Below are positions 1-64,000 of a stretch of DNA of 64,000 nucleotides, in pieces. A program made the translations under genes and the position numbers. Within the stretch, counting starts at the first letter, position 1; every line of letters begins with the position of its first letter. The notes beneath the pieces are model-generated. The model was not told where the DNA came from. It ran no database searches and worked only from the letters and a program-made list of their open reading frames with translations. This DNA comes from Macrostomum lignano (Eukaryota): contig NIVC01000121.1 of NCBI GenBank assembly GCA_002269645.1, forward strand, positions 310,001-374,000. The letters run 5' to 3'.

Positions 1-639
1 TATATCAGATTAAAGTTATTTGTACGAATTTTTCAGATTGTTTCAAACGCTTCATTTGTTTCGCATGATAGCAGCCGATGACGTGGACACTGGACTTTGA
101 TGCAATTTTCAGCAAAATTGTCAGGGTTTGCAAGTGAAGGGATCCTCTGTCTCAGCTGCCCATTTGACCTTATAATTCATATTTTAACGCGTGTTCGAAG
201 TCTGCCCCAGTTGCTCCAAGCTGCAATGCGTTACGAAAGGCTTCAATAATGACACAGATCAATTTGATGCCTCTGTTCTGGCTTCCTACTCGCTCTGTTC
301 AATATTTTTGCTTAATCTTCCTGCTTAACTTTGTACACAAGACGCGCTCATCATTTTTCAGTGGCTTTGCTACAGTGTCTGTCCACCAAGAAACCATTGA
401 TAATTTGAAAAAAAATTCTAACGATGCCTTTCCTAACCTTGGCTGGTGTTTCTCTAAAGTGTGCGTGTTTTTCGGCTAATAAATAAATGTTATCTTAATG
501 GGCATTGGGCGCGAGTTGTTTGTGCTGCTCATTAATTAATCGTAATTTCTCATCAAGCGATAATTAAGTTGGACTATATGGTTAATTTGTTTCTTTAAAT
601 CCTATTCTGAAATGTCCTGTTCTTAGCAATCCGCCTAGG

Positions 640-1424
640 ATTAGTTAGCATTCCCTCAGCTCGCACTCCCTCAGCTAGCACTCCCTCAGCTAGCACTCCC
701 TCAGCTAGCACTCCCTCAGCTAGCACTCCCTCAGCTCGCACTCCCCCAGCTAACACTCCCTCAGCTAGCACTCCCTTAGCTAGCACTCCCTCAGCTCGCA
801 CTCCCTCAGCTAGCACTCCCTCAGCTATCACTCCCTCAGCTATCACTCCCTCAGCTAGCACTCCCTCAGCTAGCACTCCCTCAGCTAGCACTCCCTCAGC
901 TAGCACTCCCTCAGCTAGCACTCCCTCAGCTAGCACTCCATCAGCTCGCACTCCCCCAGCTAACACTCCCTCAGCTAGCACTCCCTTAGCTAGCACTCCC
1001 TCAGCTCGCACTCCCTCAGCTAGCACTCCCTCAGCTATCACTCCCTCAGCTATCACTCCCTCAGCTAGCACTCCCTCAGCTAGCACTCCCTCAGCTAGCA
1101 CTCCCTTAGCTATCACTCCCTCAGCTATCACTCCCTCAGCTAGCACTCCCTCAGCTAGCACTCCCTTAGCTATCACTCCCTCAGCTAGCACTCCCTCAGC
1201 TATCACTCCCTCAGCTAGCACTCCCTTAGCTATCACTCCCTCAGCTATCACTCCCTCAGCTAGCACTCCCTCAGCTAGCACTCCCTCAGCTCGCACTCCC
1301 TCAGCTAGCACTCCCTCAGCTATCACTCCCTCAGCTCGCACTCCCTCAGCTAGCACTCCCTCAGCTAGCACTCCATTAGCTATCACTCCCTCAGTAAGCA
1401 CTCCCTCAGCTAGCACTCCCTCAG
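640..1424. repeat. 15-bp minisatellite (GCTAGCACTCCCTCA)n, about 52 units
   Basis: Strict 15-bp periodicity visible line by line; substitution variants but no indels. Confidence 0.95.
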
Positions 1425-1992
1425 AGCCGTGGCCTGAGGCAACTACCTGTTCACGCACAGGTAAGCACACCGGGATAACCCATACCTTTAGAAGCTAAGG
1501 CCAGAGGCTGTAGGCCCTGGGGTCCACCTCCAACACCTGCAGAGATCGAGCAGATGACATATTTCATATTTCATATCGGCATGCTGTACCAGTACATCCT
1601 CAGCGAGACTCTCAAGCATTCGTTCATCACTCCGATACCACTGGCACCAATTCAAAACAAAAGACACAGCAGGTGGCTATGAACGTTAAAATTAAATAGT
1701 TAAAATTATGTTACATACCTTTGCTTGTTTACTAACAGTAGTACATTAGCTCCAGTTGAGCAGTAGGTATTAATTTGTGAAAGAGCCAATTATTCTTTTT
1801 ATTTGCTGGAATAAATAGAAAATGATGAATATTAAATTTATGATATTCTGCCTATTCAATGACGCTATACTGAATGCAAAACTTCCCCCATCAATCAATG
1901 ATTTTTTCTGTCATTAGACGACCTAAGCGGAGTCAATTCCACCCGTGAAATTACAGCATCTATGCAAGCGGCACTGCTTTTATACAATGAAT

Positions 1993-2320
1993 GGAGGGGA
2001 TTGTAGCCTAGTGGTTAGAGCGACGGAGTCACGGCTGAAAGGTCGGGGGTTCGATTCTCCACCCATTCGGAACAATTTGTGTCCTTGAGCAAGACAGCTT
2101 AACTCTGCATTGCTTCAGTTCACCCAGCTGTAAAATGGGTCTCAGCATAATTAGCTGGGGTAATTGAGGGTGTGTTGCGACCCCCCCCCCAGTCCTTGGA
2201 CTGAACAGCAACAGCCGTACGCAGCCTTCAGATGCGCCGCGCAATAGCTGCGGCTGAGCTGTCGGTTGCACATCTGGCCATTAGGGCAGGTGTAATTAAT
2301 TATTGTTATTATTATTACAG
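1993..2320 (+). mobile_element. tRNA-derived CORE-type SINE, copy 1 (near full length)
   Basis: A-box-like TAGCCTAGTGG, B-box GGTTCGATTC, a central GTGTCCTTGAGCAAGACAGCTTAACTCTGCATTGCTTCAGTTCACCCAGCTGTAAAATGGG resembling the MIR/CORE domain, and a (TTA)-rich tail. Homologous copies lie at 24245 and 41370. Confidence 0.85.
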
Positions 2321-2967
2321 TTGTTTAGTTGAGCTCAAGTATACTCTCAGACGAACTGCTGAGTTCCCTCGACTGTCTGTCTTTTTCTTTTCTAACTACA
2401 ACTACAAATTACGAGAATGAAGAAAATTTTTTGCAATTCAGGCCCCTTAAAATACTCAAAACTTGATGGCTTGTCCTTCCGAATCGAAAATTTATTTGAA
2501 ATTGGAATCGAAATTGGAACCCTATGGCCTATTTATCTAAAGAGCCGAAGTTGCTGCGCAATAAGAGAAAATTAATGTTGCGTTTTAAATCAAGCTAATC
2601 TTTTAACTTTGTTAAACTTGAAGTAATTTAGAACGATAAATAAATAAAATTAAATTTCGCTTAAAAACTGTGCGTTGGTGTGTCTGCATGCCTTTGTATA
2701 GACAAAGCGAAATTGAAATTCCAATTAGGAAAAATTGAATTCTTCTCACTCTCACTCTTATTAAGGCAAGGTTTAACATTTAGGCGGTCCACGAAATGCC
2801 AGGTTTAGTAACTGCTGTAGGTATTTTAGGTAAGTCACCAAATTAGGTTCCAGGTTTTATTATGCGTTGTAAAATGTGGCAACAGACTGCAGGCGAATTT
2901 TCTAAATAGAATTGCTGAGGCCAGCAAAAACTGGACTTGTCCTAAGAGGTGCACAGAACACTAGATG

Positions 2968-4045
2968 TAAGGAGCGCCATTATCGGTGTAAGGAGCGCCA
3001 TTATCGGTGTAAAGGGGCGCCATTATCGGTGTAAGGGGGCGCCATTATCGGTGTAAAGGGGCGCCATTATCGGTGTAAAGGGGCGCCATTATCGGTGTAA
3101 GGGGCGCCATTATCGGTGTAAGGGGTGCCATTATCGGTGTAGGGGGTGCCATTATCTGTGTAGGGGGTGCCATTATCGGTGTAAGGGCACCGTTGTAAGG
3201 AAATCGGTGTAAGGGCACCGATAATGGCGCCATTATCGGTGTAAGGAGCGCCATTATCGGTGTAAGGAGCGCCATTATCGGTGTGTGCAAGGGGCGCCAT
3301 TATCGGTGTAAGGGGCGCCATTATCGGTGTTAGGAGCGCCATTATCGGTGTAAGGGGCGGGCATTATCGGTGTAAGGAGCGCCATTATCGGTGTAGGGGG
3401 TGCCATTATCGGTGTAGGGGGTGCCATTATCGGTGTAAGGGGCGCCATTATCGGTGTAGGGGGTGCCATTATCGGTGTAAGGGGCGCCATTATCGGTGTT
3501 AGGAGCGCCATTATCGGTGTAAGGGGCGGGCATTATCGGTGTAAGGAGCGCGATTATCGGTGTAGGGGGTGCCATTATCGGTGTAAGGAGCGCCATTATC
3601 GGTGTAGGGGGTGCCATTATCGGTGTAAGGAGCGCCATTATCGGTGTAGGGGGTGCCATTATCGGTGTAAGGGCACCGTTGTAAGTGCACCGTTGTAAGG
3701 AAATCGGTGTAAGGGCACCGATAATGGCGCCATTATCGGTGTAAGGGCACCGTTTTAAGTGCACCGTTGTAAGGAAATCGGTGTAAGGGCACCGATAATG
3801 GTGCCATTATCGGTGTAAGGGGTGCCATTATCGATGTAAGGAGCGCCATTATCGGTGTAAGGGGCGCCATTATCGGTGTAAGGGGCGCCATTATCGGTGT
3901 AAGGAGCGCCATTATCGATGTAGGGGGTGCCATTATCGGTGTAGGGGGTGCCATTATCGGTGTAAGTGCACCGTTGTAAGGAAATCGGTGTAAGGGCACC
4001 GATAATGGCGCCATTATCGGTGTAAGGGGTGCCATTATCGATGTA
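2968..4045. repeat. About 21-bp minisatellite (AGGGGCGCCATTATCGGTGTA)n with embedded 26-bp palindromes
   Basis: Tandem units read directly; palindrome CACCGATAATGGCGCCATTATCGGTG at 3216, 3716, 3790 (1 mismatch) and 3997. Confidence 0.95.
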
Positions 4046-5065
4046 ATTGTTGATGCAATTGATGCAACAACATAACAAATGACAAAAACTGCAAAGTTAC
4101 CTAGATATCCATCAAATCAAAGAGATGAAAACTCTGTAGACCTTTTATAGTCCACAAGTGGACTTGGGTAAATTTTGCTCAAAGCATACACACTGTTTTA
4201 AATAGGCTTCCAGAGAACTAGAGCATAGAGTAGTTTTTGTACTTTTACAACTTATTAGCTTTTTTTCAGTGAAATTGCTGATATAAAATGAAACCATATT
4301 TAAGCATTGCAAAAAAGTTAAATTTACAAAGGTAAAATAGAAACAAATCTGCTTGCGAAATAATATTAGGAAGTGATATATTTTTACGCTTTTACTAACC
4401 GCCATGGACTCCTTTCCGGGTCCAGGTGTTATTTAGGAGTCCATGCGATATAGTAGAACGCAAGTGTCTGGGTTTCGAATGGGCAGTAAATTTGTATCGA
4501 TGAGAATTAAATAAAAATTAAATACCAGGTACACAAATTAAATAGGGGCCTCATAAAACCTCTAATAAGTCTTACTGACATCGTTGAACGAAAGAATTCC
4601 AACAAAAAAAGAGTTCACACGGGACCGGTCGGTGAATTAAGGCGCAATCAGGCGGTCTCACTGGCAATGAAATTATAAACAAAATAAATTCAATAAAATG
4701 ACAAAAAATATGTTTAAGCAAGTAAAGCTGGGGGGGTCTTTGGAATTTCAAGTATTTCATTTTCGAGTGTCAGCAGATTAAACAAGAGTCGAAGCAGATT
4801 AGGAAATAAAAATAAAAATGAGTTTTTGTTTTAATTCTAGGAAATTCTTATTGAAACAGAAAAACAGGAAGTGCGGCGCGAGTGCAGCGCTTGTTCCTGA
4901 AGTAGCAAATTTGTTTCTTTTGCCTGGTGGGGAAATTTCCCGTGACTGCCGCCAAGGAGGCCGAAATCTTGAGAGTGGGAGTGGAGTAGCGACTTTAGCT
5001 GAGCCCCTGCTATGAATATTTGCGATATTCTGGCTTCGTATTGCTTAAGATTTTGGTATACCCTC

Positions 5066-5700
5066 GTGCCCTATCCCATACCCCTGTGCGCCTTAACCCA
5101 TACCCCTGTGCGCCTTAACCCATACCCCTGTGCGCCTTAACCCATACCCCTGTGCGCCTTAACCCATACCCCTGTGCGCCTTAACCCATACCCCTGTGCG
5201 CCTTAACCCATACCCCTGTGCGCCTTAACCCATACCCCTGTGCGCCTTAACCCATACCCCTGTGCGCCTTAACCCATACCCCTGTGCGCCTTAACCCATA
5301 CCCCTGTGCGCCTTAACCCATACCCCTGTGCGCCTTAACCCATACCCCTGTGCGCCTTAACCCATACCCCTGTGCCCCTATCCCATACCCCTGTGCCCCT
5401 ATCCCATACCCCTGTGCCCCTATCCCATACCCCTGTGCCCCTATCCCATACCCCTGTGCCCCTATCCTATACCCCTGCGCCCCTATCCCATACCCCTGCG
5501 CCCCTATCCCATACCCCTGTGCCCCTATCCCATACCCCTGTGCTTCTATCCCATACCCCTGTGCCCCTATCCCATACCCCTGTGCCCCTATCCCATACCC
5601 CTGTGCCCCTATCCCATACCCCTGTGCCCCTATCCCATACCCCTGTGCCCCTATCCCATACCCCTGCGCCCCTATCCCATACCCCTGTGCGCCTAACCCA
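5066..5700. repeat. 21-bp minisatellite (CCCATACCCCTGTGCGCCTTA/…GCCCCTAT)n just 3' of BicC
   Basis: Tandem units; two variant blocks switch near 5365. Confidence 0.95.
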
Positions 5701-5780
5701 TGCGACCATTTACAATCATGAATATGATTCCACGGTACAGGTGTGACTAATCACCGCTAATGCCTATCCAGACTGCATAT

Positions 5781-8700
5781 CTAGATCGCCGCTGACCCTA
5801 CAGACTGAGCGGCCTGAGCCGCCAGCAGGTGAATCAGTTGCTGCACTTTCTGCCTAGTGGCGTAATTGAAGCCTAAACTGCGCAAATCGTCCTCGGACAG
5901 TTTCCTGAAGGCGCACAGGTCGATTTCCTGGCTAATCATTGCCTCAGCGCACTCGAGCAGGTTGTGCCGATCAAGCAGGCACAGCAGGGCGTCGATGCCG
6001 TCTGAGTCATCGGTGTCCCAGGACGACTGGCTGACGGAGCCGGTGGCGCCGGGAGCAGCATTCGCTGGCTGGCGATGACTAGTTGAACAAGCAGCCGCTT
6101 CTCCCAGCTGAGCAAGTGGCTGATAGTAGCAACTCTGAGCGAACGGTGTTGTTGAGTAGGCCGACGATGAACCCTGCTGCTCGGTGGCAGCCGTAGTCTG
6201 TGACTGTGACGACGACGAAGCAGTGGCCTGAGTTCCGCCTGAGGCTGCTGCTGGGTCGGAGCTGGCGGGGCCGATGCCCTGGTTAGCGACTAGGAGGCTG
6301 GCTCCGCAGGACCGGCTGAAGAAGTAGCCAGACCACTGCTTCGTTGGCCGGCGGTCGCCTTCAACAGCCGGCTGAGACATGATGCGCTGAGCTGCCAACT
6401 TTCGACGCGAATATTCCGCACCGGGCGCTCGATTCTCCGGACTCAACGGGGGCGGAGACGCGTTGGTTGAGCTGGTTCGACTCGGCTCAGTCCGAGACGT
6501 CGGTGAGGAAATTGGCAACGTCTGAAACTCGTCGGACTGAGACGAGCTCGGCAGCGGCTTCGGCATCAGCTGCACAGACGGTGGAGAGGCGAGCATACTC
6601 GGAATTGTCGGCGAATGTTGCGGATACGAGAATGACTGCTGAGCAGTAGATGCACCCGGCGAAGCCAGAAGCGTCTGCTGCACCTCCGGAACTGGAGTCC
6701 CGAAGATCCTGCTCAACAGCCGGTACATCGCGTGGGCGTTGCCCTCGTGAGTTCGAAGAGTCACCGCTCTGGACGAGCCCGTGGCACCTCCGCCGCCGCC
6801 ACCGCCGCCGCCACCACCGCCTCGCCGAATGGCGAAGTCAACGACAACGCCTTCCATGTTTCGACCTTTCAGCGATTCGACAAGCGAATCCTCCGTGGCG
6901 AACGCGTTGCAGGGCATGTCGAAGCACAGGAAGGCGGGCAGGCAGGCCAGCAGGAAGGAGCGAAGGCGGAGCAATGACCGACAGCCGCCAGCCTCCGACA
7001 TGACGGCGCCAGTGTCAGTCAAATCGAACTGACTCACGCCGAACTGTTTCAGAGTGGATTTCAAAAAGTTCGACTCGCCAGCCGAAGTGGCGATGGCGGT
7101 TGGCAGCGACAGGAGCTCCAGCTGGAGCCGTTCTCGCACCGCGGCCGCGTGACGCCGCTCAAAGTCCAGCCGACACGTCACCAGAAGCGACTGCTGGCTG
7201 CAGTGCGGCTGCTGTAGCGACCCGGCCGCCAGCCTGAGGAAATTCTCAGCATAGAGCGACAGGCGTTCGACCGCGATCGCGACTCGCTCGGCGTTCTCGA
7301 CGAGACCGCGAATCAGCCAGCCACCGCTGCCGCCGAGCTGATGATGACCGCTCGGGTGCTGCCGAGTGACGCACACCTTGCAGAGCTCGCAGATCTCCCT
7401 GACGAACAGGTGACTGGCGGGGTCCGGCACCGGCGCGGGCAGCAGCAGCAGCAGAGCCAGCGGCTGCTTCGCCCGGATCATCCGTCTGGCCTCCTCCATC
7501 CCGGCCGGCTGCGGACCGTCGAGGCCGTTCAGCGACACCTGGTTGCTCTTGGCCGCGGCGCACTCGGCAGCTGACGCGCCAGAAGCCAGCGCAGCCGCCG
7601 CCGCAGCAGCCGATTGCGCCGACTTGTTGGAGTCCGGGAAGTGAATGTCGGTTCCAGTCCGGGATTTGATCTCCTTCTGTAGAGCGCCGTGCCGACCGAT
7701 CAGCTGGCCGTGCTCGTTGTGAGGCACGTCAATTCGCAAAGTCAGCTTTGAGAACTTCCGGCTGCAATAGCTGAGCACCATCGCCTTGGCCAGCTGGACC
7801 GCTTCTGAACTGCCCGTGACCTTCACCTGCGAGTTCGTGTGGGTTTTGGTTCGAATTCGAAGCTACTATAACACGAAGCTTACCACCAAGCGCATCTTAG
7901 ACAATCCCAGCGCCCTGAAACGGTACCTGAGCGGTCCATTAAACTACCATAGACTCCTTTAAACTACCATAGACTCCTTTAAACTACCATAGACTCCCTT
8001 AAGCTACCATAAACTCCGTTAAACTACCATAGAATCCTTTAAACTACCATAGAGTCCTTAAAACTACCATAGAATCCTTTAAACTACCACAGAGTCCTTT
8101 AAACTACCATAGAGTCCATTAAACTACCATAGACTCCCTTAAACTACCACGGACTCACTTAAACTACCATAGAGTCCCTTAAACTACCATAGACTTCCCT
8201 TCCGCGTGACTGTCTTTTCAAATTTTAGAAATTTCGCTAAGCTTTATACATCTTCCAATAAAAAGAAGACTTATAAGTTTCAATGACTAGCCGTCAGGCA
8301 GTATATGATGCTTATAGTGGCCTAGGAGTCATTAAATTTTCTTTTTGCAAACAGAATGCTAAAATAAAAACATTCATTCAATCCATCAATAATCCATTTA
8401 TATTTATGTATCCCCAAACTTCTACGTCCAAAATTTCATAAAAAAGGCAGTTTTTTATTGACCCATTGCCATAAAAAGTAGGAAAAATTTACGTGGGAGA
8501 AATAGCTGATAGAGATATAGGGATTGCTCAAAGGCCCGACTTTTAGTCGATATCTATCTGCCTATCTGTGGCCTAAAAGGCTGATTTCCCACAAATTTCC
8601 AACAAAACCCTCCAAGCATCGCCCACGTAGCAACAACCACCCCCACTGCTGGACACGACAAATCGGGACAAATACTGACCATGCAGTATACCGCATTTTG

Positions 8701-10322
8701 TGAACATCAGTAAGCTCTCTCAGGAATATCAGTAAGCTCTCTCAGGAATATCAGTAAGCTCTCTCAGGAATATCAGCAAGCTCTCTCAGGAATATCAGTA
8801 AGCTCTCTCAGGAATATCAGTAAGCTCTCTCAGGAATATCAGTAAGCTCTCTCAGGAATATCAGTAAGCTCTCTCAGGAATATCAGTAAGCTCTCTCAGG
8901 AATATCAGTAAGCTCTCTCAGGAATATCAGTAAGCTTTCTCAGGAATATCAGTAAGCTCTTTCAGGAATATCAGTAAGCTCTCTCAGGAATATCAGTAAG
9001 CTCTCTCAGGAATATCAGTAAGCTCTTTCAGGAATATCAGTAAGCTCTCTCAGGAATATGAGTAAGCTTTCTCAGGAATATCAGTAAGCTCTCTCAGGAA
9101 TATCAGTAAGCTCTCTCAGGAATATCAGTAAGCTCTCTCAGGAATATGAGTAAGCTTTCTCAGGAATATCAGTAAGCTCTCTCAGGAATATCAGTAAGCT
9201 CTCTCAGGAATATCAGTAAGCTCTCTCAGGAATATCAGTAAGCTCTCTCAGGAATATCAGTAAGCTCTCTCAGGAATATCAGCAAGCTCTCTCAGGAATA
9301 TCAGTAAGCTCTCTCAGGAATATCAGTAAGCTCTCTCAGGAATATCAGTAAGCTCTCTCAGGAATATCAGTAAGCTCTCTCAGGAATATCAGTAAGCTCT
9401 CTCAGGAATATCAGTAAGCTCTCTCAGGAATATCAGTAAGCTTTCTCAGGAATATCAGTAAGCTCTTTCAGGAATATCAGTAAGCTCTCTCAGGAATATC
9501 AGTAAGCTCTCTCAGGAATATCAGTAAGCTCTTTCAGGAATATCAGTAAGCTCTCTCAGGAATATGAGTAAGCTTTCTCAGGAATATCAGTAAGCTCTCT
9601 CAGGAATATCAGTAAGCTCTCTCAGGAATATCAGTAAGCTCTCTCAGGAATATGAGTAAGCTTTCTCAGGAATATCAGTAAGCTCTCTCAGGAATATCAG
9701 TAAGCTCTCTCAGGAATATCAGTAAGCTTTCTCAGGAATATCAGTAAGCTCTCTCAGGAATATCAGTAAGCTCTCTCAGGAATATCAGTAAGCTCTCTCA
9801 GGAATATCAGTAAGCTCTCTCAGGAATATCAGCAAGCTCTCTCAGGAATATCAGTAAGCTCTCTCAGGAATATCAGTAAGCTCGCTCAGGAATATCAGTA
9901 AGCTCGCTCAGGAATATCAGTAAGCTCTCTCAGGAATATCAGTAAGCTCTCTCAGGAATATCAGTAAGCTTTCTCAGGAATATCAGTAAGCTATCAACAG
10001 TATCCACTGGACTCACCTGTGGATCCCGTTTCGATTTTGCGCCAACCTTCAATTTCGATGGCCAAGCAATGCGGGCGCCAGTTCGCAGTTCGATGTCGTT
10101 AAAGAACCTCTCCAGAGGACAGACACCAGGCAGTTTCAGAGGCTCCTGCGCACTTGTAGGTCCCGCAGACGTCAACATGAGACTCTCCAGTTTGCGCCGA
10201 TCAACTCTGAATCTTTCTTCAACTCGATCTGCTGTAATGATGCAGCCGTGATGACGCCCGGGAAACGAGTCGCTGCTTGAGCCGCCAGAAGATGACGAAG
10301 TGTCATCCGCTGTTGTAGACAT
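5781..10322 (-). CDS. bicc1: Bicaudal-C, KH-domain plus SAM RNA-binding protein; exons 10322-10017 and 7826-5781; 783 aa
   Basis: Motifs EERFRVDRRKL, WPSKLKVGAKSKRDPQ|VKVTG and TLRIDVPHNEHGQLIGRHG...IHFPDSN match BicC KH domains; C-terminal SAM (LLDRHNL...QEIDLCAFRKLSEDDLRSLG). Phase-0 intron CAG|GTGAGT...GCAG|GTG joins the two ORFs in frame. Confidence 0.92.
7935..8200. repeat. 20-bp minisatellite (TAAACTACCATAGACTCCTT)n in the BicC intron
   Basis: About 13 tandem units. Confidence 0.9.
8707..9992. repeat. 22-bp minisatellite (TCAGTAAGCTCTCTCAGGAATA)n in the BicC intron
   Basis: About 58 highly homogeneous units ending about 25 bp from the donor site. Confidence 0.95.
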
Positions 10323-10863
10323 TTTTTTACAACTGAATAATGAACTTATAATAGAGAGCCCTAACTAAACTAACTATTGTGGATAGTGTCTATTATAAAG
10401 CTTGGTCTACACACTCGACTCAACGATATACAACTCTCTCTCTATATATTCGTGTCCATTGACTGCACTACCTTCTGAGAATTATATACCTTACCTACCT
10501 ACCTATATACAATTATGAAATAAGCCCTCAACCCAGAGACGGAATTGGACGAGGGAGCCTGGAGGGGTAGCTCAGGCCCCTGCGGACAAATAGATTTTCA
10601 GGTGGCTGTAGCTGTTTTAAACACTGAGCCAATGCCTTCTCTCTGTCCTTAACTGTCTGCCCCGTCTGACTGCCTGCTTTTGCAGAACCCCGAGAAGTGC
10701 TTTGTGGCGGCGTAGGGGGGGGGGTCTTCGTGGTGTTCGCCTGACTCTGACTACATGGAGTTCTATAGAGATTTTGCAGTTCTGGAGAGGGAATCCTTTG
10801 GCAAACAGTTGACGATTATACGATAACTTTGAATATTATAATATCAGATTTACCGCCTTGGCA

Positions 10864-11086
<223 letters not shown>

Positions 11087-11461
11087 TAATTAACAGAACT
11101 GAATGACATCCAGTTACCAATCTAGACAAATGTTCACAATTTTAGAAGTCCTCGGCCATAAAGACTGAAGGAAGGAAAAGATAACAGCACTGTAACTTTG
11201 GTGGCGAAGTGTGTTGAATAAATATAGAGGCATCAGTATAGTAATAGATACAATAATTTAGTTAAGAACAAGAGCACTTGTCCCCTTAAACCCTGACGAA
11301 ATTTCTATTCGCTTTGGGGAGGGGGGGAGGGGGCCGAGGGAAGCTGCGTGCCCAGACAGACGGAGCAGTCCACTATGCAGGGCCATACAGCATAGCACAG
11401 GGGGCGCACATAACAAAAAATAAAAATTATACTGCTTAGCCAAGGAGACTTGGAGCTAGAC

Positions 11462-12054
11462 CAGGGGTTGGCAATTTTTTTACCAGATACTCAGATAGAG
11501 AATCTACCGCATGACTGCGGGCCAGATGAGAGGAGAGAGGAGAGGGAATGGAGCAGAAAGAAGGAAGATAGGAGAAAGGGGAGACAAGAAAATAAAGAGA
11601 AGAGAGGAGACGAGAGCAAACGTGAGATAAGTAGGAGAGGAGAGAAGAGATAGGAGAGAGAAAAGGGGAAAGAAGAGGAGAGAGAAGAGCAGAGGAGAGA
11701 GGAGAGGAGAGAGGAGAGGAGGGGAGAGAGGAGAGAGGAGAGGAGAGGAGAGCGGGAAGAGGAGAGAGGAGAGGAGAGGAGAGGAGAGAGGGGAGAGGAG
11801 AGAGGAGAGGAGAGGAGAGGAGAGAGGAGAGGAGAGGAGAGGAGAGAGGGGAGGAGAGAGGAGAGGAGAGGAGAGGAGAGGAGAGGAGAGGAGAGAGGAG
11901 AGGAGAGAGGAGAGGAGAGGAGAGGAGAGGAGAGAGGAGAGGAGAGAGGAAGAGAAGGGATTAGAGAGAAGAGCGCTGAGAAGAGATATACACATTGAGC
12001 ATGCCGGATAGGGAGGCCGCATGTGGCCCGCAGGCCGGAGTTTGCCGACCCCTG
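11462..12054 (-). mobile_element. Non-autonomous hAT (Charlie-like) element with an internal (GAGAG)n expansion
   Basis: TIRs CAGGGGTTGGCAA (11462) and TTTGCCGACCCCTG (to 12054); 8-bp TSD AGCTAGAC/CGCTAGAC (7/8, with the CTAG centre typical of Charlie); subterminal CCGGCCTGCGGGCCACATGCGGCC on the minus strand. Confidence 0.8.
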
Positions 12055-12082
12055 CGCTAGACAGACAGACAGACAGACAGCC

Positions 12083-12115
<33 letters not shown>

Positions 12116-12329
12116 CTGCGTCCTACGCTCGTACATGTAGTTTTGGGGTGAAACTTTCAGCTTAAAAAATAAGACAGCTCGTTTCAACTCAAAAGTAATG
12201 CGCTAAGCTGCAGTAGAGAAAGTTCTATATCATTTAATCATCCCAAAAAACTGGCTTGTAAAATATTCTGTTTAATTCTTTGTGACCGATTTTTATTAAA
12301 GGCCGATCTTACAGGTTTTAATTCAGCGC

Positions 12330-13130
12330 CGTATATTTTAGCGCCAATTCAGTTCTACAGACTAGATTTTAGCGCCAATTCAGCTCTACAGACTAGATTT
12401 TAGCGCCAATTCAGCTCTACAGACTAGATTTTAGCGCCAATTCAGCTCTACAGACTAGATTTTAGCGCCAATTCAGCTCTACAGACTAGATTTTAGCGCC
12501 AATTCAGCTCTACAGACTAGATTTTAGCGCCAATTCAGCTCTACAGACTAGATTTTAGCGCCAATTCAGTTCTACAGACTAGATTTTAGCGCCAATTCAG
12601 TTCTACAGACTAGATTTTAGCGCCAATTCAGCTCTACAGACTAGATTTTAGCGCCAATTCAGCTCTACAGACTAGATTTTAGCGCCAATTCAGCTCTACA
12701 GACTAGATTTTAGCGCCAATTCAGCTCTACAGACTAGATTTTAGCGCCAATTCAGTTCTACAGACTAGATTTTAGCGCCAATTCAGCTCTGCAGATTAGA
12801 TTTTAGCGCCAATTCAGCAACACAGGCTAGATTTTAGCGCCAATTCAGCAACACAGGCTAGATTTTAGCGCCAACTCAGCAACACAGATTAGATTTTAGC
12901 GCCAATTCAGCAACACAGGCTAGATTTTAGCGCCAACTCAGCAACACAGGCTAGATTTTAGCGCCAATTCAGCAACACAGGCTAGATTTTAGCGCCAATT
13001 CAGCAACACAGACTAGATTTTAGCGCCAATTCAGCAACACAGGCTAGATTTTAGCGCCAACTCAGCAACACAGGCTAGATTTTAGCGCCAATTTAGCAAC
13101 ACAGGCTAGATTTTAGCGCCAACTCTGCTC
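12330..13130. repeat. 30-31-bp minisatellite (TAGATTTTAGCGCCAATTCAGCTCTACAGAC)n
   Basis: Tandem units; the variant with CAACACAGGC takes over after about 12810. Confidence 0.95.
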
Positions 13131-13751
13131 CGAGTTAAAAACTAGATTTTAACGCAATTTTTTAGCGCCAGTATACTTTTGAGCCATTTTGTGGGCTGGA
13201 AATTCCTTCAATTATTTACAAGAAGATTTGATGATTTTAGTAAAACTTAATTGATTCAGATTGCAACGGCCTCTCTTACTAAGCTCGTAGTCATAGCGTC
13301 TAAAAATGAGGGTGTTTCAACAATAACCTGGACTGCTAAAACTTCTATATAGGTTCTCCTTTTAAGCGAGGCCCAGAATGCAGACACGAGATTTAGAGGG
13401 AGGAGGGGGGGGGGCAATGAGAGGCGGAAAACCGGGAGTGTCACAGAAACCGACCGAGAGACGCAAGTAGGAAAGGAGAGGAGGGGATTGACGAGCGGGG
13501 GGGGGGCGGCGGCGGGTCCGGAAAAAGCGCGCGAGCAAGCGCGTGTGTAGCGCGCAAAAGTATCCATGTTATATTATTATTGCCATCACTCGTAGAATTT
13601 TCAGGCCTAAATCCAGACCCTCGGCAGACATCGAGGGCTGAGGAAAGTCGGAGGTTAAAAGGGAGGCTATCCCTACTTTTTCGTCTTTGAAAATGTGCGC
13701 ACGATTTGCTACTGACTCATACTTGCGCGTATCATGCGAAACTTGCACTTT

Positions 13752-14060
13752 TTAGTGTGTTTTGGCGCTCTGAGGTGTGTTTTGGGGCTCTGATGTGTGT
13801 TTTGGCGCTCTGAGCTGGTGTGTTTTGGCGCTCTGAGGTGTGTTTTGGGGCTCTGATGTGTGTTTTGGCGCTCTGAGCTGGTGTGTTTTGGCGCTCTGAG
13901 GTGTGTTTTGGCGCTCTAATGTGAGTTTTGGCGCTCTGAGATGTGTTTTGGCGCTCTGAGGTGCGTTTTGGCGCTCAGAGGTGTGTTTTGGCACTCTGAG
14001 GTGTGTTTTGGCGCTCTGAGATGTGTTTTGGCGCTCTGAGGTGCGGATTGGCGCTCTGGG
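13752..14060. repeat. About 20-bp minisatellite (GTGTGTTTTGGCGCTCTGAG)n
   Basis: Tandem units read directly. Confidence 0.9.
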
Positions 14061-14670
14061 GTTGCGTATTAAACGCACGAAAAAACCATAAATTTAATTG
14101 AGCTATAACTAATGATCTTTCAATACCGCTCGAATTACGAACTATACATGTAGATGTAAATCTGTTCAAAATGTAGAACAGTAAGTGACTCTGTAGTTAA
14201 TACGGTTTCAGGCTGCAAGGGCTAGACTGTAATCGATGCTTTCGAAAATCGCAATTAATGCTTTAATTGTAACGAGAGTTCTTGAGAAAACTTATTAACA
14301 GTAATATTAAAAGCCACCTGAATTTGCTACATGTTGTGCAAGTTCTGACAAAGTCCGGTTTCTATGCTATGCAAGTCGTTGACGATTTTGGCGCGAATAT
14401 ACTCAAATTCTAACTACTATACTTAACAACTTTGGCGCCAATAAACAGAAGTCTTGGCGCCATTAAATTTTGACGAAGAAAGAACTTAAAACAGTACACA
14501 ATTTTTATTAAATTTAGGAAGCACCCTTCATTATTTTATTTAAGAATTTCTGCGGCTTTTGTTAGACAATACGGCTTAAGTTTGTGCTCGAATCAACTAC
14601 TGATAAGTAGTAATGCAAGGGTTTGCCTTTGACGAGTTTAATGACTGATATCTTCATTTACCTTTAGCTT

Positions 14671-15055
14671 TAATACCCCATCTAGCACCCCTAATATCCC
14701 ATCTAGCACCCCTAATACCCCATCTAGCACCCTTAATACCCTATCTAGCACTCCTAATACCCATCTAGCACCCGAATACCCTATCTAGCAACCCTAATAC
14801 CCATCTAGCACCCCTAATACCCTATCTAGCACCCGTTATCCCCATTTAGCGTCCCTAATATCCCATCTAGCACCCTTAATACCCCATCTAGCACCCTTAA
14901 AATTCCATCTAGCACCTCTAAATACCCCATCTAGCACCTCTAAATACCCCATCTAGCACCCTTGATACCCCATCTAGCACCTTTAATACCCCATCTAGCA
15001 CCTCTAATACCCCATCTGGCACCCTTAATACTCCACTTAGCGTCCCTAATATCCC
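14671..15055. repeat. About 21-bp minisatellite (TAATACCCCATCTAGCACCCC)n
   Basis: Degenerate tandem units. Confidence 0.9.
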
Positions 15056-15519
15056 AGCATATAAAGAATTGATGTTTTAGCAAGCCATAACAATAATTTA
15101 AACCAGATACTGTAATGAAAAGACAATGATGTGGTCTACAATGATGATCAATACCAATATATTGGACAATACTCTACAGAAAACCAGAGCACAAACACAC
15201 AGGACACAAGACCGCGGGGACATTTTGAAGGCAACAATAATTATAAATTATGATAATACAAGAAAAAATATATTTTAAAAAAATATACGCTTGATAAACA
15301 AAAAGCTACTTGATTAAAAATATTTTTCGATATTTTATTACATTTTATTTGACCTTGATATACTCGTAGCAAAGTGAAACGGCATTTAAATGTGAAGGCT
15401 GGATTTTTCCATTATCAACAGCGACAAAAATTATAATAGATGGTTCAAAACTGAAGCGACAAAAAATAGGGATTCAGAGCGCAACAATAAAGCTGTAGCA
15501 GTGTGTGTTAAACTGGCAT

Positions 15520-16240
15520 TGGGGCGCCGAAATTGGGATTAGGGCGCCAATATAGGGATTAGGGATTAGGATTGGGGCGCCAATATTAGGATTGGGGCGC
15601 CAAAGTTGGGATTAGGGCGCCAATATAGGGATTAGGGATTAGGATATTAGGATTGGGGCGCCAATATTAGGATTGGGGCGCCAAAGTTAGGATTGGGGCG
15701 CAAATATTGGGATCGGGGCACCAACATTGGGATTGGGGCGCAAATATTGGGAACGGGGCACCAATATTGGGATCGGGGCGCCAATATTGGGATTGGGGCG
15801 CAAATATTGGGAACGGGGCACCAATATTGGGATCGGGGCGCCAATATTGGGATTGGGGCGCCAAAATTGGGATCGGGGCGACAAAATTGGGATCGGGGCG
15901 CCAATATTGGGATTGGGGCGCCAAAATTGGGATTGGGGCGCCAAAATTGGGATCGGGGCGACAAAATTGGGATTGGGGCGCCAAAATTGGGATTGGGGCG
16001 CCAAAATTGGGATTGGAGCGACAAAATTGGGATTGGGGCGCCAAAATTGGGATCGGGGCGCCAAAATTGGGATTGGGGCGCCAAAATTGAGATTGGGGCG
16101 CCAAAATTGGGATCGGGGCGCCAAAATTGGGATTGGGGCGCCAAAATTGAGATTGGGGCGACAAAATTAGGATTGGCGGCGCCGAAATTTGTGATTTGAG
16201 TTTGGCGCGCACAGAAAGTGGGATGAATTGGCGCCAAAAT
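15520..16240. repeat. 20-bp minisatellite (GGGATTGGGGCGCCAAAATT)n just 3' of the Argonaute stop
   Basis: Tandem units containing GGCGCC and CCAATATTGG palindromes. Confidence 0.95.
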
Positions 16241-16281
16241 TGGCTAGAGATTTTAGAACTTGAAGTCGGTTCGAGAAGTTC

Positions 16282-19200
16282 CTACAAAAAGAACATGCTG
16301 TCGTCCCTCGAATAAGCAGGCTCAATCTTTTCGAGTCTTAGCGAGGCCGGATCCGTGGCGGCAGACTGGCGCGAGCTGACACTGCTAGCGTCGGGACTGG
16401 AGTCCTCGCCTTGCCAAGTTCGGGCTCTGAATGCGCACAGGTGAGCGTAGTACACTGGAGAGGGGATGCTCACCTGTAGAGATATTGGAACATGCTATAT
16501 GTACACACACTGCATAGTAGAAATATTCAGTATTGAAATCGTCTGACTTTATTGAAAATCTCTTATTACATCGAACAATGTACTGAGGCAATTTCACAAC
16601 CAGAACCTAGTCACATTCACAACACAACCTAGTCTCATTCACATAAAAAACTAGTCACATTCACAACACAATCCAGTCACTTTCACAACACAACCTAGTC
16701 TCATTCACAACTTAGTGACATTCACAACCTAGTCACATTCACAACACAACCTAGCCACATTCATATAAAAAACTAGTCACATTAACAACACAACCTAGTC
16801 TCATTCACAACCTAGTCTCATTAACAACACAACCTAGTCTCATTCACAACCTAGTCACATTAACAACACAACCTAGTCTCATTCACAACCTAGTCACATT
16901 AACACAACCTAGTCTCATTCACAACCTAGTCACATTAACAACACAACCTAGTCTCATTCACAACACAACCTAGTCTCATTCACAACACAACCTAGTCTCA
17001 TTCACAACCTAGTCTCATTCACAACACAACCTAGTCTCATTCACAACACAACCTAGTCTCATTCACAACCTAGTCACATTAACACAACCTAGTCTCATTC
17101 ACAACCTAGTCACATTAACAACACAACCTAGTCTCATTCACAACACAACCTAGTCTCATTCACAACCTAGTCTCATTCACAACACAACCTAGTCACATTA
17201 ACACAACCTAGTCTCATTCACAACCTAGTCACATTAACAACACAACCTAGTCTCATTCACAACACAACCTAGTCTCATTCACAACCTAGTCTCATTCACA
17301 ACACAACCTAGTCACATTAACAACACAACCTAGTCTCATTCACAACCTAGTCACATTAACAACACAGCCTAGTCAAATTCACAACACAACCTAGTCTCAT
17401 TCACAACACAACCTAGTCTCATTCACAACACAACCTAGTCACATTCACAACACAACCTAGTCACATTTACATCAAAAACAAGTCACATTAACAACACAAG
17501 TACACAACCTAGTCTCATTCACAACCTAGTCAAATTCACAACACAACCTAGTCACATTCACAACACAACCTAGTCACATTCACAACACAACCTAGTCACA
17601 TTCACAACACAACCTAGTCACATTCACAACACAACCTAGTCTCATTCACATCAAAAACTAGTCAAATTCACAACACAACCTAGTCACATTCACAACACAA
17701 CCTAGTCACATTCACAACACAACCTAGTCTCATTCACATCAAAAACTAGTCTCATTCACAACACAACCTAGTCACATTCACAACACAACCTAGTCACATT
17801 CACAACACAACCTAGTCTCATTCACATAAAAAACTAGTCAAATTCACAACACAACCTAGTCACATTCACAACACAACCTAGTCTCATTCACATCAAAAAC
17901 TAGTCACATTAACAACACAACCTAGTCACATTCACAACACAACCTAGTCACATTCACAACACAACCTAGTCACATTAACAACACAACCTAGTCTCATTCA
18001 CAACACAACCTAGTCACATTCACAACACAACCTAGTCTCATTCACAACACAACCTAGTCTCATTCACATCAAAAACTAGTCAAATTCACAACACAACCTA
18101 GTCACATTCACAACACAACCTAGTCTCATTCACAATCTAGTCACATTCACAACACTTTCAGCGTACACCACTCACCGATCTGGTGCAGCGCATGTACACG
18201 TGGCACAGGTAGTAGGTGAACAACTGCAGATCGTCAGAGCTCCACTTATTGTCATCCCACAGCACGTGGTACAGAGACGGCTTGGAGGTGCCCTGGATGC
18301 CTTCATGGCTAAGCAGATAGAAATTGAACTCCCGTTTGTGCACTATGTCAGTGTCCACCACAGTGCCTGCCGGGCAATTGCCGCTCTTGCCAACAGCATC
18401 CTGCCTACTAGCTGGGAACAAGCGAGTATGGTGCCGCTTGCCAACTATGATGAAGGTGATTCGAGGCTCGTACTCGTTGCCGGTCGCCATCTCCGTGCAA
18501 GCCTGCTGGATTGCGGCAACCTCGTGTCTGAGGACTTCGGTGAATTGGCCCTCTGAGACGCCGTCTCTGTAGAACATTATGCTGGTAGGCTTAAAGCCGT
18601 TGCGCTTGTAGAACTTCAATAGCAGGGCTTTGACTGCGCCTTTCATATCGTCTATCACCTCCTTCACAGCGTTGGTCTCAGTGCCTTTGCGAGACACCTG
18701 ACAGAGTTGAGAAGAGCGAAGAAGGTTTGCTGCTAGGTTTTGTGAAATTGCTTGTGTCTCCTGTCTCAGCCTCATCTGTCCGTATAAAAGTGGGACTGTC
18801 ACATTTTTTTGGTGACAGTCGAAATTGTGACACTGCTTGTCACGCTTGTGACAGTGATGTGACAGTCAGTTATTAATGTGACCGTCGATGTGACACTCAA
18901 ATGTGACACTCAAACAAACTGTCACAGCTGTGACCGTCCATGTGACAGTGAAATATTGTCACCAGTGTGACCGTCGATGTGACACTCAAATGTGACACTA
19001 AAAAAAACTGTCACTGCTGTGACCGTCCATGTGCCTCGTGTGTTTAGTTGTTTTAAGCAATGGTAAAAAACTAACAATTTGGTAGAGTAATATTTCCGGT
19101 GCATCATTTTTTCTATTAAACGTGGTCTAGTTATTAGACATGTTAATTACGTGCCTCAATTTCTGTGCATAATCATCAAGTCAAATAAGTATTTCCACGT

Positions 19201-22200
19201 GTATTGTTATACACATCTGCAATACAATCCACTCCACTTATCCAGTCAAGCACGTACATGCACGATATTTCAGTAGCAAACTAATAAATCAATCAAGATC
19301 ACTGGTTCACTGACATCCCCCTTGTCTTTAGTCGTCCAACCCATCTCCGTCTTCCTCATCCTCTTCAATTTAAGCTCGTAATTGCTTGAAAGTTTTTTCC
19401 TACTCAAGTATAGGTGATGGAGGGTGGGTATACTCGTTCAGCTCAAGCAGTAAGCCAGCTTCTTTTAATTCATATGTTCTAGTTTGCTCATTCGAGTTAG
19501 AAATTGTAAATATAAATTTAACGAAACACAGCAGATACACAGAAAATAAAGAGATAATACACAAAAATAGCAACTCGAGGAGGAACTTCAATGCGAATCT
19601 AGCAATCGAAAAATGTTTTAGGAAACAATGTTGTACAACTTGGGTTCACATGACAACACATCGACTGTCACACAAGAGACAGTTTTTCGACTGTCACATT
19701 TGAGTGTCACATCGACTGTCACAGTGGTGACAGTTTCTTAGAGTGTCACATTTGAGTGTCACATCGACTGTCACAGCGGTGACAGTTTCTTAGAGTGTCA
19801 CATTTGAGTGTCACATCGACTGTCACAGCGGTGACAGTTTCTTAGAGTGTCACATTTGAGTGTCACATCGACTGTCACAGTGGTGACAGTTTCTTAGTGT
19901 GACATTTGAGTGTCACATCGACTGTCACAGTGGTGACAGTTTCTTAGTGTGACATTTGAGTGTCACATCGACTGTCACAGTGGTGACAGTTTCTTAGTGT
20001 GACATTTGAGTGTCACATCGACTGTCACAGTGGTGACAGTTTCTTAGTGTGACATTTGAGTGTCACATCGACTGTCACAGTGGTGACAGTTTCTTAGAGT
20101 GTCACATTTGAGTGTCACATCGACTGTCACAGCGGTGACAGTTTCTTAGTGTGACATTTGAGTGTCACATCGACTGTCACAGTGGTGACAGTTTCTTAGT
20201 GTCACATTTGAGTGTCACATCGACTGTCACAGCGGTGACAGTTTCTTAGTGTCACATTTGAGTGTCACATCGACTGTCACAGCGGTGACAGTTTCTTAGA
20301 GTGTCACATTTGAGTGTCACATCGACTGTCACAGCGGTGACAGTTTCTTAGTGTCACATTTGAGTGTCACATCGACTGTCACAGCGGTGACAGTTTCTTA
20401 GTGTGACATTTGAGTGTCACATCGACTGTCACAGTGGTGACAGTTTCTTAGTGTCACATTTGAGTGTCACATCGACTGTCACAGCGGTGACAGTTTCTTA
20501 GTGTCACATTTGAGTGTCACATCGACTGTCACAGTGGTGACAGTTTCTTAGAGTGTCACATTTGAGTGTCACATCGACTGTCACAGCGGTGACAGTTTCT
20601 TAGTGTCACATTTGAGTGTCACATCGACTGTCACAGTGGTGACAGTTTCTTAGAGTGTCACATTTGAGTGTCACATCGACTGTCACAGCGGTGACAGTTT
20701 CTTAGAGTGTCACATTTGAGTGTCACATCGACTGTCACAGCGGTGACAGTTCTTAGAGTGTCACATCGACTGTCACAGCGGTGACAGTTTCTTAGAGTGT
20801 CACATTTGAGTGTCACATCGACTGTCACACTTGTGACAGCTTATTTCACTGTCACATCGACGTTCACATTTGAGTGTCACATCAACGGTCACAGTGGTGA
20901 CAGTTTATTTGACTCACATTTGAGTGTCACAATGAAGGGTCACATGTGATACAGTCATTTGAGTGTCACAAAACTGTCACATAGTCAAAATGTGAGAGTC
21001 CCACTTTTATACGGGGTAGTCTCTCCTGTCTTATTCTCATCTAGTCTCTCCTGTCTCACCCTCATCTAGTGTCTAATCTCACAATCATCTAGTCTCTCTA
21101 ATCTCACTCTCATCTAGTCTCTCGTGTCTCACTCTCATCTAGTCTCTCCGTCTCACCCTCATCTAGTCTCTCCTGCCTCACTCTCATCTAGTCTCTGCTG
21201 TCTCCCCCTTATCTAGTCTCTCCTGTCTCATCTTCATCTAGTCTCTCCTGTCTCATCTTCATCTAGTCTCTCCTGTCTCACACCCTCCCTTCAAGCTGAA
21301 TTCCTAACAAAGCAACACCGATCCGTCCCCAATGCCTGACCTGCTCCCTAAACTCGGCCGAATATCGAGTAAAATTGACATCCATGGAGGCGACCACAGC
21401 AGCAATAGACTTTCGAATAGAATTGTCGCCAGTTGGCGCAGGGTGGGTGACGTCAGCTCCAAACACAATCATTGGCTCCTTGACGATGGCGCGACCTTCA
21501 GCGTTGAGATCTCGCGCCAGCTGGTCCAGACGCCAATTGATGCCGCCCAGCTTGCCGTTGATCTTCAACAGGATGTTGCCAACTGTCTGCGGAGACGGCG
21601 CCCGTGGGCCTTCAACATTCTTGGACAGCACCGCCTGAGTAATGATGCCGTACTTGAGATCGCCTAGACTCTTAATAGTCTTATAAGACTCTTTGTCGAA
21701 CGCGTTCACCACAAACATTGCGAACTCAATTTTGTCCTTTTGAAACTCGCGAAACATGCGATCGATCAAGTCGTGATTGGGCCGGCCCTCCTTAACGTAC
21801 TTGCAGTTGTCCTCGCGCAGCGGGATGCCGTTCTGGCCCGCTTGCTGCGTCAGCATATTGAAAAACGGCATATCGTTGCGAACCCGATCGTCCAGGTTGA
21901 CGAAGGCCCATCTTTGCACCTGGAGAGATCGGCGATGAACTGTAAAAACGACTAAGTTGGTACAGGATTTTAACGCAACCCACCTTGACCTGATCTCGAC
22001 CCATCATTCCCTGATGAAAACGGTACCTAAGCCATTTGAAGCGCTTTATTTTCTGCGACTCTTGAAACGACTCAGGGACTGTAGAGTCGTATTTAAGCCG
22101 TGAGTTGCGTCTGAAGCGCATTTGGGCTGCTTGATTTATATCATTTTGACCCACTTTCAGAACCTTATAGTGTATCTACAATAAAAAAACGCTTTGAGAG

Positions 22201-25200
22201 TGCTTTCACTTTTGATCGACCTTTTTTGGTTCAAACAAGTCCGTATTCCTCACCCTGCATAAGTAGTAGGAAAATGGTACGGTCTGGCCCACGTCGCTGA
22301 TTGGCTGGCCAATCAGCGAGGGGGAGCCAATCAGCGAGGGGGGCCAATCAGCGGGGGGAGCCAATCAGCGAGGGGGAGCAAATCAGCGAGGGGGAGCCAA
22401 TCAGCGAGGGGGAGCCAATCAGCGAGGGGGAGCAAATCAGCGAGGGGGAGGCCCCGGAGGTGGGGCGGGGCAGGCCGGAGGTAAAGGTGGGACAAGCCAG
22501 AGGCGGGGGCAGGCCGAGGGAGGGGCAGGCCAAGGGTGGGGTCGGGCAGGCCGGATATAGCTAAAATAGCTAGGCATGTACATGTACGTACACTCTAGCG
22601 CGAGAGTCGGACGCCCCTCCAGACTACGGACGGACAGATTAAACAAGATCCAATCAATTACCTGTCCAGCCTCGAAAAACACGGCATTCCTGGCGTCCCA
22701 CTTGCCAGGACCCCTGTCCAACTTGACGCTCTGGTTCTTGGCATAGCCGATAGCCGGACTGCCTAGCACTCGACCCCAGAGTTGCAGCATCCGGACGTCG
22801 ATGTTGACCTTAAACTCGGCAAGGTAGCCACTCCGATTTAGATCGAGTCGCTTGAGCCGATCTTCAATTTCGGCTTTTCGTTGCTCGGCCGGTACGGCCG
22901 CTTTGCGAATGATTGCGCTAACAATTTCACCCTCTTTGTCCGGCGGTTTCTGATACGGCATCATTGTGCACAGCTCCACAGGTAGAAGGGTGTTTCGGTT
23001 GCTAGACACTTTAGCGCAAGGCATGTACGGATACTTCAGATCTCTACCGTACTGTTTTTTAAAGTACTGCTGCACCGTTAGTTGGGAACCATCGTCCAGA
23101 GTAATCGTAGAAGCAGCTGGAGATCGCTTCAGGTCGAAGATGGTATGCTTGCGGGTGAAGTTGTGACCTTCTTTGGTCTTGTAGTGGCTGGCCTCAACCC
23201 GGCACATCTTCACCAGCTTGCCAAGTATGATTCTATCTCTATCTGACAGCTCTCGATTCCAAACATCATCTCGCCAGCGTTTACTTTTGCCAATTTCGTA
23301 GAGCAGATCGGCCAGGTTCTTGCTGGGATAGCAGGCCACCTGATAGTAAAGCAGGATAGTAGACTGTAGATGAGGGATAGTAGAGTGTAGGTGAGGGATA
23401 GTAGAGTGTAGGTGAGGGATAGTAGAGTGTAGATGAGGGATAGTAGAGTGTAGGTGAGGGATAGTAGACTGTAGATGAGGGATAGTAGAGTGTAGGTGAG
23501 GGATAGTAGAGTGTAGGTGAGGGATAGTAGAGTGTAGATGAGGGATAGTAGAGTGTAGATGAGGGATAGTAGAGTGTAGATGAGGGATAGTAGACTGTAG
23601 ATGAGGGATAGTAGAGTGTAGGTGAGGGATAGTAGAGTGTATATGAGGGATAGTAGACTGTAGGTGAGGGATAGTAGACTGTAGATGAGGGATAGTAGAG
23701 TGTAGGTGAGGGATAGTAGAGTGTAGATGAGGGATAGTAGAGTGTAGATGAGGGATAGTAGAGTGTAGATGAGGGATAGTAGAGTGTAGATGAGGGATAG
23801 TAGACTGTAGATGAGGGATAGTAGAGTGTAGGTGAGGGATAGTAGACTGTAGATGAGGGATAGTAGAGTGTAGGTGAGGGATAGTAGAGTGTAGATGAGG
23901 GATAGTAGAGTGTAGATGAGGGATAGTAGAGTGTAGGTGAGGGATAGTAGAGTGTAGATGAGGGATAGTAGACTGTAGATGAGGGATAGTAGACTGTAGA
24001 TGAGGGATAGTAGACTGTAGATGAGGGATAGTAGACTGTAGATGAGGGATAGTAGACTGTAGATGAGGGATAGTAGACTGTAGATGAGGGATAGTAGACT
24101 GTAGATGAGGGATAGTAGACTGTAGATGAGGGATAGTAGACTGTAGATGAGGGATAGTAGACTGTAGATGAGGGATAGTAGACTGTAGATGAGGGATAGT
24201 AGACTGTAGATGAGGGATGGTAGAATGTAGATGAGGGAGGGATAGTGGGTACAGCCTAGTGGTTAGAGCATCATACTGAACCCCTAACTACTGAAAGGTC
24301 GGGGGGTTCGATTCTCGACCCACTCTCGGAACAGTTTGTGTCCTTGAGCAAGACACTTAACTCTGCATTGCTTCAGTTCACCCAGCTGTAAAATGGGTGC
24401 CAGCATTAGCTGGGGTAATTGAGGGTGTGTGTGGCGACCCCCCAGTCCTTGGACTGAACAGCCGTACGCAGCCTTCAGATGCGTCACGCAATAGCTGCGG
24501 CTGAGCTGTCGGTTGCACATCTGCGTATTATGATATTCATCAATTAAAATACAGCAGTATAATACATGAGAGATAATATGATAGAAGAAGAGTAGACAGT
24601 AGAACAGTTGATTAGAGACAGTGGAGTAGATATCATATCAGTCACTAACTAACCTGGGTATTATCAACATTGAGTCGCACAGACCACTGCGGTCTCAGGC
24701 TAGCAAACAGGCCCTGATGCATGACCCAGGGCAAGTCGCCTTCGCGCTGACCCAACGGCACCGACCGTTCAAAGAACAGCGCCCTGGAGCCAATGGGCAC
24801 CATAGACTTTTCAATAAATGTAGCTTTTAAAAGTACATCCACAACTCGGATAGCATCAATGGGTATGTCGGCGGTGCCCATCTCTGTAGTCAAATAGGTC
24901 GAAATGTCGCCAAAATGACGGGTAGGCGTGCGAGATTCGACTACGAGGACCGAATACTCGTTCTCGCCCTCGCCGCTATCTTTGGGCAAGAGTACCCGCT
25001 TTTTGAAAGTGCTTTCGCTGGAGACGCCAGGCAGTTTGTCCAAGAAATAGGCCACCCGTCGGCCGTCATAGATGTACCTGAGATTGATTTGGCGTTGTTT
25101 AAAAGTATCTTTTAAGTATCTATATCTTTATCACACAAATTCATTAACATTGCCTGGCTATTTCGGGGCACAGATACTAGAATAACTAGATGGGCCACTC

Positions 25201-26881
25201 AGCACATTTGCGTGCAAACTACTTTCGGTTCAGTAGTTAAAATAATTTAAACAGAAGTATTTTACTGTATTTTAAAGCCAAGGCTCAACTATTGGCTTTT
25301 AACCCCGCCCTCCCCCAGCTTAAACCCTCCAGCCGCGCCTTTCCACATTCACCCCCTCAGCAGTGGACTGGCTAATGTACATTATGGCTGAACCAATTAG
25401 CAAGTTGTTTACTTGCCTGCAAGCTTGGGCTTCTAAACTTATCAAAGTCCCCCCACCCCGCCCAAATTTTTATTGCCCTTCTCGGAATTCCAATCTAAAG
25501 CTGCCACGTACATTTCAGTGGACTGGCCAATGTACAGTATTGCTGAATCAATTAGCAAGTTGTTTACTCGCTTGCAAGCTTGGGCTTCTAAACTTATCAA
25601 AGTCCCCCCGCCCCGCCCAAATTTTTATTGCCCTTCTCGGAATTCCAGTCTAAAGCTGCCACGTACATTTCAGTGGACTGGCCAATGTACATTATGGCTG
25701 AATCAATTAGCAAGTTGTTTACTCGCTTGCAAGCTTGGGCTTCTAAACTTATCAAAGTCCCCCCCGCCCCGCTCAAATTTTTATTGCCTTTCTCGGGATT
25801 CCAGTCTAAAGCTGCCACGTACACTTCAGTGGACTGGCCAATGTACATGATGGCTGAACCAATTAGCAAGTTGTTTACGCCTGCAAGCTTGCACTTCAAA
25901 ACTTATCAAATTCATTTCAGCCGACCCTTTATTTTTATAAAATAGCTTATGTATTCTTCTTTGCTACTGAACTGGAAGTAGGAAGCTGTTTTACTAAGTA
26001 TATATGCCTGAGTGGCCCATCTAGTTTATTTATCAAAGTCAAAGGCCGCGCGCTGTACACCCAGTGTGAGCATGTGCATGAATGCGTGCCTGCGCACAGT
26101 ATTGGCTCACCTGTACGGGTTAATCTGCGGGAAGAACTGCCGCATGAAAGCGCGCATCACGGCTTCGCACTCTGTTCGTCGCAGTTCAAATGTTTTGCCT
26201 TTCTGCCTGACGTTCTGCGTTCTCTTATTGCAGTCTTGTATTTCGAAATCGTACATAAACACGCGCAGATCGTCGGAAAACTTGAAATTAAAATGATTAG
26301 CATATAGGGCTATTTTTCGACCTTTAGTTCCGCCGCGATCCGGCCTGGACGGCAGCTGCCGGCGACGCTGATCACTCACTGCGGACACGGTGACCGGGAG
26401 GAACTCCTTGGCTGGTAGTGCCGCCGCGCCTTCAACTGTGCCAGTTGCGCCTTCAACTTCAAGGCTAAGCTCGGATACTTCGCGTTCGATTTGGGATGTT
26501 TCCGCTTCTGGACGACTTGGCGGTGGCTGTTGAGGCTGCTGTCGCCATGCCTGTTGCTTCTTCTGCTGCTGCGGCTGTTGCTGCCGCTGTTGCTGCTGTG
26601 GTGGTTGCTGCGGCTGTTGCTGCCGCTGTTGCTGCGGCTGTTGCTGCCGCTGTTGCTGCTGTGGTGGTTGCTGCGGCTGTTGCTGCTGTGGTGGTTGCTG
26701 CGGCTGTTGCTGCCGCTGTTGCTGCGGCTGTTGCTGCTGTGGTGGTTGCTGCGGCTGTTGCTGCCGCTGTTGCTGCTGTGGTGGTTGCTGCGGCTGTTGC
26801 TGCTGTGGTGGTTGCTGCGGCTGTTGCTGTCGCTGTTGCTGCTGCGGCTGCTGCGGTGGTTGCTGCTGCGGTGGTTGCTGC

Positions 26882-26913
<32 letters not shown>

Positions 26914-27003
26914 TTGTGGGAAACCAGGAGCTTCCTGCGAAGGGCCGCCCTGATTGCCGCCGCGACCTCGGCCACGTCCGCGAGATTTAGATTTAGCCGG
27001 CAT
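16282..27003 (-). CDS. ago: Argonaute (AGO clade, divergent, predicted slicer); exons 27003-26111, 25077-24654, 23339-22662, 21919-21341, 18697-18176, 16473-16282; 1095 aa
   Basis: N domain (LYANHF, YIYDGR); PAZ ([21 protein letters not shown]...LLPVELC); MID ([14 protein letters not shown]); PIWI ([50 protein letters not shown]). All five GT-AG junctions keep the frame (total 3288 nt). Confidence 0.93.
16605..18155. repeat. About 22-bp minisatellite (ACCTAGTCACATTCACAACACA)n filling Argonaute intron 5
   Basis: Tandem units with 17-22-bp length variants. Confidence 0.95.
18780..21014. mobile_element. Non-autonomous DNA transposon (about 2.2 kb) with 28-bp TIRs and TGTCAC/GTGACA subterminal repeats, in Argonaute intron 4
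   Basis: Left CCGTATAAAAGTGGGACTGTCACATTTT versus right AAAATGTGAGAGTCCCACTTTTATACGG (1 mismatch); inverted subterminal blocks; internal 50-52-bp tandem array at about 19690-20830. Confidence 0.85.
21017..21278. repeat. About 23-bp minisatellite (CTCATCTAGTCTCTCCTGTCTCA)n
   Basis: Tandem units; a partial unit also lies left of the TIR element (about 18755-18778). Confidence 0.85.
22295..22450. repeat. 18-bp repeat (GCCAATCAGCGAGGGGGA)x8 carrying CCAAT boxes, in Argonaute intron 3
   Basis: Read directly; begins with the palindrome CGCTGATTGGC-TG-GCCAATCAGCG. Confidence 0.85.
23350..24240. repeat. 21-bp minisatellite (GATGAGGGATAGTAGAGTGTA)n in Argonaute intron 2
   Basis: About 42 units ending about 10 bp from the acceptor. 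Confidence 0.95.
24245..24535 (+). mobile_element. tRNA-derived CORE-type SINE, copy 2
   Basis: Colinear with and highly similar to 1993-2320 (AGCCTAGTGGTTAGAG...GGTTCGATTCTC...GTGTCCTTGAGCAAGACACTTAACTCTGC...GGTTGCACATCTG). Confidence 0.85.
25361..25910. repeat. 155-bp tandem repeat x about 3.5 in Argonaute intron 1
   Basis: CAGTGGACTGG anchors at 25361, 25516, 25671 and 25827. Confidence 0.9.
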
Positions 27004-29634
27004 TTTTTGCCAATAGCATTAACAGAATATTTTTTTAGTGTGGAAGGAAAAGAAAGAATAGCTACTTGGAACTCTAATAAAACAATGCAATAGCATTCCA
27101 TGCTTCGATTTATTGTTTATAGTCTATAATATACTTTCTGCCTCAGAAGGTGAAGGTTCCAATCCAGTTTGTGAGTTGGATATTTGATGACAAAAAATTT
27201 TGTTAATTTTGCCAAAAATGACTGACCACAATTATTAGCAGCAATGACAAAATATATTTATCTAACATTCAAAAAGCTCTACTTACTTAATGCTTATTTT
27301 TATAAAAAGCAAGAAAATTCAAAGACATTTCCATAATTGCAAGTTCTTATCATGTGTAGGGCTTTGTACTATTTAATAAAAACAAAAATACCAAGAGATA
27401 TCATCATTTTTGGTACTTCTGGGCTAATTTGTTGCCATAGTGATATATATTAGTATACAATAATGGTCAAATTATAAACCTTTATTTCTGTTAAAATTAC
27501 TTTTTTTAAAACTACCATAGTCTGGATCATACTTAGTGCATGCTAGAATGCTGTAAATCAATGCACATGACACCAAATAAATGCATGCCAATACCATTTG
27601 CAGTTGAGACAATAAAGCCAAGGACCTTTTTGCAGTTTTTACTATGTGACATTCAATTATATTATAATTAAACTAATGATACAACCAACATGTACAATGT
27701 CTTACTAACAAACTGTTGATTTCTTTTTAATTATTTACTTTTATCTTACTTAATACCTTCTGAAAAACCACTCCTCTAATTTAGCCTTTATCATTAAAAC
27801 TTTTTGTGGCAAATAACTTTGAATGTTCATCTATCATATGCCTTACACTGATATACCATAATGCACATTGCACGCCATTTGTGCATGCTCACAACTACAC
27901 TTTCTTTCAGTTACATGCTGATATTTTCAAATGCATACCAAAAAATAAGAAAAACTATAACTAAAGAGGCCTAATAAATGTACCTTTTAAATAACTAATT
28001 GTTTAGTAAAAAATTAAAATATTGTATTGTATAATTAAATAATAAATGATATTTAAAACCATAGCCATTGGCATAGAATTCTTAAAACCTATTGACTTAA
28101 AAATCAATGATATAAATAAAGAAAACTATTTTTATACTATTCATCATACTTTTATATATTTATACTATAGCTATGCTAATACAGATAAAAAACAAAGGAA
28201 AATCAAATTAAATAGTTTTATACTCATTCTATTCCATACTTAATCTTACTTACAAAATAACAAACAATCCATTGGGCCTAAGCTATTTTTTTGTTTAGCT
28301 AGCATATGTGAAACTCCTATTGAATATATTTTGAATATTTAATAGGTCTTACTTTAGTTTATACCATGCAAGCCAGCTAGGCCTATTTAAATTCAAAACA
28401 CACTGCCTAAATAATTTATATTTTCGTTTCTTATTTCTTCAGTCTCTCTACGAGGAGCGTTGGGTAGATAAAGCAAAGAAGACCTAGCTCCATGGCATAT
28501 GCATATGCATTCGGTCGGACACAACTTACCACCTAAAAGACGAAGCTGGCAACTGATTTAAAACAGCGAAAGCGAAAAGCGAAAATAAAGATTTTCGCTT
28601 TTGAATTCTATTTTTAACTTTTATTTTGTAACCTATAAATGTAAGTGAAATAAAAATTTGCATATTGTAAAGCTTTTTAACAGCGTAAGACAAGTATGGT
28701 TAAAACTTTTCTTAAAATAGTTCAAAACAAAACTTGTTTAGGCTCCGGTTGAGCTCCCGAACCCAGTCCAATTTCTGGACACAAACACCTACGAAACAGC
28801 ATCGAAGATTTATTTTATACTTACAATTTATTTTATCTGCATTCTCCTGTCAATGCCAAAAATTTTTAAGCCTCGACAGTGGGCAAAGCCTCGATCAACT
28901 GATGGACAATTAATATCAATATCCGGGAGCTGGCATTATGGATGGACACCCTGTTTCGCTGATCAAGCCTGTACAATGAAACTTGACAATGTCAGAAAAC
29001 CTCAACTGTTGGACATCCTCAGCTAGTCTCTCTCAAACATTCCATCATCACCCGGACGCCGTCGGCACCTTTCAGCAGACGACACCAAGCGCGTACACAT
29101 GTGTACTACGAACGTATATTACAATAAAAACAAAGGAAAACTAGCGCCATGTATGATAGCTACTACTCATGTACACTCGACGACATGTGGACGAAATTGT
29201 TTTTGTTCGTATTCTACTCTTTCTTGACTCATGCGGACTTGGGTAATATTTAATTAAATTACACTTCCAAATCTCTCTCGGGTGTCCATTAGTCACACGG
29301 TTTCGTCTTTTAAAGGTGTCGCCAACCAGGGTTGTCGGAACCGGGGCATGGGGGAGGCTGGAGCCTCCCTTCCTCAAGCGACAAGCCTTCTTTAATTTCC
29401 TTTCTTTAGCTCTGCCCGGCCCATCACCGCTTGGTTGTATAGGCCCCGTCACCCTCAATGGGGTATGTAGACACTCGTAGTTCATGTTGTTCTCAATCTT
29501 ATTCCACTACACTACAGCTTTTTTCTAATGTGCTTAAGCCTAGTAATATTAGTGTTTAGCACTTTTACTTTGGCGTCTCTGATACTAATTTCGAGTCTGC
29601 CGCAATCCCAAGACTTAAACCGCTGCTGGCGCTG

Positions 29635-31299
29635 TTGTTGTTGTTGTTGTTGTTGTTAGTGCTGAGACGTTTTCCACCTAGCCCGGTACCAGCCCCAGTA
29701 CATGTACGCCAGGGCTGCATCCGGATCTTCATTTAGCCAGCTCAATTCGGACGCTCCGTACTGCCGGCGCGTTCTCTCCGTGGCCGGGCAGGAGCAGATC
29801 ACGTGTTCAACCGTGTCGGCCTCCTCTCCACAGGCCGGGCAGGTGTCTTTATCGGTCTTCCCGATCCTATGGCGATAAGCCTCCAGCTCCAGCGAATGTC
29901 CGGTGCGGAGCCTCCGGAAGCTGACACCTTCCGCCCCGACATTGAGTCCTGGGGTGCCTCGCCGTGCCACTTCTCCCGCACGTGCGGATCGTGCGCTCGT
30001 GCCTCCAGCGTTAGTAGTCGCGCTCCTCCTCCCTCGCGTGGGCATACAGCCTCCTCCTGACACTGGCCAGCACACCGGCGCCCTCCTGGGCAAGGGCGGC
30101 AGCCGCGCCCGCAGCCTCGTCCGCTGCCTCGTTGCCAGTCAGGCCGCAGTGCACGGGGACGCAGCACAAGGTCACCTTCCTACTCTGGGCACATATGTCT
30201 TCCAAGAGCTGCTGTGCCCTAAGCGCCAGCGGGTTGCGGCCTGTGCCCTTGATGGCCATGAGCCCACTCTGGCTGTCCGACACCAAAAGAGCCGATCTCT
30301 TCACTGATCATGGGCCTGTAGCCACTCCAGCCCGCGGGTAATCGCCTTGAGCTCCGCTTGCAGCGAAGAGGCCGGCAAGCCAGCCGGTTCCTTGATGATG
30401 ATGGGGGCCGCTCTCTGCTCCCGCGGCTCATCTGTCTTCCAGATCACCACTCCGCTGCCTCCTCCCAGCTCCTGCACCGATCCGTCAGAGTAGATGGTGA
30501 CGTCAGGCTTTTGACACGCCTCACTGATGCGTTCCCCGGCAAGCTGCAGATTCTCCGCATCGCTGGATTTCCTGGTGTCCGCCTCGCACACCATGATCTT
30601 GGCCTTGGCTCGCCAGTCGCTCCAGGGCGCTCTGCTACTGGCGTCGGGAATGCGGCTGATCGTGTCTAAACTGGCGGCCGCTAGGCAAGCTCCGGCCTTC
30701 GCGCGCCATCCCTTCCGAGCCAGGCACTCATTTTAGCGCCGCAGGCACTCATTTTAGCGCCGCAGGTACTCATTTTAGCGCCGCAGGTAATCATTTTAGC
30801 GCCGCAGGTACTCATTTTAGCGCCGCAGGCACTCATTTTAGCGCCGCAGGCACTCATTTTAGCGCTGCAGGCACTCATTTTACCACCGCAGGCACTCATT
30901 TTAGCGCCGCAGGTACTCATTTTAGCGCCGCAGGCACTCATTTTAGCGCCGCAGGTACTCATTTTAGCGCCGCAGGTAATCATTTTAGCGCCGCAGGTAC
31001 TCATTTTAGCGCCGCAGGCACTCATTTTAACGCCGCAGGCACTCATTTTAGCGCCGCAGGTACTCATTTTAGCGCCGCAGGCACTCATTTTAGCGCCGCA
31101 GGTAATCATTTTAGCGCCGCAGGTAATCATTTTAGCGCCGCAGGCACTCATTTTAGCGCCGCAGGCACTCATTTTAGAGTCTCTGCCTTGGTGCTTCTTC
31201 CGCCAACAGCCTCCTGGGGGAGCCGGCGGGAAGCCCGAGCCATCGATCAAGGCGGGCCCCCCAGTTAGCCCCACACAGGCCACGGAGGTCGACAAGCCC
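29635..31299 (-). mobile_element. 5'-truncated, frameshifted non-LTR retrotransposon (RNase H plus C-terminal Cys/His motif; I/Ingi/Nimb-like), interrupted by a minisatellite
   Basis: RNase H motifs TIYSDGSV, SSLQAELKAI, VSDSQS, VPVHCGLTGNEAADEAA; CPACGEEADTVEHVICSCP; (CAA)n tail directly after the stop; 10-bp TSD GCTGGCGCTG at 29625-29634 and 31300-31309; split over three frames. Confidence 0.88.
30722..31177 (-). repeat. 21-bp minisatellite (CTAAAATGAGTGCCTGCGGCG)n inserted in the LINE; left arm of an inverted pair
   Basis: About 22 units; reverse complement of the array at 31553-32045. Confidence 0.95.
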
Positions 31300-31552
31300 G
31301 CTGGCGCTGCAATTAAAAATCACTAAAATGCCGTCAGATAAAAAATTAAAGAGACAGCGCCAAGAGGAACTGAAGGAGGCAGGCAAGAGATAAGTGGCGT
31401 AGGCAAGGGGGGATAAGGGGATGTATTCCCCTGTGGGGTTTTGGGGGTCTGGTGTGGGGGTATGAAAAAAATTAGTAGGTAAAAAAGAGAAGCAGAGTTA
31501 ACAAATGGTCTAATCCAAAAGATACTGATCTAAAAGAATAGCTATATAATAT

Positions 31553-32045
31553 GGACGGCGCTAAAATGAGTGCCTTCGGCGCTAAAATGAGTGCCTGCGG
31601 CGCTAAAATGAGTACCTGCGGCGCTAAAATGAGTACCTGCGGCGCTAAAATGAGTGCCTGCGGCGCTAAAATGAGTACCTGCGGCGCTAAAATGAGTGCC
31701 TGCGGTGGTAAAATGAGTGCCTGCAGCGCTAAAATGAGTGCCTGCGGCGCTAAAATGAGTGTCTGCGGCGCTAAAATGAGTGCCTGCGGCGCTAAAATGA
31801 GTGCCCGCAGCGCTAAAATGAGTGCCTGCGGCGCTAAAATGAATGCCCGCAGCGCTAAAATGAGTGTCTGCGGCGCTAAAATGAATGCCCGCAGCGCTAA
31901 AATGAGTGCCTGCGGCGCTAAAATGAATGCCCGCAGCGCTAAAATGAGTGTCTGCGGCGCTAAAATGAATGCCCGCAGCGCTAAAATGAGTGCCTGCGGC
32001 GCTAAAATGAGTGCCTGCGGCGCTAAAATGAATGCCTGCGGCGCC
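31553..32045 (+). repeat. 21-bp minisatellite (GGCGCTAAAATGAGTGCCTGC)n; right arm of the inverted pair
   Basis: About 23 units read directly. Confidence 0.95.
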
Positions 32046-33504
32046 AAAACTTTGTAGTACTCATACTTGTAGAACTATTAGGCAGGACAGTGGATGGTAC
32101 TTGTAATTTTTATTGAAGTTACCTTACGCAATACTAATAAGCAGTAGTCTCACCAGTTGTATACCCCCGTGAAAAGTTCTGACTACGCTTCTGCAGGGTA
32201 TCCAGAAAATGAACTGATTGGTCTTTCCCTTTGCAATTTTCATTCATTCGGGATATTTACTAAATAAATTGATAGTGCAGTACAGTTGCTCAATGTTTGA
32301 ATCAGTTGAAAATTCGAGAATTTTCAGACTTTTGGCCACTTTCAACACGGAATTGAATATTGGCCTTGAGGTTGGCTCATGTTCTTGAATTCCGTGTGCC
32401 TGCGTTGCTTTGCTCAGGCCAAGACAGAACCCAAGACAGAATTGATTTAATTACATTAGGTACCAGTCCCATAAAGCATTTCACACTGTACCAAAAAGCT
32501 CCTCACAATTAGGATAATCTACACAAATGTGCATGAAATCACAATGTAAACAAAAATTTGACATGACACAAAGTTTGATAAAATGAAAAAATAGAATATC
32601 AAGATTTTATTTTTGCTATTAAATTTATTATTAGTTGCTTCCGCAATTTTCAGTTTCCGGGGCAACAGGAAACAAAGCAAACAAAAATTATAAAGAAGCA
32701 TTGCGCGACAGTTATAAACCTGATTAAGCGGCCATTGAACAAGAAAAGGATATTTTGTTTTGACGATCGCAGTCTCGAGACCGCACTACTGGCAGTAGGA
32801 CGACGTATATTTAACGCGTAAAAGTTATGAGAACTTATTGAATGCCCTTCAAAAAATAATTTAGTAAGAGTTCTTAAAAGCCACTGTTTTTTTGAGAATA
32901 AAAGTTTTGAATTTTTTCTCTTTTGGGACTTTCCAAACGCTAGAAGACCTAGCTTGAAGACCTAGATTGCACAAACACACAAGCAAAGCTAATATAATGT
33001 TGAAGAGCAAACAAATAAAACTGTCAACATAACCATGTCGCAAGATTTATTAATTGATTGCACAATAACAAATCAGCTGTATTGATTCTGTCAATAGATC
33101 TAAAGTATATTATGAAAGAATGGGAGAGATTCACTAAACAAAAAAACAGGATAATTTTGTGTGTGCTCTTTTGAAAGATTTATTAAAAATACGCCTGCAA
33201 AAACACGGATGAACAAGAAAAGCCGTAGATTTCAGAAAGCTTTTATTACTAAACAAATTAAATAATAACTGAAAAAATAGCTATAATATGTGACGAGTAA
33301 AGATACCAGTAAATTTTGCGCGGAAAAACAGCTGGTCCACAAGTGCACTGTAGTAAAACAAAAAGTTATTAAAAAAAATTTATCTAACCAAAAAATTTTA
33401 AACTACAAACTAACAAAAGATTTGAATAAACTGTAGGCCTGAATATTGCACAAACTTCTATCACACTTTTCGCTTGAAACCTATTTGAGTCCGGAAACTT
33501 GTGT

Positions 33505-33990
33505 CCAGGGACAGAGTGAAAAGGGAGTGACGGGGGGGACAGAGCGACAAGGGAGTGACGCGGGGACAGAGTGACAAGGGAGTGACGCGGGGACAGAGTG
33601 ACAAGGAAGTGACGCGGGGACAGAGTGACAAGGGAGTGACGCGGGGACAGAGTGACAAGGGAGTGATACGGGGACAGAGTGACAAGGGAGTGACGCGGGG
33701 ACAGAGTGACAAGGGAGTGATACGGGGACAGAGTGACAAGGGAGTGACGTGGGGACAGAGTGACAAGGGAGTGACGTGGGGACAGAGTGACAAGGGAGTG
33801 ACGGGGACAGAGTGACAAGGGAGTGACGGGGACAGAGTGACAAGGGAGTGACGGGGACAGAATGACAAGGGAGTGAGGAGGACAGAGTGACAAGGGAGTG
33901 ACGGGGACAGAGTGACAAGGGAGTGAGGAGGACAGAGTGACAAGGGAGTGACGCGGAGACAGAGTGACAAGGGAGTGACGGAAACGGAGT
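33505..33990. repeat. 27-bp minisatellite (GGGGACAGAGTGACAAGGGAGTGACGC)n, block 1
   Basis: Tandem units. Confidence 0.95.
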
Positions 33991-34721
33991 GATAATAGAG
34001 TGGCGGGGGCAGATTGGAAGTGGGTGAAAATGATCGTAAACAACTGTGGTGCAACACTTTGACAACCTCCAAAGTCTCAGAATAAGTTTAACTTTTTGGA
34101 ACAAACGTTGCTTAGTTGTAAAAATATTTTTTTAAACGGTATAACAAACTTGAAGCTGGCAGCTGTGAAAGAATAGAAAAATTTTGGAACTTCAGATAAC
34201 TATATAATAAATAGTATATGTTACTCAAGGATAATAATAACTAAAAGGTTGCATTGTTTCTCAGAAGTTGAAAATAAAAGCGAAAACAGATATAAAGGCA
34301 AATAAGGCAGTAGTACTATTAGTAATAGAAAAGCGTACAAGCTTCGCTTTGCCATATTATTAATGGAATAATTTCCTTGTCCACGATGACGAGATTTTAC
34401 ACTTCAGACGCTAAACTGCCTACTGATTATGAAACATTAGTAGCATCAGTGGGACAGCTTGATAGAATATTTCGACAGCAGGGCAGAAGTTAATCAAACG
34501 ATAAAAATCTATTAATAAAGGCCGTTTACAACAATAAACCAGCTGATAACAAAAAAAATGAAATCAGGATTAGCGGCAGATCGATAAGCTGGGTTAGCCG
34601 GCAGCATGGGACAACTTAAGTAGATTAGGATGTGAAAATGTTGTTTAATAAAATTTGAAGGCTGGTTTTAGGCTCTAAACGGTGGTTTGCGTTCTGATTA
34701 TACTTAAATGGTTCCTTGTAA

Positions 34722-35938
34722 TGGAGTGACGCGGGACAGAGTGACAAGGGAGTGACGTGGGGACAGAGTGACAAGGGAGTGACGCGGGACAGAGTGACAA
34801 GGGAGTGACGTGGGGACAGAGTGACAAGGGAGTGACGCGGGGACAGAGTGACAAGGGAGTGACGCGGGGACAGAGTGACAAGGGAGTGACGTGGGGACAG
34901 AGTGACAAGGGAGTGACGCGGGGACAGAGTGACAAGGGAGTGACGTGGGGACAGAGTGACAAGGGAGTGACGTGGGGACAGAGTGAAAAGGGAGTGACGT
35001 GGGGACAGAGTGACAAGGGAGTGACGCGGGACAGAGTGACAAGGGAGTGACGCGGGACAGAGTGACAAGGGAGTGACGCGGGGACAGAGTGACAAGGGAG
35101 TGACGCGGGGACAGAGTGACAAGGGAGTGACGCGGGGACAGAGTGACAAGGGAGTGACGTGGGGACAGAGTGACAAGGGAGTGACGCGGGGACAGAGTGA
35201 CAAGGGAGTGACGTGGGGACAGAGTGACAAGGGAGTGACGCGGGGACAGAGTGACAAGGGAGTGACGCGGGGACAGAGTGACAAGGGAGTGACGCGGGGA
35301 CAGAGTGACAAGGGAGTGACGCGGGACAGAGTGACAAGGGAGTGACGTGGGGACAGAGTGACAAGGGAGTGACGCGGGGACAGAGTGACAAGGGAGTGAC
35401 GTGGGGACAGAGTGACAAGGGAGTGACGCGGGACAGAGTGACAAGGGAGTGACGCGGGGACAGAGTGACAAGGGAGTGACGTGGGGACAGAGTGACAAGG
35501 GAGTGACGCGGGGACAGAGTGACAAGGGAGTGACGTGGGGACAGAGTGACAAGGGAGTGACGTGGGGACAGAGTGACAAGGGAGTGACGTGGGGACAGAG
35601 TGACAAGGGAGTGACGCGGGGACAGAGTGACAAGGGAGTGACGCGGGGACAGAGTGACAAGGGAGTGACGCGGGACAGAGTGACAAGGGAGTGACGCGGG
35701 GACAGAGTGACAAGGGAGTGACGCGGGACAGAGTGACAAGGGAGTGACGCGGGGACAGAGTGACAAGGGAGTGACGCGGGGACAGAGTGACAAGGGAGTG
35801 ACGCGGGGACAGAGTGACAAGGGAGTGACGCGGGGACAGAGTGACAAGGGAGTGACGCGGGGACAGAGTGACAAGGGAGTGACGCGGGGACAGAGTGACA
35901 AGGGAGTGACGGGAAACAGAGTGACAAGGGAGTGACGA
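34722..35938. repeat. 27-bp minisatellite, block 2 (same unit and orientation as block 1)
   Basis: About 45 units with 26/27-bp variants. Confidence 0.95.
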
Positions 35939-36142
35939 CAGCTTAAAAAGAGATTTTGTTTCTTAGAAAACATTTGAAGGCCGGTTTTAAGCTTTTAAGG
36001 ATGGTTTCTGTTCTGATCTCACTCAAGTCGTCCCTAAATCTTCAGTTGAGGCAGAAAAATAAACAAACAAAGCAAAATAAAAAGACAGAAAGCGACACCG
36101 TTTATGCAATTGTAAATATGAGCGGTCTGGTATTGTTGCGCA

Positions 36143-44854
<8,712 letters not shown>

Positions 44855-45975
44855 TTTTATTGAATAATAATTTATAAGGACGCTTTAACAAATAGATGAC
44901 TTACTGCACATAGACGGCAGATAACTATTTAAAGGTCAAGTTACAGACCGACGCAATCACCCTAATTTCTTAGAAAATACATAAACTTGAACGACTAGTT
45001 GTTTGTTAATCTGATTGCATATGTTCTGGATAGCGATATCCACTGAATAAAATGTAAAAAAGAATATTTAAATATATTTAGTTTTTTTATACTAAAATAC
45101 TGCAAATAAATTAATCAACTGTCTCTATAGTGTAACCTTTTAAATTTTTATTTTCGTGCTCGAAAAAATAAGTTTCTTTGAAATACAGGTATCTAAAACT
45201 GCACTAGCTATCATTATTTTCATGATCATTAAGGAAATATAAACCTCTTAGACTTCTTAAATTTCTTTCGTTACGACTGCGATACATGTTTCTATTTCAG
45301 TTTTATGATTCGCTTCTTACCTATGGCTATGTTTTGGGATGAAATGTGGAATACTATATATAGTATGGTCGATATCGATCTATCCAGCATATTTCCATTT
45401 ATCATTATAGATTATTCCATTTATAATTATAATTCTTTCCATTTATAATATAATTATAGATTTTAAGTCTCCAGTATAGTATTGCTTTGCATAAATTTTT
45501 GACAATCAGTGTTTTATTTTAGCTTCTTAAGATAGGCTTAAGAAAGGAATGAAACATTCTATGTCATTTTAATGGTAATGCTCGAGAGAGGTGCTATTTT
45601 CTATTGCTACTGTTGTTACTATAGTTAAGTTCAATGATTTAAATTAAGGGAACTATATTCATGATTTTTTATGAGGATGTAGTATACTATCGATTAAAAA
45701 CCCAATAAGTAAGTCAAGTTTTTCATTTTAAGAGATTGATAACATAATATGTGACAATATTAAAACTTATAGAAAGTTTTTTCAATATTTTTTTCAAATA
45801 ATGTTACTATTACCAAACAGTTTTTTAAATATTCAATAAAACAAATTTATTTACAAAAAATGTTCAAGTTAATACTTTTAGTATTTTTGTTTTCGATTAT
45901 TGTATTAATCTTTTGTAATAATTATTTTTGAAATATTTAGAATTTTAATTAAAACTTTTCAAATTGAAACATTGC

Positions 45976-48938
45976 ATGCACCCAATCAGCATGTTCCGCA
46001 AGCCTCAACCAGCTGCTAGCTCTGCCCAGAGTGCCAGCTCAAAGCCTACTACTGGATCCATTGCATCTCCCCAGCAGCAACAATATAGCTGCGAATTTGG
46101 CTCTACCAAATACTATGCCTACTGTGGTTTTGGTGGCATTGTCAGCTGCGGTCTGACCCACACTGCTGTTGTGCCACTTGACCTGGTCAAGTGCCGCATG
46201 CAGGTTGACCCTGTCAAGTATCCGGGCATTATTCCTGGCTTCAAGGTGACACTGGCTGAGGATGGCATGCGAGGCTTGGCTAAAGGTTGGGCACCAACTT
46301 TTATTGGCTACTCGATGCAGGTAAGCATTCTGTTGGTTTCTTGTTTGGTTGTGGCGTGGAATGATTGACTTTCAGCACTGCTTTAATCTAGTACCTAGTT
46401 GATGCAGTACTACTAAATGCAGCACCTCCTAGGTCTAGCACCCCTAGGTCTAGCACTGTAGTAACACACAGATCTAGCACTCATAGATCTAGCACCCATA
46501 GATCTAGCACCCATAGATCTAGCACCCCTAGATCTAGAACCTATAGATCTAGCACCCATAGATCTAGCACCCATAGATCTAGCACCCCTAGATCTAGAAC
46601 CTATAGATCTAGCACCCATAGATCTAGCACCCATAGATCTAGCACCCCTAGATCTAGAACCTATAGATCTAGCACCCATAGATCTAGCACCCATAGATCT
46701 AGCACCCATAGATCTAGCACCCCTAGATCTAGAACCTATAGATCTAGCACCCATAGATCTAGCACCCATAGATCTAGCACCCATAGATCTAGCACCCCTA
46801 GATCTAGAACCTATAGATCTAGCACCCATAGATCTAGCACCCATAGATCTAGCACCCATAGATCTAGCACCAATAGATTTAGCACCAATAGATCTAGCAC
46901 TCATAGATCTAGCACCCATAGATCTAGCACCCATAGATCTAGCACCCCTAGATCTAGCACTCATAGATCTAGCACCCATAGATCCAGCACCCATTGATCT
47001 AGCACCCATAGATCTAGCACCCACAGATCTAGCACTCATAGATCTAGCACCCATAGATCTAGCACTCATAGATCTAGCACCCATAGATCTAGCGCCCATT
47101 GGTCTAGCACCCATAGATCTAGCGCCCATTGATCTAGCACCCATAGATCTAGCACTCATAGATCTAGCACCCGTAGATCTAGCACCCATAGATCTATGCA
47201 CTTATCTCTATACTTGAAATTTCCCATATTTTCCCAACCTAAATCATCTATCAATCTACATGCACACGCAACGCTATTACCAATAAATCAGGGCCTCGGG
47301 AAATTCGGATTCTACGAAATCTTCAAAAACGTGTACACCAGCCTGATGGGCCCGGAGAATGCCTTCCTCTATCGAACTTCACTGTACTTGGCCGCCAGCG
47401 CCAGCGCCGAGTTCTTCGCCGACATGCTCCTGGCCCCGATGGAAGCCACCAAAGTGCGCATTCAAACCAAAGCCGGATTTGCTAACAATCTACGCGAAGC
47501 CTTCCCCAAGATGCTGGCAGCCGAAGGCGCCATGACATTCTACAAAGGCCTACCGCCTCTATGGGGCCGCCAGATTCCCTACACTATGATGAAGTTTGCC
47601 TGCTTCGAGCGCACAGTGGAAGCACTGTACAAATACGTGGTGCCCAAGCCGAGAGAGCAGTGCAATAAAGCTGAACAGCTCACTGTAACATTTGTAGCTG
47701 GTTACATTGCCGGCGTGTTTTGCGCTATCGTGTCCCACCCGGCTGATACTATGGTGTCCAAGCTCAATCAGATGCCGGACGCTGGACTGGTTGGTGTGGC
47801 TAAGGCTCTCGGATGGAAAGGTGATGAGTTTCTCTGTTGTTAGCGGGAATTTTCGCAAGTTCGCAAATCCCATTGGAATACCGGATTCTCTAAAGGCGCC
47901 AGATCTTCTAGGGGCGCCAGATCCTCTAAGAGCGCCAGATCCTCTAGTGGCGCCAGATCCTCTAAAGGCGCCAGATCCTCTAGGGGTGCTAGATCCTCTA
48001 GGGATGCCAGATCCTCTAGTGGGGCCAGATCCTCTAGGGGTGCTAGATCCTCTAGGGGTGCTAGATCCTCTAGGGGTGCTAGATCCTCTAGGGGTGCTAG
48101 ATCCTCTAGGGGTGCTAGATCCTCTAGGGGTGCTAGATCCTCTAGGGGTGCTAGATCCTCTAGGGGTGCTAGATCCTCTAGGGGTGCTAGATCCTCTAGG
48201 GATGCCAGATCCTCTAGTGGGGCCAGATCCTCTAGGGGTGCTAGATCCTCTAGGGGTGCTAGATCCTCTAGGGGTGCTAGATCCTCTAGGGGTGCTAGAT
48301 CCTCTAGGGGTGCTAGATCCTCTAGGGGTGCTAGATCCTCTAGGGGTGCTAGATCCTCTAGGGGTGCTAGATCCTCTAGGGATGCCAGATCCTCTAGTGG
48401 GGCCAGATCCTCTAGGGGTGCTAGATCCTCTAGGGGTGCTAGATCCTCTAGGGGTGCTAGATCCTCTAGGGGTGCTAGATCCTCTAGGGGTGCTAGATCC
48501 TCTAGGGGTGCTAGATCCTCTAGGGGTGCTAGATCCTCTAGGGGTGCTAGATCCTCTAGGGATGCCAGATCCTCTAGGGGCGCCAGATCCTCTAAGGGCG
48601 CCAGATCCTCTAGGGGCGCCAGATCCTCTAGGGGCGCCAGATCCTCTGGGAGCGCCAGATCCTCTGGGAGCGCCAGATCAGGGGTCGGCGTCATTAATGA
48701 GCATAGCTGCATGACTGTAATTAACCCAGCTGTCAACTCACTCCATAATCCCTTCCTCTCACCCCACACAGCCATGTGGAAGGGCCTGGGCGCTCGCATC
48801 ATCATGATAGGCACCTTGACGGCTCTGCAGTGGTTCATCTACGACACTGTGAAGGTGGTACTGCAGATGCCGCGACCCCCGCCGCCAAGCATGCCGGAGA
48901 GTCTGCGTAAGAAGCTGGAAGCCAAGCAGAGCGCTTGA
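45976..48938 (+). CDS. slc25a3: Mitochondrial phosphate carrier; exons 45976-46320, 47292-47820, 48772-48938; about 346 aa (start could be 45991)
   Basis: CGLTHTAVVPLDLVKCRMQVD, GWAPTFIGYSMQ|GLGKFGFYE, PMEATKVRIQT, WGRQIPYTMMKF, SHPADTMVSKLN, ARIIMIGTLTALQWFIYD; splice phases 0 and 1 are consistent. Confidence 0.95.
46430..47196. repeat. 15-bp minisatellite (GATCTAGCACCCATA)n in SLC25A3 intron 1
   Basis: About 50 units. Confidence 0.95.
47895..48680. repeat. 18-bp minisatellite (GGGGTGCTAGATCCTCTA)n in SLC25A3 intron 2
   Basis: About 43 units; terminal units carry GGCGCCAG. Confidence 0.95.
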
Positions 48939-49070
48939 ACTTTTTTATTATTGATGATAAACGACGAACAAAACTTACTGATGGATTTATTGAAACTTAT
49001 TAATATTTTAGGATTATAATCATCAGAACCTGCTATTAGTAGTATAAAAATGAACCTGTAGTTTTTTTAA

Positions 49071-49076
49071 AATAAA
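49071..49076 (+). promoter_or_regulatory. Probable polyadenylation signal of SLC25A3
   Basis: AATAAA 133 bp after the stop in an AT-rich UTR, followed by a GT/T-rich tract. Confidence 0.55.
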
Positions 49077-49179
49077 TGTGTTTTAGTTACATGCGCTTTG
49101 TTGTGTGCTAGCGTGCATGTTGGTCTGTCCCAGATTATACTGCATAGAACTTTATAGAAGTACACTGGCGACTGAAAGT

Positions 49180-49790
49180 GTGCCTGAAGAACCATAGAGG
49201 GTAGCTGAAGGTGAGTGCCTGAAGGACCATAGAGGATAGCTGAAGGTGAGTGCCTGAAGGACCACAGAAGGTAGCTGAAGGTGAGTGCCTGAAGGACCAT
49301 AGAGGATAGCTGAAGGTGAGTGCCTGAAGGACCACAGAAGGTAGCTGAAGGTGAGTGCCTGAAGGACCATAGAAGGTAGCTGAAGGTGAGTGCCTGAAGG
49401 ACCATAGAAGGTAGCTGAAGGTGAGTGCCTGAAGGACCATAGAGGATAGCTGAAGGTGAGTGCCTGAAGGACCACAGAAGGTAGCTGAAGGTGAGTGCCT
49501 GAAGGACCATAGAAGGTAGCTGAAGGTGAGTGCCTGAAGGACCATAGAAGGTAGCTGAAGGTGAGTGCCTGAAGGACCATAGAAGGTAGCTGAAGGTGAG
49601 TGCCTGAAGGACCATAGAAGGTAGCTGAAGGTGAGTGCCTGAAGGACCATAGAAGGTAGCTGAAGGTGAGTGCCTGAAGGACCATAGAAGGTAGCTGAAG
49701 GTGAGTGCCTGAAGGACCATAGAAGGTAGCTGAAGGTGAGTGCCTGAAGGACCACGGTTCCCTATGGTACCACAGAAGGTAGCTGAATGA
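49180..49790. repeat. 35-bp minisatellite (GAAGGTAGCTGAAGGTGAGTGCCTGAAGGACCATA)n
   Basis: About 16 units. Confidence 0.95.
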
Positions 49791-50344
49791 GTTTTAGGAA
49801 AGTTACCTGATGCGAATTCATGACTCCTGTATCTTAAATCCGTTATTGAACCTATTTAACAAATCAAACTTCAGACTAACACGACAAAATAGCAAAATTT
49901 GTTTTATTAAGCAACTTATCAGAATTTTGAATAATATTTTGAATGTCAGAAAACCTCCATTCGTTTCTTATAAACTTGCAAGAAGTATTTCGTTTTTAAG
50001 ATACTTTTTATGACAAAACAGCTTTTGTTTATTTTTCATCTGCAATTTTTTAAGATTTTTTTTGATGAACAAATTGTCATTGCTTCCGTTTTCTGCCTGT
50101 GTGTGTGCGTGTCTAATAGGCTTCTAGTTAAGTTTTTAGATTGTCATTTTAGATTTAAGCTTATTGTCTAGTCAATTCGTGGTTTTTATTTTCGATTCAG
50201 AAATATACATGAAATTGACATGCAAATCAACAACTGAAGGAAAGTCTGACTTTTAGTTCTAGCGAGTTGCAAAATTCCAATCAATATGGACTTTTGTTGT
50301 TTTTCTAACTTGTTGTTATTTATTTCAACTGGTATTCGTTCAGG

Positions 50345-51285
50345 TTTACTCTCCTGTTCACTCCCCCGTTCACTCTCCTATTCACTCTCCCATTCACTCT
50401 CCAATTCACTCTCCCGATCACTCTTTTCCATTCACTCTCCCATTCACTCTCCCATTCACTCTCCCATTCACTCTCCCATTCACTCTCCCATTCACTCTCC
50501 CGTTCACTCCCCCGTTTACTCTCCTATTCGCACTCCATTCACTCTCCCATTCACTCTCCCATTCACTCTCCCGTTCACTCCCCCGTTCACTCTCCCATTC
50601 ACTCTCCCATTCACTCTCCCGTTCACTCCCCCGTTCACTCTCCCATTCACTCTTTTCCATTCTCTCTCCCATTCACTCCCCCGTTCACTCTCCTATTCAC
50701 TCTCCCATTCACTCTCCAATTCACTCTCCCATTCACTCTCCCATTCACTCTCCCATTCACTCTCCCGATCACTCTCCCGATCACTCTCCCATTCACTCTT
50801 TTCCATTCACTCTCCCATTCACTCTCCCATTCACTCTCCCGATCACTCTCCCATTCACTCTTGTCCATTCACTCTCCCATTCACTCTCCCATTCACTCTC
50901 CCATTCACTCTCCCGATCACTCTCCCATTCACTCTTTTCCATTCACTCTCCCATTCACTACTCCCATTCACTCTTTTTCATTCACTCTCTCATTCACTCT
51001 CCCATTCACGGTCACAAATTCACTGTTCCCCATTCACTTTTGCCCATTCACTATTCCCATTCACTGTTCCCCATTCACTGTTTCCCATTCACTGTTCCCC
51101 ATTAACTGTTCCCCATTCACTGTTCCCATTCACTGTTCCGCATTCACTGTTCCCCATTCACTGTTCCCATTCACTATTCCCCATTCACTGTTCCCCATTC
51201 ACTATTCCCATTCACTGTTCTCCATTGACTATCCCCATTCACTGTTCCCCATTCACTATTCCCATTCACTGGTTCCCATTCAGTG
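50345..51285. repeat. 12-14-bp minisatellite (CCATTCACTCTC)n grading into (CCATTCACTGTTCC)n, immediately upstream of the P450
   Basis: Read directly. Confidence 0.92.
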
Positions 51286-51338
51286 TTTCTCATTGAGCAA
51301 CAGCAGTTGGTGCTACATCATCTGCATGAACAGAATAG

Positions 51339-54300
51339 ATGCTGCTGGAACTGTGCCTCAGCCTCATCTTTCTGTGGCTTCTGTGGCGCCTCACCTACGC
51401 CAGAGATCGCGGTTCAAAACCGATGCCTCACCTACCTGAAGTTCCATTCCTGGGCCACCTGCCATTTCTAGCCGTGAAGCATCTGCGCGATCCCAAACGC
51501 CGTCAGTACATGGACATGGTGACGATGCAGCACCATCCAGTCTTCAGTAACATTGTCGGTCTACAGAGATTTGTCATCATCAGCGGCTACGAGGCCATCA
51601 AGTCGGCATTCTTCGATTACGGTGACGCATTCTCCGGCCGGCCAAGGAATCCGTTCTACCTGCTGGTGTCCGGCGGCAAAGGCGTTATTCTGTCCGAGGG
51701 TAGCACCTGGAAGGAGCAGCGACGTTTTGCACTGCGGGTGCTGCGCGATCTGGGGCTGGGCAAGTCGCGAATGGAGGAGGTGATCTCGGCCGAGGCGGAG
51801 GAACTTGTGGCTAATTTTGCTGCTCTGAATGGCCGGCCGGTCAATACTAAGGATTTGTTGTCGAAGGTTAGGGTTGTTGTTGTTTTATTGAACTGTGTTG
51901 GGCAGTTTTATGACGCTTCATTTTCTTTGGCGCCGAAAGAATTTTTGTGTTGTTAACAATTTAAAAAATTAGCAATACTGGGAAATGCTTGCACGAGTTA
52001 ATACGTTTTACTTAAAACAGAAATACTAAAAGCATGAAAGCACCAAAATACAACACAATCAACAACGGACAATCGCAGTTAAATAACACCGACAACAACC
52101 GTAGCAACAATAACATTATTAACAAAAAACAACAACACCAACAACAATAACAACAACAACAGCAATAGCAACAAAAATTTAAACACCAACAAATCAAGCA
52201 ACAACAACACCAGCATCTCCAACAACAACAACACCAGCATCTCCAACAACAACAACACCAGCATCTCCAACAACAACAACACCAGCATCTCCAACAACAA
52301 CAACACCAGCATCTCCAACAACAACAACACCAGCATCTCCAACATCAACAACACCAGCATCTCCAACATCAAAAACACCAGCATCTCCAACAACAACAAC
52401 ACCAGCATCTCCAACAACAACAACACCAGCATCTCCAACATCAACAACACCAGCATCTCCAACAACAACAACAACACCAGCATCTCCAACAACAACAACA
52501 CCAGCATCTCCAACAACAACAACACCAGCATCTCCAACAACAACAACACCAGCATCTCCAACAACAACAACACCAGCATCTCCAACAACAACAACACCAG
52601 CATCTCCAACAACAACAACACCAGCATCTCCAACATCAACAACACCAGCATCTCCAACATCAAAAACACCAGCATCTCCAACAACAACAACACCAGCATC
52701 TCCAACAACAACAACACCAGCATCTCCAACATCAACAACACCAGCATCTCCAACAACAACAACAACACCAGCATCTCCAACAACAACAACACCAACATCT
52801 CCAACAACAACACCAGCATCTCCAACAACAACAACACCAACATCTCCAACAACAACACCAGCATCTCCAACAACAACAACACCAGCATCTCCAACATCAA
52901 CAACACCAACATCTCCAACAACAACAACACCAACATCTCCAACAACAACAACACCAGAATATCCAACAGCAACAACAGCAACATCTCCAACAACAAGAAC
53001 AACACCAAGAACAACACCTGCAAAAATAACGAAAACAACACCACTATTAAAAACTATATCAACAACAGTATTAACAACAACAAAAACTATAACTAAAACA
53101 ACAATAAAAGCAACAAGGACAACAAAATTAACAAATAACAACAACACGAACCCGCCAGGCCGTGGCAAACGTTATCGGCGGCCTGGTGTTCAGCGAACGA
53201 TCCGGCTACGAAGATCCGGACTTTAAGGCCACCATCGATCACGTGACCAACGTCACCCAGGTGGGCAGTCCGGCACAGTTTCTCACCATATTCTACCCGT
53301 TCCTGTGCCAACCATGGATTGTGAAACTGCTGCCCGGGCTCAATCGGTCGGTGATATCCAGAGACTGGCTCAGTGAGGCCTGTCAGGCTCGCGTCAATCG
53401 AATCAGACAGAAATTTAACGAAGAATTCGGAGAAGACATTGTCGACAATGCATCGGCTGCTGAGCCGGTCAACTTTGTTGAGGCCTATCTGAGGGAGCAG
53501 CGGCGCCGGCTGGCTGCGGGAGAGTCCACGCTGGGATCCTTTGATGACGAGCAGCTGGTGCAGGTGCGATGGCGCTGGAGGTCTGAGGGGAGGGGCAGCA
53601 GGCACTGAAGGATCTGAGGGGAGGGGCAGCAGGCACTGAAGGAGCTGAGGGGAGGGGCAGCAGGCACTGAAGGAGCTGAGGGGAGGGGCAGCAGGCACTG
53701 AAGTATCTGAGGGGAGGGGCAGCAGGCACTGAAGGATCTGAGGGGAGGGGCAGCAGGCACTGAAGGATCTGAGGGGAGGGGCAGCAGGCACTGAAGGGTC
53801 TGAGGGGAGGGGCAGCAGGCACTGATGGATCTGAGGGGAGGGACAGCAGGCACTGAAGGATCTGAGGGGAGGGGCAGCAGCCACTGAAGGATCTGAGGGG
53901 AGGGGCAGCAGGCACTGATGGATCTGAGTTGAGTGGTCAGTAAAGCATGGAGATCGCACTCTCAAACCCAACAGACGGTGCTGGACTTGTACATCGCTGG
54001 GTCGGACACAACGACCTCCACTCTTGGCTGGCTGCTGCTGTACAGCGCTCTGCACCCGGACGAGCAGCGCCAGTGCCAGGCCGAGCTGGCCACCGAGCTA
54101 AGTGAGGCTCCCGTCAGACTGGATGATCGCCGACGTTTGCACCGAGTGCTGGCGTTCATCGACGAAGGCATGCGAATGAGCAGCATTTTGGTGCACAATG
54201 TTGATAGGCAAGTTGCTTTATTGAACATCTGTGCGGTTTTTCTCATTCAAGTGCGCAACTAGTGCTACTTATAGTAAGCAGATAAGCTGTAGTGGCTTGT

Positions 54301-55676
54301 ACCTGATTTTTATATTAATATCCTCTGACACTTTCTTAGTGTCTCCTGGCACCTTTTTGTGACCCCCTTGACCCCCTTGACACCTACTTTAGTCCCCCTG
54401 ACACCTGTTTTAGTGACCCCCCTTTGACACCTATTTAGTGACCCCCATCTGACACCTATTTTAGTGATCTCTTGACACCTATTTTAGTGACCTCTTGACG
54501 CCTATTTTAGTGACCCCCTGACACCTATTTTAGTGACCCCCTTTGACACCTATTTTAGTGACCCCCTGACACCTATTTTAGTGGCCCCCTTTGACACCTA
54601 TTTTAGTGACCCCCCTTTGACACCTATTTTAGTGCCCCTGACACCTGTTTTAGCGACCCCTCCCCCCTTGAAACCTATTTTAGTGACCCCCTCTGACACC
54701 TATTTTAGTGACTCCCCCTCTGAATTCTGTTTTAGTGACCCCCTCTGACACCTAGTGACCTCTATTTGACACCTATTTTGTGACCCCCATCTGAAAACTA
54801 TTTAGTGACCCCCATCTGGACACCTATTTAGTGAACCACTCTGACACCTTTTTAGTGACCCCCTCTGACACCTATTTAGTGACCCCTCTGACACCTATTT
54901 AGTGACCCCCCTCTGACACTTATTTTAGTGACTCCCCCTCTGAATTCTGTTTTAGTGACCCCCTCTGACACCTAGTGACCTCCATCTGACACCTATTTTG
55001 TGACCTCCATCTGACACCTATTTAGTGACCCCCATCTGAAACCTATTTAGTGATCCCCTCTGACACCTATTTAGTGACCCCCTCTGCCACCTATTTAGTG
55101 ACCCCCTCTGACACCTATTTAGTGACCCCTCTGCCACCTATTTAGTGACCCCCTCTGACACCTATTTAGTGACCCCCTCTGCCACCTATTTAGTGACCCC
55201 CTCTGACACCTATTTAGTGACCCCCTCTGACACCTATTTAGTGACCTCCTCTAACAGAAATTGAATAAACATTTGTTAAACATTGCCGCATTGTCAGGCG
55301 GGTGCTCAGAGACACTGAGTTCCTCGGCTACCTGATCCCAGCCTCCGCCATCGTGTTCATCAATCTCTACGGTCATCATCGGGATCCGAGATATTTTCCC
55401 AATCCGTCCGAGTTTAAGCCAAGCAGATTTCTGGACTCGGACGGGCGATACCAGGCCAGCCAATACCTGATCCCATTCGGCCTGGGCCGCAGGTCCTGCC
55501 TAGGCGAGTCCCTGGCTAAAGCTGAGGTGTTCCTATTGTTTGCCAGCTTGCTGCAAAAGTTCAATATTGAACTGACGGATGACTGCTTGAAGCTTGGCGA
55601 AGACCTGCTGGTTGGTACGGACGGTATTGTGCGGGCGCCAGAGCCGCATCAACTCCGGCTGGTGCCTAGAGACTAG
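51339..55676 (+). CDS. Cytochrome P450, CYP2 clan; exons 51339-51866, 53159-53563, 53975-54207, 55298-55676; 514 aa
   Basis: N-terminal TM anchor; FSGRP; WKEQRRF (C-helix); AGSDTT (I-helix); EGMR (ExxR); FKPSRF (PERF); PFGLGRRSCLG (heme Cys). Intron 3 requires a GC donor (AG|GCAAGT). Confidence 0.93.
52090..53150. repeat. AAC-rich 24-bp minisatellite (AACAACAACAACACCAGCATCTCC)n in P450 intron 1
   Basis: Core array about 52205-52990, with degenerate AAC-rich flanks up to the acceptor. Confidence 0.92.
53580..53927. repeat. 31-bp minisatellite (GAGGGGAGGGGCAGCAGGCACTGAAGGATCT)n filling P450 intron 2
   Basis: About 11 units. Confidence 0.93.
54330..55250 (+). repeat. About 23-bp minisatellite (CTGACACCTATTTAGTGACCCC)n in P450 intron 3; left arm of an inverted pair
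   Basis: Tandem units with C-run variation. Confidence 0.93.
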
Positions 55677-55841
55677 AGAGACTTTAGAGTAGCTGTTCTT
55701 TTTCAACGGTTAACTTATTAACTACTGCTAGTAGCATCATGACAATGATTTTTTGTTTTTTTGTATTTTTGATATTCGCCCATTGATTGAAGCGGTATTG
55801 TCTCTGATTAAGTGCGTAAATCGGGTCTAACATTGTTTTCA

Positions 55842-55847
55842 AATAAA
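55842..55847 (+). promoter_or_regulatory. Probable polyadenylation signal of the P450
   Basis: AATAAA 166 bp after the stop. Confidence 0.5.
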
Positions 55848-55869
55848 TTTGAAATAAGAGTCAGTTGCT

Positions 55870-56385
55870 TACTAAAATAGGTGTCAAAGGGGGGTCATTA
55901 AAATAGGTGTCAGAGGGGTCATTAAAATATATGTCAGAGGGGGTCACTAAAGTAGGTGTCAGACGGGGAGTCACTAAAATAGGTGTCAGAGGGGGTCACT
56001 AAAATAGGTGTCAGAGGGGGTCACTAAAATAGGTGTCAGAGGGGGTCACTAAAATAGGTGTCAGAGGGGGGTCACTTAATAGGTGTCATAGGGGGTAACT
56101 AAAATAGGCCGGTGTCAGAAGGGGGTCACTTAAATAGGTGTCAGAGGGGGTAACTAAAATAGGCCGGTGTCAGAAGGGGGTCACTTAAATAGGTGTCAGA
56201 GGGGGGTCACTTAAATAGGTGTCAGGGGGGTCACTAAAATAGGTGTCAGAGGGGGGGTCACTAAAATAGGTGTCAAGGAGGGGGTCACTTAAATAGGTGT
56301 CAGGGGGGTCACTAAAATAGGTGTCAGAGGGGGGGGTCACTAAAATAGGTGTCAAGGAGGGGGTCGCTAAAATAGGTGTGGGGGA
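55870..56385 (-). repeat. Same unit in inverted orientation (GGGGTCACTAAAATAGGTGTCAG)n, 3' of the P450
   Basis: Exact reverse complement of units at about 54500-54620. Confidence 0.93.
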
Positions 56386-57591
56386 CAATATACGAGTAAT
56401 AGGTGTAAAATGCACACCTAATAAATGCTTAGTGAAAAGCGCGAGAGCCTATATTGTTCTGTTCTATTGTAATGTAATTGCATTGCAACTTTAAGTGTGT
56501 TAATTCTAGGTCTTTAGAGAGTACAGTTAATTATCTTTAATCGACATTCCAGTTTTATTCAACAGATTAATAACTGTACTGTTTTTTCGCTTACAAATTT
56601 TTTCAAAAGCTTTAAACACAATCATTTTTATCGAGTGAATAAATAATTTAATGAGTTTTATTAATTTAACGTCAATTATGTACTAATAATTAAGTGGCAG
56701 TTTGTTAGATAAAATCGAATTACGTTTTATTTGACCCCAGAGAACGCACTCGCACATGGGTACTTTGTTTCGTGGTAAACAAAGAAGCGAAGAAACTAAA
56801 AACTAAAAATAAGAAAAATCCTATATACTAAAATAAGAAACTAAAAAAAACCAAGACAACGAATACACTGAAAAAAACTAAGAATACGAAACAAAAAAAA
56901 CGAAAAAACTGACCAAAATGACGACACTAAAAACAAAGAAAATGAAAAAGCGAAGAAACGATAAAAAACAAAAACCAAAGAAAAATAAGAAACTAAAAAT
57001 ACGAAAAAAACGAAGAAACAAAGAAGAAAGAAGTAATTTCGCTGTAATATAACAAACTATCACTATTGTTTTCTAAGAAACGAGCGGGGTTTTCCGGCTT
57101 TGGTGACGCCGTTTTTGCCGAATCGAACCAACGACTTAATTAGTGTCACAGGACTTGGAAAAGCGTTAGCGCTGAGCTAATCGTACCTGTTTTTACCAGA
57201 AATGTCCAATAACAATTGCACATTGTAATTATGAATTGTACTAATGTGAAGCAACTACCGTCTTTAGACAAGAGAAGTTGAAATGCAGCAATGTGTTTTT
57301 ACAAGCTTTCAACTTAAGCCTTCAAGGGTTTCGGTTTTCTACAGGTATATAATTTACAAGCACAACATAATTTTTCGCGTAAAGATCCTTTCTTACCTAC
57401 CTGCCTACTTAGGGTATCTTGCGTCCTTCCGCCTCTCATGCTGACTGCTGATTAATGTTCAGCCTAAATTGCACAATGCATATCTGTATGGGCAGTATGG
57501 CATGACTAAGGGAGGACTTTAAAATTGTTTGCAAACTGTAATTGCTATGTGCAGCCTTAGATATACTCAAGTAGATCATTTTAAGCGGCTG

Positions 57592-58470
57592 CTGTAATTA
57601 CAGTTTTGGCGCATTCACTACCGTCTTAGCGCCTTTATTACAGTTTTTGCGTTTTCATTACAGTTTTAGCGCCTTTAATTACAATTTTGGTGCCTGTATA
57701 AATAAAGTTTTACCGCCTTTAGTACAGTTCCAGCGCCTTCATTACAGTTTTAGCGCCTTCATTACAGTTTTAGCGCCTTTATTACAGTTTTAGCGCCTTT
57801 ATTACAGTTTTAGCGCCTTTATTACAGTTTTAGCGCCTTTATTACAGTTTTAGCGCCTTTATTACAGTTTTAGCGCCTTTATTACAGTTCCAGCGCCTTC
57901 ATTACAGTTCCAGCGCCTTCATTACAGTTTTAGCGCCTTCATTACAGTTTTAGCGCCTTTATTACAGTTTTAGCGCCTTTATTACAGTTTTAGCGCCTTT
58001 ATTACAGTTTTAGCGCCTTTATTACAGTTTTAGCGCCTTTATTACAGTTTTAGCGCCTTTATTACAGTTCCAGCGCCTTCATTACAGTTTTAGCGCCTTT
58101 ATTACAGTTTTAGCGCCTTTATTACAGTTTTAGCGCCTTTATTACAGTTTTAGCGCCTTTATTACAGTTTTAGCGCCTTTTTTTACAGTTTTAGCACCTT
58201 TATTACAGTTTTAGCACCTTTATTACAGTTTTAGCACCTTTATTACAGTTTTAGCACCTTTATTACAGTTTTAGCGCCTTTATTACAGTTTTAGCGCCTT
58301 TATTACAGTTTTAGCGCCTTTATTACAGTTTTAGCGCCTTTATTACAGTTTTAGCACCTTTATTACAGTTTTAGCACCTTTATTACAGTTTTAGCACCTT
58401 TATTACAGTTTTAGCACCTTTATTACAGTTTTAGCACCTTTATTACAGTATTAGCGCTTTTATTACAGTT
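57592..58470. repeat. 20-bp minisatellite (ATTACAGTTTTAGCGCCTTT)n
   Basis: Degenerate start followed by about 37 homogeneous units. Confidence 0.95.
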
Positions 58471-59069
58471 TTAACGCCATCGCCATTGCCAATTTCGGCT
58501 ATATCTTAATACTAAAGATGAAAATCATATTGTAGGTATTTTTAATATCTAATTCTAAAATAGTTTCTACGAGCGTACAATACACTATTTCAGTTATCAG
58601 CAGTCCCAGTAGACCCTGATGCTTTTGGCAAACCGAAGCCTCTCTACTACTAAGTCAATTGCTAAGTTGATGCACCTGTGCCTTGTTTTTACAAGGTCGA
58701 CTATGCAAGATTGATAGATTAGGTGCAAATAGGAAGGCCAGACAAATATTGTACAGATTTAATAGCTAGCTAAAGCTGTTGTTAATCCAATAGGAGAAAT
58801 GAAAGTAAGAGGTGAGAGAATTAAATGAATGCCAAAAGCTGAAATGGCAGTGCAGATAAAGTTTTGTGCAACCCTCCAATGCTTGTTTTCCTTTGCATTC
58901 CCTTCCATTGCTAGAGGGAAGCTGTTTGGGAAATCAAAAGACTTGATGTAAAATGCTTTCAATATCTGCAAGCCTTAATTAAGAGGGGATGAAGAAAAGG
59001 CGGCTAAGTGAGGAACTGGGAGTTGGGAAGGGAGCAATGATTGGCAATTAGCGAGAGGGAATATGCGGA

Positions 59070-60135
59070 GCGGAGATGGGGAAGGTTAAAGGCGAGAGGA
59101 GAAAGACAAGGGCGAAAGAGACAAGGGCGAGAGGAGAAAGACAAGGGCGAAAGAGACAAGGGCGAAAGGAGAAAGACAAGGGCGAAAGAGACAAGGGCGA
59201 AAGGAGAAAGACAAGGGCGAAAGTGACAAGAGCGAGAGGTGAGAGACAAGAGCGAGAGGTGAGAGACAAGAGCGAGAGGTGAGAGACAAGAGCGAGAGGT
59301 GAGAGACAAGAGCGAGAGGTGAGAGACAAGAGCGAGAGGTGAGAGACAAGAGCGAGAGGTGAGAGACAAGAGCGAGAGGAGAGAGACAAGAGCGAGAGGA
59401 GAGAGACAAGGGCGAGAGGTGAGAGACAAAGGCGAGAGGTGAGAGACAAGGGCGAGAGATGAGAGACAAGAGCGAGAGGTGAGAGACAAGAGCGAGAGGA
59501 GAGAGACAAGGGCGAGAGAGGAGAGAAAAGGGCGAGAGGAGAGAGACAAGGGCGAGAGGACAGAGACAAGGGCGAGAGGACAGAGACAAGGGCGAGAGGA
59601 GAGAGACAAAGGCAAGAGGAGAGAAAAGGGCGAGAGGAGAGAGACTAGGGCGAGAGGACAGAGACAAGGGCGAAAGAGACAAGGGCGAGAGGAGAGAGAC
59701 AAGGGCGAGAGACAAGGGCGAGAGACAAGGGCGAGAGAGACAAGGGCGAGAGGAGAGACAAGGGCGAGAGGAGAGAGACAAGGGCGAGAGGACAGAGACA
59801 AGGGCGAGAGGAGAGAGACAAGGGCGAGAGGAGAGAGACAGGGCGAGAGGAGAGAGACAAGGGCGAGAGGAGAGAGACAAGGGCGAGAGGAGAGAGACAA
59901 GGGCGAGAGGAGAGAGACAAGGGCGAGAGGAGAGAGACAAAGGCAAGAGGAGAGAAAAGGGCGAGAGGAGAGGCATAAAGGCGAGAGACAAGGGCGAGAG
60001 ACAAGGGCGAGAGAGACAAGGGCGAGAGGAGAGACAAGGGCGAGAGGAGAGAGACAAGGGCGAGAGGAGAGAGACAAAGGCAAGAGGAGAGAAAAGGGCG
60101 AGAGGAGAGGCATAAAGGCGAGAGACAAGGGCGAA
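59070..60135. repeat. Purine-rich about 20-22-bp minisatellite (GAGAGACAAGGGCGAGAG)n
   Basis: Read directly. Confidence 0.9.
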
Positions 60136-60674
60136 AGGAACATGAAAGTGACGCAATCACCGAGATAACGAGAGTCAGTAACCGTATCAGGTACTAGAAA
60201 AGACAATAAAACGAAGGGTAGAAGCGGACAGCGATTAAAACAAAAAAATCCTTTTTTACTGCACCGACAGGCCGGGTCTATAATAAAACGTGGCCTGTTG
60301 GCAGTAATAGTACAATTTCAAGATCGATGGCAAGCATATGATTTATACACAAGTAGATAGTTACAGAGGAGACGCAACACATCAGATTAGAAATATGTCA
60401 ATGGTATGAGTGCTGGGCAGGCGCTGTTTGCTAGCAGCTGTTACAGGCTGACTGATGTCAACCACAGTTAGACATGCAGGATGCGGTACCTCCAGACCCC
60501 CAACTCGTTTTTTATAGAGACCATGAAAGCAGTGGTTTGGAATTGGGCTTTAAATTGTGCGAATCATGGATGCCTAAAACCTAGATGTCTGGATTGAAAG
60601 TTTCTTGAGGAGCGTTTGTTGAAAAGTGGAAGCAAGCAATCAAAAAGTACCGTCCGCTTGCTTTGAAAGCAGTA

Positions 60675-62450
60675 TGCTCTGAGCTGCTCTGAACTACTCT
60701 CTGAGCTACTCTGAGCTACTCTCTGAGCTACTCTCTGAGCTACTCTCTGAGCTACTCTCTGAGCTACTCTGAGCTACTCTCTGAGCTACTCTCTGAGCTA
60801 CTCTGAGCTACTCTCTGAGCTACTCTCTGAGCTACTCTGAGCTACTCTCTGAGCTACTATCTGAGCTACTCTGAGCTACTCTCTGAGCTACTCTGAGCTA
60901 CTCTCTGAGCTACTCTCTGAGCTACTCTGAGCTACTCTCTGAGCTACTCTGAGCTGCTCTGAGCTACTATGAGCTACTCTCTGAGCTACTCTGAGCTACT
61001 CTCTGAGCTACTCTCTGAGCTACTCTCTGAGCTACTCTCTGAGCTACTCTCTGAGCTACTCTCTCAGCTACTCTGAGCTACTCTCTGAGCTACTCTGAGC
61101 TACTCTCTGAGCTACTCTCTGAGCTACTCTCTGAGCTACTCTCTGAGCTACTCTCTGAGCTACTCTGATCTACTCTCTGAGCTACTCGCAGTTACTCTGA
61201 GCTACTCTGAGCTACTCTGGGCTACTCTGAGCTACTCTGAGCTACTCTGAGCTACTCTGAGCTACTCTGAACTACTCTGGGCTACTCTGAGATACTCTGA
61301 GCTATTCTGAACTGAATTGTAGAATAAAAACACACAAAAGTATTAGTTTTCCCAGATTCAATTGCTAGCAATCCTTGGCAAAGTCATCCCTTCTGATTGG
61401 AAGTTGAGGCGCCAGACTGAAAAAATCAGGGGCATGGGGAACGCAGCGAAGCCGGCTGGCCTTGCTGTCCTTCTTTTGCCTTTCCGAACTTGTTTAAATT
61501 AACATAGTATTTTCGATTTTTTATAGAGATCTCGTTTGGAATTCTCTGGCTTTGCGTGACGCGAATGCAGAATATATGCTGCAGAATTTACAGTTTCTTC
61601 ATGTGTCTTAAAGTTAGAGAAAAAATCATGTGGGATTTTCTAAGTTTGTATTTTAATACTGCCAGCTTCTTTGTATTCTAACAAGGAGCCCTGGCGGCCC
61701 TTGTTCTGGCGCCCCTGTTGCTGGCGCCTCTGTTGCTGGCGCCCCTGGTGCTGGCGCCCCTGGTGCTAAAGCCCCTGGTGCTGGCGCCCCTGGTGCTGGC
61801 GCCCCTGGTGCTGGCGCCCCTGGTGCTGGCGCCCCTGGTGCTGGCGCCCCTGGTGCTGGCGCCCCTGGTGCTGGCGCCCCTGGTGCTGGCGCCCCTGGTG
61901 CTGGCGCCCCTGGTGCTGGCGCCCCTGGTGCTGGCGCCCCTGGTGCTGGCGCCCCTGGTGCTGGCGCCCCTGGTGCTGGCGCCCCTGGTGCTGGCGCCCC
62001 TGGTGCTAAAGCCCCTGGTGCTAAAGCCCCTGGTGCTAAAGCCCCTGGTGCTAAAGCCCCTGGTGCTAAAGCCCCTGGTGCTAAAGCCCCTGGTGCTAAA
62101 GCCCCTGGTGCTAGCGCCCCTGGTGCTGGCGCCCCTGGTGCTAAAGCCCCTGGTGCTGGCGCCCCTGGTGCTGGCGCCTTTGGTGCTGGCGCCCCTGGTG
62201 CTGGCGCCCCTGGTGCTGGCGCCCCTGGTGCTGGCGCCCCTGGTGCTGGCGCCCCTGGTGCTGGCGCCCCTGGTGCTGGCGCCCCTGGTGCTGGCGCCCC
62301 TGGTGCTGGCGCCCCTGGTGCTGGCGCCCCTGGTGCTGGCGCCCCTGGTGCTGGCGCCCCTGGTGCTGGCGCCCCTGGTGCTGGCGCCCCTGGTGCTGGC
62401 GCCCCTGGTGCTGGCGCCCCTGGTGCTGGCGCCCCCTGGTGCTGGCGCCC
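60675..62450. repeat. Composite block, copy A: (CTGAGCTACTCT)n + about 380 bp unique + (CTGGCGCCCCTGGTG)n
   Basis: Arrays at 60675-61312 and 61690-62450. Confidence 0.92.
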
Positions 62451-62811
62451 TTTTTTTAATAAAAGATACCCCTTAGATGAAATAGCGCCCTCTCGAATGC
62501 AACGTGTAGAATTTCTCTAAAACTTTGGCGACAAAACCAGTCATACCGACAGATCATATGCAGTATGGTACTGATTTGCAAACCAGACCAATGGCTAAAA
62601 TCTTGACCGAATGCTTGACTTAGCAATAATCGCTACTTAAGGATCCCAGCTGTCGCGCTCCTCAAGAGGTGTCACTTTTATGAATCCTTTTTTTTGTTCT
62701 CAACCGACAGGCATTTGATAGGTTTTGGTTGACGTCTTTTGGATTTGACTGCAGCTTTGATTCCAGCAAAGCATGCGAAGTTCTTTGGAATTTCGTGCAG
62801 CTTAGGTTGAA

Positions 62812-64000
62812 TCTGAGCTACTCTGAGCTACTCTGAGCTACTCTCTGAGCTACTCTGAGCTACTCTCTGAGCTACTCTCTGAGCTACTCTCTGAGCTACT
62901 CTCTGAGCTACTCTCTGAGCTACTCTCTGAGCTACTCTCTGAGCTACTCTCTGAGCTACTCTCTGAGCTACTCTCTGAGCTACTCTCTGAGCTACTCTCT
63001 GAGCTACTCTCTGAGCTACTCTCTGAGCTACTCTCTGAGCTACTCTCTGAGCTACTCTCTGAGCTACTCTCTGAGCTACTCTCTGAGCTACTCTCTGAGC
63101 TACTCTCTGAGCTACTCTCTGAGCTACTCTCTGAGCTACTCTCTCAGCTACTCTGAGCTACTCTCTGAGCTACTCTGAGCTACTCTCTGAGCTACTCTCT
63201 GAGCTACTCTCTGAGCTACTCTCTGAGCTACTCTCTGAGCTACTCTGATCTACTCTCTGAGCTACTCGCAGTTACTCTGAGCTACTCTGAGCTACTCTGG
63301 GCTACTCTGAGCTACTCTGAGCTACTCTGAGCTACTCTGAGCTACTCTGAACTACTCTGGGCTACTCTGAGATACTCTGAGCTATTCTGAACTGAATTGT
63401 AGAATAAAAACACACAAAAGTATTAGTTTTCCCAGATTCAATTGCTAGCAATCCTTGGCAAAGTCATCCCTTCTGATTGGAAGTTGAGGCGCCAGACTGA
63501 AAAAATCAGGGGCATGGGGAACGCAGCGAAGCCGGCTGGCCTTGCTGTCCTTCTTTTGCCTTTCCGAACTTGTTTAAATTAACATAGTATTTTCGATTTT
63601 TTATAGAGATCTCGTTTGGAATTCTCTGGCTTTGCGTGACGCGAATGCAGAATATATGCTGCAGAATTTACAGTTTCTTCATGTGTCTTAAAGTTAGAGA
63701 AAAAATCATGTGGGATTTTCTAAGTTTGTATTTTAATACTGCCAGCTTCTTTGTATTCTAACAAGGAGCCCTGGCGGCCCTTGTTCTGGCGCCCCTGTTG
63801 CTGGCGCCTCTGTTGCTGGCGCCCCTGGTGCTGGCGCCCCTGGTGCTAAAGCCCCTGGTGCTGGCGCCCCTGGTGCTGGCGCCCCTGGTGCTGGCGCCCC
63901 TGGTGCTGGCGCCCCTGGTGCTGGCGCCCCTGGTGCTGGCGCCCCTGGTGCTGGCGCCCCTGGTGCTGGCGCCCCTGGTGCTGGCGCCCCTGGTGCTGGC
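62812..64000. repeat. Composite block, copy B (tandem duplicate, offset 2080 bp), running off the window
   Basis: Unique spacer 63391-63770 reads identical to 61311-61690. Confidence 0.92.

Follow-up and report, generated by a model that had tools for sequence, protein, structure and literature searches.

Human hypervariable minisatellite loci of the Jeffreys type share a G-rich core (GGGCAGGAXG) that spans about 10-15 bp. Among the divergent CenH3-associated tandem repeats of Meloidogyne a 19-bp box is conserved (PMC8097292), Meloidogyne satellites carry CENP-B box-like motifs at their monomer junctions (PMC3694981), and the shared nematode motif has been proposed to aid the rearrangement and spread of arrays through illegitimate recombination or a transposition-like process (PMC8097292, PMC3694981). 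The window analysed here (64,000 nucleotides of Macrostomum lignano contig NIVC01000121.1) is gene-dense, with five genes, and approximately 41 minisatellite arrays (31 unit families) account for 43% of its bases; its introns and spacers are filled with many different minisatellites, the arrays being placed in introns, 3' spacers or intergenic spacers. As in the Jeffreys-type loci, whose tandem units measure ~10-60 bp, dispersed arrays with different unit lengths and remainders share one short G/C-rich core, and copy number differs between allelic or homeologous copies of a locus; unlike in those loci, the core is a CpG-centred palindrome with a T-run, and the arrays occupy introns and short spacers where genes are dense, whereas the human ones are subtelomeric. 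With the Meloidogyne boxes the window shares a short conserved motif within monomers of low identity, and it contains a palindromic junction that turns on the core. The two differ in that the 19-bp box is fully conserved and its bound chromatin has been shown, whereas the M. lignano core decays freely, both within arrays and between copies, so that the invariance of the box has no counterpart here; moreover, the M. lignano monomers are much shorter (15-31 bp).

We tentatively interpret these arrays (with a probability of roughly 0.4) as a core-sharing minisatellite superfamily, whose hallmark is an asymmetric core, yTTT(G/A)GCGCC(CC), roughly 10-12 nt long and centred on the palindrome GGCGCC/GCGC. 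In this interpretation, fragments that contain the core would have founded the arrays, by template switching or break repair at the GC-rich palindrome, and the arrays would have evolved neutrally thereafter. The arrays and solo sites concerned are the following:

646 to 1424, plus strand: 15-bp array CAGCTAGCACTCCCT, a possible decayed member (TAGCACT) and the weakest assignment of the list
2966 to 4040, minus strand: 21-bp array, reading ATAATGGCGCCCCTTACACCG on the minus strand
5068 to 5701, plus strand: 22-bp array with CTGTGCGCC(C/T)TA, GCGCC being present and the T-R prefix absent
12335 to 13175, plus strand: 31-bp array, core ATTTTAGCGCCAATT
13755 to 14062, plus strand: 20-bp array, core GTTTTGGCGCTCTG, matching the E2F consensus TTTSSCGC
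14387 to 14470, no strand assigned: three solo cores, at 14387 (TTTTGGCGCG), 14432 (CTTTGGCGCCAA) and 14454 (CTTGGCGCCA)
14671 to 15056, plus strand: 21-bp array CCCATCTAGCACCCCTAATA, in which the CpG of the core has decayed, with minority units ATTTAGCGTCCC
15510 to 16245, minus strand: 20-bp array, reading TTTTGGCGCCCCAATCCCAA on the minus strand
30721 to 31177, plus strand: 21-bp array CAGGCACTCATTTTAGCGCCG
31556 to 32049, minus strand: inverted copy of the 30721 array, with 378 bp between the partners
38190 to 39960, plus strand: 29/30-bp array, unit GAGAGTGGCGCCCTGTGTTTTATTGGGGG, inside an ERK intron
46470 to 47201, plus strand: 15-bp array within a phosphate-carrier gene intron, its unit AGATCTAGCACCCAT having a decayed core
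47881 to 48690, minus strand (the 47901 array): 18-bp array, interior units GGGGTGCTAGATCC, edge units GG(G/A)GCGCCAGATCC
53563 to 53928, no strand assigned (the 53571 array): 31-bp array beginning at the 5' splice site of P450 intron 2
57597 to 58478, plus strand: 20-bp array ATTACAGTTTTAGCGCCTTT, the first unit having TTTTGGCGC
61691 to 62450, plus strand: 15-bp array CTGGCGCCCCTGGTG, 50 copies
63771 to 64000, plus strand: second copy of the 61691 array, within a segmental duplication (60746-61920 / 62812-64000, 98% identical)

The locations given in the preliminary description all hold. TTTTAGCGCC forms the core of the 31-bp array (12335-13130), of the 20-bp array (57597-58478) and of the inverted 21-bp pair (30721-31177 with 31556-32049); the 13755 array contains TTTTGGCGCT, and the 15510 array has TTTTGGCGCC on its minus strand. 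The 2966, 38190 and 61691/63771 units contain GGCGCC, as do both ends of the 47901 array, and the solo sites between arrays are the three listed above. The proposal in that description that the core is shared beyond chance was likewise borne out within the window, where motif frequency did not fall to the background expectation: GCGCC is present in 9 of the 31 unit families against about one expected (~9-fold enrichment; 0.91 in composition shuffles, n=2000, and 1.07 in random same-length pieces of the window's non-array DNA, n=3000), a number reached by none of the 2000 shuffles and none of the 3000 non-array draws. GGCGCC is found in 4 unit families (0.14-0.24 expected), and all 98 occurrences of TTTTRGCGCC fall in four separate array loci, with 0.2 expected per window. 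The best shared 11-mer (at most 2 mismatches), TTTTGGCGCCC, unites 7 families, as compared to a maximum of 6 in 300 null trials corrected for motif discovery; when CpG-decayed versions (TAGCACC, GGTGCC) are counted, the core is present in 12 of the 31 families. A chance or compositional artefact could appeal to the mild over-representation of GGCGCC in non-array DNA (15 against 4.6 under an order-1 model or 9.3 under an order-3 model), but it is already refuted by the family nulls, the 11-mer discovery null and the TTTTRGCGCC count, and we consider its probability virtually nil.

The motif is asymmetric (approximately ttt[g/a]GCGCCcc) and reaches past GCGC, its flanks holding 6.31 bits of information vs 3.67+-0.48 in the null. 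As 6-bp palindromes in general are not enriched (7 vs 5.65 expected), the enrichment belongs to one motif and not to palindromes at large. Predicted single-strand folds are more stable in the core-bearing arrays (-10.2 vs -4.3 kcal per 100 nt, P=0.007); as neither GC-rich palindromes nor others show a general enrichment, hairpin stability alone cannot account for the choice of motif, and sequence-specific recognition or descent is indicated instead. By a rough estimate, the ~6 solo cores in non-array DNA are near the chance number.

Descent could have operated regionally, through the break-up and decay of one ancestral array, or a few, and the renewed expansion of sub-variants, with the core as the part of the ancestral unit that is still alike. 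In line with such a history, the core-bearing arrays are clustered (four arrays and three solo sites within 12.3-16.2 kb, besides the neighbours 2966/5068, 46470/47901 and 57597/61691), a 57597-like unit lies in the left flank of the 12335 array, and extended cores are linked stepwise: the solo TTTGGCGCCAATAAAC and the TTTAGCGCCAATTCAG of 12335 agree at 13 of 16 positions, and ATCTAGCACCC(C)TA is common to the 14671, 46470 and 47901 arrays. Furthermore, on other M. lignano contigs the core was found in only 1 of 13 further families, which restricts the demonstrated enrichment to the region (and not the genome) and also counts against the founding explanation. Against regional descent, the unit remainders cannot be aligned (after removal of the 7-nt core, 0 of 78 pairs beat shuffles at P<=0.01), yet the best-kept segment is the one that holds a CpG; as CpG mutates fast within arrays, neutral decay should have removed this segment first. 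Moreover, identical copies of the 10-mer are found at loci separated by 18-27 kb, with genes and unrelated arrays in between, and on other contigs an unrelated family of arrays has the extended core (TTTTTTGGCGCCC) as its edge unit. We regard regional descent as possible but doubtful. The earlier statement that unit remainders and lengths are unrelated is upheld by the alignments; the conclusion drawn from it, that simple common descent is unlikely, agrees with the remainders but sits less easily with the stepwise extended cores and the regional clustering.

The state of the core within and between arrays bears on its function. Edge units retain CG where interior units have TG or CA in the 47901, 53571 (GGCGCT in the first unit, GGCACT inside) and 57597 arrays, as does the last unit of 31556, which has TTTTGGCGCC where the others have TTTTAGCGCC. 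The CpG has decayed to TG in 13 of the 38 copies of the 2966 array; in the 38190 array T is the majority at the C of the CpG (GGTGCC, 23 of 45 copies), leaving only 14 intact RGCGCY hexamers, and AGCACC is found in 9 of the 44 copies of the 57597 array, grouped in blocks. In two further homeologous or haplotype copies every array located between 46 and 61 kb of the window lies at the same place, and across the three copies (95-99% identical) orthologous arrays occupy the same sites with different copy number and core state. Thus the 47901 array reads GGGCGCC, GGGGTGCC or GGGGTGCT (GGGCGCC in the orthologue of copy L001, GGGGTGCC in that of L005), and the 57597 array AGCGCC or AGCACC (mostly AGCACC in L001). 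Copy numbers differ likewise: 50 vs 7-12 (in L005) for the 61691 array, 49 vs 10 for the 46470 array, 52 vs 422 for a 12-mer array, and 3 to 78 for the P450-spacer array across the loci and copies compared. The largest paralogous arrays elsewhere (49-78 copies) carry the mutated core GGGCGTCCC, which indicates that expansion was not stopped by core mutation. There is no sign of constraint on the core, which is intact in one homeologue and lost in another. Of the two roles suggested in the preliminary description (seed or binding site), the seed fits best, with the core kept in the oldest edge units and decaying inside: it looks like a founding element with later decay, and not like a conserved protein-binding site.

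The core could nevertheless be bound by a sequence-specific protein, be it E2F/DP, a different factor or a CENP-B-like one derived from a transposase, which either serves an array function or causes the breaks or fork stalling by which arrays are founded and rearranged. Such a protein would be consistent with an enrichment restricted to one asymmetric motif, and divergent tandem repeats with a common box offer precedents in Meloidogyne (PMC8097292, PMC3694981). We hold it to be unlikely, given that the core is kept in one homeologue and lost in the other and that its mutated form populates the largest paralogous arrays. The E2F reading is not supported. The E2F/DP binding site has the consensus TTTSSCGC, with the palindromic form TTTGGCGCCAAA. 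It is matched by TTTTGGCGCC and TTTGGCGCCAA, that is, by the TTTTGGCGC(C/T) of 2 of the 9 core-bearing families (13755 and 15510) and by the three solo sites at 14387-14462; no match is found in the families with TTTTAGCGCC (three families), ATGGCGCC, CTGGCGCC and GTGGCGCC, nor in the A/C/G-TGGCGCC families (2966, 61691 and 38190). The core stands in long arrays within introns and spacers, apparently outside promoters, and it differs between homeologous copies of the 47901 and 57597 arrays. Ahead of the start codons placed for Ago (27003), ERK (~44854), PiC (~45949) and P450 (51339), no listed RGCGCY site occurs within a few hundred bp, although true transcription starts may lie elsewhere, as many M. 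lignano transcripts are trans-spliced (PMC5730564).

Several arrays of one family are paired, inverted or direct, at distances of 0.4-1.5 kb and in some cases across exons (30721/31556, 46470/47901, 54369/55871 and 33508/34723). Short dispersed arrays are also typical of tandem-repeat transposons (Helitron/Helentron, tandem-repeat MITEs); the 20-, 21- and 31-bp units here share one 10-mer, and some of the inverted pairs, a few hundred bp apart, resemble the arms of Drosophila Foldback (10/20/31-bp repeats). A transposon link, suggested earlier as an alternative, found no support, and transposon cargo was rejected: an all-against-all comparison of 200-400-bp array flanks yielded physical overlaps only and no conserved element sequence, terminal inverted repeats and target-site duplications are absent, and the outer ends of the 30721/31556 pair differ in repeat phase and show no target-site duplication. 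Of the three inverted pairs, the other two enclose as their loop an exon belonging to a functional gene, as between the mutually inverted 46470 and 47901 arrays (exon 47196-47843). The left end of the 30721 array adjoins a LINE fragment at the point where the latter is truncated 5'.

By analogy with human hypervariable minisatellites and their common G-rich core, a PRDM9-like zinc-finger protein that initiates meiotic recombination might have the motif as its target, and the arrays might be by-products of hotspots, as proposed for the human core. The quick turnover of copy number between haplotype or homeologous copies would suit such a role, and motif erosion in established arrays would resemble hotspot self-destruction; however, the erosion observed consists of CpG transitions spreading in blocks, for which conversion bias is not needed, and we give this analogy little credence.

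In the founding of arrays by core-containing fragments (our preferred reading), short core-bearing pieces of an existing array would be copied nearby, and occasionally far away, during template switching or break repair, the GC-rich self-complementary core acting as annealing point or pivot of the switch. The new unit would comprise the core and whatever local sequence adjoins it, which would explain the differing unit lengths (15-31 bp) and remainders, and slippage or unequal exchange would then amplify it, with an intact core no longer needed. The core would have been there at array birth and would survive best in old edge units, while in the interior of established arrays it would be lost through CpG transitions, the decayed variants spreading by local duplication. 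Such a pivot is suggested by the 2966 array, where four core-centred 26-bp palindromes CACCGATAATGG(C/T)GCCATTATCGGTG (at 3216, 3716, 3790 and 3997) turn exactly on GGCGCC, three of them perfect and one with its centre decayed to GGTGCC; the four may represent one event multiplied by higher-order duplication. In the TTTTAGCGCC families the self-complementary part is only 4 bp (GCGC), which counts against the pivot, and no seeding event was caught, as all compared arrays occur in all three homeologous copies.

Microhomology-mediated tandem duplication and template switching (FoSTeS/MMBIR) likewise build units from a short annealing motif and adjacent local sequence, and they account for inverted nearby copies and perfect palindromic junctions. 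To our knowledge, processes of this type have no preference for one specific 10-nt motif, and this specificity is the part that they leave unexplained. It is conceivable, though decidedly improbable, that TTTT(G/A)GCGCC is a cis-acting minisatellite-founding signal at which DNA is nicked or forks are stalled by a factor that recognises the sequence, such as a domesticated transposase or nickase or an E2F-like winged-helix protein. If so, arrays would arise at such a signal again and again throughout the M. lignano genome, which would help to explain its ~15% of simple/tandem repeats and its array-filled introns.

Among the arrays of the 12-16 kb region, the core of 12335 is invariant in 25 of 25 copies (edge units included), positions 18-21 and 26 being variable. 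The three solo cores are spaced by 45 and 22 bp and are all followed by NA(A/T)TA(A/T)A, and represent the remains of a decayed array or else the beginnings (a proto-array) of one with 22-bp units; TTGGCGCCAA, within the same stretch, is a 10-bp palindrome. The 15510 array ends in a solo TTGGCGCCAAAA at 16230 and contains runs similar to the telomere repeat TTAGGG.

The tandem arrays of the window (about 41 by TRF, belonging to 31 unit families and covering 42.6% of its bases) include many whose otherwise unlike units carry a core of about 10 nt, TTTT(G/A)GCGCC, centred on GGCGCC/GCGC. The units and coordinates named for this core in the preliminary description all agreed with the TRF arrays and motif positions (arrays are designated here by their start in the window), and the comparison with background, run within the window, placed its frequency above expectation: GCGCC was present in 9/31 families, as compared to 0.91 expected from composition shuffles (0/2000 reaching 9) and 1.07 expected from random units of the window's own non-array DNA (0/3000 reaching 9), and GGCGCC in 4 families (0.14-0.24 expected). 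The complete TTTTRGCGCC was encountered 98 times (0.2 expected in the window), all sites falling within four loci or at their edges (12335, 15510, 30721/31556 and 57597), and the best 11-mer (<=2 mismatches), TTTTGGCGCCC, reached 7 families, against a maximum of 6 in 300 trials of a null corrected for the motif having been discovered in the same data. CpG itself is rarer than expected in the units (13 families vs 21), and in 9/13 CpG-containing units it lies within GCGC. Chance is excluded as the source of the core sharing. GGCGCC was mildly enriched in the non-array DNA (15 observed vs 4.6 (order-1) or 9.3 (order-3)); solo cores (i.e. copies outside arrays) number about six in the window, by rough estimate near the chance level, and since they are so few the core is almost confined to arrays. 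At 14387-14470, three solo sites follow one another at distances of 45 and 22 bp and have bases after the core in common, which suggests a 22-bp array, either decayed or nascent. The enrichment describes the unit families of one 64-kb window, and among 13 families on other contigs the core was found in 1/13; if it were regional only, the finding would come down to a family of related arrays in one place. A regional common descent of the core-bearing arrays, favoured by their clustering and by this rarity elsewhere, is hard to reconcile with a best-kept part that holds the fast-mutating CpG, and we regard it as somewhat unlikely.

Anchored on GCGC and optimised for orientation, the families yielded an asymmetric motif (roughly t-t-t-(g/a)-GCGC-c-c-c) with core flanks of 6.31 bits (shuffles 3.67+-0.48, null maximum 5.42), and the following sub-cores were found:

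Arrays 12335, 30721 and 57597: TTTTAGCGCC, recurring exactly
Arrays 2966, 15510 and 61691: GGGGCGCCA (TGGCGCCCC on the other strand), recurring exactly
Array 38190, also: GGGCGCCA, part of the GGGGCGCCA sub-core group
Arrays 14671, 46470 and 47901: ATCTAGCACCC, recurring exactly, a CpG-decayed core

With decayed forms included (CpG turned TG or CA; T-R-G-(CG/TG/CA)-C-Y), the motif extends to 12/31 families, as compared to 0.62 expected. The claim that the units are otherwise unrelated was borne out statistically: on removal of the 7-nt core, 0/78 unit pairs aligned at P<=0.01 and 3/78 at P<=0.05, the latter being about chance. Clans of units sharing descent beyond the core, as drawn from alignment by eye, failed this core-removed test, and rest only on the few bases extending the core. 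We also rejected the possibility that any palindrome suffices, 6-bp palindromes being present in 7 units (5.65 expected) and not enriched. In the 15510 array, telomere-like TTAGGG/GGGATT runs are embedded at 15540-15580, and G-runs (GGGG) directly 5' of CGCC in several units confer a predicted one-strand G-quadruplex potential.

Within arrays, variation falls mainly on the core CpG, which reads TG in 13/38 copies of the 2966 array and CA in 9/44 copies of the 57597 array; in the 38190 array (consensus GGTGCC) its C is replaced by T in 23/45 copies. Edge units, which are the least homogenised part of an array, retain CG where interior units have lost it (47901, 53571, 57597 and 31556). Specifically, the 47901 array has GGCGCC or AGCGCC at both ends and GGGGTGCT in its interior, the 53571 array has GGCGCT in its first unit and GGCACT in its interior, and TTTTGGCGC(C) stands in the first unit of 57597 and the last of 31556, the interiors of which have TTTTAGCGCC. 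Furthermore, two other contigs, L001 (NIVC01000288.1) and L005 (NIVC01002897.1), show 95-99% identity with the window over unique DNA; they are homeologues or haplotypes of the region, in keeping with reports of redundancy and hidden polyploidy in this M. lignano line (PMC5730564, PMC7013459). All arrays between 46 and 61 kb are found at the same sites in L001 and L005, with differing copy numbers and core states: the core of the 47901 array is GGGGTGCT in the window, GGGCGCC in L001 and GGGGTGCC in L005, and that of the 57597 array is AGCGCC in the window and L005 and AGCACC in L001, the variants lying in contiguous blocks. The comparison also gives a base-by-base view of one repeat variant displacing another inside an array. 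The core in arrays decays and is not maintained, with no purifying selection in established arrays. A sequence-specific protein binding at the core, for which the specific and asymmetric motif and nematode precedents (PMC8097292, PMC3694981) could be invoked, is unlikely given that the core decays freely. The suggested E2F site is further contradicted by this lack of conservation, and fitted only the 13755 and 15510 units together with three solo sites, the other seven families being unfit. As to the initial preference for a seed or binding site over common descent, the seed is favoured, the binding site is weakened by the free decay, and descent stays a rival.

L004, a locus of contig NIVC01000121.1 (GCA_002269645.1), matches window 41351-64000 at 100% identity, which places the window at about 310001-374000 of that contig; a search with Argonaute exon sequence gave no close match. 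The window is gene-dense, and five genes were mapped in it:

5784-7862 and 9942-10364, minus strand: BicC-like KH/SAM gene
Exons from 27003 down to 16285, minus strand: Argonaute gene
Exons between about 44854 and 37590, minus strand: ERK-type MAP kinase gene
45949-46365 and 47196-47843, plus strand: mitochondrial phosphate carrier gene
51339-55673, plus strand: P450 gene (spliced model 100% identical to M. lignano BOX15_Mlig000805g3)

Arrays occupy introns and short spacers, nearly every one of which in the window has its own array (all three P450 introns are mostly one array each), in agreement with the long exons and introns of about 1.1-1.4 kb (PMC5730564, PMC9469890) and the 15% of simple and tandem repeats in the assembly (PMC5730564) published for M. 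lignano. Splice sites lie 0-30 bp from the starts of the arrays at 23354-24238, 36437-37561 and 53563-53928 (the 53571 array opens directly on a 5' splice site, and 15 bp separate the end of the 23354 array from an exon), so that splice signals and arrays are almost contiguous. Most arrays with an intact core lie between genes or 3' of them (2966, 5068, 12335, 13755, 15510, 30721/31556, and probably 57597 and 61691, where no gene was found); most intronic arrays of the mapped genes have either no CpG or a decayed core. Within these genes we also observed an apparent GC-AG splice site in P450 intron 3 (54209-54220, AG|GCAAGT; the model using it matches the annotated protein 100%), and a CTG/CAG-type repeat (26551-26916) in the first coding exon of Argonaute, giving a long Q/P-rich N-terminal tract after an RGG stretch. 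Argonaute introns harbor a 50-bp-unit array of TGTCAC/GTGACA inverted motifs (19652-20931, GTCACAGCGGTGAC hairpin), with the strongest predicted single-strand structure of the window (z -5.7), and a 155-bp unit repeated 3.6 times (25361-25910) with CCAAT-like boxes (GGCCAATG, GAACCAATTAGC) and a C-rich block.

In several cases two arrays of one family lie close together, in inverted or direct orientation, some pairs even enclosing an exon:

30721/31556: array pair 378 bp apart
33508/34723: close same-family array pair
46470/47901: array pair around the carrier exon 47196-47843
54369/55871: array pair around the last P450 exon

Such pairs indicate that array material is copied locally. Moreover, palindromes of 26 bp (CACCGATAATGGCGCCATTATCGGTG) lie in the 2966 array, centred exactly on GGCGCC at 3216, 3716 and 3997, with a TG variant at 3790; a strand switch pivoting on the palindromic core is expected to leave this signature, and the four may represent a single event multiplied by higher-order duplication. 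Predicted single-strand DNA folds were stronger in core-bearing arrays than in the others (-10.2 vs -4.3 kcal per 100 nt, Mann-Whitney P=0.007; z-scores -1.5 vs +0.1). We tentatively favour (with a probability of about 0.4) a core-sharing minisatellite superfamily founded by copied core-containing fragments and followed by neutral drift. Fragments containing the core would be copied by template switching or break repair to give new arrays, the GC-rich self-complementary core may serve as annealing or pivot point, and each new unit would consist of the core and captured local sequence, to be amplified and to drift neutrally after founding. The data show the enrichment, anatomy and decay of the core, the absence of transposon features, the neighbouring same-family pairs and the palindromic pivot; the founding step itself we infer, no array birth having been observed. 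That the core is a recombination-hotspot motif we hold to be very unlikely. The inverted same-family arrays at 46470-48665 and 54369-56379 flank single exons (carrier 47196-47843 and last P450 55291-55673, respectively), and in pre-mRNA would, by their sequence, pair as long hairpins around the exon, an arrangement that in other animals favours exon circularisation or skipping.

Several other origins were considered and rejected. The arrays are not internal parts of one transposon family, as their 200-400-bp flanks share nothing (related arrays on different contigs included), and neither terminal inverted repeats nor target-site duplications were found at them. A Foldback element at 30721-32049 was dismissed (no target-site duplication, arms in different repeat phase), as was a LINE 3'-tail origin of the 30721 array: the adjacent fragment (29633-30732, minus strand; from a non-LTR retrotransposon, truncated at its 5' end and frame-shifted, in which an RNase H domain and, C-terminally, a CCHC knuckle are present) has an (ACA)n tail and not the core, and the array adjoins its 5' truncation point and not its tail. 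A search with the LINE protein returned no M. lignano proteins. A tRNA or structured-RNA origin was discarded, with no tRNA gene in the window and no Rfam match; the 8-mer TGGCGCCC, which we take to be the complement of the tRNA-Lys 3' end, matches for 8 nt and then stops, and the resemblance was dropped. Independently, the window contains a dispersed element, probably a tRNA-derived SINE of about 290 bp, in three copies (2035-2276, 24291-24523 and 41390-41468, 84-90% identical); its head is tRNA-like (A box TAGTGGTTAGAGC, B box GGTTCGATTC).

On other contigs, the GGGCGCCCCTGTCTCTTGGT family was found in paralogous spacers of P450 clusters (3 to 78 copies), with an edge unit TTTTTTGGCGCCC and, in its two largest arrays, a mutated core (GGGCGTCCC), from which it follows that an intact core is unneeded for continued expansion. 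Derivation of this array from the P450 heme-loop exon was rejected, since the apparent fusion at one locus (L012) is a microhomology deletion; at another (L011) the exon is intact, 45 bp downstream of the array. The core-less family at 54369-55256 and 55871-56379 also has a relative on other contigs (L006 2801-4771 and L007 2644-4990, with CAGAGGGGGTCAC common to the units and no flank in common), so that arrays need not carry the GCGCC core to have dispersed relatives.

A short core common to minisatellites or satellites is a known kind of feature, as typified by the human minisatellite core and the nematode satellite boxes. No earlier description of the TTTT(G/A)GCGCC core in M. lignano was found in the literature, and such a core in this species, placed in intron-filling arrays and with direct evidence of decay between homeologues, appears to be undescribed. 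The birth and spread of minisatellites have been an open question since the human core was described; a shared founding core, if true, would provide a concrete, testable handle on them in a regeneration and stem-cell model with a genome unusually rich in tandem repeats. As M. lignano can be made transgenic, arrays with intact and mutated cores are directly comparable.

Two further observations concern the remainder of the window. The stretch 44000-46000, between the divergently transcribed ERK and carrier genes, is very AT-rich (25% G+C), and L001 carries a 1.28-kb insertion within it (L001 2463-3745). Furthermore, 60746-61920 and 62812-64000 form a tandem segmental duplication (98% identical) with two arrays inside (CTCTGAGCTACT, CTGGCGCCCCTGGTG), the 12-mer one having 52 copies in the window vs about 420 in L001.
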